NCBI GenBank assembly: GCA_965178125.1
Contig: OZ237763.1
Coordinates: 186,001 to 250,000, forward strand
Origin: Bilabrum cf. latius
Lineage: Eukaryota
Direction of reading: 5' to 3'
Length of the DNA: 64,000 nt
In this document: piece by piece, positions 1 to 64,000 of the stretch
Layout: every line of letters begins with the position of its first letter
Numbering within the stretch: position 1 is the first letter of the stretch
Notes under the pieces: model-generated
The model's input: the letters and a program-made list of their open reading frames with translations, nothing else
Told to the model about the DNA's origin: nothing
Databases searched by the model: none
Made by a program: the position numbers and the translations under genes

Positions 1-3000
1 ACGTCCGCTGACATCGACTGCAACCTGCGGGGACGATTTGTCTTTGTAGCCATGAGGTCAGCGTCTATCACCTTGTGCGAAGTGAAGGTGTTCGCGAACA
101 AGATGCTGGACAGCCCTTCGGCCAGGTACGCCCACACGGCCGTCACCACGCGCGGCAGCATGTTCCTGTTCGGCGGTGTGAACGACGCTGGCACCGCCCT
201 GAGCGATGTGCACGTGTTCGACACCGTGGCTCTCGGCTTCAAGAGCACCCTCGAGCTGGTGGGCGATGCGCCTCAGGCACGCGTGGGGGCCCGTCTGCAG
301 CAGCTGGCGGGTGGCAACCAGCTGGTGCTGTTCGGTGGTAGGGCAGGGGCGGCTTCTGGCTCGGATGTCATGGCCGACCTTCGCTTGATCGAGATGGATG
401 AGTGCAGGAACGTGGACACCACGGGCGTGTCTTCTGTGAACGACTTCCGCGGGGCCAAGTACTACACGTGCGACTCGGCGCAAGAGTTCACGGAGCGCAA
501 CCCGGTGCAGGGTGACCCTGTGGTGTGTTCCCCCGAGGGCCAGCTGCAGGGCCGCACCCCGGTGTGCCAGGCAGAGCCCCCTGAGGCGCCCAGGACCGTG
601 ACGGCTGTGACGGGGCGGGAGCAGGCCACGGTGCGCTGGCAGTTCCCCGCCGGTGCAGACACGGGGTACTACTCTAGTCTGACTGGGTTCAAGGTGCGGT
701 CCTTGCCGCAGGCCTTCGTGGAGACGTTCGACAACCCCTCTCTGGCCAACGGATGGACCTTTGTGACGAACGGGAGGTCTGATTCTGCCTTCCAGCAGGT
801 GATCGAGCCGGACGGGAATGGCGTGCTGGTGATGCGGGGTGGCAACCAGATCAACTGCTGGACCTCTGCCCAACGCGACTGTCCCATTCTGTACCGGGAG
901 CACTTCCCGCTTGGGCTGACCGACGAGGAGGGCACGAACGGGTGGATGGAAGAGAACGACTGGGCCATCGAGGTGTGGGTCAACATGGAGGCTGGGTACA
1001 TCGGCGATGCTCGTATTGGTGGCATCATGTTCTACGAGCTCAACGATGACATGCACAAGCTTTACTACGGGGTTAGGCGCATCGATGGAGGATTCCAAAT
1101 CAATCTGGAGAAGGACGGCGAAGGGTATAGGTCTCACTGGAACAGCTAGTATGGTGCCTGGCTGCGTGCCGAGCGGACGGGCTCTAGTCGTGTGATCGAC
1201 TTCACCTACAAGACGTGCTCCCAGGGCGAGACCCGCAGGGAGTGCTACGAGAACCGCGGCTGGAGGCAGTTCTGGACCCAGTTCCCAGAGGGCTGGCTCA
1301 GGAACGGGGCCATGCAGAACGTGCGCGTGGGTCTCTTCATCAAGTCGTGGACAAACGGCGAGACCCGCTTCCGCTTCGACGACTTCACTCTCAAGATCAG
1401 GGACTGCACCACGCCGGGTCCCACTCGATTCATCTCTGCAGCCGACGCCACGACGTCCACAGCTGGCAATTACGAGGCGCTGATCCCCGGGCTGTCCCCG
1501 GACACTTCCTACCGGTTCGATGTGGCGGCAGGATCCTAGGCGGGCTTCGGCCCCGAAGCGGACCCCTCGAGGGCTGTGCGGGTGACCGCCCAGGCTGTGA
1601 ACGACGTCCAGGTCGGCAGGCTCAAGCCGGTGGCCAGCAACGGACAGGCGCACGGTGGGTGGCCACCTCGCGCAACCGACACGAACTACAACCTGTACCA
1701 CGACGGCTGGCGCTGCACGCATTCTGACTGGCGCTGGGGCCCGTGGATCCGCATCGATCTGCAGAAGCAGGAGTTTGTTACCCGTGTGGACGTGGCTGGA
1801 CGGCTTGATGGTAGCAGGGACCGCCTGAACGGATTCCGGGTGTACATCGGCGACAGCGCAGGCAGCCCCACCCAGAACACCCAGTGCGAGGTGGACTATC
1901 CCTGGAACGCGCCTCAAATAATGACCTACGTGCCTGTCAACTGCAACCTGCCTGGCCGGTATGTGTTTATTACTAGACAGGACTGGACCTACCTTACTAT
2001 ATGCGACACGCGCATCTTCGCCCTGGACGGCTGCGACACCAGGGAGACAGACGATGCTACCGAGACAGCTGGATCTGTGTGCAACGGTGCACGCACCGGT
2101 GACCAGTGCACCCTGTCCTGCGATGTTGGGTACTCGGCAGCTGCAGGTGCCTCGTCTGCTGTGTGCCGCAAGGGTGCATGGTCCGCCCCTGACCTGGTCT
2201 GCTCGCAGCAGTGCCCCGCCCGGCCTGCCCCTGCCGGTGCCGCGACGTGCCTGCAGACGGTGATCAAGGAGGACTTCTCGATCTCGGACAGGGCCCAGCC
2301 CCGCTTCATGAGCATCGCCGAGGACACGTCCCCCAGCGACAAGCACATCTTCGCCATCGACAGCATGCTGGTGCTTGCGCCCAGCAGGCAGGGGTGCTAG
2401 GGGAACGCAGACCTCATCGGCGCCTTCTACGGAGAGACGCAGGGCGTTGTGGCCATGGTCACGGACCCAGACCCGCGCTCCATCAGCGATGGCTTCCACC
2501 AGATCCGCACTCGACTGAGGATGGAGCCCAAGGAGGCCCGAGGCCAGGCCGGTATCGTGTTCCGGTCGGCTGATTCATCCACGTACTACCAGGCCATGGT
2601 GTCCACAGTGCCCGCCACGCAGCTGGGTGGAGCTACTGTGACCGGCAACACCGAATCCAGCGGCAGCCCGCAGCGCATCGTGCTGCAGCGCAGCGGCACC
2701 GGCGTGGTGCTGGGCGAGGGCGCGCTGACTCTGGCTTCTGGCGAGTGGCACGATGTGGTGGTGAAGCTGGACGGGCGGAAGTTCTCGCTGGAGATCAACG
2801 GGGCCGTGGTAGTGGAGGTGGAGGACTCCACCATCCCTTCGGGCGATGTGGGCGTGTTCGTGTCCCCTGGCGAGGCCCAGGCTCTGTTCGACGATTTTGA
2901 GGTGGAGAAATCGTGCGCTGTCACGGGAGGTGACACTGTCTCGGGATGCCGCGGCACTACCCACCAGGACACGTGCAAACTCAACTGCAGGACCGGGTTT

Positions 3001-6000
3001 GACCTGGTGTCGCCCGCTGGCGGCATCGAGGGCACTGGCGACAGCGCGCTGGCCGTGGACACGTGCCGCCTGAACGGCACGTGGACGCTGTCCACTGCCC
3101 CCACGTGCCTCATCCGCCCGCCCCGCCTGGACAACCAGACCCGCTCCATCGACGAGAACTCGCCCCGAAACACGCCCATCGGTGATCCGCTCACGGCAGA
3201 GCTGGACGCAACCGACGAGCAGCTTGAGTACTCGATCGTGGGCGGCAACGACGGCGACACGTTCAAGATTGGGCTGTGCGACGGGCAGCTGAGTGTGAGG
3301 GATCCAACGCTGCTGGACTACGAGAGCAGGCAGGTGTTCGACCTGGTTGTGCGGGTGGGCGTGAACGGCTTCCCCGGCTCGCACATCGATGTGGGCGTGA
3401 CTGTGGACATCTTGGATGTGAACGAGCCCCCGAGCCTGCCTCCAGGGTCGCGCATCTTCACTGACGAGAACCTGGGCAACGGCAGTTCCGTGGGTGTGTC
3501 GCTGGCCACCATTGCCACTGACCCCGAGAACGACCCCCTGACCTTCCGCCTCGCATTCGACGAGTCCCAGCGGCTAGGCATCACGGCAGCTGGCCAGATG
3601 TTCATGAAGCTGGACAGCAACGACATGCCCTTCAACTTCGAGGCCAAGGACGGCGGGCTGAGCGCCCCCGAGTTCCTGGCTATCATTGAGATCAGGGACA
3701 TCGCAGACAACCGTGTGGAGGAGCTGCTTCGTGTGGAGGTGCGGGATGTGAACGATGCCCCCGTGATCGCAGTGGACCAGGTTCTCATCGTGGACGAGTT
3801 CGGTGCTGTGCTACGCACGGGTGCAGGCACCCAGTTCAACACCTTCTCTCCTGATCCCGAGGTGCAGGACGAGGACAACGGCATGTGGCGGGTGGCTCTC
3901 ACGTACAGCCTGGCCACCTCTGGCAACATCACGACAGCCACCGGCATGACGGCCGGGCCGCTGACGGACGGCTCCTCGAACCTGTTCGCGATTGACTCGG
4001 CCACGGGCAAGATCACGGTGGAGAACAAGCCCACGCCTCGGGACTGGAGCAACTCGGGCGAGTTCAGGCCCTTCCTGTCAGACGTGGTGCCGGGAGGAGC
4101 CCTGGTGCGAGCTGTGTATCACGCTCACCTGTCCGTGACGGACGGCAACCTGACGGACACTAAGCCAGTAGCTCTGGTGGTGCGGGCCAACCTGACCGAT
4201 ACGCCCATCATCGACTCTTTTACTTGCGAGCAGCTGCCCGTGATCGCCACCCAGGCCGTGGACTGCAACTTCACGGGCCAGTACCTCGGCAGCGTGAGCT
4301 CCACGTACAGGGTGCACTTCAACCGCACTGACCCAGCCACTGGCATGGAGCAGAAGGTGGAGATGTAGAACTGCAGGCCCGGTCACATGCCCGATGAGTA
4401 CTTCACGTGCACCACCCCAGGTGACGGCATGGGATACGGTCGTGGGTTTGCCCCCTTCGCCATCGTGGACTCGGATGTGGCCATCATCGCCACTTCGCAG
4501 TCATTCGATTATGCCGACCCTGAAATCTCCATGGTATACCCCAGCGCATTCCAGCTAGCCACTGAAGGTGGTACTGTGATCAGTATCTCTGGCACTAACC
4601 TCGGGCCCGTGGGCAAGCGCCGGCTGTTCTACCAGCGGCCGTCTGGGTCAGCCGATGGACAGGCCCGGTTCGAGTGCCAGTCGACCACGCTCCCTGCAGG
4701 TGCCGAGCCGCAGCACAACTTCACTTGCGCGAGCGTGGAGGGCTCTGGCGCCAATCTGCACTGGGCGCTGGTGATCAACGGCGAGATGGGCTACTCCTCG
4801 CTGTCGGGACCATTCGTGGGCGACACGCCTCCAGAGCCCGTCATGGCGTCCCAGCAGCCTGCTGACTTGGTTTCTTCGATTCCGTTCAGCTATGCCCGGC
4901 CCCATGTTACGAGCGTGCAGGGACTGCAGGGCGTCAACAAGGACATGCTGTCTGGAGCAGGAGGACAGACCGTGCGCATCACTGGAGCCAACCTGGGCCC
5001 CGCCTCGGCTGCTGTCACCGTCATGTACAGGCTGTCATCGGTGTCTCCCTCGCTGGGCACCACCACGGATGGGATGGATGAGTACGAGCACACGATGGAG
5101 TCCTGCTCCAAGCCGTTCGCCACGACCCAGCAGGCTCACACCGTAATCGACTGCGAAGTGGCACCTGGCGTGGGTGCGGGCCACGAGATCATCGTGGAGG
5201 TGGACGGTGTTCGCAGCAACGATGTGACTGACTACCAGGGGCCAGAAGGCGTGTCTCAGATTCCGGCTGACAACCGCCTCATGTCGTACGCCCCGCCCAT
5301 GCTGACTACCGTGCGGAACGGCGAGGATGTGGACACCCGTGGCGGGCGACAGGTGCAGCTGGAGGGATCTGGCTTCGGGCCCGCCTTCTTGGCCACTCTG
5401 GGCTCCATCACTGAGGTGAGGTATGGCCCACCCAACTCGTCTCTGCGGTACGTGGCATCGGATTGCCGCGTGGACAGTGACTCGAGGATGCAGTGCGTGA
5501 TGGTGCCGGGCACTGGCACCATGCTGGAGTTCCGCGTGGTCATGGCCAACCTCGGTTCCAACTTGCACGAGAGCAATGCTTCGTACGCTGCGCCCACGAT
5601 CTCTCGATTCGAGGGCCCCGGTGCTGCTGATGCCGACACCCCGGGTGGGGAGCCGGTGACGGTCTACGGCCGCAACTTTGGTCCGACCGTGCCTGAGTCT
5701 GTGTTTGCCTCTCGCATCCTGGTGGAGTACACTGTGTCTCTGGACAACGGGCCCGAGGACGAGGTCACCTTCGAGGCCAGCGGGTGCAGGCTGGTGACTG
5801 CGCACGAGGCCATCATGTGCGACACCGCCCCTGGTGCGGGTCGCGCCCTCCGCTGGAGCATCCTGCTGGACGGGCAGCGGTCCACAAACCCCACGACTGC
5901 CTACGCCATGCCGGAGGTGCACGCAGTGTGGAGGGTTGGCGAGGAGTGGTCTCCGGTGGTCGACGCAGACCCGAACGGTGGGGAGCGGCTGTGGATCGTG

Positions 6001-9000
6001 GGTGAGCAGTTTGGGCCCCCGGAGCTGACATTTGGCGCTAACTCGCTGACTCTGCTGCAGGGCCTAACGTTTGGCCAGCAGGGTGGCCAGTACGAGGTGC
6101 GCCGGACTCTCTTCACGCACGTCAACCACACGCATCTCCAGGTGACGCTGCCCCCTGCCTCTGGCAAGAGGCACTGGTTCCGTATCATGGTGGCAGACCA
6201 GGCCTCTCCTCAACCAACCGAGGATGACGCCTTCTTCGACTTCGCATCGGCTGAGGTGCTTCAGGTCACGCCTGCCATGGCCGACACCTACTCGCCAGTA
6301 GACAACCCCACGCAGATCGAGCTGCTGACCAGGAATGTGCCTCTGGCAGACCCGCTCAACCGCGTGATGGTGAACTTTGGCTCGGACCGCATCGCGCCGT
6401 CCTCCGTGGAGATCGACAGCGGCAACTCGAGGCAGCAGCGCGTGCGCTTCCCCTTGCCAGTGCATGGAGCCGGCCGCGCCATTCCAGTGCAGGTGGGCCT
6501 CGCCCCCGTGTCGCAGTCCGAGACTGGGCAGTCCGATACGTAGGCCAGCGCCACCATCAACCCCGACTCGCTGTCCGAGATCACGCTCAACTCGATCTTC
6601 TCCTACGAGGACCCCACCCTGGACCGGGCTGTGGTGACCAGGCCTGCGTGGCTGGAGCCAGGCTACGTGGCGCCCAATGTGAACTCCTCAAGCACTGGCG
6701 AGGTCGACTCGGAGCAGGAGCGCATCTGCCCCTTCAGCGCTGGTGACCCGTTCACGTGCGACCAGCAGGACGTGGTGCAGGTGAAGGTGTTCGGCACCAA
6801 CCTGGGACACCCACAGGCCAATCGAGCGGTGAGCTCTGGTCGGTTCGTGCGTTTGTCTGTGGCTCTGGAGCCAGCTCTGCTGGGCAAGCCTGTGTACATG
6901 CGAGACTGGCACCACGACAGGCTGCTGATGTACACGAGCGAGCAGTCGGCCCGCGTGATCCTGTCCATCGAGTCACAGGCGTGGCCCTCGGGGCAGTCGG
7001 TGCAGACAGACAACATCGAGTACCTTGACCTGGCCCCCTACGTGTCTGGGCTGGAGGGCAACATCGACAACGTGCCTACCCGTGGGCACCCAGTGGACAA
7101 CTCCATGGGCCCTGGGCAGAACGGCATCACCATGCGGGTGAGTGGGCTGCAGTTCGTCACCAACCTGAGAGTGCTGGCGAAGGGTGCCACCGCGGCTGAT
7201 GCCACGCCTTGCCGTGTGTGGGACCCCGTTAACAGCGTGTGGATGTCTGCAAGCGAGAACCCAGCAGTGATCCGTTAGAGGGTGCTTGACTCGCAGACCG
7301 GTGTTGGTCCCGGGGAGGCCTACGTGGTGAGCTTCCTGGCGCCTCCTGGGGAGGGCAGCGACCAGTCCATCTGGATCGACAGGGACGGAACTTTCTCCGC
7401 TGGTGATTCCAAGTACTCGTATGCCCCGCCTGTCGCTGTGATGGTGGACGTGTGGGCGGCTGACCCTGCACGGATCGCCAACTACAACGCACGGCGAGAT
7501 GCGTCCAACTGGCGCACGGTGGTGACTGGCGCAGACCAGGCCTCCGAGGGCCGCTGGCTCGAGATCCCCACGCTGGGAGGGTACCTCCGCGTGCGTGGCG
7601 CCAACTTGGGAGAGTGCGCGTATGTTGAGGCAGCTGAGGCGCAAGACGGCGGCCTGATCGGCGGGTACACGTGCGGCGCAAACGGTATTATAACGTATGG
7701 CCACCCATCGGGCAGCGTGATTGACGCGAGTGCGAGGCACAATTGCGCCCCCTAGGGCGTGCTCGAGTCGGACTCCAATGGGCTGCAGGACTCGCTGCAT
7801 GACTGCTTCATCACGGCCGTGCCCATGGGCGAGGGCGATGGTCTCTACTACGGCGATGCCCAGCCCTACTCCCTCCGTGTGATGGTGGGCGACCAGTCGC
7901 TGCACCTGGCGCAGCGAGCCGCTGACGTGGCACAGGCCCTCGGCACCACGATCACCAACCTGGACCAGCAGGCTGCCTCCCAGGCCAATGCGCTGGAGAA
8001 CTCAAGGGACACCAACGCGCTCGTGACTGCCATGCGCGGCAACGCGCAGCTGGTCCGCCGGGACGTGCCTCTGAGGTACCAGTCCCCTAAGGTGCTGGGC
8101 GTGTCGGCGCAGCCCTCCGGCACCGTGCCCACCAAGGGCGGCTCCACGCTGACCGTTTCTGGAACCAACTTCGGCACCACTATCCCTGGTCGTGAAGTGC
8201 CGTCTTCCGTGAACGGATCCACTGCCGAGCCTCTGGTCAAGGTCGAGATCGGCCTGCCCACGGGGCTGTCCTCCAGCTCTCGCAGGCTGCAGGGGGCGCA
8301 GTACGCATACGTGGAGTGCTCCGGAGCCACGCGTCTGAGCCAGGACCAGGTGCGCTGCACGCTGCCCGAGGGCTTCGGCGAGAACCTGCCTGTGCGCGTG
8401 ACGGTCGCTGGACAGGTGGGTGACCCCATGGCTGCGGCCTTGTCGTACGACGGACCCGAGGTCACTGGACTGGCTCTGCATGGTGTGGATCCTGTCATGG
8501 ACCCCGCCTTCAGCAACCCGGAAGTGCTCAACCAGCTGGATCCCACCGGCGTGCTGCAGCGCGATGCAGTCCCGCTTGCAGCTTTGCCGTCGCCGCTGGT
8601 TGACACCGGTGCGATGATGGTGGGCGGGCCGGTTGTGGAGGTGACGTCCACCGGGGGCATCATGCTGGCCAACCTGCCGTCAGGGGGTGGGTACAACGTG
8701 ACGATCCTGGGCAGGAACTTCGGGCGCCGTGGGCTGCTCCCATCTGGTGGTTCCAGCCAGACGTACGAGCTGTGCGTGTTCACTGCTTGGACCTACCGGC
8801 GTCGTGCGCAGGAGCTGCGCTGTGACGGCCTCGAGTCGTTCCAGGGCGAGGGCGAGGTGGCACAGCACATGGTGTTCGTGCATGAGCACGAGGCCATCAC
8901 GTTCCAGGTACCGCCGGCCGTGCTGCAGAGAGACATTGAGCTCTCTGTTGGCGGGCGCTTGCTCAACATCGACATAGACGCCGACAACCATCCCCGCCTG

Positions 9001-12000
9001 CGGTACGCTGCACCCATCCTCGAGTCGCTGGCCCCGCAGACAGGCGGCACCGAGGGCGGCTTTGAGGTGACCATCCGGGGCTACCTCTTCGGCCCCACCC
9101 CCAGGAACACCACCCGCACCTCTCAGCAGCTTTCTCTGGGCTACTTCAGCCCCGGCATCTCCATCGATGAGGCCGCCTCGGTCCCGACGGCCTACCTGCG
9201 CGTGACCTTCTTCCGGTCATGCCTCTCTGACGCTCGAACCCTGGTGGGCGGCAGGCCCCTGGGCGTGTACGAAACGGCTTGCCAATACACGATCGAGCAG
9301 CGCAACGAGAACGAAATCGTGCTGCGTGCTCCTGGCGGCATCGGCGTCAACCGGCCCGTGTCTGTGGTGCTGGAGGACGCTGCCCTGAGCGAGGGCCGCG
9401 TGGTCGAGGGCGGAGAGGGCGGTGCCACGACGTTCCCCGATGTGGGAGGTCTGCATGCCGAGTCCAACACGCTTCGCTTCGCCTACCGCCCGCCTCGCAT
9501 CGACCGGGTTGTGCCCCAGCAGCTGCGCATGTCTCCTCCTGGCGAGCTCGGCAACTACTGGAATGCGCTCAGGGATGCGCGCGATTTATCAGCCGCAGCT
9601 GACGGCGAGGGCGTGATCGGCAATGCAATCATCATCAACGAGCAGACGCAGCGGCCACTGACCGACCTGCTCCACAACTGGGGCTCCAGCATGGAGGAGA
9701 GGCGGAGCCAGCAGGCAACTGTAAACAACACTTACTGGCTGCCCGACTCCGCCCCGAGGCGCACCGTGGCCCTGTATGGGTACAACTACGGTGACCCCGA
9801 GCTGGCTGACAGGCAGGGGTGGACCGCGCAGGAGCGACTGGTTGTGGGCGCCGTGGCTGGTGTCAAGTGCGTGTAGGTCTCCCGCGTGCCTGGGGCTTTC
9901 CCCCGCAGTGGGGACCCGCTGGGAGAGACCACCCGGCAGATCGACTGCACGGTGCCTCACATGACTGTAGGCTTCAAGAACGTGTCGCTGCAGGTAGCGG
10001 GGCAGAGTGGCTTCGTGCCGGCTGCACCCCCGCTCGATGGCGTGTTCCTCGCGTGTGATGATGGCGCATTCGGCGTGGAAGGCGAGCATTGCGTGCCGTG
10101 CCCGCTGGGTGCCGACTGCCAGGGCTACGACGACTCGAGGCGGGTGCACACCATGCCTGTGCCGCAGGCCGGGTGGTACAACCTCAACTCTTCCGATTCT
10201 GTCACGGCCGGCATGGCCGATGCGTGCCCTGCATCCAACCGAGTGCCTGGCCGTGACGTGTGCATCGTCAAGTGCGAGCCTGACTTCGCGTGCGTCGGTG
10301 ACAACCAGTGCGCTGCTGCCTACAAGTCCGAAGCACCGTCGTTCCGATGCGGCAGCTGCGCAGACGGCTACTACAGGCAGGCGGGCCAGTGCGTTGAGTG
10401 CCCGGACAACCCGTGGATCCTCATGGCCGCATTCGGTGTTCTTGTGCTGTGTGGCGCGTTCGGTGCGTACTGGATCAACAAGCGTGACATCAACGTGGCG
10501 CTGGCTGCGTCGGGTATCGACTACCTGCAGTCACTGGCCATCTTCGCATCGGCGCGCGTGTCATGGCCCCCCATGATCCGGGAGATGCTTCACGTGCTGT
10601 CTGCCTTCAACCTCAACCTCGAGATTACTGCCCCCGAGTGCATCGTGCCTGACCTGGGGTACATCACCAAGTGGGCCTTCCTCATGCTGGTGCCCGCTGC
10701 TGTGATGGTGCTGTTCGGCGTGTTCTTCGTGGTCTACTTCCTGTACACGTGGTGCGTGAAGGGTCACGGCTTCAAGAACTCTGCCGACCACCTGGACATG
10801 CTCATCAAGGCGGTCTGCGTGATGTTCTACGTGCTGTATCTCAACCTGGCGCGCCTCACTGCCGACGCTCTCAACTGCACGCCCACTGACCCGCCAGAGT
10901 ACGACGAGGACGGGAACGTGATCCGCTACTTCCAGGCCGTGTTCGAGCCGTGCAACAAGCCGGGCGGCGTCTACCGCACGCTGCTTCCGTTCACGATCCT
11001 GACCCTGGCCGTGTACGTGATCGGTTTCCCTGCCTGGGCCACGTACATCCTGTTCATGTACCGCAAGGACATCGTGGCGGATCAGCTGCTGCGTGCCAAG
11101 GGCACCGGTGACACCAAGTCGAGCGCCACTGAGGGCTCTTTGCTCATGCGCAAGAGGTACTCGAGGCTGTACATGCAGTTCACGCCCAACTACGTCGCGT
11201 GGGTGCTGGTGATCCTGGCCCGCAAGCTGGGCCTCGCCCTGACGGCTCTCATGTTCGTGCAGAACGCCGCGTTCCAGCTGTCCATGGCTCTGCTGGTGCT
11301 GTTCCTGTCGTACTCGGCCCACGTACACAACAACCCGTATATGTCTCCTGGCGACCGCGACGCCGTGGTGCGTGACCACATCACCCGCCGCGTGGACCCG
11401 TCCTCGCTGCACCACCAGATCTGGACCGACATCCAGCGCATCGAGTCTCGGGGTCGCAAGCGGGCCACGTTCAGCAAGGGTCTGGATGTGACGAACGCAC
11501 GCGCACTGTTCGTGAGTCTGTCTTCCGTGGTGTTCGGGTCTGCCCTGTTCGACTACAACACGGTGGAGGCCGTGCTGCTGTTCAGCGCCATCATGGTGGT
11601 GCTGGCCGGCATCATGTTTGAGTCGGGCCGTCTGGACAGCGACTTCTACCAGAGCCAGCGCGACACGCTGACCATCCTGGTGATCCTCATCGTGGTGAGC
11701 ACGCTCCTCTACTTCGGCACTGTCATAATCCTGGACATTGTGGAGATGTGCAAGAACTCGTCCAACGACGACAAGCAGAAGAAGCTGGCAGTCGGCAAGA
11801 CCAAGGGCGGTGGACAGGGTGACTCCCGGGCGCAGATTTCAGCCAGGGACCCTGAGGCAGGCGGCACCGACAAGATCACCACTGAGAACAACCCGATGAT
11901 GATGCGCCGCCCAGCGGCCTCGAAGGACGGCAGCCAGGCCGGCGCCACGGCAGCTCAGCTGGATGCCTCCACGGAGGGCATCCTGGCCATGGATGCACAA

Positions 12001-12414
12001 CAAGTGCCCGACCTGGCTTCCTGGGAGCTCTTCCGAAATGCGTACGGTGACATGGCGCAGCATGTCGCCTAGCTGCGGGCCGAGAATTCGAGCTTGAAGA
12101 AGGACGCCGCCGGTGCGGAGACCGTCATGTCGGCTCGAAGTGGAGCCATGGGCGGCACTAATGCGTCCGGTGGGAATGTTCGGGTGCGCAACCCTCTGTC
12201 TCAGCGCAAGAGGCGCACCGCATTTGGGCCTCAGTCGTCCTCTGGCAACCCCGGAGATGAGTCAGGATCGGTTGCTGCTGCTGCAGCTGCCGGGAAGCCG
12301 ACTGCTTCGAGCTTGAAGGGTCTGAGGCGGGGATCCAGGCGTGGGTCGAAGCGAGCACTGATGGCCACTTCGCCGTCGAGTGGTGGCGACGCTGCCTTGG
12401 ATGGCTCCTCGTGA
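1..12414 (+). CDS. Giant multidomain surface membrane protein, 5'-partial, at least 4137 aa: F-type lectin, Kelch, sushi, FN3, ConA/LamG-like, cadherin repeats, IPT/TIG repeats, Cys-rich region, multi-pass TM C-terminus
   Basis: Ten ORF-track fragments lie in one frame, joined by 9 TAGs (1147, 1537, 2398, 4366, 6541, 7276, 7753, 9874, 12070); the first other stop is TGA at 12412-12414. Motifs: Kelch MFLFGG/LVLFGG; FN3 LIPGLSPDTSYRFDVAA; cadherin LDYE, DVNEPP, DVNDAP; repeated IPT 'TxGGxxVTIxGxNFG'; multiple hydrophobic helices after about 10410. Confidence 0.9.
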
Positions 12415-13103
12415 AGCTTGCGCTCCGATTGTCGCGGTGCTTGCGTAGAGCTCGGCGAACCTTCCCGGTTTGTCTGGCTAACGTGAGACTCGTGAGTGCT
12501 CGCCAATAAGTGTGGTGCGGTTGCACCTACCTATGGCCTGCTCTACTTTGCTTTGGAATGTTTGGGAGCTCCCACGCGGGGTAGGGAGCTCTGCGGTTTG
12601 CCCAGTCGAGTATGCGGGAAGGCATGCGAAGGTTGCAACACGTAGTGGATGTTCGTCTCGGCTATCTCCTCAAGCGGCTCAAGTGCCAGGAGATGGAGGT
12701 GGGGCATAGCCCCATCTTCTCTTCCGGCATGCCGCACGACGGAGAACACATCCTGGTCGACCATTCGCTGCAGCTACCTTGCGTGTTCCTAACAGCGTCT
12801 CGTGCTGAATTTCATTTGTTATAGTTTAAAGCGCTATATGCTTGACTTGCGACGAGTTATGCTTTTGCTAAATCTCCAATTGTGACACAGTTTCTGTAAG
12901 CAGTCGTGTAATTAATTGAATCAAATTAGGCGCCGAAAGATGGTGCCATCGGCAGCGTCGACAGGATCTCGGTGATTCGTCTCGGCGCAGCCATGTTTTG
13001 TTGCTCCCTGGCCTGCTGAGATGTCTCGACAAAAGCCAACCCCTTGTCCCTCCACTGGCATGATGGCATTGACCGACGCCTGGCGGTCCACAGGATCATA
13101 AAA

Positions 13104-15233
13104 TCACCCAAGGCCCCGCGGTTGACCGAAACCTACACCTGCATGCCCTGCGAGCACGCCAGCTGGCCCACTGCGAGGGATGCCTGCAAATGCCTAGTCG
13201 GCGGAAGGCTGGACCTGCGCGAACATTGACTTGGCTTGCTGGAGCAGCTGGGGCTCCCTACGCTTCAAGTTGCTGTTAAACCTGTTCTTGACAGCGTTGT
13301 CCGTCCTGCCATTCAGCATCGGGTGTCGAGCAATCTCCGCCCACCGATTGCCGTGGACCTGGCGCAGAGCAACGATTGCAGCGTCTTCTTCTGGCGTCCA
13401 TGGCCCGGTCCGAATGTTAGGATCGAGATGATGGTGCCACCGCTCGCGACATTGCTTCGCAGCACGGCCTTTAATCTGAGCCGCGATGTCCCTCCAATTC
13501 CTCGCGCCTCGATCCGCTACCAATCGCCGCAGCAAGGCATCTTCATCAGCAGACCACGAGCCTCGCGCCGAAGCGGCAGCGTGTCCACCTCCTCCCCGTC
13601 GAGATGGTGGTTCATAGTCTCCGTCAGTATCAGGCGAGTCGTGGTCGCGGGACGACTCCTCGTCTAGCCACACAGACGAGCCAGATGCTTGCGAGATGCG
13701 GCGCGAGCGAACGGTAGCAGCCTAGCCTGGCACGCGCCCAGTGCTGCTCAGCTGCAAAGGCGTGCTGCTAGACGCAGAGGCTTTCGAGCTGATGCTAGCA
13801 AGTTGCTTCTGTTGCTCCCTAGCTGCGTAGCCCATTGAGGCCGACTGATGCTGCTGGCTTCCTTGCTGCTGTGCTCTCCCGGACACGATTGGGAAATCAA
13901 GCGGTGTACCAGTCCCTCCGAGTCCTCCAGATTCACCATTGCTATGCAGGGGCATATTTGAGCGGCTTGCAGCTTGAAGTGACTGTCCACCCGGAGCAGA
14001 GGTGCCTCCTAGAAGCCTCGTCCCGAACGCCGACTGGTGGAACCGAGCTTGTGGCAATCCTCCTCCACCGAACCTAAACCCCTGGGAAGTGCCAGGCATT
14101 TGCGCGTATCCTCCAGGGTACCCACTTCCCTGGATCGGCATCTGCCCACCTTGTCCGAATGGTTGTATCCCGCGCCTCGAAAATTCAGCGTATGCCGCAG
14201 AGCCAGCCAAGCTTGGCATGGGCAGCCTCATGCCGCCCCTATGCCCCATCCACGGCATCCCCGGTACTAAGGAGGGACTAGGAAGGCCTGGTACCTATAG
14301 TTGCTGCTGTTGTTGCTTCTGCAGCATGGCTTCTCGCTCTACCATGGCTCGGATCGCTGCTTGGGGGTGCAGCAAGCCGGTGGGGTCCAATCCGAGCGCT
14401 CCACCCAATCCAGGAGCCCTACCCTAGCTCAATCCACCGAAGGTTTGAAAGGAATCACCTTGCATGCTCCTTTCGGTTGAAGCACCTGGTCCCACTGCGC
14501 CAAAACCACCGGATTGTCTGACATCTGTCAGTCGCCAATCAGCCGAAGGGGCGAGTCCACCATTGCTTTCACGGTGAAGCAATAACTCACTCGCTGCACT
14601 TGGACTGACTGAAGCGAGTTGCTGTAGGCCAGATATCTATGTGGAGGCTTGTGCTTCGCTAGAAGTGGAGGCTTGGGCTGCCTGCTCTGACACGCTTCCA
14701 GCAACTTCGGCGGACCCTGCGCTTTCGTTGGAAGACACTGCATCCGCGATGTCCTCGGTAGTATGCGTAGATTCGAGGTGAGACCGACGTTGCTTCGGAT
14801 GTGCGTGAGCCGCTGCAGGTGCATTGCTTGTCTATTGCTTGTCGTTGAGTCGCACCCCCGACGATCCCTGCCTACCCTCATCTAGCTTCCTTCCCGCGCT
14901 ATCCACGCGGGCTCGCTTACGGAATGGCTCGCCACTACCCTTTGTAGATGCATTGTGACCACGCGCACTCGATTGCTCGACAGCGCCACTGCCTGTTGTT
15001 GCAAATCCTCGAAACGATTGACCTTCCTGTTGGGCCGTGTAACCTTCCCGCATCGCACCGTTTCTTTGCACGCTTTGCGATCCATCAGGCTGTTGTGATT
15101 GTTGAATCTTCTTTCTTCTGTATTCGCAAAGTGCATCTTTCAGCACAGCATGAAGCTCGCGTTCGGCTACTCCCCACTCGCGCGCTGAAGCTCCCGTCGC
15201 TGCCTCCACAAGTGCAACGTCTTGACCATTCAT
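13104..15233 (-). CDS. R2R3-type Myb transcription factor with long low-complexity N-terminus (about 709 aa)
   Basis: Two Myb repeats (RGSWSADED...WRDIA...KQCRERWHHHL; GPWTPEED...GNRWAEIA...GRTDNAVKNRFN). One frame runs through TAGs at 14832, 14637, 14424, 14295, 13722 and 13194 to TGA at 13104. The start ATG at 15233 is inferred. Confidence 0.8.
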
Positions 15234-16843
15234 GGTGGAATTCCCCCTTAACACGGATACTGGAAAAGAGAAAGGGCGTATCCCTGCGAACATTAGAGTG
15301 AACAACAATGAGTTCGGTGCCGCGTCGCGATGTTGTCGGCATCGCCGAGCGACGAGGATGAACGAGCGAACCTAGCCCGGGGGCCATGATCATGCAAGCG
15401 AGCAGCGTTCGCTTCCAGGTCGCAACTCCACCGGTCACCCCTCCCGCCAAACATCTTGGAGCTTGATTAATACACGCATGATCGGCTACAGCTGCTCTGA
15501 ACTTCCGGGAGTTCTCCGGAGTATTGACAGTGCAGTCTCGGTCGGCCCTAACTGATCATGCAGAGCCATGCAACCAAGGAATAGTACAACAAGACTGGCA
15601 AGACTTATTGCTACAGCAAAATTTGTCAATCGAGATTGCCGGCACCAACGCGATTAGTGTCGTTTGCTGTCGCCTGCTCCAGACTGCTGCTGAACCAAAA
15701 CAACACCACCGTAGTCTGGTCCACTAGCCCAGAGAGCACGCACGCAAAACTTGTCGTTAGGGTACAATTAATCTCAAAATGGATGTTTTGACTCATGATA
15801 CACCAACACGTAGCTCAGTCTAGCCATTGCGGCGATAGGCGCATGCGGCCCTGACAGAATTAATCCTATCCAACGAAAAACTTGAGGCAGCCAACAATGA
15901 TGGGAAAGCTCTCTCGAAAGATAATTAACGGGTCTTGTATTTCCGCCATGAATACTATGTCGCCGAGGACATTCAAACGAGTTTCGATCGGTCAACATCC
16001 TATCAGAGCAGCAACACGGCGGGCACAACATGCACTATTGAGACACCTGAAGCTGTAGGAACGCTTTGATTTTAGCAACACAGATAAGAACTCGTCACGC
16101 ATAGTGAATTCTCACCGTTGTCTGTACTACTGGTGCTCTCAACCGTGGCTAAACGGTATCGGCTCAGCGATTGGTAGACGGTCAGGCGTATGTGGGGATG
16201 CTTTTAGTAGCACCAGGGTGTTGTTCGCGTCGTTTTAACGGGAAACTGGGAACGTTTCGTTTGTTGGGAATCGATGGGTATGGTGCTGCCAGCCCGGCCG
16301 ACACCTGGCCAACCGCCGCGCAATTCGGTTCCGCACACCAACCTTCAGAACAGTCGTGGCAAGGCGGTCATACAAGTACCCCGTTGTGCAGCACGTTTCA
16401 GGCATGGCTTTGCGGAAATGATTTCGGTTTCGCTGGACAAGTGTGCTGGGCACAACCGCTACAAGCCACGCAAGACTCCGCAGAGGTTTTCTTGCAATCC
16501 GGATGTGACGCTTGAACTGCGACCTTACGGCAACATGACAGAATCACCTGCATGTCGGTTGCGCAGTACGTTACCAGGACATCAACACTGGCACCACATG
16601 GCAGCGCTAAAGCACCGCTGGATAGCCCCGGCGGGTGCCGAGCCGGCATCATTGTCGAGCAGGCTCCCCTGACGAGGGAAACAAGGGCAGGCATTCACTC
16701 GCATCAAGCTGGCCAGACTCAGAGACTGTTCGCTGTTTTCTGATCCCAACCAGCTGCGCTGACTGGAAGCGCCGTGCCATGTAGGAGATGTTACACCGCG
16801 GTTGAGCGCGCGTTATTATGTTGTAATTTGACGAGCGGGCATG

Positions 16844-16891
16844 CCCTTCCGCATCCTGCCCCTTCCGCATCCTGCCCCTTCCGCATCCTGC
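16844..16891. repeat. Tandem repeat, 3 x 16 bp (CCCTTCCGCATCCTGC)
   Basis: Three perfect adjacent copies read directly from the sequence. Confidence 0.9.
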
Positions 16892-17165
16892 CACTAGCAG
16901 CATGTCCGATCGAAACCCGGAAGAACATATCGCCGGCTCCGGCAGGAACGCCGGTCGCACATTGTTTCAGCATCTTGCAAGTATCACGTGCAGCACAAGC
17001 GTGCACTAGTGGGTACCCATGCAACTTCGTATCTGATTATCGGAGCGGCATTGCTGAGTGCGCCTGTAGGCCTGACTGCAGTTCAAGGGGATCGCGGCCA
17101 TTGCGGGCGGTGCTTATCTACTCGACTTTGTCCGGTCGAAGGTACATATTCAGCACAGTATTCAA

Positions 17166-19946
17166 ATGCGACGGGTCGCAATGGTGCGGTCTGTGTTCAG
17201 GGCTTGTGCATCGTCGGCGGGGAGGTTTGCCAGTAGTGCGGCACCTAGCCGAATCTCGCCGTCATCTCTGCTAAATATGAAGCGCAAGGGCTCTAAAATA
17301 GTAACATGCACAGCATATGACTATAGCGGTGGTATTGCATCGGTACTTGGTGGTGTTGATGTAGTTTTGGTTGGTGATTCCTGCGAGCAAGTGGTCCACG
17401 GACGCAAGTCAACTGCAAGCATCACCATGGAGCTCATGCTTGCGCATTGCGCAGCTGTCCGACGAGGAATTTCAAAAGGTGTAAAACTAGTAGAACATAA
17501 TGGAGCGGCGACCAAGCAGCCACTCCTGGTCGTGGACATTCCGCTGCTCGCTTCCACTTCCGACGACGCGGCCTTGGACGCCGCCACGAGGCTCGCAGCA
17601 GCCGGGGCGGGTGCGGTCAAGATAGAAGGGGGGGCCTCCAGGGCCCAAAGAATAGCAAGCATCACCCGCGAGGGCATCTCGGTGATGGGCCATGTCGGTC
17701 TCCTGCCGCAGACCGCCGAGACGTCCTCGGCGGGGGGCTACGGCGTCCGGGGCGCCAGCTCGCGCGCAGCTCTCGGTGTGATGAGTGATGCGGCGGCCGT
17801 ACACGCCGCGGGAGCCTTCGGAATAGTGCTCGAGATGGTCCCCGACGAGGTGGCCGCTGCAGTGTCCTGCACCCTGCCCGTGCCCACCATCGGGATCGGG
17901 GCGGGGCCGGGCACCGACGGTCAGGTCCTCGTCCTGCACGACCTCGCCGGCATGCTGCCGGGCAAGCCCCCGAGCTTCGCGAAATCCTACGGAAGCGCGC
18001 TGCACGAGATGTAGAAGGGGGTTGGGAGGTATGCTGCGGAAGTGCGCGCCGGCGTGTTCCCTGGCCCCGGCTTCGGGAGGCCCCTGCGGCCCAGGGCGAG
18101 GCAGGCAGTGCAGAGAGCCTGGGAGGAGGGGGCAGTGGCGCGGGCCATGGAGGCCGGGCGGCGCATGGGAGCGGCAGCGAGGACAGCTTGGGAGCCGAAC
18201 GATGAGATGAGTGTGGAGGTTGACCTCCCGAGCTTCGACTCTGTGATGGAGCAGCGGTTGCCGGTTACCATCACAGAGGGCGCTGCAGGAGCCGCGGCTT
18301 AGGTGGTGCGGGGGACACAGGAACCTGATGGGGGGCTCGAGGACGGGGGGCAGCCGGACGTTCGTGCGTTTAAGTCGCTGAAGGACGCAGCGGCGGCAGC
18401 CGAGCAGGTGCATCGCATTGCGGTGGTCGGCGCAGGCGCCCTGGGCACCGCCGTGGCCCGTGCCCTGTCGTTGTCTCCAGCAGGGCACGACTCCGTGGTG
18501 CTGGTGGGCAGGGACGGGACGGTGCTGGGTGCAGCTGAGTCGAAATCCACCCGTGGATCCTCAGGCTAGGGCTTGCCAAGTGTTCCTGCTGCAGACCTGG
18601 TCGTGATGTGCACCAAATCGCACGACGCAGGCGCGGCGGGTGCTCGGGCCGCACAGATGGTGAGGCCGGGCGGCGCGATAATGGTGCTTAGCAACGGGAT
18701 AGGAGCGGCAGAATCGGTGGCGCGGGAGGTGCAGGGCACAATGCAGGCCGATGGGGAGGGTGGTGGGAGGGATCCAACGGGGAAAGCAGGAACCGTCGAG
18801 TCAGGTGCGGCTGCAAGGGCAGGGGCAAGTGCTTGGGCAGAGGCAGAGGCAGAGGCAGAAGCAGAGGCAGGGGCAAGGGCAGGGGCAGTGGGCCCAACGG
18901 TGCTGCAGGGCATCGTCACGCTGGGTGCCAAATGGGCGGAACCAGTAGTGGAGGGCGGGGAGAAGGGTGCAGGGCAGTGCCTACAGGGGTCGAGGCGGGT
19001 GGAGGTGACTGCAGGTGGGGGCATCGTGGTGGGCCCGGTTGACGGGCGGCTGGGGAACTGTTTCAGGTAGGGTCAAGAAGGGAGAGAGGTGAAGAACGAG
19101 GGAGAGATGAAGAACGAGGCCCGGGCGTGGAGCAGGCGTGCTTCGGCCGTGTTTGCTGCCGCTGGGCTGGGCGGGTTGGAGGTCACCAAAGGGGATAGGC
19201 CTGGGGGCTGGCTGTCAGACCCCGAGGCGACCGCACGCTCCAGGGTGGTCAAAGTGGCGGTGAATTGCCTCGTGAACGGGCTGGCCTCTTTGCTGCGCCC
19301 GGGTGCCACCAACGGTGACGTGCTGCCTGCGCTCGAGGAGGCCATCAGTTCCCTGTCCGTGGGCGGGGGCCAGGGAACACAGGGGTTGGGGTTGCGAGTG
19401 GGAAAGGATGGTTCCGGGAATGGACAGCCGGTCGATGGGGTACACTGGCATGGGGCGTCGCCCGTGGGGGCCGCAGCGCGCGCAGTGGCCCTTGAGCTGG
19501 GGCGTCTGGTGCTCTGCTTGGAGAGCCGGGGCTGGCACCTGGCAGGGCCCGTGGAATCTGCTGGCAGGGCAGGAGCGGGTAATGCCGTGCTCTCCGGAGG
19601 CCTGTACGGGGGCGGAGGTGATGGAGGCGGGGTGGGTAGCAGCAGTAGGTGCGGTCCCCGGTGGTCTCGTGTCAGCGACCCTCTTGCTGACGAGCGACAG
19701 GCGGTCCGTCTGCTGGAGGCAGCGGCCTCTGTGGCGCGGGGCACCTGCTCCAACGTTTGCTCGCTCGCACAAGACTTGCAGGCTGGCAGGCGCACGGAGG
19801 CAGAGGCGTACCTGGGCTGGGCGTGGGAGCAGTGCCGGCTGGAGGGGATCGAGGCACCGGGCATCGCGACTATTCTGGCGAGGACTCGATCGTTGGATGA
19901 GCACTACGGGGTGGGGGGCGCGGCACAGCACGGTGGGCGCGTCTGA
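17166..19946 (+). CDS. panB-panE: Fused ketopantoate hydroxymethyltransferase (PanB) and ketopantoate reductase (PanE), probable mitochondrial presequence (about 926 aa)
   Basis: PanB motifs: TAYDY, LVGDS, VKIEGG, GHVGLLPQ, TIGIGAG, DGQVLVLHD, and YAAEVRAGVFP after the TAG at 18012. PanE motifs: IAVVGAGALG, CTKSHD, LSNGIG, KVAVNCLVN, SLAQDLQAGRRTE. One frame with TAGs at 18012, 18300, 18567 and 19068; ends at TGA. The start could instead be 17181. Confidence 0.88.
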
Positions 19947-20230
19947 TTAATTGTTGCTGAGCATTAGAGTCGGCTGTGGGCTGCATGAGCTGCTGCATAG
20001 GCCCGCTAGTCTACCAACTCGCTCAGCTTTTGTTGAAATTGATCGCAACAAAGATTATTACGGATTCGGCCACAGTCCTTCGAAATATGGCACTTTGCGA
20101 CACAGTTGGCCTGACCAGTCGTAGTATTTCCGTTAGTTTCATATCTGTAACCATATATTAATAGATAGAAGCCAGGCGCGTTCGCGCACCCCGGATAAAG
20201 GCAGGTTCGAGGCCAGCTAGTTTCGCTGCG

Positions 20231-23200
20231 ATGGATGCGCCATTTGAAGGCGATGGAGTTGGGGCAAGCGAGTCGAAAGTAGCCATGGAGTACGATGGGT
20301 ACGATGGATACGATGGAGAGGGTATGGGGGAGATGGGTGAGGGCGGCGAACAGCTATATGATGATGAGATGCAAGCCGCGGAGTAGGAGGGGGACGCAGC
20401 CGGTAACCATTGGGTCGTGATTCGGGCGTACTTTGAAGAGAGGGGCCTCGTGATGCAGCAATTGGAGTCATTTAATCGTTTTTTGACCTACGGAATCCAG
20501 GAGATCGTGGATGATACTGCACCGATGTCGATTCGGCCTCGTGAGAACTACCTGCCTGGCGCTCGTCCCGTGGACCAGCGCTACGAGATCGGGTTCGGGA
20601 ACGTTATACTTTCGCTTCCCAAGTACGAAGACGAAGTGACCGACCAGTCTCAGAACGTGCATCCGAACGAGGCCCGCCTCCGCAACCTGACGTATGAGAG
20701 CTACGTGCACGTGCAGGTCAAGTGGACCGCCTTCAACAACGCCACTGGGGCCCAGGTGGGCGAGGAGGAGATGAGCGAGGAGCTCTTTGGCAGGGTGCCA
20801 ATCATGGTCAGGAGTAGGAACTGCCACTTGGATGGCCTCAACGACAAGGCCCGCACGCAGCTGGGCGAGTGCAAGTTCGACCAGGGGGGCTACTTCATCA
20901 TCAACGGGAGGGAAAAGGTCATCATCGCGCAGGAGAGACAGGCCTACAACAGGATCTACGCCTTCCACAAGAGAGAACCCTCCAAGATCGAGTGGTCCGT
21001 GGAGGTGAGGTCCATGACGGAGAATGTCAACCGGCCCCTGACGGCCTTCGACCTGCTCATGTACCGCCGGTCCACCAGCAAGCAGGTGCTCGAGGGGCAC
21101 CAGGTCAGGGCGAGGATACCCACCCTGCGGGCCCCCATCCCCGTGGTCATCTTGTTCAGGGCTCTCGGAGTCACCAACAGCGACAAGCGGATCCTGCAGC
21201 ACGTGGTGTACGACTTCAGCGACACGGAGATGCTCGAGAGGTTCAGGCCCTCGCTGGATGAGGCGCGGCCCATCCGGGACACGGACGCCGCAAGGGCCTT
21301 CATCGGGAGCAGGGCGTCGGCTGAGGCGGTTCGGCGGGAGGAGCGGGTCAGGTTTGCGGTGGACTGCCTCCAGAAGAACTTCGTGCCCCACGTCGGGGTG
21401 GACCCAAGCAGCGCGTGCCGCACCCGCAAGGCATTCTACCTCGGGTACATGACGCACAAGCTGCTGCAGTGTTCCCTGGGCCGCAGAGGGGAGGACGACA
21501 GGGACCATTTCGGTAACAAGCGGATGGACATGGCGGGGCCCATGATCGGCGGCCTCTTCAGGCAGCTCTTCTACAACGTGTACAAGGACATGAGGACCTA
21601 CCTGCAGAAGTCCATGGACAGGGGTAGGCAGCTCAACATCCCCCTGAGCATCAAGCACCAGACCATCAGCGGGGGTCTCAAGTACAGCCTGGCCACGGGC
21701 AACTGGGGCGTGCGGGGCGGCACCGTCAGCAAGACGGGCGTCTCCCAGATCCTCGAGAGGCTGACGTACGCGTCCACGCTCAGCCACTTGCGGCGCCTCA
21801 ACACCCCGCTGGGCCGCGAGGGCAAGCAGGCCACGCCCCGCATGCTTCACAACACGCACTGGGGCATGGTGTGCCCCTGCGAGACGCCCGAGGGCAGCAG
21901 CGTGGGCCTTGTCAAGAACCTCTCCCTCATGGCCCACGTGTCGGTGGGCTGCAGCCCCAAGTCGGTGCTGTCTCTGCTGGCCGAGAGCGGCATGCTGCTG
22001 CTGGATGACTGCTCCCCCTCCCACATCTCGTACGCCACCAAGGTCTTCGTCAACGGCAACTGGGTGGGATACATCCCCGAGGACGCCGAGCCCAAGAAGG
22101 TCGCGGAGAGCATCCGGGACCTCAGGCGGCAGCAGGTGCTGGAGCCGGAGGTGAGCGTGTTCAGGGACATCGGGGACCAGGAGCTGCACGTCTTCACCGA
22201 CGCGGGACGCACCTGCCGCCCCTTGTACATCGTCGACCCGCTGGACGAGGACGAGGACGGAGGGCTCGGCGCCGACGGGATGGACGGGATGGTGTACGAC
22301 GACGACGGGAACCTGGTGGCCGGTGCAGGGGGAGGCGCGGGTGGGGAGGGGAAGCGGGGCGAGGAGGAGGAAGGGGTGCGGCGACAGCGCCTTCGCATCA
22401 CGCAGGCGCACGTGAACAAGCTGGTGCAGCTGGAGGGGGTCGCTTCGCAGCTGACGCAGATCGAGGACAGCGCAGACACGCACGAGGAGCTGCAGCGGCT
22501 GGGCATCACGGAGGAAGACATTAGTAGCGCCTCGAGGCGGTTTACGTGGCTGATGAACGAGGCGGTGATCGAGTACATGGACACACTGGAGGAGGAGGGG
22601 GCCATGATCGCCATGTTCCCCTCCGAGCTGGAGGAGGGAAAGACCACCACCTACACGCACTGCGAGATCCACCCGTCCATGATCCTGGGGATCTGCGGGT
22701 CCATCATCCCATTCCCAGACCACAACCAGTCGCCCCGCAACACCTACCAGAGCGCCATGGGCAAGCAGGCCATGGGCCTGTACGCGAGCAACTTTCTGCT
22801 GCGGATGGACACGATGGCCAACTGCCTGTACTACCCGCAGAAGCCTCTGGTGGGCACCAAGGGCATGGAGCCCATGGCGTACAAGCAGCTGCCTGCAGGC
22901 ACCAATGCCATCGTGGGCATCCTGTGCTACACCGGCTACAACCAGGAAGATTCCCTCATGTTCAACCAGTCCTCCGTGGACCGCGGGCTCTTCAGGTCCA
23001 TCTACTACCGGTCCTACACAGCCGCCGAGGAGGAGGTGCCTCTGTCTGCCACCGAGGAGCAGGCCGCCGCGGGCCCCACCCCGAACGAGAAGCCCTGGAA
23101 GCTGATCGAGAAGCCCAGCCGGGGCACGGCCGGGCTCAAGCAGGACAACTATGACGCGCTGGACGAGGACGGGCTCATCGCGCCGGGGGTGGCTGTGTCC

Positions 23201-24385
23201 GGCGGCGACGTCATCATCGGGATGACTCAGACGGTGGCCGACTCGGACCTGCCCGGGTCGCAGGCCCGTGGGATCAACCGCAAGGACGAGAGCGTGATGC
23301 TGCGGCAGACGGAACGGGGCGTGGTGGATCAGGTGCTGCTGACCACGGGCCCTAGCGGGCAGCGCTTCACCAAGGTGCGGATCCGCAAGGTGAGGTACCC
23401 GCAGCTTGGCGACAAGTTCGCCTCGAGGCACGGGCAGAAGGGGACGATGGGCATGCTGTACAGGCAGGAGGACATGCCCTTCACGCGCAACGGCATCACG
23501 CCGGACATCATCATGAACCCACACGCAGTGCCCTCCCGCATGACCATCGGGCACATCGTGGAGTGCCTCATGGGCAAGCTGCTGACCATGCTGGGCTACG
23601 AGGGTGACGCCACGCCCTTCGCCAGCAGCGACCTTTTCTCCGTGGACAAGGTCAGCGACGCGCTGCACGATAGGGGCTTCCAGAGGAACGGCCTGGAGAC
23701 GCTCTACTGCGGGCACACGGGCCGGGCCCTGGAGGTGCCCATCTTCATCGGGCCCACGTACTACCAGCGGCTCAAGCACATGGTCGACGACAAGATCCAC
23801 TCGAGGGCGAGGGGGCCCACGGCCCTGCTCACCAGGCAGCCCCTCGAGGGCAGGTCCAGGGGGGGAGGCCTGCGGTTCGGAGAGATGGAGCGCGACTGTA
23901 TCCTGTCCCACGGGTCTGCCGCCCTGCTGCAGGAGCGCATGTTCATCAACAGCGACGCTTTCAGGGTGCACGTCTGCGAGTCGTGCGGGCTATTCGCGCA
24001 GGCCGACCTCAAGCAGCAGTACTTCGAATGCAAGGCCTGCGGGAGCAACAAGATCGCCCAGATCCGCATCCCGTACGCCTGCAAGCTGCTCTTCTAGGAG
24101 CTCATGGCCATGCAGATCGCAGTCCGGATGTTCACGGACGAGCGCACCAAGGCGGACGAGCCCGCGCCGGTGCCTGGTGCCATCATCGAGAGCGGCGACC
24201 CGCTGGCGGCTGCAGCGGGTGGTGCAGCTGCCGCGGATGCCGGTGGAGAAGTGCCCGCCGGGACACCGCAGCCGGGAGCGGACATTGCCATGGGCTTGGA
24301 GGGTGCCGCCCTCATGGAAGACGGCGATGCCGCGGGCGGAGACTTGGGCCACGAGGACCTGCTGGCCGGCGAGATGGCGACCTGA
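20231..24385 (+). CDS. RPB2: DNA-directed RNA polymerase II second largest subunit
   Basis: Motifs GGYFIING, DDRDHFGNKR, GDKFASRHGQKG, RLKHMVDDKIHSR, GLRFGEMERD, PYACKLLF[TAG]ELMAM. TAGs at 20384 and 24095; TGA at 24383. Start is ATG 20231 or 20285. Confidence 0.97.
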
Positions 24386-24585
24386 ATTGCTTAGAGCAGG
24401 TGAATTCGAACGGTTAGCTTGATGAATTGCCGCCAGACGTTTTCGGGCATCAATCGGATCGTGCTGCAGCTGGGTCCCCCGCTCGTCCTCCTAATATTGC
24501 GCACATGGGGCACAGCAGGCAGCACTCAAATCGTTGAAATAGAACGTTAGAGGTAGAATCACACACAATTTTTACTTTCATCGTT

Positions 24586-26802
24586 TCATCCCCGCGCCAT
24601 GGCAAGGGTCTCGCACATGATGCTAGGGTTGTACCGAGTTGTCATTTCCACCAGCCCGGAGTGGGACGTGTACACGATCCGCCCAATACCTATCTGATTC
24701 AGCGCTCTGGTGCACATGCGGCACGGGATAGCCGTGTCGTACCCAATGCCTAGCTGGTCCAGCTCGCAAATCATCATTTCAGCACCGCGCGCATCCTCAA
24801 TGTCCTTGAGCTGGGAGATGCAGTGGATCTCCGCGTGCATGATTTTGGAGTTGTTGCCCATTCGCAGCATTCCCATGTCTTCCTTCCGAAACGGCAGACC
24901 GCGCTTCCACCGGTAGCTCTCGCCCTCGGGAAGCACGCCGGGCACAGCCCACCGCTGGTATGGCGCTCCCCGCCGCAGAATTTTCCCGAAGTCAACGGCA
25001 GGCGCCTCCTTACCCGCCCCGCGAGCTTGTCCCCCCGCCTTGTCCTCCTGTCCGGCATCCCTATCGGCTCCGCCCTTCCCCCCCTCATCGTCCTGCTCCC
25101 TAGGACCCCCCGCGAAATCGTCCCCCACATCGTAGTCCCCCCCCAGTCCGGGGGCCAGCTTGGACCCGATGCCCAGGGACCGCCACAGCCGGCGCATAGC
25201 GCGGGGAAAAGGGTTGAAGCGGTGGTTGAAGCCCACTGAGCAGCACGCCAGCGGAGTCGCGAGGGGGGCAGGGGCTGGGTCGCTACCCGGGCCCTATCCC
25301 CCTGACGCGGTGGACGACGAAGAGGGCTCCAGTGAAGATGAAGATGCAGATGCAGCTGCATCCTTCTAGGACTGCTTTGCCCCACCCTGCGCTGCAGTAC
25401 CCTTGCCCTCGTCCTCGCCCTCGCCCTCGCCCTTCTCCTCCTTCCTGGGCGCCACACGGAGCACGGCCCCGTGCTTGGAGCCTCGCTGGTCACCCGCCGA
25501 GGCAGCAGCAGCGGCGGCCACCAGACAGGCCTTGTCGTCCGCGTCCCTGGGCAGGAGCATGGACTCGATGGACCCGGGCGGAGGGGGCCCCCGCATTGAG
25601 GACAGCCAGTCGGGCGCGGAGGATGCGAAGCGGGGCGCGCTGGCTGCCTCGCCCCTGAGAGATGCCAGGCCCATGAGGTCGGGCGGGGCCGAGGTGGCAC
25701 AGCCCGGGTCTGGGGGACACCATGAGGACGAGGGCGAGGATGAGGACGATGATGGTGGTTGGTCGGCTGCAGAGCCGGTGCTTGCAGCAGCAGCAGTTGC
25801 AGTGGAGGACTACGACCCTGTGACCCCCGATGGAGCTCCTTGCTACTGCGACTGGGCCTACAGCTCTGCTGTATCCACAGCGACTTGGTACTTGTAGCAG
25901 TCCTCGCTGCCTGGGAGGGCTGCAGGTGCGGGTGGGTCTCTTGCAGCAGCTGCAGCAGACGCCCCCTCCCCCTCCCCCTTGCGCCCCGTGCCGAGGGCCC
26001 GCGCAGTACCATCCGCCAGCATGCCGCCGCCCATCGCGCGGCCGCCAGCGAGCATCCACGAACGTTCCTTCGCCACCGCAGCGGCAGCCGCTGAGGGCAG
26101 GCCGGGCACCTCGGCCCATTCCACCGCCCCTGCTCGCGCCAGCCTGAGCAGAAACACGGGCTGCGCCACCTCCCACAGCCGGCCAGCCAGGAGTGCGCCC
26201 GACGCAAGCCCGTCCTGGACCGCCCCTCGAGCAGCCGCCGCATCGCCCACCTGCAGCGCAGCGTGGGCTAGCAGCAGGTGAGACTTGGCGTTCAGCTGGA
26301 TGCCCAGCACACCCGCGCATCGATAGACCCACTGCACGGCTGCCTACCAGCTGGCCCGCGCCCTGCTGCCCGAGGCCGCCAATTCCCTAGGAGCCTCGGG
26401 CCCGGACTGGGACGGCTGTGTGCTGGGGGCCGGCGGCGGTACCGATTCAACGGCTGCTATCAGTTGCTTGGCCCACGCGCTTGCGTTCGACTTTGCCACG
26501 CGCATGCGCTCCTGCTCGTCTCTGAAGTCCGCGGCGGCGCTCCTCGGCCGCTTGGAGCCGATGGCAGAACCGTCGGCACATGCGTCTTCCGAGGCCGCAG
26601 CCGAGCTAGTAGTCGTGTCAACTGATTCAGTGACGCCTGAGCTAGCGCTACCGGACGTTCGTGCTCGCTTGGGGGCGGATGCACCGGTTGCCGCACTGGC
26701 CCGAGCTAGCCCGGCCCAGTCCGCAGGGACCGCTCCGAGGCAACGCTCAACGCAAGACTGTATCACGGAAGCGCTATGCCGCTCGAACTATTCTGCTGTC
26801 AT
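24586..26802 (-). CDS. Zinc-dependent cytidine/dCMP-deaminase-family protein with TPR-like N-terminal helices (about 738 aa)
   Basis: Motifs KHGAVL...GFNH...HAEIHCI...PCRMC...GIGRIVYT. One frame from ATG 26802 through TAGs at 26788, 26344, 25858, 25843, 25810, 25366 and 25294 to TGA at 24586. Confidence 0.8.
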
Positions 26803-27287
26803 TTTTTGTCGGCTTGCTAGGACTCCGGCGGTCATGGCGAGGGCGAACCAATCCACTGCAACAATGGCTTGCAACATTTCGTTGTAATCTTCAACATCTA
26901 CGGGCTTCTTGCACACCACACGGCAACGAAATAGGTCAACTGCTGCGCGCCACTGCATCTGGGACATGAGAATCGTGAGGCGATTTCGCAGCTGCTTGCG
27001 CTTCTTTGCGGCTTGGCTCTAGTTCTGGCGTCTGGCGGCGGCGTCGACGTCTGGCCAACCGGCTGGGCATGGCGGTAGTTCGGCAATTCCAGCGGAGGCA
27101 GCCATCGAAAACTCTAGAAATAGTCCCAACCAGACGCGTGCTCGAGCGCGGTGCAGGTCTGGTGCTCGAGGTTGGGCACGGCTCTGGCAGCTACAGTGCG
27201 GTGCATTAGTGCGGTATCGTTGTTCTATTGCCGGAAATTGACGGTGAGACTACGACAAAAAGAACTTCATATGCCGAAGCAAGCATT

Positions 27288-30200
27288 TCACTGCTGCTGC
27301 CCGGCCAGCTTGTCGGCTAGCCCCTTCACGTCCTTGCCCGCCGCGCTGTCCTTGATGATCTGCGCGATGAGCTGCACCTTGCGGCCCTCGTCAATGGCTT
27401 CCAGCCCAAGGATCCGCTCAATCTCCACCTTCACCTCGGGCTTGTTGGCCACCATCCGCAGCTCGTTCGGAGGCTCGGCCGGGGGGCCACCGGGAGCGCC
27501 TGGAGCAGGCGCCATGGGGGCGGCACCCGGGGGGGGCTGCGGGGGCGCCACGGGGGCGGGCGGCATCCCGGGGGCCTGCCCCTGCATGGGGGGCATGGCA
27601 CTGCCAGCACTGGGCATGGGTGCATTTGCGCCGGGGAGGGCACCCGGGGGCGCGCCCACTGCACCCTGGGGCACGGCTGCCCCGTTGCTGACGGGGGGGG
27701 TACCCCCGGCTACTCTGGCCATCTTGGCGGCGGGGCCGGCGTTGGAAGCTCCCGGGCCCATGGCAGCGGAAGCGGAGCGCTTCATACCCGCCGCCATCGC
27801 GGGCAGCTGCCCCGCGGCACCGGCAGCCGCCCCGACCACGCCCCCGGGTGCCGCCCCGCTGCCACCGGGCGGGGCCATCCCGCCGGCCACCGCCTGGGAG
27901 GGAGGCAGCTGGCCCCCGGCCGATGCCCGCCCGGCCCCAGCCCCAGCCCCAGCCCCGTGCGAGGAGGAGGACGCTGCATGGGCCTGCTGCAGCCCCCTGC
28001 TGCTCCTCTCGGCCATGGACCGGGACTGGGAGGCGATCGAGGTGAGGTGCAGCACGTACGGCGCGTTGGGCCTAAAGTACTCCACCTTGCGGAGCTTGGC
28101 AGCGGACCTATCCAGGTCCTTGGCCTTGAGTGCCAGGGTGGAGGGGGGGTCCAGGGCGGGGTCCGGCCTCTGGCTCGCGTCCTGGTTGATGGCGTCCACC
28201 AGGTGCTGGTGCATAGGCGGGGCACGACGGTTGTGGGCCGTGGCCCGCCGGACGGCAGCCTGTGCCTCGTCCTCCGCTGCAGCCGCGACGGCCCGGGCGG
28301 CGGACCCGTACGACTGGTGTAGGGTCATGACGCCCGCCCTGGGGTCTGCGTCGATGACCACGGGCAGCTGGGGCAGCCACCCCATCGCCTTGTTGACCCG
28401 GTGCTGCACCAGGGTGGCAGGGTACCTGTGCGTGGAGCTGGCCAGGGCAGAGGCCACCGCGGCGGCAGGCGGCATGGGCGCCACTGCGTCTCCTGGCAGC
28501 TGCATGGTGGCCTGCTCTGCGAGCTGGGCCTCGACGTGCGCCAGGGCGGGGCGGTCCAGGGACGCCCGAGCAGATGAAGAGGAAGAAGAGGAGGACGAAG
28601 ACGAGGAGGAGGACGCGCCGGCCCCCATTCCGGAAGCACGCGCTCCCTGCCTCGCTGCTGCCATCGCCGCTGCATCGGCCACCCGCCCCGCCTGCGTGGG
28701 GATGGCCAGCCCCACCAGCCCGTGCTCCTCGTCCCTCTCCCTCTCCCTCTCGCCCACCGAGGAACCGCCCGACGAGGCAGTCTCCGCCTCGGACCCGGTG
28801 GCCGTGGCTTCTTCCCGTGCAACACCCCCCTGCCCTTGCCCGTGGCTTGCCCCCAGCACCCGAGCGATGGTCCGCCGGGAGCCCCTCGCCCGCAGCACGG
28901 CACGCACAGCCAGACCCACGATCCTGTCCACGTCCTCGCCCGTCCGCAGCTCCGGAGCAACCGCATCCGAGGCCTTGCTGGCCGAGGCATCTCCCGCCCG
29001 GTGCTGCTCTTCTGCCTCCTCCTCCTCCTCCTCTTCTTCTTCGGCGGCAGCCTTCCGGCCGCGTCCGCGGCCCCCCTTGGCCTTGCTACCTCTCGGGGTG
29101 CGGCCGCGACCGCGCCCTCGGCCTCCAGTGGCCGGCGCCTGCTCCTCGTCCTCGTCCTCGTCGTCGGCGCTCCCGTCCGCAGACGAGCCAGACGCGGCCC
29201 CGCGGCCCCTCCCCCTGCGCTTGGCAGGGGTGGACTTGGCGCCGGCGGCGGTCCGCCTGCGCTTGGCACCGCGCTTCTCGCCCTCTTCCACAAGCCCCCC
29301 TTCGTGCTGTTCCTCCCCCTCCCCATCCCCCTCCCCCTCCTCGCCTGGACCAGCGCCCGCGCTGCCTACGGCAGGTCGCACGCCCGCGCGCCTGCTCGCC
29401 AGCCCCATCCCGCCTCCCACTCGCACAGCAGCTCCCGCAGCCGCCGCCGCGCCAAGCTGTTCCCTGCGGGCCAACATGGAGGCCCCAAGGAGAGCGGAGG
29501 AGGCAGAGGCAGTGGCAGCGGCCTCGGGCACGGGCAGCCGCGCCAGGGCCAGCCCGCCGAGGCCCTCTCTGAAGCCGGAGCCCACCTAGGAGGCAAGGGC
29601 CCTGGCGCGGCCCACCAGCCGCTGCACCTGCAGGGCGTGCAGGCGGCCGGCCACCAGCTTGCGGTGCCTGTCGTAGCACTGCCTGTTGTTGCGGTGCCTG
29701 TTCCTCGACTTGATCTCGGGGTGCTTCCTGAGCGTGTCCCGGATCACGTCCCAGTGAGAGCCCAGCTCGTCCACGGTGCGCTCCAGCAGCTCCTCCTCCC
29801 AGTCGTGCCACGCGCCCGAGTACCGGTTGGCCTTGGCGCGCTCCCGCTCCTGCACCGCCCGCTCCCTCCGCTGCACGTCCTCCTCCAGCCAACGCCACGC
29901 GGGAGCCTCCGGGCCCTCCACCTGGTGGGGCTTGCCGCCTAGGGCAGCTGCAACACCCGCCGCCCGCGCCGCCACCCCGGTGGCCACGTCCAGGCCGGCC
30001 AGCAGCCGACGGGAGCCAGCCACGGGGCGGGGGCACAGCTCGTCCGCGGCGGCCTGCGCCGCCACCGCCGCGGCCGCGCTCCCCCGGCCGCCCAGCTGCG
30101 AGGATGCAGCCGACCCCGCCGGGTCACCGCCCGCCGCGGCCGCCCCCTGCGCCGCCCCGCGGGGGTGCCCTCCCGCCAGCAGCGACCTCTGCATGACAGC

Positions 30201-33200
30201 CGCGGCCACCGCAGCCGCCCTCCTCTCCGTGCGCCTCCTGAGCAGCCGCTTCGCCCCCGCGTGCCTGTTGGACGGGTCCAGCTGCATGGGCGCGAGGCTG
30301 GTGACCCTCGACTCCTGGGAGCCCCGCTGCACTGCCTGCCGCTCCAGGTAGGACAGCAGCAGCCGGAGGGCCCCGCACAGGGCGCTGTCGCCCGTGGTGG
30401 CCACAGACTGCGTAACGGTGAGCGACATGGGGTGCGGGGGCCCGAAAGTCTTGGCGAAGTGCAGCACGCCCGCGTCCTGCGCGGCGGCGATGGCCTCCTG
30501 GGCGGCATCGGCCGGTGAGCCAGCGGCGCCGAGCGCTGCGGCTGGGTACATGAGCTGAGCCGAGGCCTGCAGACGGGTGCGGGCGGCCTCGCCGGAGGCT
30601 CCCAGGTACAGCCAGGGGGACTTGGTGAGCATGGTGCGTCGCCTGAGTGCCAGCTGGGGCTGCAGCGGGGCGGGGAACATTAGGGCATGTGCGGCCATCC
30701 AGCCGGCAGGCTGCGCGGCGGGTGAGGACACCCACAGCCGGCGGGCTTCTCCCTCTTGTCCCTCGCCGGACGCCCCCTTGTGGCTGCCAGGGGCACCCGC
30801 TCCAGAGAGCATGCCAGCACCTGCCTCGGCGGCCGCCGGGAGCGCGCCTAGAGTAGGCCCCGCCCCGCTGCAGGATGCCGCCATGGGGGCCGCCGCGAGG
30901 CTCAGAGGCATGTTGCCCTCCCCACCGCCGGCCCCCGCCGCCTCGGCCACGCCAGTGGGCACGGCCCTGCGCCAGCTGACCCGGAGCACGTGCGCGATGG
31001 CCCCGCGAGGCACGCGAGCGACGGCACTGCCCTCCGCCGCCCCTGATCCAGACCTCGACGACGAGGCCGCCCCGCCTCGGCCCCTGCCCCGTCCACGGCC
31101 CCTGCCTCGGCCGCCCCTCCCGCCCCGCTTGCTGGGCTTGCTGCCCGAGGCCGACCCTCCGCCATCGGCGCCAGTGCTGGGTGCCCCACCGGCCGCGAAC
31201 TGTGCCAGCAGAGGGGCCAGCACGGCCAGCATGCCCGCGCCAGCGCACTTTGCAGCCCCCGCTGCTTTCATGGCCTCCTTGGCACGGGCATTGGCAGCTG
31301 CTGCGGCCCTCGCCGCTCCCAGCGCCTGCCCTACTGCCTAAGATCCGGCCCGGACGGCAGCATGGGCGGCCACTGCACAGGGCAGCAGGAGAGCCCCGGC
31401 ACTGGAGCCGACCCCCTTGCTGCTGCCGGTCTTCTTTCTGCTGGCACCCGCGCCGCCACCGCTGCCTGCTCCCCGCTTGCTGCTCCCCGCGGCCCCGCTG
31501 CGGCCCCTCCTGCCCTTGGCCTTGCCCCGCGCTCCGCCCGCCGCCTCGGCCTCGTGCCCCTCCTGCCTAGAGGCAGCCTCGCCGCTGCCGCTCGCCTGCA
31601 GCCCCTCCCTGGCCTCCTTGACGGCCTACAGCCGCGCCCCAGCGGCCTCGAGGGCCAGCGCGCGCGCGTCCGCACGGGCCCGCTCCGCCAGCACCCGGGC
31701 CGATGCAGCCTCCCCTGCAGCCTGCCTTGCGGCATCGCCCGCCGCCCCGCCGACGGACCCGCTCTGCAGCCTCAGCCGCACGGGCCCCGCCCAGCTGCAG
31801 GCCTGTCTCACCGCCGTGGCCTCGTACCACGTCCGCAGCTGCCGAGCCGGCACCGCGCCGCCCCCAGGCCGCACCGCTTCAGCAAGCAGGGCATCGTACC
31901 GGGAGGGAGCGAGGGCAGCCAGGGCCAGCAGCTGGCCCCCACCACCGCCAGAGCTGCTGCTAGAGGACCCCATGCCCAGGGATCCGCCGATGCTGCCAAA
32001 CCCGCGGCTGCTGCTGCTGCTCGAGTCCTAGCCCCCCGCGCCTACGGGAGCCGCACACACGCCAGAAGCAAACCTCCGCACGTCAACGGACCGAAGCAGC
32101 GAGGCCGTCAGCCCGATCAGCATGCCGTCCAGCCCGCGGGTCAGCCGCAGCACAGGCTCCCGCGGGAGAATCTCCCGGCCCGTCTGCTGACCCCCTCCCC
32201 CGGCTACTCCAGACCCAGAGGCCAGGGCACTCGCGGGCCCGCCCGGCGCTCCCGTGGCCCCGATGCCCCTCCCGTTCTGCATGAGAGGTCCCTGGGCCAC
32301 GGCCTGCGCCAGCGAGCCTCGCACTGCCCTGGCAGCCGCCCTCAGAACCCCTTCCTCCACGGAGCCCTCGGTGGCCAGCTGCAGCACCTGCAGGCCCCTA
32401 CCCTCGGCACCAGCGGAGGCCATCCTTGCAAGCAGCTGCCGAAGGGCCGTGGCCGCCCTCGCGTCCAAGAAGGCGTCCAGGAGCACCACCACGTCCGCGC
32501 CCGCTGGCACGGGGCCCTCTTGGTTGAGGTCACCCGGGGAGGCAGCCTCTCCCAGGTTGCCCCACCCCTGCGCGGACAGGTCCAGCGAGGCCATCACGGC
32601 CGCTGCCTCGGGCTCGTGCACGCCCACCACTGTCATCAGGCCCACGCCGCACCGCGCGTCGGCGTTGAAGCGAGCCACCCGCGCGGGGCTCGGCACACCG
32701 TGCCTGGGCATCCACGAAGGAACCCCTCCGCCCTCCGCGGCACCTGCGCCTGCACCCGCCTCGACCCCAGCCCCATCGTGTTCGTGCTCGTGCTCGTCCA
32801 GCACCAGCAGAGGTCGCCCCGCCGCGGCGCACACGGCCCTTGCCGCCTCCGCCGTGTGCGGCGCCGAGGCCAGCAGAAGCACCCTGCGGCCCGCCTGCCT
32901 CGACTCCCGCAGGAGTGCGTCGAGGACCTGCAGCTTGCCGGACCGCTGCAGCAGCGTGGACAGACGCAGGCTGACGGGCCGACGGGCAGGCACCGGGGCG
33001 TGTCCCTCGGCCAGCGCCACCTCTTCCAGGGCAGCGGCAGCCGATGGCAGCGGCCCCTGGGCCTGGTCCTGCCTCATCGAGCTTGGGCTCGTGCTTGGGC
33101 TCGTGCTCGCGATGCTCCTGCTGCTGCCCTCCTCCAGCACGGCGCGAGCCAGGAGACCAGCCTGCGGGCGGGCGCATCCGGCATCCCCCGCCGCCGATAG

Positions 33201-36200
33201 GTCGGCCGGGGCCCCCGCGAGCAGCGCCCGGACGGCGGCGTAGGCCCGCCTCCGGGCGGGGGCGCCCAGCACGGGCTCGGGCAGGCCCAGCTGCCTGAAG
33301 CCCAGCCCAGCGAGGGAGAGAGACTCAGCGGGGCGGCGCGCGAGGCGGGGCAGCCGACCCGATCCCGCCGCCAGTGCCAGGGCACACGAGGCCCCCGCGG
33401 CGCCGGGAGTGTTCCCAGCCGCGGCGGCCATGGGCAGAGAGGGCAGCACGCACCGCAGCGGCAGTCCCTCCGCCTCGGGAGGCAGCTCCCACGTGAAGGG
33501 ACCCTTCGCCCTCACCTGCATCCCCTGTTCTTCGCCGTCATCCCCGTCGTCCTGCATCGCGGCAGAACCCCCAGCCAAAGGCACCGCCCTCTCCTCCCCA
33601 CCGGCCACCCATCCGGCTGACAGCGCCAGTGCGGCGCTCCCCAGCCAGTCCCCGCCCTCGTATGCCGCCCCGTCCCCATGCCCCGCCAGCGCCCGCAACC
33701 GGTCCGCAAGCCCACTGCCCCCCTCCCCTTCCTCCTCCCCGTACCCCCCTCCCAGGCCCAGCAGCCTCATGGAGAGACCCCTCTCCTGCGGGCCCCCGCG
33801 GAACGCAAGCCCGCCCACACGTGGCATGTCTCGGCCCGCCGCGGTCCCCGCCTCCAGTTCGAGGTCGTCCAGGAACAGTACGGGGCCAGAGGACGGGGAC
33901 GAAAATGACGAGAGAGAAGCTGACGGGCCGGTGGCCGCCGCCTGTGCCAGCATCGAGTGCCCCAGCACCACCGAGGTCGAGCTGGCCAGCCGCAGGTGCC
34001 GCGCGTGCTCAGACTCCCGCGATCCATCCTCCACATCGCCGTCCTACATGGCGGCAGAGGCAGAGGCAGGGGCAGGGGCAGAAGCGGAGCCTCCGCTGCC
34101 CCGGCCTCCCTTGGACCGGCCACCAGCAGACGAAGCAGAAGCGCCTCCCCTCTCTCCCTTGCCCACCCTCCTGGGCTCAGCCACCTCCCAGCGCTGGCCC
34201 CGGGCCCAGCCCCAGGCCCACGCATCCAGCCCCTCCGCCCCGATCGAGGCCTCCAGCACGGCGGCGCCGGAGCCGAGGCCCAGACCCACCGCCACCCGCG
34301 TCCGCACGAGCCCCAGCACGCCCGCCCGCTGCAGCGCCACCTCTCTGTACCTGGACCCCGCGCCCACCAGGGCCGAGGGCCGCCCAGGCACAGGGGAGGA
34401 CCTGCCCACCTCGGCGGGTCTGCCCGCCAGCTGCTGCGGGGGCGCCAGAGCCGCGTCGTTGCCGTCTCCCGGCACCGCGTCTGCGTGCTGCGCGGCGGCG
34501 TGCAGCTGGGCCAGGAGCCGCAGCAGCTGGGCCGGGGACCCGTCCTGCATCGAGGCGGCGGCCAGTGCGGACGCGGTCGAGTTGGACTGCAGCAGCCTGG
34601 CCCGGGCCGCCTGCTGCACGGCCGTCTGGGGGCAGGCCACGGCTGCCATGGCCACGAAGGGGAGCTGCTGCTGCACGCCCTCGTCGCACACCTGCCGCCG
34701 CAGCACCAGGGGGAGCACGGAGTCGCGCAGCCGCTGGCCCCCTGCATCCCCGGCCTGCGCCAGCCTCTCCTCGGGAGTGAGCACTGCGTCCGCCACGGCT
34801 GAGGCGGGCATCCCGGGGACGCTCTTGCCCGCCCCCGCCATGGGGACCTGCGCCGCAGCGGACGCCGAGGAGGACGAGGAGGAGCCCCCCTCCTTCGCAC
34901 CCGGGATGCTCTTGCCCCCCATGGAGGGCACCGCAGCAGCCGCCGCAGCGGCCACCGCCGCCTTCTTGGCAGCGGCCGCCACGACGGACGTCTCCGTCAG
35001 CGTGCGGAGCACCCTGGGAGCGAGGTACATGGCCATCTGGCTGGCAAGAGTTGGGCTCGTGGGCAGCAGCCGGTTGGTCACCAGCAGCCTGGTGAAAGAG
35101 GGCACCTTGGCAAGCACCTCCCAGGGCAAGGGGGCCCACGGCTCCACCAGGCGCTGCTCCAAAGCCTCCTGGGCAGAGCCGAAGCACGCGTCCTAGTCCG
35201 ACGGGAGGGCCCCCCGGTCCATTGATGCATCCCCCGAGTCCTCCTTGGACTCCTCCCCGTCCCCAGCAGCAGACAAAGAGGAGCCGTCCGCGGCGACCGC
35301 CTTCTGGTCCTGCTGCGGCATGCCGCCCACGTGCGTGCCCGCCAGCACCACCCCGCCCAGGGTCGCATCCGTCACCACGAGCCTCCACTGCCTCCCCTGC
35401 ACCCACTCCCTCACCGCCCCCTGCCCCAGGCTGCCAGCCGTGCACAGCACGATCCGGAGCACGCCAGCCCCGCGCCGCCCCCTGCCGCTCGACCTGGGCC
35501 TCTTCTGGCCCTCCCCCTCCAGCCCCATCTCCCGCTGGGCCCACGTCACCTCGGCCCCGGGGAGCCAACGCAGCACCTCGCAGCGCCAGCGCCAGGCGGT
35601 CGCCGCGGGGCACACCACAAGCACGCCCTCGCCCACCCAGGCGGGCCCGGGCAGCAGCACCCGCCCGCCCCCCGACTCCGCCCGCGTGCCCCCGTCCCTC
35701 CCCAGCAGGGCCCCCAGCGCGGGACCCCTCAGCATGGCGGCCAGGGCCAGGGCCACCGCCCGCTTGCCCACCCCCCTCTCGTCCCCCAGCACCGCGGGGA
35801 GGCCCCTGCGCACAACGGCCGCTAGCCACCGGAGACCGGCCAGCTGCACGGGCCGCAGCTGCGACCGCATCACGGAGGGCAGGGAGGCGGCCAGGGCGCG
35901 CGCGAACACACGCCCCTCCGCCGCCGCCGCCTCGGCGGGCCGCACCGGCCTGGGCCACCCTGGGAGCAGTCGGTACTGCCCTAGCTTGGGGGCGGGTGAC
36001 AGCGCCGACTCAGTGGGGGGGAGGTAGGGGAGGGCCCCCTCGCCCAGCACAGCAGCGGTGGCTGCACCCGCCTGCGCCTGCATGGCGTCCATGGAAAGTC
36101 GTGACCAGGGAACACAGTCCGACACGGGCTCGGGCAGGTCGAAGGCGTGCTGCCCCGTGGGCAGGACCTGCAGGGGCACCTGCCCGGGGAGGTCCTGCGC

Positions 36201-37796
36201 CAGGCAGTCCAGGAGGCCCTGCCCCGGGCCCACAACACCGGGAGCGATCCTGGCGTACCTGGGGTCATCCCCGGCCTCCCCTATGGGGGGCAGCAGGGCG
36301 AGGAGAGACTCGCTCGCACCCGCGCCCTGCCTCGGGCACGTGTCCGGCTCGGCGGGCACCAGGGCCGGTCCGTGCCTCCTCACCGCGCGGTGGGCGGCCC
36401 GCCACATGCAGCGCACTGCACTGGCGAGGGCGCTCGTGGCCGCGATCTCCTCCGCGTATGCTCCCTTCCGTATCCTAGGCACCGGCTCTGCGTGCCCCAT
36501 TGTCTCTGCTGCTGCTCCTGTCTCGGCACCAGCCAGGCGAGCCCGCCTCATCGCACGCCTCTGCTGACGCTTGCGGCCTGCCGCCGCCGCCGCCCGAGCC
36601 ACCCTCTGGCCCACCTCGGCCCGCCACCTCCTCCCGAAATGCCCGTCGCTGGCAGCCCACTGCGCCTCCTCTAAAAGAAAATCCCAGTGCGCCTTCTTGG
36701 GCAGTGGCTCGTGTCTCCTCACCGATAGGCGCTTCCCCGGCGCCCCCCTGTGGACCACCGACAGGCGCTCGGACGCCTCTGCCCGCCTCTTAAGGAGGCT
36801 GCGGAGGACAGAGGCGGTGGCCCAGGCGCGGGAGCGGAACCTAGGCGCCGCGGCGCCCTCCACCACGGCCCTGAGGTTCGCGTCGTTCGCGGCAGGGCTC
36901 CACTTGAGGGGAGGAGGCAGAGGCAGGCCCTCCCTCGTGGCCTGCCCCGCCGCCAGCTGCCTGCCGGCCCGCCTCAGCGCTGACTGGAGCTGGGTGATGG
37001 CACGGGACCGCAGGCGGGCCCTGAGCCACGGCTGCTGTCCCGATAGGGGCGGCAGCCGCTCCGGTGCCGGTGCCGGTGCCGGGGCAGGTGCAGGGGCAGG
37101 TGCGGGGGCCTGTGGCGGAGGGGGCTGCGGCATGGATTGGTGTGTAGGTGCTGCGGCAGGCGCCGCGGCCGACCCCGGCGGCTGTGTGCTGCTAGATGAT
37201 TGCGCATGCCCCCCCGCGGATGCGGGTGCGGTGGTAGAGGCCGGCAGTGCCTGTGCAGTTGCATGGGCAGCAGCTGGCGGAGGTGGGCCACCCTCGCCAT
37301 CCATGGGCTAGCTAGGAGGCGCATGGGGCTGTGACTACCCACCCGACTGCTCCAGCGCTGCCCCTGTCTGTTCTGTCGCCTCTCCACCGTCGCCGCTACC
37401 AGCTCCTGATCGGCCAGCATCAGCCCCAGCTTTGTCGTCCTCTGCATCGTCTCCTTCAACAGATCCGTCCCTGCAATTACAGCATAAGAACAAGATGCAC
37501 ATGTATTAACAGTCACCGGGTGCATGAGTACGAAATTACGCCCAAAGAGGAGCAATCGCTGAAACAAGCGCTGCTGGGCAAGTATTTCAAGCAGTCGGGC
37601 TGCTAAACACGACTCTAGCACCTCGCAAAAAGAAAAAAAATGCCACTCATGCCCCCAAAAGCCATCATATACTGATTTAAAAACATTCTGGCAAGGTCGG
37701 AACGACAGAGAAGCATTCATGGCTGAGAACCAAGACCCCGTACCAATGCCAAAGAGGCACCACTCACCTCCTCTTCCGTCCGGATCTGCGCCTCAT
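27288..37796 (-). CDS. SWR1/p400/PIE1-like protein (HSA, degenerate split SNF2 helicase, SANT/Myb-like), about 3400 aa
   Basis: HSA-like EPLPKKAHWDFLLEEAQW; SNF2-like LRPVQLAGLRWL...LGDERGVGKR; helicase-C-like SGKLQVLDALL...GRRVLL and LATEGSVEEGVL; SANT-like WHDWEEELL...RNNRQCYDRH. Exons 37796-37768 and 37470-27288 (GT-AG intron). TAGs at 37335, 37308, 35193, 34044, 32028, 31626, 31338 and 29586; TGA at 27288. Confidence 0.8.
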
Positions 37797-38055
37797 TTTT
37801 GTCGGCAATGAAGGGGCTTATGAGTGACCCGATTGATATATATGGATCAAGATTAGCTGCTTGGCGGCAGAGGCGTGATTCCTCTCCCCGCAGCGCTCTC
37901 AGCGCGATGCAAGCCACCGATGGAGGGCCAGCCTTGCCTCTCGAATAGCTTCAAAATCCGGTTTTGTGTTTTGTGCCGCCGCCTAAAATGATACTGTACA
38001 ATTATTCTCCGCCCCGTTTAAATCACAACAGGTATCTGACGCATCTGGTCCAGCA

Positions 38056-40085
38056 ATGAGCTCCAGTTCTTTGAGCAATGCTTTATTGTCTCATTTGTAG
38101 CGCTCTGGTACCGTTGATCAAGCCCGGGCTCAGATGAGAGCCCAGCTTGTGGCCCAGCTACGCGGCCGCCCAATATCAACTGCAACCGCAGCATCTATCC
38201 GTCGTACCACTGATGCCATGGGGACTAGGAGCGATTGCCTTGATGCAGCTGCTGTTGCTCACGCACTTGCCCGCGCATTCGCCCTCGGTCCCACCGAGGC
38301 CGTGCTGGACGCCGAGATGAAAGCTGCATGTTGCGATTCGGACAGGCCGTCTGTCAATCGCAGTGCGCGCGAGGTTCAAAGCACTGTAGAACGCTGGATT
38401 CACGCAGCATGTCCTCAGCCACTGCCACCTGGGTGCTCGGACACGGCCGGTCACCGTCTGCTGATATTCCTGCGCAGAGCTGGTTCGCGGCACCCGTCCG
38501 AGTCTGGTATGCGTGATGTGTTTGTCCAGACAGAGCCGACCAGTGCCCTCGAACAGCTCGATCAAAAAATGGACGCGGTTGCTCGCCAGTTCTAGCGCAA
38601 GGCGACGGCAGCTGGGGAAGATGCGGCATCTGCGGACAAGCCCGAATCTGGCACCCGCATTACGCAAGACGAGATCGAAGCTCGAGCCCGAGACAAGATA
38701 ACCGTGGAACTCGCTGCGAGGACCCGTTCGCTTGAGTCACAACTTGATGCAAGGCTGCAATAGTCTCTGGATGCTTGCAGGAAGGAATGCAAATCTCAAG
38801 TCGAGAGAAATCAAATTGAGTGTGAACAACGGATCGCAGCGATGCGCACTCAGGTAGAGAAAGCAGAATCAGCACTTGCCATGCAACGTGAATCTTATGT
38901 GCGCAAACTTGACGCCCTGAGGATTCGGGAACAGTCTGTTGCGGCAGCGGAAGGTGAGAATTATTTTAGACTGCGGCTTGGTGCCAATAGTGCCTATGGC
39001 GATTGAATTCCTCCTTCATGCCACCTCTCAACCAGTCAGCTAGTTGGGTAAGTTATTTTTGCCAACTGGTATTTTATTTGTTACTTACTTAAATCTGATA
39101 CACAGATTCACTTCAAGAAAAGATTCGTCGGTAGCAGCAATCGTATTCAAATTAGCTTGGCAATTTGAAGAGTAGAGAAAGCGATGTCGATCGACTGGAG
39201 CAAAGATTCCAATCAAGGCAGTCAGCAATCGAACGCTCTATACGAGGGGAGATAGAGGCTGAAATGAGAGAGTAGAGGTCAAGGGTCGAGCTGCTGCGGG
39301 CTGAGGCCGACGAAATTGTCCAATCAGAAAAAGAAAGAGTCTAGGAATCGCAACAGTAGCAAGAGAAGTACGAGCAACTTTCCGATTTGCATGCTTCAAT
39401 TTGTGGTAAATACGATGCCTGTAGAGACGAGATTCAAAGGCTGCATGCTCTTGTTAAGTCAAAAGACAAAGCAATTATTGGAATGCAAGAGAAGCTGCCA
39501 TAGGCTGCTGTGCTGATGCGAACTCAGTAGAATAACAGAATCTTGTCATAGTCGCTTGTCACGATCAGTGTAAGTTTATGTACAAGTATTGATTTGTGTT
39601 CACCTTGCATTTCAATATCTTATGAAAACTTGAAATTGACAATTTATTCTGCAGAGAAAGCTGAAAGAGCTGAAATTAGATCTTTAGGAGGTACGAGCAG
39701 CAGCTGATGGGTCATTTGAGACTGAAACGTCAATTTTGTCATCGGTTATCGAGTCTGTAAAGCAAAAGCAGGCTGCTCTTTTGACTCATTGTAAAAGACA
39801 CAAGAAGGCAGCAGCGGACATCGAGGATTTGATGGACCGATAGAAGCTTGCTTTTCAGAAGCAACAGCGCGACTTATTGTAGCAAGGTAAGGGCAGCATG
39901 GATTTATTATTTTGTGTTCATTTGTTTTAGAGTGCATGAGATCTATCCAGATTGCTTTGATTATTTTTGCAGTCGAGTTCTACAAGAGGAAGCAGTCGGA
40001 CGCACAGGCTGTAAATGAATCTCTAAAGGCAAGCTTGAAGCAATTGTCGAGTCTACTGGTTGATGCTGGAATTCATGCTGAGTGA
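38056..40085 (+). CDS. OFD1-like centriolar LisH/coiled-coil protein (about 570 aa)
   Basis: N-terminus LLSHLQRSGTVDQARAQMRAQLVAQL and VQTE...LDQKMDAVARQF resemble OFD1, followed by a long coiled coil. Exons 38056-38953, optional 39036-39047, 39106-39569, 39655-39886 and 39973-40085, all GT-AG and frame-consistent. About 14 in-frame TAGs; TGA stop. The OFD1 identity is from remembered motifs only. Confidence 0.65.
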
Positions 40086-40095
40086 TTTTTACCAA

Positions 40096-41633
40096 TCATC
40101 CACGAATCGCCCGCTGTAGGGTTAGTGAGTACACATCAACTTGCTTATAAAGTTTAAGCTATCCTTGAAGACTCTCGACTTCACGCCTCAGGTCGTCTAC
40201 TTCTCGGCCATATTCAACCTTCGTGCTGTGCAACCTGTCTTCGAGGTGTCCAATGGTCTTGCGAAGGCCATGGATGCATGAATTGGCTTCTTGGAGATCC
40301 CGGGAAGAAACGGAACGTAGCTGTTGAACTACTCTTGAGTTTGACGCTTTTGTAGCTGCTATGAGGGCAGCACGTGCATCATTCTTAGATTCAGTTGCAG
40401 CTGCTTTTGAATCCATGATCTCAAGCCTGGTCTGCGTACACAAAGCAAGAATAGGAATTTGTTATTTAAGAGTGCAAGCTTATTAAAATACGAAAGCCAT
40501 TGCATCAACTATGAGTCTCACATCATTGAGGTGCTAGCGTAACTCCCTGAGCTCCTGCTCATACTTGAAGCTAGATTCGCGAGCATCATCGTTGCGTTTC
40601 AGTGCCTGTTCCAACTACTGCCGACAACCGGTGAGATCTTTACGAGCCTATTGAATCGAAACTTCGAATTTGGATCGCTCATCGGCTTGCTGAGTTTCCA
40701 GGCGAATAACCTGAGGGACATTTGCACAGAAGAACAACTCAGTATCAAGGCGATATTCAATGAAGCGTCCTACACATAAACGTCATGATGCACTTGATAT
40801 CTACATCTTACGGTGCTGCGCGACTGTTCGACTTGCGCTTGCAATTTTGCATGCATTGACTGGTATCTACCGAGATCTTCCACCAGCTGTTTGACTGTTG
40901 TCGGCAGTTCAGTTGCGATATTGCTAACTTCATCATACAAATTGCAGGCTTGAGCATGAAAGAGAGACTGCTGCACCACAGACTGTAGCGATTCTGTTGC
41001 CTTTTGTGCATCAACAGCCAGCCTTCCTGCTTCCTCTCGCCTTCGGGTCTGTTCGTCGAGCTGCTCTCGCAGGTGGCGAATCTTGGACTAGCGGTCATCG
41101 AGCTCCTATTCCAACGCAGCAATCCTCTCCGCGTTAGCAGAAGATGCAGATCCGGACGCCCTGGTCAGCTGCTCAATCTACGAAGAGGCGCTCTTGAGCT
41201 GCTCATGCAAGTCTGACTTTGTACTGTTCCATTCGGCACGATCGGCGGCGTGCTCGCGCCTGACCCTGCTCAGCTCTTTTTCCAGAGAAGCTGTCATGGC
41301 ATGCGCAGCTTGATTGTCATGCTTCAACTGGGCATTTTCTGACTCCAGCTGCTGCATGGCGTGATCCAATCGACTTGCTTGACCGGTCAACGAGTCTTGC
41401 GTCCGATGCCACTCCGCTCGTTCGTCATCAACCTGCTGCTCAAGCTGTTCGAGTGCTTCTTCGAGCTACTTTGCTTCCTACGCACTCGACTGCAGCGATA
41501 CGACCTCGTCTTGAAGCTGTGACACCTTGTGCCTGAGGTCTGCAGCTTCCTACGAATACGACTCCAGGCCTGCACGCAGCCGATCTAGCAGAGCTGCCTG
41601 AGGGGACGAATCTTGCTGATGCGGAGATTGCAT
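40096..41633 (-). CDS. Coiled-coil protein of unknown function (about 448 aa)
   Basis: Exons 41633-40812, 40710-40522 and 40431-40096 with GT-AG introns in a consistent frame. Continuous E/Q/L/R-rich heptad pattern when about 10 TAGs are read as Gln; TGA at 40096. Confidence 0.75.
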
Positions 41634-41965
41634 GATGCGGGATAAATAAAAATTCGCGGATGCAGGCAGCAAAACCCCGCACAGCAAGATCTTGTGCTGA
41701 TCTTGGCGGCGGTTGCCGTTGCGCGAATTCGGACGGGCTCCGAGTCTGCGGTAGGCACGATCGAAATTTGCACTTTTTTTACACCATGAGTTTGCAAATC
41801 TTTCAGGTGTGACCCCTGGACTCTGACAAGTTTATATTACTCTCCTCCTGCCTTGGGTGTGCAATGTCCTTTCGTATAGAATCTGTACTCCGAAGCCTCA
41901 ATTATTCCAATAATCACTTCACGTTTGGGCTACAGGGACCGTTTCCTCAAACCGTACCATGCCTC

Positions 41966-44900
41966 TCACAGGTCGTCCATCAGATCCGCGAAAGGATCAG
42001 CCGAGGCAGCCTTCGGGGCTGGGGCTGGAGCAGGCACTGGAGCAGGCCCCGGCATCCCGCCCATGCCCATGCCCGCGCCTCCCCCCCCACCGAGGGAAGG
42101 CATCGGGGCAGGAGCAGGAGCAGGAGCCCCCAGACCAGCAAACGGGTCCCCGGAAGAAGCGGCCCCGCCAGGTGCCTGTGCGCCCCTCGGCGCCGGCGCA
42201 TGTGCCGTGGAGGGTCCTCCGCCTCCTCCCCCCAGATCAGCAAACAGGTCAACCTCCGCGGGCGCGGGCCCGGGCGCCGCAGACGTGGAAGGCCCTGAGG
42301 ACGCGGCTGTGCCCTTGCCCTCAAGCTCGTCGAAAATGTCGCCTCCCATGCTGGCAGAGGGGGCCGGGGCCGGCGCGGGCGCGGGTGCCGGAGCCGGGGG
42401 TGGTGCGGCCACCGGCGCCTGGAACCCCCCGAAACCGCGCGGGGCCTCGACGGGCGCGGGTGCGGGTGCCTGGAAACCCCCGAACCCCCGGGGTCCCCCG
42501 GTGGCACCCCCCACGGCGGGTGGGGGCACTGTGTCGTCACCCCCCTCCAGCATCAACGTAGGCGGCGCGCCGCCGGTGGGCGACCCCATGTCGTGCGGGT
42601 CTGGCATCGCCCCCCTGGCCCCCCCTCTGGCCGGCGTAGACCCCGCGCCCGCCCCTCCCGCCGCCACGTTCTTCAGCAGCAGCGTGGCGGGCCCCTTGTC
42701 GGCGTCGGTGAGGAAGTAGTCTCTCGTGTCGTTCTTGGAAATGAAGAGGTCGTGCTTCTGGTGCTTGTACTTGGACCAGTCTCCGCTCCTCGACGACAGC
42801 TGCGCCGATACCCTTTCCCCGTGCACAGAGTCCCGCTCCAGGAGCTTGATCACCTCGACCGCGTGCACCTTGCAAGCCCCGCTGTTGACCACCTGCTCGA
42901 GGTTGAACTTCTCCAGGATGTCCAGCATCAGGGGGACAGCACCTTCGTTCAGTGCAGCCAGTGCGTGAGGGTGATCGGGCCCCGCCACGTGCTTGGCGTC
43001 CTGCTCCAGCAACCTCCGGATGGTCTCCACGGTGAAGCTGGCATCCCTGTGCGGCTCCGGCTTGATGGATCTAACCAGCAGCCCGCACGCGCTGCCCTTG
43101 CCCAGGGCCCGCATGCACTCGGTTGAGGGCGCAAGAACCTCCACGAACCGGATCGCCTGGATCATCAGGTTGTACCTCGACGGCTTGCCGATGCTCTGAC
43201 GGAGCAGGGACAGAAGCTTAGGGACGTACCCCAGCTGCACCACCTGCCCGCCCATGGACTTCCTGGCTCGCAGCAGGCACACGAGAGCATTGGTGACCTT
43301 GGTGAGCACGTCCTCCCCCCTGATCACGAGGCTCCCCTCCTCCCCTCCCTTCCCCTTGGAGGACTGCCCGCCCGCCTTCTCCTCCCGCTCGGCCTCCTCC
43401 TTGGCCGCTCGCTCCGCTGCCCTCCTCTTCTCCTCGTCCGCACTCGTCATACCGATCAGGTGCTCGCCCTCTCTCTGGAAGCGCCTCAGCAACGCCTCCA
43501 GGAAGCCCCTCGGGTTCCGCAGTGGGAAGGTGGGCTCCTTGATGAACAGTCGCACGTACACCCCGCCCACCATCAGCTCGCCCTTCATGGGCCGGTACAC
43601 GATCCTAAAGGTGGCGGGCAGCGACTGCGGATGGCCATCCGCGCCGCCGGGCTTGCCGGCCTTGGCGGCGCGCTGCCTCGCCTGCGTGAGCGACTGCCCG
43701 ATCTGACCCAGCGCCCGCCTGAGCTCGTGCCTGCAGACACCGTCCCAGATGAGTTCGGGCGTCTCGTGGTCGCCATCAAACACACGCACGGCCTCGCCCA
43801 ACGAACTCTCCCCGCCAGCACCCGCGGCCCCTTGCCCCACGCCGCCTGACCCCACCGCGGCCCCGCCCGCCACAGTGGACGCCGCGATCGACTCCTTGAT
43901 GCTCATGGCCAGGTTCTCGGGGACCAGCTGCCGCAGCGCCATCAAATTGGGCGGGCCTTCCGTCGAGTCGGAGCACATCATGCTGAGAAGGGCGCCAGCC
44001 TCGAAGCGCGCGGGCCTTGGCACCTGTAGCTTGGGCGTCTCACGGATGTCTGGGCCTCCGGGCTCACCGGGGGCGGGGCCCTTGGCGATGCCACCCGCGA
44101 ACATGGTCACGACGTCAATGATAGAGCACACGCGCCGGGCCTCGGCAATGATCACCTGGTGACTGAACAGGGTCCGCAGGAGCGGGCCGATCCCGGTCGG
44201 GGCCGCAGGTAGCATGCGCAGCAGGGGAGGCACGAGGTACATGCCGGCCAGCGTCTTGGCGAACCGTTCGTTGCTGGCGCAGGCAGCCAGGCAAGCCAGA
44301 GCCAGCTCCCGGAGAGGTGCGTCCGCCTCGGCAGCCGTGCTGCGTGCCCCTCCCATGCCAGCGCTGGCACCCGACCCGGCCCCCGTCTTGCCGAACTCCG
44401 TGGCGGCCTGCCTGGCGTTGTGCGCCGCCTGCGCGTCCTCGAGCCTGAGAGTGGCCATGAGGTTGGGCAGGTACCGAGCGGTGGCCGGGTTGCCGATCTC
44501 CTCCTCCACACCGGCGTTGTGCACCACCACGCCGTGCAGGGCCCGCAGTGCCAGACGCAGGTGCGGGATGGACACGTCTGCCGGCGTGCGGGCGCACATC
44601 TGGTCCATCTCCTCCTCGAACTCCTCCTGCTCCGACTTGGGCGCGGGGGAGTCCCCACTGGCTCCTCCAGCGGCGGCCCCGCCTTCGACGATGCCCCTCG
44701 ACTTGGCCTGCTGCCTCTGCAGGGCGCCGTGCTTTGGCTTCTTGATGCCCGGCAGCTTGAGCCTGGGTCCCGCTCTCGACATGGCAATGTAGGCCATGAG
44801 GCCGCGGAGGAAGGCGTGCGGGTTGTCCAGCGTCAGGGTCGGATCGCTGACGAAGAATCGGACGAAGAGACCCTCGATGCACAACTCGTCCGCCAGCGCG

Positions 44901-47900
44901 CTGTGGTTGAACTGTGTGGCTGCATCCGCTTCGGTGCGACCCGTCTCGCTGAGCTCGTCGCAGTGCTTCTTGAGGAAGCGCAGCAGCTCCTTGCGCATGT
45001 CTGCGTTCCACATCACGGTCGGCGACTCCTCGTGGCCCACCAGCGACTTGAGCAGGGAGTCTGGGCTCGCCCTGCCGAGCCTCTTGGCCAGCGGCGGGGT
45101 GATCATCTGCCGCATCATGCGCTGCACCCTTGGGTTCTTCGGGGTGGCCATCTTCTTCTCGTGCGCCAGGTACCCGCCCAGCCGCCCCACGGCCCTCACG
45201 GAGAGCTTGGCCATGTGGTTCGCGGCCTTCTGCTCGTTGGCCACCGTATGGCCCTCCGTGGCAGCCCCTTCCAGGGTCGTGTCGAACCGGAAGAAGAGGG
45301 GGACCAGCCGAAAGAGCGCGCCCGCCTGCACCATCTTGCTCTGCAGCTCTGGCAGCGCGGCGAGCCTCGAGACCATTTCGAGCGCATACTGCATCACCTT
45401 TGCCGCCCGGAGGTACCGCAGGCAGTGCACGATGTTGGTCATCAGAGTGTCCATCTTGGTCATCCTCTCACGGGCCTCGGGCAGCGTGGCCAGACCGCTG
45501 AGCGTGCGCATGACGTTCTCCACCACCCTGAGGCCCAGCTCGTCACCCCGCTTGGGCAGCGGCTTGTCGGGCAGCAGCGCCTTGGTGCCGAAGGGGACGT
45601 CCTTCACCAGCTGACCAAGCAGCTCCGCGAGCGCTTCCGTCCCGTCCTCCCTGACGAGCTCCTCCGCGTTGCGAGGGGAGGTCAGGCACGTGAGGTAGAT
45701 GAGGCGGGTCAGCGCCTCGGCCATGGGCCCGCTGTCTCCGGTGATGGGCGTGTCCTTGGGGATCTGCCGGATGGCCTGCATGACCAAGGGGTACCCCGCG
45801 TACTTGTAAGGCTTGAGCACCTTGGTGTGGCGCTTGAAGAGGATGCACTGCGTGCGGACCAGCAGCAGCAGAGCCACAGGGTCGGGCCCACCGGCCGCTG
45901 CCTCGGGCCTAGAGGTGGTCAGGGCCTCGTAGGCCCTCTGGATCTGCATGAACCTGTCTCTCCCCGCGGGGTTCTTGTCCGGATGGAACTTCCTCGCCAG
46001 CTTGCGGTAGGCCTTCCGGATGTCCGATTCCTCGGTTCCCGGTTCCAGCCCCAGCTCCTTCCAGGCAGCCGTCATGTCCACCTTGTCTTCGTCGGTCTTG
46101 TTGGTCTCCAGCCTCCAGTTGTCGAGGGCCGCGCGAAGCAGCATAACAGGGTCGTCGATGTTCCACTCCGGGAAGCGCTGCTCGTCCGTGAGATTGCGAA
46201 GGTAAAAGTTCGAACACCAAAGCTCCTCGTCGAGCTCCTCGTACTGCACCCGGGGGATGGGGCAGTAGTCGTAGATGGTCGCCGGGTTGGCCCTCAGCCT
46301 CGCGGGCAGCTCGCCCAGGTGCTGCGAGATCATGTCAATGAGCTGCCCCCGCATGGCATACTTCCAGATCACCTCCGGATTGTCCACGTCGGACAAGAAG
46401 GCGTTGGCGAAGACCTTGGGCCCCCGGTTGGCTAGCACGCAGATGATGGACTCGGGCAGCATGGCGCCCAGGATGCTCCTCCTCCCCAGCGTGGTCTCTC
46501 TGCCCAGGGAGGCGGCCTCGGAGAAGAAGGACTGCCGCAGGTGCGTGGCGTGCAGCAAGGCAGCCGCGTGGTCCCAGTTGCTGCCCGGGTAGGCCAGCAG
46601 GAAGAAGAACAGGCCGGTGGTGTACAGCTTGACCGTGGCGCGGGGGTTGAAGCTCACCACTTCGTTGATGAGCTGGCACACAAGGTCGGTCAGGGTGGCG
46701 TCTCCTGCCAGCACGGCCTGCGCCAGGTGCGGCATCACCCGCTGCGACGACAAGATCCGCTTCACCTTGGGGACGGGTCTCACTGGCACCCCCTCCGTGT
46801 CGACGGACGGCCTCAGCCTGGCCAGCCTGAGGAGGATGTTGGCGCAAGCGATGCCCCTCTTGGAGGGAGACATGCCGGGCTCTCCCGGCGACAGGGCGAA
46901 CCACATGAGCGCCCGCATGGCGTCCATGCGCACCCACTGGCGCATGCCCTGGGCCCACACCATGGTGGACTTGCTCAGGTGGCCGGCCTTGGCAGCCTGC
47001 TTCATCTGCTGCAAGGAAAAGGGGCCCTTCTAAGCCTCCTTGCCAGTCTTGCCTGCCGCCTGGAAGTGCCACACCTTGGCGCTCTCCTTAGACCGGCGAA
47101 GGGCCGCTGCAGCAGCGGCCTGGTCTGCTTGCGTGGGTCCCCCTGGGCCGCCTGCGCTGCCAGCGGCCGTTGCCGAGGCGCCCGCGTCTGCTCCCGCTCC
47201 CGATGCCGCGGCGCTCTCCTGCCCCCTGCGCTCCGCCTCCGCCGCAGCAAAGTCCTGGTCGGCGTCGCCCAGCAACATGAGACCGCCCCCCTTGCCGCCG
47301 CTGCCCAGCACGGGCATGACCCTCTGGTCTACCTCGGTGGTGTGGGCCGTGGTGAGTAGGTCCACGATGAGCTCGATGCAGTCCTGATTGATCAGCTTCT
47401 CGCAGTTGACGGGGTGCGTGGACAGCGCTGCAACCAGCTGCAGCAGGTGGTCCCTGACAGTGGCGTGGTCCTCCTGGGCCAGCAGCCACACCATGTAGTC
47501 AGTGTCCTCGAAGGGGCCGATGGCCTTCCAGTGGTGCGTGTACACCCGCTCCATGCCCATGAGGCACATGGACCGCAGCTGCGGGGCCGTCTCGCGGAGC
47601 ACGCGCCGGTACAGCGCATCAAAGAAGCTAGAGGGTTCTCGCAGCGCAGCCACGGCAGCTCCGCCTCCCTCTAGGAACACGCGGAGGTACTGGTCGCCCA
47701 CCCGCAGCTCCTGCGCCAGCGAGGGGTAGTCCACCTCGAACTCGCTCCAGTTCCATGCCAGCCTGTACCTCCCCACAATGGCGGTGGACTCGCCCTCCTT
47801 CCCCTCCTCGCCCTCTTTGCCCTCCGAGGCACCCGCGCCGCTGGCCGCCTCTTTCACGCCGGCGGCCCCCTGCACGTTGTTGGTGACGTTGCCCTCGGCC

Positions 47901-50673
47901 CCGTCATCCAGTGCCACCACGCCCCCCTGGACGATCTCCTCGTCCACCTGCTTGAGCTCAGCCTCAAGTGCCGCCCGCAGCTCGGCTCTCTGCTCCGCGC
48001 TCCACAGCAGGTCAGCGATCGAGTGGTCCTGGGAGATCTGAAAGAAGAGAGTGGTGTAGTTCTCGTGCTTGCCGTCCCCTCCGAGCTTGCTCAGCGCCAG
48101 CTCCCTCTCGGCCTGGACTGCCGCCTCGGCCGCCTTCATGGTCTGCCTCTCCTCGGCCTCCCTCTCTTCCATGGAGGGCCCGTTGAAGATCGACATGAAG
48201 CGCTTGCCCACGGTCATCTCGCCCTCCTTGATGGCAGCCAGCCGGCGCACCACCTTGTTCCGAGACGCGTAGTCCGCGGCTTCCAGGCGCCGACGCAGCC
48301 TGCCGGCCAGCCCGCTGCGGGCCGCGGCCTCTGCAGACACACCACCGCTGCCGAGGGGGCCGGTGATGTCGCCCGCCCCGGACGCGGGCCCCTTGCCACC
48401 GGCCAGCGGGTCCCTGCCCACCGCGATCCCGTCGTCGTCCCCTCCCAGCTCCGCCTTGATCTTGGTCGCCTCCATGGCCTCGAGGCCCTCCCGCTCGGGA
48501 GCGGAGAGCTTGGGCATATCAAGGAACACGAGCATGCCCTGAGGGAACATGTGCCGCAGCAGGGTGTGTGCCGTGGGGTTGCCGGTGCACCAGAGCTCCA
48601 CCAGGTACCGGCTCACGAACCGCTGGTCAGTGGATGCGTGGAAAATACCGTTGTAGAAGTGCCGCAGCAGCACTCCGCTGCTCAGCGCGGCCCTCTGCAT
48701 CTTGCGCACCGTCCCCGAGTCTGCCCTGTGCACGATGGCTCGGCACAGCATCGCGGCGCACTCCACGATGCTGGGCACCTGCGACCTGAAGAGCGCCAGC
48801 ACGGAGCCGTACTGCGCCGCCACCAGCCGCATCATCTGGTTGTTGGCTTCCTCGGGCGTGGTATCCACCCCGCTGATGATAATTGCGTCCAGCAGCTGCA
48901 CCAGCCCCAGCATGACCAGTGTTCCCTCGCTGGACCTGCTGGCAGCCATGCCCGTGCCCGAGGCGTGCTCCTCGAGCAGTTTGGCAAGCCGCAGGCGAAT
49001 CTCGGGCTGCGAGAGAGAAGATAAATATGACAGGAAACTGTTGGTATGAATGCGTGCAGCAACAGAAGAAGCAAGCAATCAGCGGTAGGGGCGGCGCGCT
49101 TGGATGAGCCGCAGTGGGCGAGCCAGATCAAAGGCAGAGAGCATCTCACGGTGAGCATGGTCATCTTCGCCTGCTGCTCGAGGTCCTCGAACTGCCCCTT
49201 GGGCCGCTGGGGGTTCCTGCACACGGTGTGGATGCAGTTGAGCGCAGCAAGGACCACTGCGTCGTCCTCGCTATCGAGGCACACAAGCATGCTTGGCACC
49301 AGCGTGGGGTTCTTGATGATGACCTGCTGGCCCTGCTGGGAGCCAGCCAGCCTCGCGATAGCCAGCAGCAGCATCACCAGCACGGTGGTCGGCACGCTTT
49401 CTGCCGCTGCAGGGCTCACGCACCGCGCCAGCTGGGCCAGCAGCCCCTGCATGTTCCCGTACACGAGCCCGTACCTTGTCCCGAAATCGATGCCCACGCC
49501 CTTGGTGTTGATGACGAGTGCCTGCGCCACGCGCAGCACGTCAGGGTCGTATGCCGCCCCTCTGGACCCGGTGGCCTTGCTGATGGTCGCATCGAGGTGG
49601 AAGAGGAGCTGCCCCTCGAGGGCGGTGTCCACCTCCGCGGCCCGCCTCACCATCCTCAGGCCGGTGGAGGGGGCCTGCGACAGAGGCATCAGCCGAGTGT
49701 CGACGCTGCACGTGCGTGCCCCGTCCACGAGGCATGCGATCATCTCGTCTCTCTTGGAGCACACGTAGTCCCGCCTGATACCGTCTGTGAACTCGATGAG
49801 CAGCCGCTGCGGCTCGGACCAGTGCCTCACCACCGCCCTCACCTGAGAGAGCGGCCGGGCGGATACCACCTGATAGCTGGAGTCATCTCTCTCGATAATA
49901 GTCCTCTCTGTCATAAGCACGCGGCGGGAGTGGCCCCGCGGGTGCCTGGCCGACGTCTTGATCACCTCGAACTCGGCCACCCTGGCCGCGCCGTCCACGC
50001 CGTGCTTGGCCATCGCGGTGCGGTACTTCCCGTCCGTGATACCGGTGGCGGACAGCACGGCCCCCAGCCCCAGCTTGGCCAAAGCCAGCTGCGCCGCCTT
50101 CAGCAGGTCCTCCCGACGAGGTGAGGCGAACTTCCTGGGGCGGCCTGCCACCCACACCGCGATGGCGGACTTGTCGTCAGTGAAACGCTGTATCCGCTGC
50201 ACGCGGGAATACCGGAACCTGGACACGGCCGTCCCCGACCGCTTGTCAATCATGACCAGCTCTCCCGGCCTCACGTCCAGCACGCAGTCCTGCCTCTCCG
50301 AGGTGCGCGTGACCTTGACCGCGGGGAAGGCACGGCCTGGCTTGTCCCCGTGCAGGTGCACAGCGAGGTCGCACAGCAGGTCCCCGCGAGCGTTGGATGC
50401 GAATCGCATTACTTCTGTAGAGGATCCATTCTTGAACGTTACGGTGAATTCCTCCGGGGATGACGTGTTGGGCCCGTAGTCGAGCACCTCCTCCCGGAGT
50501 GTCCACGCATTCGTTACCTGGAACTTGGCCGGGTCCACGTGGATTAGCGTGCTGGGCGTGAATCCGAACACGCGCTAGTACCTGCCTCGCCATGTGTGGA
50601 TCTTGGAGGCTTGGTGCTGTGAATGCACGTCTATCGAGAAGGCCGACGCGCCTTTCAGCGAAGACGTCGACAT
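41966..50673 (-). CDS. DNAJC13: RME-8/DNAJC13 endosomal J-domain protein (about 2854 aa)
   Basis: N-terminal HTWRGRY[TAG]RVF; IWN-type repeats (LLWS, VIWK, VMWN, LIWD); GYF_2-like WHF...[TAG]KGPFS; J-domain IRKAYRKLARKFHPDKNP; PYKYAGYP. Exons 50673-49150 and 49006-41966. TAGs at 50575 and 47030; TGA stop. Confidence 0.93.
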
Positions 50674-51179
50674 TACCGTTCGCGGTAACTGCTGAGCCCA
50701 ACTGTAAAACGGCTGATAGTAGTGTGCCGTCTGTTTTCTTCAGCAAGGTTCAACTTTTTGCCAGGCAATAATTTGGTATCCAAGCAAGCAAGGAGGCCGC
50801 GTGAGATGATGCAACCCGCGCTGCTACCCTGTACCTCTTGGTTTCCTGGAGATCGAGACAAGTGGATTCGCTCAATCAAGTGCGAGCTCCTTGCAGGCAA
50901 TCTCGGGCGCAAACCCCCAGTCTTGTACAATTCGAGCGATTTAACGAAAGATATTTCGGACGCATTAAAATCGATATATTTTATTGTACAGTGCAATATA
51001 GTTGAGTGGATGACTTTTGTCCTTACTCCCGCCGTAGAATGGAAGGTGAAGCGCTACCTGCACACTGATTCATTTTACAGTGCATGGGTTGTCGCTTGCA
51101 CCGCCTGATTTGTATGTAGATCGACCATTTCGAGGTTTGAACTCGCGTCTGGTCGGGTCGAGCCTTGGCTATCAACGGC

Positions 51180-52253
51180 ATGTCCATGCTTGACCCTGCC
51201 CTGTCGTCTCATGAATATTTTAGTCATGGATCATCGCTACATGCCGCACACTCACGCCTGGTCTGGATGCGAGACTTCGTCGCGGCGTACGAGGAGCTCG
51301 ACAGTTCTGAAATGGGGTCCGCAAGATCTAGCGGTAACCACAAGCGTTCAAGCGGAGACTAGCAGCAATCGATAGATATCCGCAGAGTCTAGCGGCTCCA
51401 AGCAAGGAGTGCCAGGACCTAGTCTGCGAGGCAAGCCAGCACATTTGCTACGTTTCACCGGCTGACATCGCCGGCGAGCCTGAGAGAGCTTCCAGAAACA
51501 GCATACAGCATTCGATAGATGCGTTACGATGCATAGAAAGAGTAGGAGGCGTGCTTTCTCGCTGCTCCTGTTGCATCGCTCCCAGAAGTGATCCTCACGC
51601 CGCGGGTGAGGCCAGACCCGAGCGATGCGGTCGCACCGACTGGCAGCCGGCTCAGCGTGGGCGGCAGTGGGAGGGTCAGCTGGGAGCCGGTGCGGCTGCG
51701 CCCCAGGGAACAAGTACCAGCTGCTGACGAGCTCGTGCGTCGCTTGCTGGGGACTGGCCCAGGCGGCAGCGGTATCTAGGGCGAGGGCGAGGGCAAGGGA
51801 GAGGGCGAGGGGCTGGGCACCCAAGGGTAGAGAAGGCGGGCGGCCGCCACTGGCAAGGGCCCACGGGGTATGACTCGCCGGCGTGGTGCTGAAGGAGGTG
51901 CTAGTGGTGGGCATGTGAGCCATAGGAAGGGAGGGGGCTTATCTCGAGGCTGGCCAGAAGAGGACGAGGACGAAGATGAGCAGGATGAGGAGGATGATTG
52001 CGATGGCGATTGGCTTGCCTTGGGAAGGCAGGGCAGCAGCAGAAGCAATACCGGTGGGGATGGGCTGCATAGTCGCGGCCCTCGACATCTACCCACGATA
52101 ACCGCTGGTTCTGCGTCTGATCAGCAGCGGAGCAGAGGCGGCCGTGGCGGGAGGGGCAAGGGGAGGACGGGCAGGAGAAAGGATATGATCGGGGCTAGGG
52201 CAGTGGATGAGGCGCTCATGGCGCTCCTTCGAGCAGATTTAGAGGATGGTTAA
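51180..52253 (+). CDS. Hypothetical protein (about 357 aa) with acidic and RG-rich C-terminus
   Basis: Three ORF-track fragments in one frame, bridged by 8 TAGs with no TAA or TGA until TAA at 52251. No recognisable family. Confidence 0.6.
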
Positions 52254-52820
52254 AGTTACCTTGGTATTGTGTCGCACTGCATTGTTCATCTCCTGGTTGA
52301 TCACCATTGCGGTGGTCAGAGCCTGTTTCGCAGTAGAATTTGACAAGTCTCTAGGTCTGCATCCCGCTCCATGGCTCAGACAGGACTATTCAATTGCCCC
52401 ATTATCGTCTATACAGGGTCGATCGCGCGCTACTCGTCTAGTGTTGGTCGAATCTCTGTCCTCTCTGGGCGCTGCGGCAGCATTGGGCCCAAAACCGATG
52501 CTTGGCAATGCAGCCTGCTCAGCATTGCAGCTCGAACCCCGGAACGAGTGCACTGCAAGCGTGGGTACACCAAATGGCACCCTGTCGCGGGTTGTAGGAT
52601 GAACAGGGCGCACCATAAGCACTGTAGCATGTGTTGCTACATGCCACCGACCTTATCAGCTAGCCCTGATATTGCTGATCCGCGGCACAATAGACACTTT
52701 GAACAGCCCGCATGAAACTCGGTAGCGTACAGACTCGTGCTAACCATATCATCTTCAGCCGTGGCGTGCATCTTCCCTTTTCTGCAAACCATACTGTAGT
52801 ACTGGGGCCTATCGTCCGGC

Positions 52821-53102
52821 TTAGCCTTTCTCTCGATCTACAATTCCAATGCGCACATGCAAGTCAGGACCGCCCATCATCTTCAGCTACTTTTCTGCTT
52901 TCCTCATCATGTACTCAATTCTCTTGATATCGAACCTCGAGACAGATTCTGCTCCGTGCCGAAACGAAGTCCGAACATAGTGGATTGCATCGAGTTTGGA
53001 GTCCTCCCCATTCTTTTCATAGGCCGCCCGCAAGCATCTTCGGTACAAACCAAGCACTTGCTTCTAAAATCCTGATAAACGTCGCGACTGCCGAGCTGGC
53101 AT
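52821..53102 (-). CDS. SDHAF1: Succinate dehydrogenase assembly factor 1-like LYR-motif protein (93 aa)
   Basis: Translates as MPARQSRRLSGF[TAG]KQVLGLYRRCLRAAYEK...YVRTSFR...FDIKRIEYMMRKAEK[TAG]LKMM...; LYR motif and the SDHAF1/Sdh6 pattern (SGLQ..VL.LYR; IEY..R....QL). TAGs at 53064 and 52887; TAA at 52821. Not present as an intact ORF in the track. Confidence 0.85.
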
Positions 53103-53238
53103 GGGGCGATATGACTGAGTGATTTGCACTGATTTTGCTGAGGTGGCGTCATCGTCACACATCGAAGCCGGATGCAGCTGCTTTGCACGGCCCACACAGG
53201 CCCGTGCAGCGCGCAAACAGGCAACGAATCGCCCCGAA

Positions 53239-56200
53239 TCACTTCCCAGCCACCCTTGAGACCTGCACCCGCTTCCGCCGCCGGGGCACAGCCGGCTTGT
53301 GAGCGCCCTTCCACGGCAGCAGCAAGTCCACCACGGACTGCACCAGGGGCCAGGACAGCGGCGTGGCACGCTCGTCCGCTAGCAGCGGCATCACCATGCG
53401 GACCGCCGTCCACACCGTGAGGTAGGCCTATTTCAGCGAGGCGGGCGTGGGGAACGGCAGCAGAGACTTGCTTACGGAGCGGCCCACGATGGTGAGGAAG
53501 TGCGCGGTGAGGAGCCCGGGAGCGGGTGACAGCGCGGCCAGGAGGTGGATGGGTCCCGCGAGGCATGCCCCTCCAAGCCTCATGTAGTCAAGGAAGGCCT
53601 GTTTGATCGTCTGCTTGGTCTCCCGCTCCGGCCCTTCTTCACCGGGAATGCTCAGCACGTCGTACATGGCATTGGCCAGCACGTTGACGGCGCTCGCGTG
53701 GTGCACCCGCCTGTCCTTCCACTCTGCCAGGGCGAGCCCCAGGGCCGACGGGTCGCCCAGGTCAACCTAACCCGTGGTTACAACCGGTTCGGACAAGTCC
53801 TTCACGCCCTGGTTCCGCAGATCCTCCAGGGTGGCGCCGCGCAACGCGTCTGCGAGCGACTCCGAGTCCATGAGCGCAACCGACATGCCCCCTCCGGTGA
53901 TGGGGTGCCTCATGTTCCAGGCATCCCCCAGCAGCACCACGCCGGACGCGCCATTGCCGCTGCCTTGTTCCTCCGCCTCGGGGGCCACCGGCAGGTACCT
54001 ATTCCCGCACGGCTGGGGCACAGAAGTGTCCAAAGCGGCCCTCGCTGCCTCGCGGAAGGCTCCCGCCGGGAACTGTGGTAGGACGTGGTTCCGCAGATGG
54101 GCAGTGAGGCTGCTGTCTTTGACCACCTTCTTGACCCTGGTGCCCGGCTTCAGGCCGGTGACCGCGCCCTATTCCTCAGCGCACTACTCCTCACCATCCT
54201 CCTCGCTTCGCTTGCTCTCCCCACCCTCTGCTCTCCCCCTGTCGCCCACGTCTTCGGTCGCCATCTCCTTGGACTCCTCCTCGGCGTGCACACCGCCTGT
54301 GTGGGAGCTGGAATCGCCCTCGCCTTCCTCCTCCTCGAGGGGCACGTACACTCCATCATCGGAAGGCAGGAGGTTGGGCACATCGATGAGCAGCCGAGTG
54401 GCGCAGGGGCTGACCTGGTAGGCCACGTGCGGGCTGGGCTCGGCCAGGAAGAGGTTGGCCCTGTACCTGTAGGGCAAGGGGGACTCCATGGGAGGGTGGT
54501 GCAGCACGAGGCCCACAAAATGGCTCACAATCCTTGGCTTGGCACTCGTCACAGTCCCTCTAAGACCGGAGAACATCCCATCAGCGATGACCACCATAGG
54601 TGCGTACACCTTCCGCTCCACCGACTCCCCGGCCTTCCTCCAGCGCATCGCGAAGGCGCGGCCCTCTCCATTCTTCGATCCCGAGTCGTTGTTCACGGCG
54701 GATGCAATCTGCCGCGCGACCCTCTCCGCCGCATCAACCTCCTCCCCGGACATCTCCCTGCCCATCGCATCCTGCTCTGCCTGCACCAGCGCCTGCAGCA
54801 CGCCTCTCGCGTCACCTTCTGCGGCCGCCCGACCCACCGCGTCTTTCAGCCCGACACCCGCCGCTTTGACCACCCCGAGGGCCCTCCCGGCACACAGCCG
54901 CACGTTTTGTTCCCTGAAGGCCAGCCTCCTCAGCCCTGCCACGAACCGGTGGTTGTGGAAGGACCGGCCCCGGGGCATCTCGTCCACGCCCCACGCCACG
55001 GGCTCCCCCTCGCCGAGATGGGCCCCCGCCCCGTTGCCCCCGGCCCCGCCCAGTGCGGCCAGTGCCCTTGCGTGCTCCTCGAGCATCTGCTCGCCCACGT
55101 CAAGCTCGTGCTCCTCTTCCGGGGTGCCTACGCCCGCCTCCTGAGCTGCGGCCAGCTGCTGCGCGACTCTCCTGGCATCGGCCGCCAGCTTTTCTTGTTC
55201 TGTGAGGTGGACCCCGAACCCAAAGTGCTGCGCCTCGTTGTCCCCCGGGTCTGCCGTGGAAAAATTCATCACGATGGTGCCGTCCACGTGCTGGTCGCGG
55301 ACCGCCGTGCCGCGCGTGATGCTCGACTTGATCGCGCCGCGGTCGTCTTCGGAAAGTTTGCCATTGGGTTCGGCCATCGGAACCATAGTGTAGCCATCCG
55401 CTCTGATGCTGCGGGACCGGCCGTCTTTGCATGCGTCCGCGAGTCCCATGCGCTCCAGGGCCCGGACGCCGCCAGGCTGCAGGAACTCGCCAACAATTCT
55501 CGGCTGCGAGCAGGTAGAAACAAGACCATAAGCAAGACGCGGACTTGTTGTGTTGTGGGATAGCGTGTCCAGGAGCGACAGCAAGTATACACTTGGTCGC
55601 ACAAGGTCGCATGCGACCAGTCGCTGCGATCCCTACCACAGTCGACCCTCTAGCACGCCAAAACCACAATAAACGAAAGGATTACCTCTCAACGCACGCG
55701 GCAGGAATGCCCAGAGTCGGCAGGAAACGACAAGATGCGGCCAATTGCCATCGGGTCCCACTTCCGCAAGACGCAAATCAAGGTCGCATTCAAATACTAG
55801 TACGAAAACGACTCACCTGAAGCAGCAAAGTTCCTTCTATAAGAGCAACCTTTCGTCCGTCTCGCGCGAGACGGGCCGCCAGCGTCGATCCGGCTGTACC
55901 AGCGCCAACAATAACGACATCGGCAAACGAAGTAGGATCTCCCGAGGTCTCTGGCGAGTCAGACTACGCGCGAAGGGTGCTCGCACGATGACGCAAAGAT
56001 GCAGCTTCTTGACTAGGCACTGAATCTGCGCTTTGCTTGCCAGCAGCTTCCTGGGCCTCCTGAATAGCGGTAGCTACCGCGTCGGCAAAACCACCGACCG
56101 CACCTCCCGCGAGTCCAGCCGCACCTGCAGCCAGGAGCCCAAGAGCCACTGGCATGTCGACAAATACGAACGGATATAACACAAGTAGTGCGGCAGCTGC

Positions 56201-56374
56201 GAGGCCTGCCAGGGTGGCAGAAAGGAATGCGCGGCAGACGGAGCAACCGACCGCAGCGCCGAGCATCGCGGCAAAGCTCAGCGCACCTGCCTGGATCCCA
56301 GCGATATGTCCAGCCCCAGTGGCAAGTGCCGATATTAAAACTGGTACCAGAACTCCATAGCGAGGGAGGCGCAT
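53239..56374 (-). CDS. SQLE: Squalene monooxygenase/epoxidase with N-terminal membrane segments and insertions (about 940 aa)
   Basis: Motifs DVVIVGAGTAG, RIVGEFLQPGG, GRSFHNHRF, IADGMFS, SHFVGLVL, LLGDAWNMRHPITGGGMSVAL, NVLANAMY. Exons 56374-55817 and 55503-53239. TAGs at 55964, 54184, 54169, 53767 and 53428; TGA at 53239. An additional upstream exon is possible (AG just before the ATG). Confidence 0.92.
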
Positions 56375-57145
56375 CCTGCGGAACGCCTCGGAGCCCAGGA
56401 TACCGTGAAATGGAGCAATGCGCGGACGTCGCTTTGGGTCAAGTCTGAATTAGCTGGACTGTGTCTTAAGGTGCACGCAATTCGGGGCGTGACCACGGGC
56501 GTGCTTGGAATTGGAGACTACACGCTGCTTGTCGACTATTGTGCGCAGAAATCGTGTCGCATTCGTTGGCATGCACCGCCAGCAACAAAGCCACAGATAG
56601 ACCGACACGATGCCCCTAGGCGGGGCACACAACGAGGCCGCTCGTCACGCGAGACGTAGAGCAGCGAGATGGGAGAGGCGAAAGAGGGCCCATAAATAAA
56701 ATAGACCCGCTTGGAACACCCACTCCCTCCCACCCGCTCACGACCCAAGACCCGGGGCCATGCACGGGGCCGACGCCAAAGGCACCCCCCCCGAGAAAGG
56801 GGTGCTGGCGACAGACCCATGGCGCGCATGGTCCGAGCCCGCAAGCGCTCAATCGCACCGAGCCACCGCACCTGACCCGCCCCACCCGGACGCGCATCCC
56901 CCGCCCCGACTCATGACAATGAGGGAGGCAGGAGGTGCACGCGTCGGGAGAGAACGAGGCCTTGTGGCAACGGCTTTTTGGCTCATGCGCGAGGTGCTGC
57001 TCGCCTACCCACTCGTCACACCCAGGGAACAAAGTAATACAGCCGGCCATCCTCCGTCCGCCAACACTAGATCTACCACGCTCCTGCACTCGTCACACAA
57101 ACACCGCCCTGCAGCCCCTACCCGTCCTATCGCGCGGCGGACTGC

Positions 57146-58046
57146 TCAGCTGCAGTGCTTCACCACGGCCTCGTACGTGAGGTCGCCCTTGTCGGCAGCG
57201 TGGAAGCAGCTCGAGTAAGTGCCCTCAAAGGACTTGAGCAGGTTGCCCACGGTGCCGGCGTGCGGCATCTTCATCAGGGCAGGGGCGTCATCGGGGCACC
57301 AGCTGATCAGCACCAACTTCTCCTGGATCCGGCCGTCGCTGGTCTTGGTAGACACGTTGAACACACCGTAGGCGGGCTTGGCGTCCTCGAACTTGCCCAG
57401 GAGGGTGGTGAAATCGTCCTCGTTCTTTCCAGAGTTGGGGATGGTCTCGTCGTACTACAGAGATACCTTCTTGCCCTCCTTGCTCAGGTGGAACACCATC
57501 GCGGAATGCTCTGCGTACATAAACGTGAGGCATGCATGAGGCGCTCAATTTATTGGTAGCAGTGGACTTCGAGAACAGGTGTGAGGATGGGCGAGACGAC
57601 GCGGGGCGAGCCTCCAACACGCATCTTCACTCACTCCTGGACTTCATCTTCACGTCGTTGAAAGCCTTCATGAGGTCGGGGTACTCAGTGGCCTTGATTC
57701 CGGTGGACGCCTGCGGTTGATTAGCAAATTCGTAAGTTAGCAGCACTGGTCAGGAATCCGTCGCGCCACACGGAAAGCTCAGTGAAAACACGCTAGTACA
57801 ACGATCATAATCAAGCAGTGAAGACCGCACAATCGTTTGCCTAACAAGCCAATGTCACCAGGCAACTAAAGTTGGTACGATGAGCCCCATGAGGTGCCCG
57901 ACAATCTTGGGAAATGCTAGGACAGATCCTCTTTGGAATACTGCAACGGTTCCAGCGCCTCCATCCAGCGACGATTCCGGGTAGAACACGCCCATACGAT
58001 ATGGAAATAAGAATTACAAACCATGCGCGGATACATTTCTTACCAT
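57146..58046 (-). CDS. Cofilin/actin-depolymerising factor (147 aa)
   Basis: Translates as MASTGI...AYGVFNV...EKLVLISWCPDDAPALMKMPHAGT. Exons 58046-58044 (ATG only), 57710-57635 and 57510-57146. One TAG at 57455; TGA stop. Confidence 0.88.
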
Positions 58047-58198
58047 CTTGTCTTTCCTGTCTAGCAAATGCCCGCAGATGCAATCGCTGGTCATGCGCGG
58101 CGGGTGTTAAATAATACGCTACATACAAAGAAACCAGACTCACGCATCGCCCCCGGGAGCCGCTGCATTCTCTCGAGGCCTCTCTCTTGAATTACGTC

Positions 58199-59484
58199 AT
58201 GGCTGCCACTGAGCCAAAAGCTCTATCCGTAGGTGATCTTGATGAGTAGATCGAGCGCCTCAAGCGCTGTGAGCACCTGAAGGAAAGCGAGGTGAAGGCG
58301 CTGTGCGCGCGCGCTCGTGAAATTCTCGTGGACGAAAGCAACGTGCAACGAGTAGAGGCTCCTGTCACCGTGAGTTTCTCGCTAAAGTACAATTTACTTA
58401 CAGTCAAGATCAACTGAAGGGTGCTAACGTTTCCCTGTGTTTCACCTTTTGCTGTGTATTTGTGGTCGCGCGGTGACGACACCTCAGGGGAGAAATCGCA
58501 GCGGTGGCAAGCACTGTTGTTCTTTGCAGTCTGGCAGGACGCTGGTGGCAAGCACTTGACTTTTGATTCGTGTATGTCTGGTGCTGTTCTAGACGCTGCG
58601 GCGGCTTGTCTCGCTGCGAGAGACCCGATCGTTTTCCGTAACGTCTCTCATCTTCCGTTTGAAGCGAATGCCGACCACCACGCCGCGCGCACTTCACGCA
58701 CTGCTCGCAGATCGTCGGTGACATCCACGGCCAGTTTTACGACCTTGTGGAGCTGTTCAAGGTTGGTGGCGAGTGCCCCGACACGAACTACCTCTTCCTG
58801 GGAGATTTCGTGGACCGCGGCTTCTATTCGGTCGAGACGTTCCTGCTCCTGCTTGCCCTCAAGGTTCGCTACCCCGAGCGGATCACTCTGATTCGTGGCA
58901 ACCACGAATCCCGGCAGATCACCCAGGTTTACGGTTTCTACGACGAGTGTCTGCGCAAGTACGGCAGCGTCAACGTGTGGCGCTACTGCACGGAGATCTT
59001 CGACTACCTCTCCCTGGCCGCCCTCGTGGACGACAAGGTCCTGTGCGTGCACGGGGGACTGTCCCCCAGCATCCACACGCTGGACCAGATCCGCGTGATC
59101 GACCGGAAGCAGGAGGTGCCCCACGACGGCGCCATGTGCGACCTGCTCTGGTCCGACCCCGAGGACATCGACGGGTGGGGCCTCAGCCCCCGCGGGGCAG
59201 GATACCTCTTCGGGGCGGATGTGGTGACCAAGTTCAACCAGACCAACAGCCTGGAGCTCATCTGCAGGGCGCACCAGCTGGTCATGGAGGGCTTCAAGTG
59301 GATGTTCGGGGAGAGGCTGGTGACCGTGTGGTCTGCCCCCAACTACTGCTACCGCTGCGGCAACGTGGCCGCTATCCTGGAGCTCGACGAGCACCTGGAG
59401 CGCTCCTTCAAGATCTTCGAGGCCGCGCCACAGGAGGCCCGCGGGGTCCCGAGCAAGAAGCCGGCGCCCGACTACTTCCTGTGA
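58199..59484 (+). CDS. PPP4C: Serine/threonine protein phosphatase 4 catalytic subunit (PP2A family), 314 aa
   Basis: Motifs DLDE[TAG][55 protein letters not shown]-terminal DYFL. Exons 58199-58369 and 58711-59484. Confidence 0.93.
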
Positions 59485-60294
59485 GCGCCGCAATGCAATG
59501 CAGTGCACCGTGGGGTGTTGCGAGATGGGGCGTGTGCGGATATGGAGGGAGTGTTTGATGCAGGGGCGATAGTCAGCGACACCGCGTGCTGGGTGCCGCT
59601 TGGCCGCTGACTACCCCCGGATGCTTTTGCCGTGCTGCTGCGTGGAGGGCGCCCAGTGCGACATGGGAGCAACTGGTTGTGCCTTTCGTTTTTTAAAAAT
59701 GGGGGGCTCGCCCGGGTCTGGGGGCAAGGGCGCGCTGGTTGGTTGATCTGGTCTTGTGCTGCATGGCGCATGGGTCGGATGGATGCCTTCTAGTGCGAGG
59801 AGGAATTGGAGGAGGAGTGATGCGCTGGGATGGGGAGTTTTGGGGACTTCAAGTGGGGTGTTCATTTGAAGTGTCGGCTTCCGTGTGCGGAGGGTGTGTG
59901 CGTGAGGCGAGCGTGCTTCGGCCTGATGGCAGTTCTCATGTGCCGTCGGGCCTGCCTGCGGGCTTGCCTCGGCACTCCCTCGCGCCCAATGCGTGACAAA
60001 TCTGAACAGAAGTACACGATTTTATCCTTGAATCATGTTCACTTGCATCAAGTATCGCCAGGATGCGTCACACAAGCCAATCTTGAGATCCTCTGCGCCC
60101 AATCGATGATGATCGTATGGTGCCATGCCGCATATTTCATAGCATCAGCTACTAAATTGAGTAGGCTCGCTGCTTGTAAAATTGTCTAGGAAGAGTAAAC
60201 CGCTGAATCTGACGACAGAATTCGAAATACCATTGCATTCTCTCTGGATCGTCACTCAAGAAGTTGAGCAACTTGAAGTACACAAGTGGGCGCC

Positions 60295-61343
60295 TTAAAT
60301 CATTCCCTGCTGTTCGAGAGTCGCCTTGGCCTGGACTGCCTGCAACGTTGCCAGTGCCCCTGACTTGAGGCACGACTTGAACTTCTTGCCGTCTGACCGG
60401 CTTGCAGGCCCAGCATCCCTTAGCCCCCCTCCGCTGGCGAAGTCGATGAAGTTCTGCAGCTCGCCCTTGTCCCCCTTAATTTTGAATGTGAGCGTGCAGG
60501 GCATCACCTTCATGCGCTTTGCAGGGTCAGTGATGTGCTGGTCGGGCCACACAGCCAGCACGGTCACCTCGGTCTTGCGCTCGGCCGTCTCCTGGCCCCT
60601 CATGCGGTTGATCTGCTTGCTCAGACGACTTATCGCCCCTCCCCTCCACTTGGGCTTGCTCGCCTTCACGAAGAAGAAGCGCGCCACGCTGTCAGGGCCT
60701 TCCTGTCCCTCCTGCGCACCCAGGTAGTCGTCTAGCACTCGATTCATGGGTCGTTTGCCATCAAGGCACAACTCGGTGATCTTGGATTTGCCCAACCCGC
60801 CATTCACATGCAACAGCCCATTGTGTTTGGTGTACTGATCGGGGTTGGCGAATTCTGAAAACATTTGGTCAGCATATGAGCCAACAACAGCAATCTGCGA
60901 GGCAGCGGTGGAGGGGCGGGCAGTCGAGGCCTACGATCGAGCCAAGTGTCTACAACCAGAGCCACCGGGGTGCAAGGGTCTGTCTACTGCAGTGCCGGTG
61001 CTCTTACCTTCAACGGGGATGCATTCTGCTTGTCCTAGGATTCGTAGTTGCGGTACATTGAGAAGATGTCCGTGCTGCCACCGCACGGGCCCGCAGGCCA
61101 CTGCCCATCTTCTACATCCTCCTCCTCCTCGTCCTCCTCGTCTTCCTCCTCCTCTGACTGTTTTACTTCGTTGATGAGCTCGATTTTGTCAAAGTCGTCT
61201 TGTTCCGGCTCTTCATCAAGGGATGGATCCATAGTATTAGCGCTGCTTGTGGCAGAATGCCTGACTGCGTGCGACCCTGTCCTCACTGAGAGAGCAGAGA
61301 CCGACAGCGCCAGAGCAGCGATCACGCATGCGATCGAACGCAT
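60295..61343 (-). CDS. Secreted hypothetical protein with signal peptide and acidic tract (about 311 aa)
   Basis: Signal-like MRSIACVIAALALSVSA followed by an E/D-rich tract. Exons 61343-61008 and 60894-60295 (GT-AG intron). TAG at 61035; TAA stop at 60295. Confidence 0.7.
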
Positions 61344-62053
61344 TTCAGGGAAGTGTACTGCGAGAGTGTAGCATTGTGACTTTTGCGCTGACTGAGAGGT
61401 CGGTGCCGAATCCGGCTGCGATGCAGATCGATCCATTTTGGCACTGTTCTCGGCGCGGCTGACCCTGCTGACACTGTCGTTTGATGAGTGCATCAACATG
61501 TGTGTAAAATAACTAGGAGTGCATGTCTCCTTTTGAGCGTACTTCTTACATTTCGATTTTTATGAAGATGCAATTCACTCGTTGCAGGAGCCAGTGGAGC
61601 CAGCCGCGGCCCGGAAGCCGGCTTCATTCGCCGAGCACAGATCCGGAAACAAAAAAGCGTAAGGTTGCATGATGATGCAACGGACGACATATATAGCGGT
61701 TTAATGGCAACAGCAGACCCATAATTCCAACCGGGGCGGGGACCCGCACCTGGGAAGACGTGGGCAGGGGCTCGGACACGGTGCGTTCGTGCCTGGTCTG
61801 TCCATGAGCCAAGGGGTGGAGCGGGATGGGAGAGAAACAAAGAAACCATGAGACACGGATGAAGAGAAGGAAAAGGAGCGGGAGACAGCAGGGAGGAGGG
61901 TGGTCTATTCCGGTGGGCGTGCTGTCGCTGAACCCCGGCCTGCGAGGAGACGATTGCCTGAGGATGCCAGCCACCAGTCACATTCAAGCACACACACAAG
62001 ATCGGACCGAGGCCGCCACGACTCATCCCTGTCACGGCCTGCTGCTGCCCCCC

Positions 62054-63215
62054 TCACACGCCACCGCCAGCGGCCGCCCCAGCCGGTGGCTCCTCGCTGA
62101 CCGTGACGAACTTCTCGAACATCTCCTTGACCACGCGGGTGGAGCCCGCGGGGATCTTGCGGGACTCGGGGCGCCGCGTGAGGGCGCGCAGAGGCTCCTT
62201 CGGGTTGGGCTTCTCGTACCCGCGCATGACCTCTGCCTTGCCGTCCGCCCGGATGACGCACAGGTCCACGTTGCTGCCCGAGCCCAGGTCGTTGAAGATG
62301 CCCGCCCGGATGGCCCTGCGGACGAGATCCCTGGCCTCTTCCTCCGTGAGGTCGTCCTTGTACCCGCTCTCGAAAACGGACATGGCTGCGAGTGAGCCGC
62401 TGCCCATCGTCACGAAGGGGAGCTTGTCGGTGCTGCCGTGCGGGTAGATGCTGTACAGGTGGGGGCCGGTCGCGTCCACGCCTCCGAGCACGAGGGCGGC
62501 GGAGATGTGGCCCTGGTACTGGAACAGTCTCCTCTTGAGCATGGTCATGGCCGTCACGACCCTCGGCTGCCTGTGCGTCTGCAGGCGCAGCAGTTCCAAG
62601 TTGCTCGAAGTGAGCTCCGTGATCTTCTCCGTGTCAGCGGCGGTACCGGCTGCGAATGTTGATCATTGTAGGGCGGATTTCGGTACTAAGCTTAGAGCGC
62701 GTGCATAGTAGACGGGAATCTGTCAGACTAGTTCCTTTCTCACCTCCACAGCAGTACACATTGTTAGCCAGGTAGTGAATCTTCTCGCAGTTGAGGTCCG
62801 CGATTACTGTGCCCTCGGTAGCGCGAGTGTCTGCGCCAAGCACAACGCCGTCCTTATACACTACACCTACGATGGTTGTTCCTGTCTTCAATACCCTAGG
62901 TGGCTTCATACCACGCTTGAGAAGCAGCGCATTCCGGCGTGCTAGATCAAAGCTAAATCCACCAAGGGGGCGCCCAACAACTGCGAGAGAAATCACACAA
63001 TATCTCATAAATCAAGTGTATGCTTTTGACTCGGTCGAATGGAACATGCCGCAACGTTGGCTTCCATCGGCTGCAGCCAAGAGTGCGGCAAGCAGCTCCG
63101 TCACGACGTGGAACGCCGGGACAACACGTCAGTAACCCTCACTCTTTGCCTCAGGGTGGCCCGCCTTATGATCTAGTGACGCATCAGAGCTCGCTCCAGC
63201 ACGAATGGACTCCAT
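62054..63215 (-). CDS. PSMB7: 20S proteasome subunit beta type-2 (trypsin-like, PUP1/PSMB7), 301 aa
   Basis: GGFSFD...RN propeptide, [48 protein letters not shown]. Exons 63215-63143, 62980-62744 and 62649-62054. No TAG; TGA stop. Confidence 0.93.
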
Positions 63216-63348
63216 GCTACGAGAATAATTGCCGTACGAGCATTCCAAAATTTCGGATCGACCCCAAAGTAACGTGCTGCCAGGGTTGATAAATCGGAAT
63301 CCAATGCCTGGGCTGGGTGAGACATACCAGCCAAATTTGGGGACACTC

Positions 63349-64000
63349 ATGTCATCATCTAAGCATAGGATACCCGGATCAGTGCAATCGTAGCCATACT
63401 ACCCATCGAGTGCGTACATGGGGTGAGATACTTGTTTATAGCGCAGCACCGAGGCCTTGCTATATCAACTGCAATCACCGCAAGGCAAGCATCAGCCCGT
63501 GCGCCTCGCAATATTTTGCAGGGATGACTTCCTTGGAACTCCCAAAGCAATTTCAAAGGCTGCTGAAACGGAAGCGCGCACCGACGTAGTAGCTCCAACT
63601 TTGCCGGGATCTGCCGCTGCGCAACTGCAACCGGGTGGCGAACGAGGCGCAGACTCAGCATGTAGAGCCAGTCCTAGCACTCCTGGGGATATCAAATCAA
63701 ATAATGGCATAGATGGCAGCGCTCCCAGCTCTGGAGCCGGTGCCGGAGAGAGCAGCAATGGTAGCACAGGAGCAAGCACTGCGGCCGGGCTATCGGGCTC
63801 AGCCGCGACCAAGACGGGGAGCAAGCCCGGATCGCCCAAAAGAGCAAGAAAATCGAAGGGACTACCCGGTAGCGCATCCAGCAGCCGGTCCGGTTCACCC
63901 GCGGAGGAAGCCTCCTTCGCCCCAGGCTCCGCCAAGCGCGGCCACTTTGCTCGCATGCTTGCCTCCCCTAGCGTGGACCAGAAGGCCCTCAGGGAGAAAG
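63349..64000 (+). CDS. Probable TBC-domain Rab GTPase-activating protein (TBC1D22/Gyp1-like), 3'-partial
   Basis: Exons 63349-63422 and 63522 to the window end (GT-AG intron, frame-consistent). TAG at 63391. Ends ...HFARMLASPSVDQKALREK, which resembles the helix preceding the TBC 'W.G.P' motif; the domain itself lies outside the window. Confidence 0.55.

Follow-up and report, generated by a model that had tools for sequence, protein, structure and literature searches.

The coding frames of the window, by which we mean the whole 64-kb stretch of DNA analyzed here, run on through TAG codons, and the question that they raise is what TAG means in this organism. A preliminary description had answered that UAG is read as glutamine genome-wide, citing about 80 in-frame TAG codons in 16 of 17 gene models. 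The size of that number was borne out and its exact value was not, as we counted 71 TAG in 13 of 14 gene models; the in-frame TAGs are real and widespread. We consider it very likely that UAG encodes glutamine, that UGA is the usual terminator, and that UAA is probably a stop in the nucleus of a GC-rich, intron-poor, Cafeteria-like stramenopile. The assignment of UAG to glutamine with UAA and UGA as stops is NCBI translation table 15. Our data support the glutamine reading of UAG within the 64 kb, and the genome-wide part of the earlier proposal is an extrapolation.

Only TAA and TGA served as frame boundaries, and trimming to probable starts and exons then gave a set of 16,792 codons (16 frames from 14 gene models). 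This set contained the 71 TAG, 0 TGA, and 0 TAA, in agreement with the earlier statement that no internal TAA or TGA occurs; before trimming there were 70 TAG per 16,887 codons. The one TAG-free gene model was a proteasome beta subunit, of which two exons were read (62054..62960, minus strand, ending in TGA). The same stretches read in frame +1 held 315 TGA, 23 TAA, and 63 TAG, and in frame +2 they held 226 TGA, 28 TAA, and 78 TAG, for out-of-frame totals of 541 TGA and 51 TAA. TAG was about as frequent in frame as out of frame, whereas TGA and TAA were kept out of the coding frame. The equal densities indicate that there is no selection against TAG. The counts exclude several weak models, located at 56-58 kb, 60-61.6 kb, and 63.3-64 kb, and the TAGs of frames 60298-61188, 60807-61559, and 63293-63998 were omitted from the tallies. 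Pfam backed frames as RPB2, PanB/PanE, Myb, RME-8, squalene epoxidase, SNF2/HSA, TIG/cadherin, and proteasome, and returned no match for the three omitted frames or for 37987-39003, 39099-39704, and 51141-52250. Long antisense frames, such as the one facing RPB2 on the minus strand at 20468-24571, were attributed to GC3 bias and discarded.

Several long frames were obtained with TAG as sense and TGA and TAA as the only boundaries. The largest (1-12414, plus strand; 4137 aa) encodes a giant membrane protein with Kelch, F5/8-C, cadherin, and IPT/TIG domains and a C-terminal membrane part. It has 9 in-frame TAGs (1147, 1537, 2398, 4366, 6541, 7276, 7753, 9874, and 12070), its 5' end lies beyond the window edge, and it ends in TGA; homologues with the same architecture exist, including one in Cafeteria roenbergensis. 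The frame at 27288-37505 on the minus strand (3405 aa, 8 TAG) holds an HSA/SNF2-type chromatin remodeller (27288..37502) of approximately 75% GC that ends in TGA. RME-8 (DNAJC13-type; 41966..50673, minus strand, ending in TGA) was read in two frames and has an intron near 48.95-49.16 kb; one of the frames, 41966-49078, spans 2370 aa with 1 TAG, and the in-frame TAGs of the gene are at 47030-47032 and 50575-50577. The RPB2 frame (20162-24385, plus strand; 1407 aa) contains one uninterrupted exon (20231..24385) that encodes the second-largest subunit of RNA polymerase II, with seven Rpb2 Pfam domains and a terminal TGA.

TAG was also present in the shorter genes. A Myb-domain protein (13104..15233, minus strand) has 6 in-frame TAGs in its probable CDS and ends in TGA, and a spliceosomal intron (GTGAGA...CGCAG) lies in its transcript leader at 15284..16115 on the same strand. 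A PanB-PanE fusion of ketopantoate hydroxymethyltransferase and ketopantoate reductase (17166..19946, plus strand) has 4 and ends in TGA. A protein with a C-terminal cytidine/dCMP deaminase domain (24586..27270, minus strand, ending in TGA) has 8 or 9, depending on an uncertain start. Eleven were found in a coiled-coil protein without a Pfam match (38056..39707, plus strand), earlier labeled OFD1-like and read here in two frames (37987-39006 and 39099-39707), and 7 in a second coiled-coil protein (40599..41633, minus strand) that ends in TGA. Squalene epoxidase (53239..56449, minus strand) comprises two exons with 5 in-frame TAGs, the FAD-binding start lying in frame 55790-56449, and ends in TGA. 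The catalytic subunit of the PP4c phosphatase (58199..59484, plus strand) was read as exon 1 at approximately 58199-58372 and a main exon to 59484. The glutamine runs that had been described around some of the TAGs were all present, with q marking TAG: QKQQQQQLqV in Myb, LqAQSQqQG in the deaminase, and VqESQQqQE in the coiled-coil protein.

The terminal codon was TGA in 14 of 15 frames and TAA in 1 of 15. The role of TGA as terminator is supported by these ends, by its absence from the coding frame compared to 541 occurrences out of frame, and by PP4c, in which the C-terminus ...DYFL, which we take to be the customary end of this family, is followed directly by TGA. The earlier claim that no gene ends at TAG held independently in RPB2, squalene epoxidase, and PP4c; for the rest it is partly true by construction, as TAG never served as a frame boundary. 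By the same token, UAG could be ambiguous, encoding glutamine inside genes and yet terminating some of them near their 3' ends. Termination at a late TAG is possible where tails are unconserved, as in Myb, the final TAG of which is 30 codons upstream of TGA, and context-dependent codes do exist (Condylostoma, karyorelict ciliates, and UAA in Blastocrithidia). However, a dedicated stop is plentiful in TGA, and the matching TAG densities in and out of frame do not suggest such a double role. Moreover, conserved sequence continues beyond the late TAG of RPB2, 290 bases before TGA, and resumes past a late TAG in squalene epoxidase. We therefore regard an ambiguous UAG as quite unlikely, and a consistent sense codon as the better reading.

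The window was compared with contigs, in which rare variants drop out, from four public runs (X1, X5, X6, and X7) of three studies. Contigs from X1 followed the window colinearly, without a single difference, and one of them was 22 kb long and multi-gene. Those from X5, X6, and X7 were gene-sized and had 0 other letters; 18 coding-frame TAGs were covered by X5. One X5 contig (20105-24550) spanned the entire RPB2 gene with 0 other letters, and an X5 contig (12886-15282) and an X6 contig (13178-15263) likewise held all six Myb TAGs. At the Myb leader, X5 and X7 contigs had a joint that skips the 832 bases of the intron at 15284-16115, while X1 was unspliced; the X5 Myb contig had this GT..AG intron removed and all six TAGs retained. 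The sole differing letter over 20 kb was G>A at 29966 in X6. Contig shape and the one spliced joint suggest that X5 through X7 are RNA-derived, although X5 was flagged as "probably DNA", and contig shape likewise suggests that the TAG-bearing genes are expressed.

These data bear on whether the TAGs are products of assembly error, pseudogene decay, UAG-to-CAG RNA editing, or unrecognized introns, several of which had been named beforehand as possible objections. Nothing specific favors any of them, apart from the RNA origin of the runs being a guess. Identical letters in four runs from three studies argue against assembly error, and colinear gene-sized contigs that cross the TAGs, one of them spliced elsewhere, argue against editing and splicing-out. 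Pseudogenization had been called implausible, and we agree: the essential RPB2 gene holds two TAGs, and frames of up to 4137 codons continue without TGA, TAA, or frameshift. Artefact or decay carries scarcely any probability.

Alignment with homologues indicated which residue UAG encodes. TAG occurred at three conserved sites, two in RPB2 and one in PP4c, and all three were aligned to glutamine, as had been asserted. RPB2 codon 1312 (24095..24097, plus strand) lies inside KLLFQEL, where 117 of 119 filled positions of the column are Q (H 1, A 1). At RPB2 codon 75 (20384..20386, plus strand), Q fills 100 of 108, but the residue is E or D in the Cafeteria clade, which is the closest to the window, and the alignment contains indels at this site. 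PP4c codon 17 (58247..58249, plus strand; DLDEqIERL) falls in a column with Q in 76 of 85 filled positions, M in 5, W in 3, and A in 1. Summed over 13 columns, the log-odds were +9.4 bits for Q and -9.3 bits for E, the runner-up.

The other columns were less informative. Random alignment of TAG columns had been put forward as a result that would speak against the proposal; the conserved three are Q, and twelve further columns are variable, carry no residue signal, and do not favor Q. All nine TAG columns of the giant TIG protein were variable or gappy (16 of 17 matches aligned, P0139 being left out), and together with the N-terminal column of RME-8 they summed to -4.1 bits for Q, with E best at +0.7. 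The N-terminal RME-8 column held K 34, R 9, E 7, A 7, Q 6, and others among 91 filled positions, and the C-terminal one R 12, E 5, Q 5, K 5, and others among 32. The PanB column was R, R, and Q in three PDB chains, and in squalene epoxidase one TAG stood opposite S of the human enzyme and another within an insert. Across the variable columns, K, R, E, S, and D were frequent. Their frequency and the E or D of the Cafeteria clade at RPB2 column 75 could be taken to mean that UAG encodes Glu, Lys, Leu, or Ser, and UAG-to-Leu, -Ser, and -Glu codes exist, according to extracts from PMC11687900. However, the three conserved columns contain E, K, L, and S rarely or not at all, and the summed score separates Q from E, so that another residue has a very slim chance. 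The alignments of three columns in two genes support glutamine as the amino acid.

A further question was whether UAA shares this meaning. Glutamine-type codons numbered 788, with 610 CAG, 108 CAA, and 70 TAG. From the CAA:CAG ratio, approximately 12 in-frame TAA would be expected compared to the 0 found (Poisson P approximately 4e-6, in frames that are themselves bounded by TAA). The sole frame ended by TAA (51180..52253, plus strand; approximately 357 codons, 8 TAG) is of uncertain coding status. UAA is probably still a stop, as judged from its in-frame absence and from that one frame. Alternatively, UAG and UAA could both encode glutamine, the code of NCBI table 6, with TAA too rare at high GC to appear in frame. 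This UAR-to-Gln code is by far the commonest variant in the portions of PMC11687900 and PMC5304391 consulted, and TAA closes just a single, uncertain frame. Against it stand the missing in-frame TAA codons and the 51 out of frame, and we find joint reassignment very unlikely.

Reassignment of UAG alone would involve three steps, modeled here on parts of PMC5304391. A tRNA-Gln(CUA), one base from tRNA-Gln(CUG), would read UAG and not UAA; eRF1 would have changed in its N-terminal domain so that it no longer recognizes UAG; and C-to-T mutation of CAG would then create new TAG codons. No tRNA genes were found in the 64-kb window with ARAGORN or Rfam, and eRF1 is not among its genes. It is also conceivable that UAG is sense with no dedicated tRNA, being read by a near-cognate tRNA-Gln(CUG) or an altered tRNA while eRF1 does not compete, and altered-tRNA routes are known for UGA (PMC13092985, in part). 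However, in-frame TAG makes up approximately 0.4% of codons and occurs in nearly every gene, which would need efficient reading, and in the documented Tetrahymena case of UAG/UAR-to-Gln, as cited in an excerpt of PMC5304391, decoding relies on a cognate tRNA-Gln(CUA). We regard this mechanism as unlikely; it would alter the mechanism alone and leave the meaning of the codon unchanged.

The lineage of the host was assessed from RPB2. The window protein was sister to that of Cafeteria roenbergensis plus two further proteins (SH-aLRT 98), within a clade that also included Bicosoecida sp. CB-2014 (SH-aLRT 100), and the placement was identical under LG+G4 and LG+C20+F+G4. The trees used 35 and 29 of the 120 listed matches, with no ciliate or metamonad among them, and the window RPB2 was on a long branch (0.61-0.67). 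Named ciliates were absent from the best 120 RPB2 matches, and Rfam detected no RNA families, including 18S, in the window. The giant TIG protein was also nearest to that of C. roenbergensis. Judged by the single gene RPB2, the host is a bicosoecid-like stramenopile (Bigyra) beside Cafeteria, which supplies the phylogenetic placement that had been called for. Ciliate identity was rejected, since RPB2 and TIG both have their closest homologues in stramenopiles, the GC content is 57-75%, and a 22-kb contig is multi-gene; the preliminary impression that this is not a typical ciliate was correct.

Nuclear code changes are rare, and those that split UAG from UAA are rarer still; the extracts of PMC11687900 and PMC5304391 list a single fornicate, a single rhizarian, and a single green alga, besides a few lineages of ciliates. 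The code found here is the already known UAG-to-Gln type of Iotanema and some ciliates, and the present organism would be a further case of it. In Iotanema spirale (Fornicata), UAG is glutamine and UAA and UGA are stops (PMC5304391, in part). Both cases have UAG reassigned to glutamine, as deduced from conserved columns, with UAA not sense in Iotanema and probably not in the window. In contrast, Iotanema belongs to Metamonada, another supergroup, its main terminator is UAA rather than the TGA found in 14 of 15 frames here, and it is known from a transcriptome with an eRF1 T32G substitution (excerpts of PMC5304391). The UAG-only-to-Gln ciliates named in the consulted part of PMC11687900 are two phyllopharyngean lineages and Protocruzia tuzeti. 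They share the codon table of the window, but RPB2 and TIG here are nearest to Cafeteria, and the window differs from those ciliates in its 57-75% GC and long multi-gene contigs. Its GC-rich composition is opposite to that of the ciliate and metamonad cases, which are AT-rich.

UAR is glutamine in many ciliates, Hexamita, Streblomastix, ulvophycean green algae, and Amoeboaphelidium (PMC11687900, in part). These codes have in common with the window that a stop was captured by glutamine, presumably via a mutated tRNA-Gln, but the lack of TAA in the coding frame suggests that UAG and UAA are uncoupled here, unlike in UAR codes. UAG has gone to other residues while UAA still terminates in the rhizarian exLh (Leu) and in Scotinosphaera (Ser), according to parts of PMC11687900 and PMC5304391. 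Those two likewise combine an uncoupled UAG with a nuclear genome outside ciliates, whereas the three conserved columns of the window are Q rather than L or S.

A search of the full-text literature, with supplements and subscription journals outside its scope, found no nuclear code variants in stramenopiles or bicosoecids. The sole Bigyra match, PMC10120064, concerns viruses and Streblomastix in the portion seen. With somewhat better than even confidence, we propose that this is the first nuclear stop reassignment in stramenopiles, and that UAG-only-to-Gln arose independently in a bicosoecid-like flagellate that is free-living and GC-rich. If true, it would place an independent origin within a major group that has had none reported, and would offer a natural test of two questions: whether disuse of a stop has to precede its capture, and how eRF1 can lose UAG yet keep UAA. 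As TGA is almost the sole terminator, the case would fit capture of a disused stop under GC pressure.

Standard-code annotation would break most genes of this genome and of its relatives, and metagenome pipelines would do likewise on encountering this lineage. A relative with 86-87% protein identity (P0262, P0410) is present in metagenomes, so that the age and spread of the code change, if true, could be dated. The RPB2 genes of the Cafeteria clade, the closest relatives sampled, are called whole under the standard code. In protein collections, the RME-8 of the 86-87% relative appears only as short ORFs that start at internal Met, which may reflect breakage by standard-code annotation.

UAG is a sense codon in the coding frames of this Bilabrum cf. 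latius window, with glutamine at conserved sites, and UGA terminates. Large genes were fragmented under standard stops and became single long frames once TAG was taken as sense. Pfam searches identified a giant Kelch/F5-8C/cadherin/TIG membrane protein (the TIG protein; 1-12414, +, 4137 aa, truncated by the window start), a PanB-PanE fusion (17166-19946, +, 926 aa in one uninterrupted frame), RPB2 (20162-24385, +, a 1407-aa frame with all seven Rpb2 domains), an HSA/SNF2 remodeller (27288-37505, -, 3405 aa), and RME-8 (41966-49078, -, a 2370-aa frame). A Myb protein on the minus strand, a deaminase-domain protein, squalene epoxidase, and a proteasome beta subunit were also recognized by Pfam, and PP4c was identified from its homologues. 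Introns were scarce: the Myb leader, RME-8, squalene epoxidase, PP4c, and the proteasome subunit each showed signs of a single one.

Stop-type codons were counted in 16 frames representing 14 gene models, trimmed to probable starts and exons (16,792 codons); weak frames at 56-58 kb, 60-61.6 kb, and 63.3-64 kb were excluded. The coding frame contained 71 TAG, 0 TGA, and 0 TAA. Over the same DNA, frame +1 contained 63 TAG, 315 TGA, and 23 TAA, and frame +2 contained 78 TAG, 226 TGA, and 28 TAA. TAG thus occurred at similar frequency in all three frames, as though no selection acted against it, while TGA and TAA were wholly excluded from the coding frame. The frames had been picked as free of TAA and TGA, yet their extents agree with full-length homologues. 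TAG was present in 13 of the 14 models, the exception being the proteasome subunit in the two exons read. The preliminary description had reported about 80 TAGs in 16 of 17 models; that order of magnitude held, but with the weak frames excluded the exact figure was not reproduced. The TAG contexts that it quoted were all found in the window, and its observation that the models lack internal TAA or TGA was borne out for these frames, which are themselves bounded by TAA and TGA. TAG made up 70 of 788 glutamine-type codons (610 CAG, 108 CAA), and its density was greater in CAA-richer genes, such as those for Myb, the coiled-coil proteins, and the deaminase protein.

The amino acid was assessed from homologue columns opposite TAG. 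RPB2 codon 1312 (24095-24097, in KLLFQEL) fell in a column of Q 117, H 1, A 1, and gap 1 among 120 homologues. RPB2 codon 75 (20384-20386) faced Q 100, E 3, H 2, D 1, A 1, T 1, and gap 12 in the same number of homologues, with E or D in the closest relatives (the Cafeteria clade) and indels in the region. PP4c codon 17 (58247-58249, DLDEqIERL, where q is encoded by TAG) faced Q 76, M 5, W 3, A 1, and gap 3 in the 88 of the best 120 matches that were 295-330 aa long. All three conserved columns therefore agree with the earlier statement that conserved TAG sites align to glutamine (117/119, 100/108, and 76/85 of filled positions). Elsewhere, nine TAG columns of the TIG protein, aligned with 16 of 17 matches, were variable or gappy. 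The RME-8 columns held K 34, R 9, E 7, A 7, Q 6, and others near the N-terminus (91 filled) and R 12, E 5, Q 5, K 5, and others by the GYF domain (32 filled). The PanB column held R, R, and Q in three PDB chains, and in squalene epoxidase one TAG stood opposite S of the human enzyme and another inside an insert. Summed simple log-odds over 13 columns gave Q +9.4 bits, with E second at -9.3 bits; the ten variable columns taken alone carried no signal (E +0.7, S +0.3, Q -4.1 bits). From the 13-column sum, glutamine is the clear predicted residue for UAG, based on three columns in two genes, and we regard this assignment for Bilabrum cf. latius as highly probable.

Frames ended at TGA in 14 of 15 cases, including PP4c (...DYFL, then TGA). 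The remaining frame (51180-52253) ended at TAA; it has no Pfam match and is an uncertain gene model. UAA is probably still a stop, because no TAA was seen in frame, against about 12 expected had it been sense in the CAA:CAG proportion; this is the weakest link of the code reading. Frames bounded by TAA and TGA would not reveal a terminating TAG, which is an unlikely but conceivable end for genes with unconserved tails.

The RPB2 stretch was present at 94-100% of sampled words in seven public sequencing runs, from three studies under three organism labels. Window positions 12400-32399 were compared letter by letter with contigs, which drop rare variants, from four runs (X1, X5, X6, and X7) without a recorded RNA label, X5 being flagged "probably DNA". 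Long X1 contigs were colinear with the window without differences, and a 22-kb record covered several genes. The other three runs gave gene-sized pieces with 0 other letters across RPB2: one X5 contig (20105-24550) spanned the entire gene, X6 covered 20343-22323 and 22369-24519, and X7 covered 20337-21704, 21678-22329, and 22412-24453. By piece coordinates, 18 coding-frame TAGs lay under X5 contigs. An X5 contig and X7, but not X1, carried a joint at 15282-16115 that skips 832 bases, a minus-strand intron (GTGAGA...CGCAG); all six Myb TAGs were unchanged on the X5 contig from which this intron is removed. The sole differing letter in the 20 kb was G>A at 29966 in one X6 contig (depth 3 of 20.6), which could reflect allelic variation or an error. 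GC-rich low-complexity coding repeats at approximately 25073-25739 and 29075-29741 had 10-20x the neighboring depth in all four runs, with many joints and loose ends; the motif is therefore repeated across the genome. A further four runs, a "protist metagenome" and an "algae metagenome" among them, contained about 0.2 of the sampled words from 20162-24385; the organism may be carried along in other cultures or samples.

The top named RPB2 matches were Cafeteria roenbergensis (55% identity) and Bicosoecida sp. CB-2014 among the best 120; metagenome proteins matched at up to 58%, and the top named matches of the TIG protein were also Cafeteria. No named ciliate or metamonad was among the best RPB2 matches sampled. 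The RPB2 phylogeny proposed in the preliminary description was built twice from subsets of the best 120 matches (36 rows, LG+G4; 30 rows, LG+C20+F+G4). Both trees placed the window sister to Cafeteria and unnamed relatives (98 SH-aLRT), nested in a clade (100) that includes Bicosoecida sp. CB-2014; this is a stramenopile placement from a single gene with a long branch (0.61-0.67). Cafeteria-clade RPB2 proteins are called whole (1276-1318 aa), which suggests standard-code use in those organisms. Public assemblies (JGI, ENA, and Logan) contain a closer relative, with 86-87% identity over the N-terminal part of RME-8 (49165-49740, -). Its RME-8 appears only as short ORFs of 201 and 231 aa starting at an internal Met, as would be expected from standard-code gene calling if in-frame TAG occurs there too.

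The code matches the UAG-only-to-glutamine variant, which we take to be NCBI table 15. PMC11687900 lists that variant for two phyllopharyngean ciliate lineages, for Protocruzia tuzeti, and for Iotanema spirale. Unlike those cases, the lineage here is a stramenopile and the base composition is GC-rich; the dominant terminator is TGA, whereas it is UAA in Iotanema. No nuclear code change in stramenopiles was found in full-text searches of main article text, largely from outside the subscription journals, and we lean slightly toward a first stramenopile case of independent origin. By analogy with established codes of this type, a tRNA-Gln(CUA) would read UAG, not UAA, and eRF1 would be changed in N-domain elements contacting the stop codon; both features are established for such codes (PMC5304391). 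No tRNA genes or Rfam families were found within the 64-kb window.

GC ranged from 57 to 75% across the window. The remodeller gene was approximately 75% GC across 10 kb; it encodes RG repeats as well as long tracts rich in Ala, Gly, Ser, and Pro, and its Pfam matches were confined to short stretches. Antisense frames of 1,300-1,700 codons (e.g., 20468-24571, -, and 43850-49024, +) were rejected as genes because their GC peaks at codon position 1, not 3; they are by-products of strong GC3 bias that could be mis-annotated as genes. In the PanB-PanE protein, PanB (ketopantoate hydroxymethyltransferase) precedes both the N-terminal and the C-terminal domain of PanE (ketopantoate reductase), placing two consecutive pantoate-synthesis steps in one protein.

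Follow-up and report, generated by a model that had tools for sequence, protein, structure and literature searches.

Nuclear code changes that split UAG from UAA are rare, and in one group of them UAG alone encodes glutamine. The fornicate Iotanema spirale uses UAG for Gln and both UAA and UGA for termination (PMC5304391), and the same assignment of UAG, i.e., NCBI table 15, is known from the phyllopharyngean ciliates Hartmannula sinica and Trochilia petrani and from Protocruzia (PMC11687900). The phyllopharyngean ciliates include, besides their two UAG=Gln cases, one in which UAG encodes Leu (PMC11687900; PMC5304391). UAG has also been decoupled from UAA with other residues in the rhizarian exLh (Leu) and in Scotinosphaera (Ser), and the ciliate PL0344 reads UAA as Lys and UAG as Glu (PMC11687900; PMC5304391). 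In the table 6 codes, UAA and UAG together (UAR) encode Gln; these codes are found in many ciliates, in Ulvophyceae and in Hexamita, Streblomastix and Amoeboaphelidium (PMC11687900; PMC2984419). For other UAG-only codes, it has been proposed that UAG is decoded by a tRNA-Gln bearing the anticodon CUA, or by one that is near-cognate, and that eRF1 has lost its recognition of UAG (PMC5304391; PMC11687900).

The stretch of DNA discussed here, a window of 64,000 nucleotides with 57-75% GC, appears to use a code of the same kind. With a probability of roughly 0.85, UAG has been reassigned genome-wide from stop to sense, most probably to glutamine, and UGA is the working stop codon. When TAG is read through, ORF pieces fuse into long genes whose identity, as judged from homology, is clear (Table 1). 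A proteasome beta subunit is also among the genes identified in the window.

Table 1. Coordinates of genes, codons and transcript-like features in the window.
Feature	Coordinates	Strand	Description	Basis
Giant TIG/Kelch/cadherin/FN3 membrane protein ORF	1..12414	+	9 in-frame TAG; end TGA; open at window start	
Myb-domain protein ORF	13104..15389	-	7 in-frame TAG; end TGA	
5' intron of Myb gene	15283-16114	-	Spliced	X5 and X7 contig joint
PanB-PanE fusion ORF	17076..19946	+	4 in-frame TAG, one of them in the PanB domain; end TGA	
X5 transcript-like contig	20105..24550	+	4446 nt; no differences, no gaps	Contig placement
RPB2 CDS (second-largest subunit of RNA polymerase II)	20231..24385	+	Intron-free; 1384 codons + TGA	ORF under TAG=Q; phmmer
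Second in-frame TAG of RPB2	20384-20386	+	In variable N-terminal tail	51 codons past first ATG
Anchor TAG of RPB2	24095-24097	+	Codon 1312 of the 20162 frame; LLF-TAG-ELMAM	Translated alignment
RPB2 terminator TGA	24383-24385	+	Closes acidic Ala/Gly-rich C-terminal extension of ~80 residues	ORF
ORF with C-terminal cytidine/dCMP deaminase domain	24586..27390	-	9 in-frame TAG; end TGA	
SNF2/HSA chromatin-remodeller-like ORF	27288..37505	-	3405 aa; 8 in-frame TAG; end TGA	
RME-8 (DNAJC13) gene	41966..50739	-	Two ORFs, 41966-49078 and 48832-50739; one TAG each	
Squalene epoxidase (SQLE) ORF	53239..55812	-	5 in-frame TAG, two of them in the block aligned to human SQLE; end TGA	
ADF/cofilin ORF	57146..57544	-	1 in-frame TAG; end TGA	
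PP4c (protein phosphatase 4 catalytic subunit) exon 1	58199..58372	+	In-frame TAG at 58247-58249	Homologue alignment
PP4c exon 2	58711..59484	+	End ...DYFL TGA; no TAG	85-91% identity to PP4c homologues

By its similarities, the gene at the centre of the analysis codes for RPB2 and is less closely related to the paralogues of Pol I, Pol III and archaea. In a phmmer search against solved structures, RPB2 chains were matched with E=0 and ~1309 bits, while archaeal Rpo2 (813 bits), RPC2 (686) and RPA2 (390) scored lower. Alignments with RPB2 span residues 82-692 and 795-1324 of the query, the latter segment corresponding to residues 729-1249 of a chain of 1251. The C-terminal CxxC...CxxC cluster, whose four Cys we take to be zinc-binding, is present and is followed by the conserved end motif: CESCGLFAQADLKQQYFECKACG...PYACKLLF(TAG)ELMAM. 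C-terminal extensions such as the one that follows here are also found in the RPB2s of the Cafeteria clade and in P0381.

At the other end of the gene, the contig of sequencing run X5 starts at 20105, and no ATG precedes the one at 20231 in any of its frames; the latter ATG is in frame with RPB2. The second in-frame TAG, at 20384, is positioned opposite E or Q of a metagenomic relative (L001, discussed below), depending on gap placement. The next in-frame ATG after it, at 20453, already lies within the conserved region of RPB2, where the alignment starts at query residue 82. Thus, with this TAG and the one at 24095, the standard code would strip conserved RPB2 sequence at both ends of the protein.

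The original prediction held that the TAG at 24095-24097 breaks a conserved RPB2 motif, and this is correct: nucleotides 24080-24115 read TGC AAG CTG CTC TTC TAG GAG CTC ATG GCC ATG CAG, and the TAG is in frame inside RPB2 at a position that is occupied by glutamine in other organisms. Read with the standard code, the ORF up to this TAG extends over 20387-24097 (1236 codons); when the TAG is read through, the ORF becomes 20162-24385, terminated by the TGA at 24383-24385. The TAG was translated as X to keep the query from influencing the residue call. Among the alignments shown of the phmmer search against solved structures, X was opposite the Q of LLFQELMAM in all five RPB2 chains, and the alignment went on for 12-18 residues beyond X, reaching to 2-4 residues from the ends of the solved chains. 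Since homology continues past X to the chain ends, the downstream frame encodes conserved protein, and chance is excluded. It was also predicted that stopping at the TAG would cut off a conserved terminal segment, and indeed ELMAMQIAVRMF matches the last residues of the solved RPB2 chains; the part that would be lost is conserved among eukaryotes.

The alignment to eukaryotic RPB2 that had been proposed as a check was carried out in two ways. In a word-indexed search, the anchor column was Q in 120 of 120 database homologues returned (116 scored by regular expression and 4 read from the printed sequence). The second, independent search was a full HMMER run against 1.84 billion cluster representatives; among its best 150, the column was covered by 130, and these contained Q (122), H (4), F (2), D (1) or M (1). 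Neither the 120 homologues nor the 130 covering representatives contained E, L, Y, W, K or R at this position. The proposal that the site specifies Gln, and none of Leu, Tyr, Glu and Trp, agrees with these counts, and the second anchor, in PP4c, concurs.

Residue identity could not be fixed by one site alone. The TAG in exon 1 of PP4c was found by looking for more TAGs in strongly conserved proteins. Among the best 120 homologues, selected by exon 2, 94 have an alignable N terminus, and these show Q (85), M (5) or W (4) in the TAG column and in no case E, K or R. The great majority of the 120 are 85-91% identical to the query, with 61-79% for the first five listed; where named, they are mostly protein phosphatase 4 catalytic subunits, with a small number labelled differently or only generically. 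The TAG column holds W in the human paralogue PP2Ac. Leu, Ser and Glu have zero occurrences at the two conserved anchor columns, i.e., those of RPB2 and PP4c.

Homology spans the TAG in RPB2, PanB, SQLE, RME-8 and PP4c, and only two of the examined sites, RPB2 24095 and PP4c 58247, fall in strongly conserved columns. Most of the TAGs are located in weakly conserved stretches and are, therefore, uninformative on the residue. Two of the five TAGs of SQLE, with homology running across, align to I and S of the human protein, and the TAG of ADF/cofilin is uninformative since it falls outside the part that aligned to the five solved chains shown. Judged by eye and uncounted, the neighbours of the TAG sites show no clear enrichment of Gln.

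UAG encodes glutamate in peritrich ciliates and Blastocrithidia. A genome-wide sense codon for glutamate, or else for Lys, Arg or a further polar residue, would suit several of the variable sites in the window. Of the 14 closest relatives, 12 have E opposite the TAG in the C-terminal part of RME-8 (D and N in one each), and most animals have R there. In the N-terminal part of RME-8, the TAG is opposite K in most rows, although P0122, the closest relative (61% identity), and P0133 have Q there and other relatives G, S or P. The TAG in the PanB domain, with homology on both sides, is opposite R in two and Q in one of three solved PanB chains, and the TAG in the RPB2 of L001 aligns to an R of the window. 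However, every site that favors E, K or R is a variable column, and these three residues are absent from the RPB2 column in all 120 homologues and 130 representatives and from the PP4c column in all 94 homologues. A code in which UAG stands for Glu, Lys or Arg is, thus, very unlikely. As both TAGs at conserved columns align to Gln, the alignments point to Gln as the residue with high probability and leave little for any other polar residue, of which Glu would be the chief candidate.

The use of TAG extends over the entire window. In the coding frame of 15 segments (16,836 codons), there are 58 TAG, no TAA and no internal TGA, whereas the two off-frames of the same segments contain 61 and 70 TAG, 23 and 27 TAA, and 313 and 219 TGA. 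Thus, TAG behaves as an ordinary in-frame triplet, whilst TAA and TGA are excluded. At least one TAG is found in 12 of the 13 genes, and TAG makes up 57 of the 774 Gln-type codons (7.4%), with CAA and CAG in a ratio of 102:615. TGA stands at each of the 14 ORF ends; without the one that is an intron boundary, 13 of 13 real ends are TGA and none is TAA.

Reassignment of UAA as well, to give a code of the table 6 type in which UAA would merely be rare through GC bias, has to be weighed against these counts. UAA and UAG usually change together (PMC5304391), and UAA was not found as terminator at any of the 13 ends. However, if the ratio of TAA to TAG were that of CAA to CAG, ~9.5 in-frame TAA would be expected alongside the 57 TAG, and none was observed in 16,795 codons, with TAA well represented in the off-frames. 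The ORFs were bounded by TAA and TGA, and the zero count of internal TAA is meaningful only as the ORFs are full length by homology; when TAA is read through, only short extensions on the 5' side of two long ORFs are gained. Hence, within the window, with ORFs bounded by TAA as a stop, UAA does not serve as sense, and a table 6 type of code is quite unlikely. UAA may still be a terminator; the 13 ends, located in GC-rich DNA, are all UGA and none is UAA.

UAG might also be ambiguous, serving as a sense codon inside genes and additionally as a terminator at some gene ends. Only 13 gene ends are available, and calling ORFs with read-through hides a terminal TAG that precedes a chance open stretch, while GC-rich DNA gives long chance ORFs. 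The observed ends speak against such a dual role: all 13 real ORF ends are TGA, and no ORF needs a TAG as its end. In PP4c, the canonical end ...DYFL directly precedes TGA. The tail of RPB2 beyond the conserved end is devoid of TAG, and transcript-like contigs reach 70-165 nt past its TGA, ending at 24453-24550. On these few ends, an ambiguous UAG seems highly improbable, and a UAG that is consistently read as sense, with termination at UGA, is preferred.

Contigs from four sequencing runs of three studies were placed on positions 12001-31000, i.e., the RPB2 region. Run X1 is DNA-like and yielded one contig of 22 kb across genes and spacers, whereas the contigs of X5, X6 and X7 start and stop at gene boundaries, with a depth that varies between genes. 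Contigs of X5 and X7 join 15282 to 16115, thereby skipping 832 bases whose borders are CT..AC on the plus strand; the Myb gene lies on the minus strand, and there the borders read GT..AG. The kind of runs X5, X6 and X7 is not recorded as RNA; the GT..AG joint and the gene-bounded contigs are the grounds on which X5 and X7 are taken as RNA and the joint as a spliced intron. Besides the X5 contig that covers the entire RPB2 gene, an X6 contig (22369-24519) and an X7 contig (22412-24453) show zero differences from the window, and contigs of all four runs agree on the TAG at 24095-24097. No other letter, gap or joint was found at either TAG of RPB2 in the contigs that cover them. Thus, this copy of RPB2 is transcribed, and UAG is present in the transcript and is neither edited nor spliced out. 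The sequencing of cDNA across the site had been suggested in the original prediction, which would have been contradicted by an intact RPB2 paralogue elsewhere with this copy unexpressed or by a cDNA without UAG; the transcript-like contigs contain this very copy and keep its TAG unaltered.

The same contigs bear on the question of whether the TAG in RPB2 has a local cause. The copy might be a pseudogene, the TAG might be wrongly sequenced or assembled, or this gene in particular might rely on programmed readthrough, on editing or on a very small intron at the TAG. A second RPB2 copy may exist outside the window, as would suit a cause of this kind. Against it stand the identity of the TAG in four runs from three studies, without variant letters, gaps or joints at the site, and the condition of the gene itself, with its strong codon bias (GC3 0.88) and a frame that is intact over 1384 codons. 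Furthermore, the 58 in-frame TAGs are spread over 12 of 13 genes, and the relative L001 has in-frame TAGs, too. A local cause is, therefore, barely credible.

In the preferred reading, the window is nuclear DNA of a GC-rich, intron-poor protist, provisionally placed beside Cafeteria among the stramenopiles, and the TAG at 24095-24097 would be a normal codon for Gln in an RPB2 gene that is functional and expressed. The ribosome would pass the UAG at 24095 and terminate at the TGA at 24383-24385. A tRNA-Gln whose anticodon is CUA, or one that is near-cognate, might decode UAG, and eRF1 would be blind to it. No tRNA genes were detected in the window by ARAGORN, and there were no Rfam matches in it.

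The code of the window works like table 15 and is set apart from the described cases by lineage, GC content and the use of UGA as the stop that is seen. Like in Iotanema, UAG alone is reassigned, Gln is deduced from UAG at conserved Gln columns, and UAA is not a sense codon. However, Iotanema is a metamonad in which UAA is the predominant stop, whereas the window is stramenopile-like, with UGA at 13 of 13 ends and 57-75% GC. The table 15 ciliates resemble the window in that UAG alone has changed to Gln, most genes contain at least one UAG and UAG is a minority Gln codon, even if its share of the Gln codons in those ciliates (18.5-31.8%; PMC11687900) is larger than the 7.4% in the window. They differ in that UAA is their preferred stop, whilst UGA is the stop seen in the window, the lineage of which is not a ciliate one. 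With exLh, Scotinosphaera and PL0344, the difference is in the residue, as their Leu, Ser and Glu do not occur at either anchor column. With the table 6 codes, the window shares the change from stop to Gln and UGA as the remaining terminator; unlike here, where in-frame TAA is lacking, UAA is a sense codon in those codes.

Metagenomes were scanned for related sequences, which yielded 42 RPB2 loci, of which only one, L001, is close. Its RPB2 is 83% identical over 815 columns, covering residues 32-838 of the query, where the contig ends, short of the anchor column. The gene order is the same, with PanE followed by RPB2. L001 contains in-frame TAGs in both genes, i.e., two in RPB2, one of which is followed by 90 conserved residues, and one in PanE; the window residues opposite these TAGs are R, and L or R. 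In the other 41 metagenome loci, no in-frame TAG was found inside conserved RPB2 blocks. The stops that do occur in them coincide with alignment gaps (L007, L038 and L039), lie past the conserved C-terminal motif (L024) or are TGA (L015). The habit of using in-frame TAG is, therefore, common to at least two taxa, i.e., the organism of the window and that of L001.

For the placement of the organism, a quick maximum-likelihood tree of RPB2 (LG+G4) was made with 32 rows, consisting of the window and 31 sequences hand-picked from 120 matches. The window came out as the sister of a clade that comprises Cafeteria and two further sequences, with an SH-aLRT value of 99, and this Cafeteria group together with the window was nested within a set of 10 sequences. 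As the branch of the window is long (0.63) and the tree is a single quick one, the placement is provisional. For RME-8, the highest identities among the named rows include that of Blastocystis (42% over 67% of the query), with several animal rows at 41-42% over ~73% of the query. Cantina marsupialis has the best score and E-value among the named rows, with full coverage and 38% identity. Records on the closest relatives of RME-8 and PP4c include a partial one in the P0124 cluster that is filed under Symbiodinium sp. KB8; the record of Cantina marsupialis is more distant. The RPB2 tree, the RME-8 matches, the high GC content and the small number of introns together fit a bigyran stramenopile near Cafeteria, as a provisional assignment.

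A nuclear code change in stramenopiles or bicosoecids was not reported in any paper retrieved by a full-text literature search, the scope of which left out most subscription journals, and no stramenopile is among the UAG/UAA-decoupled nuclear codes given in the excerpts of PMC11687900 and PMC5304391. The case is, therefore, apparently unpublished. It might even, with a chance somewhat short of even, represent the first nuclear code change in stramenopiles, i.e., a bigyran lineage related to Cafeteria, with two taxa or more, in which UAG alone was changed to Gln in a GC-rich genome with UGA as apparently the sole terminator and in which UAA, observed neither within frames nor at their ends, may be effectively unassigned. 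Ideas on how such codes arise could be tested on an independent case whose genome is GC-rich and terminates at UGA, because all UAG=Gln cases in the excerpts of PMC11687900 prefer UAA as a stop.

The reassignment would also have practical consequences. If the standard code were used for annotation, almost all genes (12 of 13 here) would be cut short or broken up, those for the essential RPB2 and PP4c among them. The sites in RPB2 (LLFQELMAMQIAVR) and PP4c (DLDEQIER) are ready targets for confirmation at the peptide level.

TAG, which stands in frame as a sense codon in this window, behaves in its usage as a non-preferred codon. The strongest codon bias was found in exon 2 of the PP4c gene (58711-59484, + strand) and in the exon of a proteasome beta subunit (62054-62662, - strand), with a GC3 of ~0.9. 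Both exons, which are presumably highly expressed, are devoid of TAG, and CAA is nearly absent from them as well. TAG is most abundant in weakly biased genes, i.e., those encoding the Myb protein, a deaminase-domain ORF and coiled-coil ORFs. Exon 1 of the PP4c gene does contain a TAG; among 94 homologues, 85 carry Q in the aligned column. The two PP4c exons are separated by a predicted intron at approximately 58373-58710 (+ strand) with the borders GTGAGT...CAG.

Features of the window, with the evidence for their structure where given
Feature	Position	Strand	Evidence
PanB-PanE fusion ORF (ketopantoate hydroxymethyltransferase and ketopantoate reductase)	17076-19946	+	
Myb gene intron, 832 nt, GT..AG, in the 5' part of the transcript	15283-16114	-	contig joint
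RPB2 C-terminal extension, acidic, Ala/Gly-rich, ~80 residues past the usual end	24134-24382	+	
SNF2/HSA ORF, 3405 codons	27288-37505	-	
RME-8 split zone, two overlapping ORFs in differing frames	48832-49215	-	
PP4c (protein phosphatase 4 catalytic subunit) gene, two exons	58199-59484	+	sequence

Within the 19 kb covered by the aligned runs, the intron in the Myb gene is the only one supported by reads. Its joint is present in contigs of the transcript-like runs X5 and X7 and absent from X1, which behaves as DNA. The split zone of RME-8 likely holds another intron, of roughly 150 nt, because the Pfam profile positions leave ~29 residues for ~233 nt of DNA.

The PanB-PanE fusion ORF lies immediately 5' of RPB2, and the gene order PanE-RPB2 is conserved in a related metagenome contig (L001), where the counterpart of the ORF is at 65-913. 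Acidic extensions like that of the window RPB2 are also found on RPB2s of the Cafeteria clade (P0005, P0006, and P0020) and on the representative P0381. Sequence near-identical to 22000-25000 is present in runs X1-X7, in which 0.79-1.00 of the sampled words were recovered. These runs stem from three studies and carry three different organism labels. The window organism may accompany other organisms in culture or contaminate them.

The SNF2/HSA ORF occupies the GC-richest part of the window (~75% GC). It consists largely of Ala/Gly/Ser/Pro low complexity, and the matches to Pfam domains are confined to short stretches. All four aligned runs show spikes in depth, reaching 269, along with numerous loose ends and false joints at 25315-25948 and 29119-29752. 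Both segments consist of low-complexity coding repeats with further occurrences in other parts of the genome or transcriptome.

Follow-up and report, generated by a model that had tools for sequence, protein, structure and literature searches.

The DNA described here probably comes from the nucleus of a heterotrophic stramenopile, a relative of Cafeteria (Bicosoecida) whose genome is GC-rich and poor in introns. This organism probably uses the code of NCBI table 15, in which UAG specifies glutamine and UAA and UGA are stops. The DNA analysed, hereafter the window, is a stretch of 64,000 nt of Bilabrum cf. latius (contig OZ237763.1, positions 186,001-250,000, forward strand), and coordinates below are counted from its first letter. 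At least one in-frame TAG is found in 14 of the 16 genes of the window. Two neighbouring genes bear on the meaning of TAA:

38056..40085, + strand: gene 1, exons 38056-38953, 39106-39569, 39655-39886 and 39973-40085; 569 codons, stop TGA at 40083-40085
40096..41633, - strand: gene 2, exons 41633-40812, 40710-40522 and 40431-40096; 449 codons, stop TGA at 40098-40096

The two genes are convergent and both encode coiled-coil proteins. A Pfam search with the exons of gene 1 assigned it to no family (best E = 0.014), and the same search with the exons of gene 2 returned sub-threshold coiled-coil matches only.

The first-pass annotation had described these genes as AT-richer than their surroundings, as using CAA freely, and as carrying about 24 TAG with no in-frame TAA, all of which is borne out by the counts. 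The GC content of 38056-41633 is 0.49-0.50, against 0.59-0.76 around it. Gene 1 (GC3 0.50) has 14 TAG, 24 CAA and 18 CAG in frame, gene 2 (GC3 0.52) has 10 TAG, 16 CAA and 26 CAG, and neither has a TAA; summed, this is exactly 24 TAG, 40 CAA, 44 CAG and 0 TAA. In their two off-frames, these exons contain 14 TAA, 15 TAG and 60 TGA. TAG is enriched in the reading frame, and the occurrence of TAA 14 times out of frame and never within it means that TAA is excluded from the reading frame, just as TGA is.

These counts bear directly on the proposal that UAA and UAG are both glutamine codons (table 6), TAA having gone unseen in the window through GC bias or chance. The two codons do change together in most known UAR-to-Gln lineages, and in the GC-rich genes of the window, where CAA makes up 1-5% of CAA + CAG, fewer than one TAA per gene would be expected. 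However, CAA is about as common as CAG in genes 1 and 2 and, if TAA tracked each gene's share of CAA, the probability of finding no TAA among so many TAG would be 5.8e-8. It falls to 4.3e-10 once a third AT-richer gene is added:

13104..15389, - strand: Myb (R2R3) gene, an ORF with GC3 0.54 and a TGA stop

From its first ATG, the Myb gene has 730 codons, with 6 TAG, 33 CAA, 26 CAG and 0 TAA. In the 13 CDS or ORFs tallied across the window (16,739 codons), 78 TAG are in frame, together with 0 TAA and 0 TGA, and the two off-frames of the same sequences hold 60 TAA, 140 TAG and 557 TGA. Approximately 49 in-frame TAA (48.7) would be expected where none is seen, and it should be noted that this zero is partly circular, 10 of the 13 frames being ORFs whose definition already counts TAA as a stop; those with contig-supported structures are gene 1, gene 2 and the gene for RME-8. 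Across all frames of the window, 37 TAA are flanked on either side by 60 or more open codons, and no recognisable gene has any of them in its frame: they lie antisense to GC-rich genes or in another of their frames, shortly before start codons, or, in a single case, in an intergenic region at 15.4-17.1 kb that does not look coding. TAG accounts for approximately 10% of the glutamine codons of the window and for 19-25% of those in genes 1 and 2, and its share falls as GC3 rises (Spearman -0.73, p = 0.005, n = 13). With three ORFs also ending at TAA, one of them at the length typical of its family (see below), we regard a table 6 code as highly improbable.

There is independent evidence for the structures of genes 1 and 2. 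For gene 1, contigs from runs X5, X6 and X7 leave out introns 38954-39105, 39570-39654 and 39887-39972, and for gene 2 those from X5 and X6 leave out introns 40432-40521 and 40711-40811. Each of the five begins with GT and ends with AG, read along the strand of its gene, and is left out exactly at the predicted sites. The three runs come from two other studies, and are presumed to be RNA from the guess of the search tool and from the intron skipping itself, not from their records; X2, a run that looks like DNA, stays colinear with the genomic sequence over 38897-57599. Because the introns are set by contig skipping, the models of genes 1 and 2 are independent of any avoidance of TAA. X5 contig 9 spans exons 1-3 of gene 1, including all 14 TAG, and X6 contig 15 spans 40810-41650 in gene 2, each with 0 other letters. 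More generally, the TAG codons of both genes are unchanged in the intron-skipping contigs, for which no letter differences are listed. TAG persists in the mature RNA without editing, the presumed-RNA contigs keeping the genomic letters. One more short intron was considered for gene 2, towards its 3' end, of 27 or 69 nt and with ...CTACAG as its last letters, but the transcript contig retains this sequence.

Read with the standard code, an AT-richer island full of apparent nonsense codons could be taken for a pair of decaying pseudogenes, or for genes in which TAG is edited to CAG in the RNA. Decay would hardly break the frames by TAG alone (24, against 0 TAA and 0 TGA, where the off-frames have 14 TAA and 60 TGA), and five GT-AG introns are spliced out in three runs. 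Editing is contradicted by the genomic letters in the spliced contigs, and in-frame TAG is present in conserved, essential genes as well (those for RPB2, an LYR-family protein and squalene epoxidase). We give this pair of explanations next to no weight.

The identity of the amino acid is indicated by genes with recognisable homologues, two of which are:

20231..24385, + strand: RPB2, the second-largest subunit of RNA polymerase II; single exon, TGA stop, seven Pfam Rpb2 domains
52821..53102, - strand: LYR-family gene, 93 aa, Pfam Complex1_LYR E = 1.3e-10; TAA at 52823-52821

RPB2 has TAG at 20384-20386 and at 24095-24097, in columns that are Q in 108/120 and 116/120 of the homologues listed; the second is the Q of KLLFQELM, which is also Q in the four solved RPB2 chains compared. 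A word-based homologue search with the 93-residue LYR protein gave no match, whereas an exhaustive HMMER search yielded 357 relatives; counted on 150 of these, the columns of its TAG codons at 53066-53064 and 52889-52887 are Q in 147/150 and 86/150. In squalene epoxidase, a TAG occurs within the part that aligns with human SQLE, the alignment continuing for 19 residues beyond it. The four TAG sites of the PanB-PanE gene are in columns that vary or have gaps: at one, Q and R are equally frequent (5/20), and PDB structures of PanB have R, R and Q there; at the other three, Q is absent. Judged by these alignments, TAG is a glutamine codon.

As for the stops, 13 of the 16 genes end in TGA, three in TAA and none in TAG. 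In addition to the LYR-family gene, the ends that concern us are:

52251..52253, + strand: TAA ending ORF o51141 (CDS 51180-52253, with 8 in-frame TAG)
60295..60297, - strand: TAA ending ORF o60295 (60295-60864 from its first ATG)
59482..59484, + strand: TGA of a gene for a PP2A-like catalytic subunit, directly after a C-terminal DYFL, which we take to be the conserved PP2A C-terminus

The first-pass annotation had placed TAA ends at 52251, 52821 and 60295, and these are real ORF ends (52251-52253 on the + strand, 52821-52823 and 60295-60297 on the - strand). Its central claim, that UAA was not co-reassigned with UAG, stands on the same observation and on the absence of in-frame TAA from the 16,739 codons tallied. 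The end of o51141 falls within 51034-53111, over which X5 contig 11 is colinear with the DNA of the window. A Pfam search with o51141 found no family; none was found for o60295 either, and an Atlas search with the latter returned only chance-level bacterial clusters (score 0.84). The LYR protein can be compared with its relatives: its tail beyond residue 76 is 17 residues long, and in homologues the median is 18 (interquartile range 14-29).

It could be supposed that TGA is the sole true stop, TAA being unassigned or a very rare sense codon, so that the three TAA 'ends' are read through. A TGA does follow in frame within 13-30 codons of each TAA (30 codons past that of o51141 and 13 past that of o60295), which means that ORF structure alone cannot exclude read-through, and for only one of the three is there a family by which to check the C-terminus. 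Nevertheless, all three in-frame TAA would then have to be at the extreme 3' end of a gene, with 0 among 16,739 internal codons. To the eye, what follows the TAA codons does not appear to be coding, with its many Cys and His. The LYR protein, ended at its TAA, has a tail of typical length, and its closest homologue, P0121, has no likeness to the extension that read-through would add. We consider this reading very unlikely. UAA and UGA both appear to have kept their role in termination, with UGA dominant; for UAA, this view is drawn from the sequences of three genes, one of which has a known family.

A different possibility is that UAG is ambiguous, specifying glutamine inside genes and acting as a stop in some contexts, for example near the 3' end, in the manner of Condylostoma-type and karyorelict codes. 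The final TAG of gene 2 is only 20 codons upstream of its TGA, and those codons are of lower GC3 by a hand count; contigs, moreover, cannot show where an RNA ends. On the other side, none of the 16 genes needs TAG as a stop, small as this sample is, and a TAG lies 62 codons before the end of squalene epoxidase, within conserved sequence, and 95 codons before the end of RPB2. The transcript contig also continues through the end of gene 2, with no extra intron. An ambiguous UAG is unlikely in our judgement, and the code of table 15 is the reading that we adopt in what follows.

The position of the organism was examined with RPB2. In a quick IQ-TREE analysis (LG+G4) of 33 rows, 32 of them hand-picked out of 120 listed matches, the window is sister to Cafeteria roenbergensis and two further proteins (SH-aLRT 98), within a clade of 10 rows (support 100) that contains Bicosoecida sp. 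CB-2014. A green alga had been suggested by the GC-richness of the DNA and by low-complexity proteins rich in Ala, Gly and Pro; this identity is ruled out by the RPB2 tree, in which green algae and plants form a separate clade from the window. The protein collection searched does not contain this organism's RPB2 (highest identity 61%), and the closest named protein is that of C. roenbergensis (55% identity, 1318 aa), with which the window also has the PanB-PanE fusion in common. The genome of C. roenbergensis is GC-rich and intron-poor, and that organism is not known to use any code but the standard one; the proteins recorded for it in databases were called at full length by those who deposited them. 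The lineage is, we suggest, a bicosoecid stramenopile related to Cafeteria, the basis for this being one single-gene tree in which the branch of the window is long (0.59).

The logically expected mechanism, which the first-pass annotation also put forward, combines a tRNA-Gln that has the anticodon CUA with an eRF1 that is blind to UAG. UAG would be read by the tRNA, whose anticodon differs by one base from that of tRNA-Gln(CUG); the latter reads CAG, the dominant glutamine codon here. Recognition of UAG by eRF1 would be lost or weakened. UAA would be left to eRF1 because C34 cannot pair with A in the third position. A GC-rich genome may favour this route, in that CAG and tRNA(CUG) dominate and genes usually stop at TGA; stops at TAG would probably have been rare enough for capture. 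Sense TAG could then accumulate through CAG-to-TAG transitions, chiefly in genes with weak GC bias. No tRNA gene was found in the 64-kb window with ARAGORN, and no eRF1 gene is present among its ORFs.

Reassignment of UAG alone to glutamine is not unprecedented, having been in print since 2017, and the window adds a member to a known code. In Iotanema spirale (Metamonada: Fornicata), UAG is glutamine and UAA and UGA are stops, and the same mechanism is argued, namely tRNA-Gln(CUA) with an altered eRF1 (Panek et al. 2017, PMC5304391). The likeness to the window thus extends to the retention of UAA as a stop and to the predicted mechanism. Iotanema, however, belongs to another supergroup, is an anaerobic fornicate known only from a transcriptome, and has UAA as its primary stop, whereas the organism of the window is GC-rich, is represented by genomic DNA, and has TGA in that role (13/16 genes). 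Table 15 is also assigned to Protocruzia tuzeti and two phyllopharyngean ciliate lineages, in which UAG, and not UAA, is glutamine; McGowan et al. 2024 (PMC11687900) describe independent origins and argue that, with a CUA anticodon, UAG is free to change independently of UAA. These share the code of the window but are ciliates, which are frequent code changers, whereas its RPB2 groups with those of bicosoecid stramenopiles.

More lineages have changed both codons. UAR is glutamine (table 6) in Ulvophyceae, hexamitid diplomonads, Streblomastix, Amoeboaphelidium and many ciliates, according to PMC11687900 and PMC8271138. In these, as in the window, TAG is glutamine and TGA a working stop, but TAA is glutamine too, whereas in the window it is absent from the frames and ends 3/16 genes. 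In the green alga Scotinosphaera, according to Li et al. 2021 (PMC8271138), UAG is serine and UAA is still a stop. Here too, outside the ciliates, UAG has been reassigned apart from UAA, although to a different amino acid from that indicated by the conserved Q columns of RPB2 and the LYR protein.

It was long thought that nuclear codes are constrained from reassigning UAG and UAA separately. Such a separation is known from only a few lineages, as far as PMC5304391, PMC11687900 and PMC8271138 go, and the present case adds one that is phylogenetically distant from them. Genomic DNA together with spliced transcript contigs makes the predicted changes in tRNA-Gln and eRF1 checkable here, which they are not in the transcriptome-only Iotanema. 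A GC-rich genome with TGA as its main stop also bears on how base composition steers the choice among code variants. No nuclear code variant of a stramenopile or bicosoecid came up in a search of open-access papers and bioRxiv preprints, although reports elsewhere are possible. We therefore raise, tentatively and as something that may well prove wrong, the idea that this is the first nuclear code change in a stramenopile: an independent origin of UAG-only reassignment to glutamine in a GC-rich relative of bicosoecids, in which a tRNA-Gln(CUG)-to-(CUA) mutation was favoured by GC-richness. If this is true, the route through that tRNA would account for UAA having been left behind.

Bicosoecids are hosts of giant viruses, such as Cafeteria roenbergensis virus. 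Code 15 is listed among the codes of giant-virus MAGs (PMC13524828), and a flagellate lineage of this kind would, again if the idea above is true, be a candidate type of host for giant-virus genomes that read TAG as glutamine. A more immediate consequence concerns annotation, since gene calling on this genome with the standard code would cut short a large share of the proteins, to judge from the 14 of 16 window genes that contain TAG.

The two convergent genes at 38056-41633, rich in CAA and in-frame TAG, were modelled from reading frames and GT-AG sites, and contigs of sequencing runs were compared with the models afterwards.

Gene models and codon counts of the convergent pair
Gene 1, + strand: exons 38056-38953, 39106-39569, 39655-39886 and 39973-40085; stop TGA; TAG 14, TAA 0, CAA 24, CAG 18; GC3 0.50
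Gene 2, - strand: exons 41633-40812, 40710-40522 and 40431-40096; stop TGA; TAG 10, TAA 0, CAA 16, CAG 26; GC3 0.52

All five introns have GT..AG ends on the strand of their gene and are skipped exactly in Logan contigs: those of gene 1 (38954-39105, 152 nt; 39570-39654, 85 nt; 39887-39972, 86 nt) in runs X5, X6 and X7, and those of gene 2 (40432-40521, 90 nt; 40711-40811, 101 nt) in X5 and X6. The predicted models are thereby independently confirmed. The DNA-like run X2 is colinear with the window over 38897-57599. Runs X5-X7 come from two studies, neither being that of the best DNA holders; their RNA nature is an automatic guess only, made credible by the fact that their contigs skip introns. 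One X5 contig of 3117 nt spans 38036 to about 41666 (the far end by arithmetic from the listed pieces) with all five introns gone, and shows no additional intron towards the 3' end of gene 2. Since this single spliced contig bridges both genes, their 3' ends overlap; with TGA stops only 10 nt apart (40083-40098), the 3' UTR of each must overlap the coding exon of the other. Both proteins are coiled coils, and neither matched a Pfam family above threshold. The pair lies in an AT-richer island of about 4 kb (38000-42000; GC 0.49-0.50 at 38056-41633, against 0.59-0.76 in the immediate surroundings and 0.55-0.76 in the rest of the window), with five introns in 3.6 kb where adjacent genes of 2,300-4,100 codons have at most one. 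Three pieces of gene 1 (38732-38910, 39092-39216 and 39629-39783) recur in X2 in diverged form, with 12-14 differences over 125-179 nt, on separate long contigs of 9.5-28.8 kb; paralogy, a second haplotype or a related strain could account for them.

The first-pass annotation put the pair at about 24 TAG without an internal TAA, and this proves exact (14 + 10 TAG, no TAA). Read in the other two frames, the same exons contain 14 TAA, 15 TAG and 60 TGA. Like TGA, TAA is thus shut out of the coding frame, in which TAG is enriched. If both were glutamine codons and TAA:TAG followed the CAA:CAG ratio of each gene, the probability of finding no TAA in the two genes would be 5.8e-8. X5 contig 9 covers the exons with all 14 TAG of gene 1, and X6 contig 15 covers the six TAG of exon 1 of gene 2; neither contig has a single deviating letter, and no differences from the window are listed for X5-X7 contigs anywhere in the two genes. 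The TAG codons are kept, unedited, in the transcripts, taking X5-X7 as RNA from the automatic guess and the skipped introns.

Read with TAG as glutamine, the window resolves into large genes, mostly with a single exon.

Other genes of the window
TIG/cadherin/Kelch protein, 4137 aa
13104-15389: Myb protein, 730 codons, GC3 0.54, 33 CAA, 6 TAG, 0 TAA
17166-19946: PanB-PanE fusion, ketopantoate hydroxymethyltransferase (PanB) and ketopantoate reductase (PanE) in one ORF
20231-24385, + strand: RPB2
Deaminase-domain protein
SNF2/HSA protein, 3405 aa
RME-8, one intron (49007-49149), confirmed in X5
52821-53102, - strand: LYR protein
Squalene epoxidase
57146-57544 (ORF), - strand: ADF/cofilin-like gene, TGA stop, one in-frame TAG
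PP2A-like catalytic subunit
Proteasome beta subunit
Two ORFs without family

Over 13 frames (16,739 codons) there are 78 TAG, no TAA and no TGA in frame; the two off-frames hold 140 TAG, 60 TAA and 557 TGA. About 48.7 in-frame TAA would be expected from the per-gene CAA:CAG ratios, the observed zero being partly built in for 10 of the 13 frames because these were delimited with TAA as a stop. That objection spares the three contig-verified genes and, in part, the Myb ORF. The Myb gene is a second AT-richer gene of the window. Hidden sense TAA was also sought among the 326 TAA trinucleotides of both strands. For 37 of them some frame stays open for 60 codons or more both before and after the TAA, yet no sense TAA was found: all 37 lie out of frame or antisense within GC-rich genes, shortly before start codons, or between genes at 15.4-17.1 kb, where the translation appears non-coding.

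The identity of the amino acid is indicated by conserved positions. In RPB2, the two TAG fall on alignment columns with Q in 108 and 116 of the 120 homologues listed, the second being the Q of KLLFQELM, which is also Q in the four solved RPB2 chains listed. The two TAG of the LYR gene fall on columns with Q in 147 and 86 of 150 relatives (in the latter, the remainder includes K 29, R 14 and Y 10). In squalene epoxidase, one TAG lies within the C-terminal stretch aligned to human SQLE, at a residue that is S in the human protein; the alignment extends 19 residues further, so this TAG is read through. Neutral or contrary are the four TAG of PanB-PanE, which lie in variable or gapped columns, where Q is absent at three and, at the other, reaches 5 of 20, tied with R (R, R and Q in solved PanB structures). 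As judged from these alignments, UAG is shown to be decoded as glutamine. Overall, 9.6% of glutamine codons are TAG, and the TAG share drops with rising GC3 (Spearman -0.73, p = 0.005, n = 13), from 19-44% in genes of GC3 0.5-0.6 to 2-5% in those above 0.8. This fits a CAG-to-TAG drift tolerated mainly in weakly GC-biased genes.

Genes end in TGA in 13 of 16 cases, in TAA in three and in TAG in none. The three TAA-ended genes reported earlier were found again: o51141 (+ strand, TAA at 52251), the LYR gene (52821-52823) and o60295 (- strand, 60295-60297). An in-frame TGA follows the TAA within 30, 22 and 13 codons, respectively, so soon that ORF length alone is no proof of termination there; by eye, the residues beyond each TAA look non-coding. 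The LYR tail after residue 76 is 17 aa long; across 150 relatives the median is 18 and the interquartile range 14-29. The closest relative, P0121 (64% identity), bears no resemblance to the sequence that read-through would add. P0121 is itself a 77-aa fragment that lacks a starting Met and begins at the match to LYR residue 24; its start may mark the edge of a contig, or a stop codon may have interrupted the frame in a related organism. Both convergent TAA-ended genes fall within 51034-53111, where X5 contig 11 is colinear with the window; o60295, which has no family match, lies outside the stretch of the run-contig comparison. Positive support for termination at TAA is consistent, if thin. 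Together with the zero in-frame TAA against about 48.7 expected, the three endings of 16 leave the proposal that UAA is not co-reassigned well supported within the window.

Metagenome proteins, Cafeteria roenbergensis (55% identity at 93% query coverage) and Bicosoecida sp. CB-2014 give the best RPB2 matches, and oomycetes come next. In a quick IQ-TREE analysis (LG+G4, SH-aLRT only) of the window protein and 32 of the 120 listed matches, hand-picked to include all top metagenome matches with named stramenopiles, green plants, one fungus and one animal, the window is sister to C. roenbergensis and two further proteins (support 98), within a 10-row clade that includes Bicosoecida sp. CB-2014 (support 100); this is a single-gene tree in which the window branch is long (0.59). 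A green-alga affinity is rejected by this tree, in which green algae and plants fall elsewhere. The window's own RPB2 is absent from a collection of 5.8 billion proteins (best identity 61%). Among 20 matches listed, C. roenbergensis is the only named one with just the two parts of the PanB-PanE fusion.

The expected mechanism comprises a predicted tRNA and a predicted change in eRF1. The UAG decoder would be a tRNA-Gln carrying the anticodon CUA, since C34 does not pair with A at the third codon position; for Iotanema, section 9 of its description calls CUA 'a single possible anticodon' (Panek et al. 2017, PMC5304391). A single substitution in tRNA-Gln(CUG), which reads the dominant CAG (620 against 117 CAA over the 13 frames), would give rise to such a tRNA, while eRF1 would have lost affinity for UAG and kept UAA and UGA. 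No tRNA gene lies within the 64-kb window. We would suggest that the UAG-only route is favoured where a genome is GC-rich and mostly uses TGA as stop and CAG for glutamine, and that AT-rich lineages would favour the route of a UUA anticodon, by which both codons are captured.

Such a code corresponds to NCBI table 15. Reassignment of UAG alone to glutamine, as in the window, was first reported in 2017 in Iotanema spirale (PMC5304391) and later in Protocruzia tuzeti and, twice independently, in phyllopharyngean ciliates (PMC11687900); the kind of code is therefore known and rare, and the lineage is what is new. In Scotinosphaera, by contrast, UAG is serine and UAA a stop (PMC8271138), and in ulvophytes, hexamitids, Streblomastix and Amoeboaphelidium both codons are reassigned (PMC11687900 and PMC8271138). 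No nuclear code variant in stramenopiles or bicosoecids was found in the main text of open-access papers; one may be mentioned elsewhere. A giant-virus catalogue (PMC13524828) states that every isolate to date has a standard-code host, and includes code 15 among those fitted to MAGs. It is plausible, as speculation, that a Cafeteria-like flagellate with this code is one type of host for giant viruses that use it.

Other features of the run contigs may be recorded. One X5 contig lacks 312 nt (42375-42686) inside the part of RME-8 that encodes its Pro/Ala-rich C-terminal tail; the gap has the non-canonical ends GC..TG and is more probably due to a collapsed repeat or a length variant than to an intron. 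Contig depth in X5-X7 is highest by a wide margin at the ADF/cofilin-like gene (56537-57544), at 120-920 against 5-60 elsewhere; past 57510 the contigs depart from the genome sequence, suggesting an intron at that point. The spliced contigs of X5-X7, which match the window at 99% or better, belong to two other studies and carry two other organism codes (B and C), so the organism may live in samples or cultures labelled otherwise.

Follow-up and report, generated by a model that had tools for sequence, protein, structure and literature searches.

The locus described here lies in a window of 64 kb, by which we mean the whole stretch of DNA that was analysed. This is eukaryotic nuclear DNA of 49-76% GC, gene-dense and with few short introns, and among its genes are those for RPB2, RME-8, squalene epoxidase, a PanB-PanE fusion and a proteasome subunit. 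On the minus strand, at 52824..53102, an intron-free reading of 93 codons specifies an SDHAF1-like protein that matches the Pfam family Complex1_LYR. Its ATG start (53100-53102) is the point at which the similarity to homologs and to an ortholog begins. The frame contains two TAG codons, read here as glutamine, one at codon 13 in an SGFQ motif (53064-53066) and one at codon 72 within KQLK (52887-52889), and it closes at a TAA, the proposed stop of the gene (52821-52823). The next in-frame TGA follows 22 codons past this TAA (52755-52757) and would act as the stop only if the TAA were read through.

The plus-strand reading of 52821..53102 is broken. The standard code yields no more of the minus-strand frame than a 32-aa piece, which stops at the first TAG, whereas table 15 leaves it open from ATG to TAA with both TAGs in frame. 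The first-pass annotation had claimed a 93-aa LYR protein that standard ORF calling misses, and both parts are borne out, by the short fragment and by the minus-strand frame with its Complex1_LYR match at E 1.6e-11. The start is formally ambiguous, since the table-15 ORF listing contains an alternative in-frame ATG 20 codons upstream (53160-53162), giving 113 aa; the 20-codon extension is conserved neither in the ortholog nor in homologs. The possibility that an intron conceals the TAA was rejected too, the homolog alignment being continuous and requiring no exon past codon 89. Mapped DNA-like contigs from four runs showed no joints and no ends of relevance to the gene.

Squalene epoxidase (53239-56644, minus strand) sits between the cofilin gene and the SDHAF1-like gene, its stop only 136 bases upstream of the ATG of the latter. 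On the other side, a convergent neighbour occupies 51180..52253 of the plus strand; it has 357 codons, eight of them in-frame TAG, and belongs to no Pfam family.

An ortholog on a metagenome contig

A counterpart of the locus is found on the metagenome contig L001, which is syntenic with the window, the N-terminus of RME-8, a PP2A-type phosphatase and cofilin lying around the SDHAF1-like gene. The two organisms share 81-94% protein identity, and that of L001 has the lower GC. The SDHAF1-like orthologs are about 80-81% identical over residues 1-89. At the positions of the TAG codons 13 and 72 of the window, L001 has CAA and CAG, and it carries TAGs of its own at codon 5, where the window has CAG, and at codon 65, where the window has ATG. 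Over the 89 codons the orthologs differ at 23 first, 7 second and 57 third codon positions, so that the frame, its TAGs included, is under purifying selection. The L001 gene ends at a TGA and is eight codons longer, with a tail unrelated to that of the window, and from codon 90 onward the DNA identity of the two genomes falls to about 30% in any register. As judged from this comparison, the collapse would fit a short free tail; it does not fix the stop.

The ends of the genes

What, then, can be discerned about the codon at which translation ends? Following K74, the SDHAF1-like protein has a tail of 19 aa, and the family has a median of 22 with a range of 12-71. A read-through of the TAA to the TGA at 52755-52757 would give a tail of 41 aa, also within this range. 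The family-typical length that the first-pass annotation had put forward thus fits, but it is a weak argument, since the longer tail fits too, and for this reason the SDHAF1-like gene, taken by itself, cannot establish TAA as a stop. The 21 codons between TAA and TGA include one more TAG and have a GC3 of 0.48. No conservation follows the TAA, that with L001 ending four codons before it. The wider claim, that this gene demonstrates different meanings of UAG and UAA, holds as far as the difference is concerned, though its basis lies outside the gene and not in its length.

This basis is twofold. First, in the 14 other ORFs of the window, in-frame TAA occurs at 0 of 16,237 codons, against 49 occurrences in the other two frames. 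Were TAA used, gene by gene, in the ratio of CAA to CAG, one would expect 39.5 such codons, a figure that falls to 13.9 when three coiled-coil ORFs are set aside. The count of zero is taken after trimming of the starts, by which five in-frame TAAs upstream of the first usable ATG were removed (RPB2 codon 67; SNF2 codons 17 and 27; cc1 codon 36; cc3 codon 22). Likewise, no in-frame TAA is present in the 930 codons that could be aligned between the window and L001. Second, the convergent neighbour has a single in-frame TAA (52251-52253), which follows a C-terminal motif at a distance of four codons; in the L001 ortholog of this gene (3510-4499, minus strand) the distance from that motif to a TAA is two codons. 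Compared by eye, 10 of the 13 residues of the motif are identical in the two genomes, and nothing beyond it is alike. The neighbour orthologs were paired by BLASTP over the N-terminal half (E 8e-10); the short C-terminal motif match was not reported by BLASTP. Only these two parts of the neighbour, the N-terminal half and the C-terminal motif, are conserved between both genomes.

The SDHAF1-like gene and its neighbour are the only two genes of the window that end in TAA. When 120 more ORFs from the unannotated parts were scanned with Pfam, cofilin and three upstream exons were all that was added, and no additional gene ended in TAA. With just two such genes, the half of the code that concerns UAA as a stop rests on a small number.

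The alternative that fares best is one in which UAA as well as UAG encodes glutamine, as in NCBI table 6, and the protein runs to 115 aa, ending at the TGA at 52755-52757. It would be accommodated by the 41-residue tail, by the closure of nearly all other genes of the window at TGA, and by the fact that this is the commonest variant nuclear code according to passages of PMC11687900. It is nevertheless very improbable in our estimate, as it would have to account for the absence of TAA from all 16,237 codons, where 13.9 to 39.5 would be expected, and from the 930 codons aligned with L001, for a neighbour TAA that, in two genomes, comes directly behind a conserved C-terminal motif past which nothing is similar, and for the lack of conservation beyond the TAA of the SDHAF1-like gene itself.

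In contrast to the sparse use of TAA, TGA closes every other gene that was examined: the giant ORF at the window start, the proteasome subunit, the phosphatase, and the genes for Myb, PanB-PanE, RPB2, a deaminase, SNF2, RME-8, squalene epoxidase and cofilin. No TGA interrupts the ORFs of 4137, 3432 and 2370 codons. The PP2A-type phosphatase terminates in DYFL followed by TGA in the window and in L001 alike, DYFL being the canonical C-terminus of this family. UGA clearly acts as a stop, and most genes of the window use it.

Several of these genes have features of their own. The giant ORF (1-12411, plus strand) has at least 4137 codons, is open at the window start and contains nine TAGs, no TAA and no TGA; Kelch, fn3, F5/8-type-C, cadherin and many IPT/TIG domains are followed by a transmembrane segment and a cytoplasmic tail, and its product is a giant surface protein. 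At 17166-19943 (plus strand), PanB (ketopantoate hydroxymethyltransferase) and PanE/ApbA (ketopantoate reductase) are fused in one ORF with four TAGs. The 3432-codon ORF at 27291-37586 (minus strand) combines HSA and SNF2 domains, is very rich in alanine and glycine and has eight TAGs; two in-frame TAAs are present, both before the first ATG. RME-8 (41969-50739, minus strand) occupies two frames that overlap, 48835-50739 and 41969-49078, an arrangement that points to a short intron or to a frameshift in the vicinity of 48835-49078.

Family assignment

The Complex1_LYR match, obtained with TAG translated as glutamine, covers residues 14-75 and profile positions 1-59 of 59, with 44.4 bits against a gathering cut-off of 24.8. 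The HMM check proposed in the first-pass annotation thus recovered the family, and the best named relatives are SDHAF1 proteins. A word-indexed protein search with the 93-aa query gave zero matches, but full HMMER did find homologs: against 1.84 billion representative proteins it returned 357 matches at E<=1e-3, 15 of them at E<=1e-10. The ten best comprise two named SDHAF1, one generic LYR protein from Cafeteria roenbergensis and seven without a name. An alignment-profile search extended the set to 451 proteins at E<=1e-5. The name SDHAF1 is borne by 37 of the 120 that were listed; the others are generic LYR proteins, hypothetical proteins or entries without a name, and no other LYRM family name occurs among them.

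For the inspection of single columns, the query was aligned with 41 of the 55 best-ranked HMMER matches, 14 split, long or partial matches having been excluded before any column was looked at. The protein has the L-Y-R motif (L19-Y20-R21), of which Y20 and R21 are nearly invariant in the 42 rows, and F47, E63 and R67 are invariant. An AlphaFold2 model built on the homolog alignment (mean pLDDT 82.7) predicts three helices, at residues 11-28, 33-53 and 59-76; residues 86-93 fall below a pLDDT of 50. Searched against the PDB with Foldseek, the model has no match at E<=0.001, as is expected for so small a fold. The top 11 matches are ISD11/LYRM4 chains (E 0.03-0.11, TM about 0.6), followed by LYR subunits of complex I.

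Could the protein then belong to another LYR family, for example ISD11/LYRM4 or LYRM7? Pfam offers a generic LYR model only, and the similar solved structures are those of ISD11 and of complex I LYR subunits only, with ISD11/LYRM4 sharing the three-helix LYR fold and providing the top structural matches. The sequence similarity to it is marginal, however: PDB chains of LYRM4/ISD11 reach 14 bits (E 0.4), against 64 to 69 bits for proteins named SDHAF1, and all 37 of the LYRM-type names among the 120 listed profile matches are SDHAF1. ISD11/LYRM4 also has a different partner from SDHAF1, namely NFS1, according to Table 1 of PMC4381221. We regard an assignment outside SDHAF1 as very improbable. 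On the side of SDHAF1 (LYRM8, yeast Sdh6), the likeness extends to the L-Y-R motif, the conserved phenylalanine, the IEY..R..K.L stretch, a length of about 90 residues and three helices. What sets the window gene apart is that it is written with two UAG codons and that its short C-terminal tail is unconserved even in comparison with an ortholog of about 80% identity. Sequence similarity therefore supports filing the 93-aa protein as an LYR protein of the SDHAF1 type.

The meaning of UAG

At the first TAG, column 13 of the alignment holds glutamine in 40 of 40 homologs that have a residue there. At the second, column 72, it is the plurality residue, with Q in 20 of 41 homologs, K in 10, R in 5, H in 2 and A, M, Y and T in one each. 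The first-pass annotation had described both positions as conserved glutamines of the family; this is accurate for codon 13 and too strong for codon 72, where glutamine has a plurality only.

The same usage extends over the whole window. In-frame TAG is found 60 times in the 16,237 codons of the 14 other ORFs (11 supported by Pfam, one weakly supported and two without Pfam support), where it makes up about 8% of all glutamine codons, and at least one TAG is present in 13 of the 15 ORFs tabulated. In RPB2 a TAG occupies the conserved KLLFQELM position (24095..24097, plus strand) and aligns to glutamine in all four Pol II RPB2 chains among the alignments shown. In squalene epoxidase and PanB, three TAGs fall opposite I, S and R of PDB homologs; these sites are uninformative, as the positions are poorly conserved and the homologs distant. 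Across the four gene pairs aligned between the window and L001, 11 TAG sites fall within the 930 codons; eight of them face CAG or CAA in the other genome, and the remaining three CTC, GAG and ATG.

A sense meaning of UAG other than glutamine, or not confined to it (glutamate, lysine, leucine or an ambiguous reading), could draw on these three sites, which pair with leucine, glutamate or methionine codons, on the lysine or arginine of 15 of the 41 homologs in column 72, and on the existence of nuclear codes with UAG as leucine or as serine, as passages of PMC11687900 describe. We give it very little credence in view of the uniform glutamine of column 13 and of the RPB2 site and of the CAG or CAA partners at eight of the 11 ortholog sites. 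Weakest is the view of the SDHAF1-like sequence as a dead gene whose TAGs are true premature stops; that the standard code cuts the frame into pieces would agree with it, but every long conserved gene in the window carries an in-frame TAG, so that the remaining genes would have to be dead too, and the L001 ortholog has its TAGs at other codons (5 and 65) with change biased to third positions, by which this view is already contradicted and its probability practically nil.

Factors that would decode UAG were looked for in the same DNA. ARAGORN predicted no tRNA gene, neither in the window (64 kb) nor in L001 (6.3 kb), and no eRF1 was seen among the Pfam matches of the window ORFs.

As a separate observation, the use of TAG climbs in the window as GC3 drops. 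An island of low GC (0.49) at 38000-42000 contains coiled-coil ORFs that are very rich in TAG, one of them (39099-39704) with eight in 202 codons.

Lineage

The best named RPB2 relatives listed are those of Cafeteria roenbergensis and Bicosoecida sp. CB-2014, at 56% identity, and metagenome proteins reach 60%. A quick maximum-likelihood tree was calculated from 31 rows picked from 120 listed matches, a single gene with limited sampling. In this tree the window RPB2 falls inside a ten-row clade with both bicosoecids (SH-aLRT 100) and, within a set of five rows, with Cafeteria (SH-aLRT 97), on a long branch (0.59). The organism thus probably groups with the bicosoecid stramenopiles, as a relative of Cafeteria, a genus known as host of a giant virus.

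Discussion

What does the locus tell us about the decoding of this genome? The observations comprise the frame and its family, glutamine at the UAG sites, the lack of in-frame UAA and a UAA at the conserved end of the neighbour. We consider it very probable that they reflect an intact nuclear gene of the SDHAF1 type in a gene-dense, GC-rich protist in which UAG is glutamine throughout and UGA and UAA are stops, with translation of this gene ending at the UAA. The organism would read UAG as glutamine everywhere and would have retained UGA, its usual stop, together with UAA. With UAG as glutamine and UAA as stop, the SDHAF1 mRNA would be translated through both UAGs, each giving a glutamine, and would end at the UAA. 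Such a code would call for a tRNA-Gln with the anticodon CUA to decode UAG, and for an eRF1 that no longer recognises this codon.

In organisms where it has been studied, SDHAF1 binds SDHB, and through its L-Y-R motif the co-chaperone HSC20, and it supports and protects the delivery of Fe-S clusters to complex II, according to passages of PMC4381221. By analogy, the product of the window gene may be a matrix protein of roughly 90 residues, located in mitochondria, that would bind the iron-sulfur subunit SDHB. Its L-Y-R motif could recruit, as that of SDHAF1 does in those organisms, the HSC20/HSPA9/ISCU machinery for cluster transfer and thereby serve in the assembly of succinate dehydrogenase.

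The gene is ordinary, and the kind of code is already known. A code with UAG as glutamine and UAA kept as a stop has been described for Iotanema spirale, in which UAA is the primary stop (in passages of PMC5304391), and for the ciliates Hartmannula sinica, Trochilia petrani and Protocruzia tuzeti (in passages of PMC11687900); the latter source also states, where it treats phyllopharyngean ciliates, that UAA closes 86.9-98.3% of their genes. The window resembles these lineages in that UAG widely stands for glutamine and that UAA and UGA are still stops. It differs in that TGA closes nearly all of its genes and TAA only two, whereas UAA is preferred there, in its GC content of 49-76%, and in that its organism, by its RPB2, groups with bicosoecid stramenopiles. 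Lineages that use UAA and UAG alike for glutamine (table 6) are more widespread and include many ciliates, hexamitid diplomonads, some ulvophytes, Streblomastix and Amoeboaphelidium, as listed in passages of PMC11687900. With these the window shares the reading of UAG as glutamine, but in-frame TAA, absent from its 16,237 codons, is found at two gene ends instead.

The literature searched, in its main texts, yielded no report of a code with UAG as glutamine and UAA as stop in a stramenopile or bicosoecid, and a lineage of the bicosoecid type is probably new for it. We propose tentatively, and with somewhat less than even confidence, the fuller statement that this is the first such code in a stramenopile, in a lineage related to bicosoecids such as Cafeteria, that at least two diverged relatives, the organisms of the window and of L001, have it in common, and that the genome departs from all described cases in being GC-rich and in using UGA as the main stop.

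A difference in meaning between UAG and UAA is rare, known from a handful of lineages in the passages of PMC5304391 and PMC11687900 considered here. A further independent case would bear on the retuning of release factor 1 and on codon capture under GC pressure, and this one would stand out as a stramenopile with a high-GC genome whose main stop is UGA and not UAA. There is also a practical side, as annotation of the organism and its relatives under the standard code would truncate most of their genes and lose small ones, such as that for SDHAF1, altogether.

Two minor features of the region may be added. Squalene epoxidase, which directly precedes the SDHAF1-like gene in the window, is missing at the corresponding syntenic position of L001 (2375-3000). 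Within the convergent neighbour, the GC-rich, low-complexity segment at 51778-51811, which encodes a part rich in glycine and glutamate, draws many unrelated contigs in all four runs, at a depth of 400-800, a repeat-like mapping artefact.
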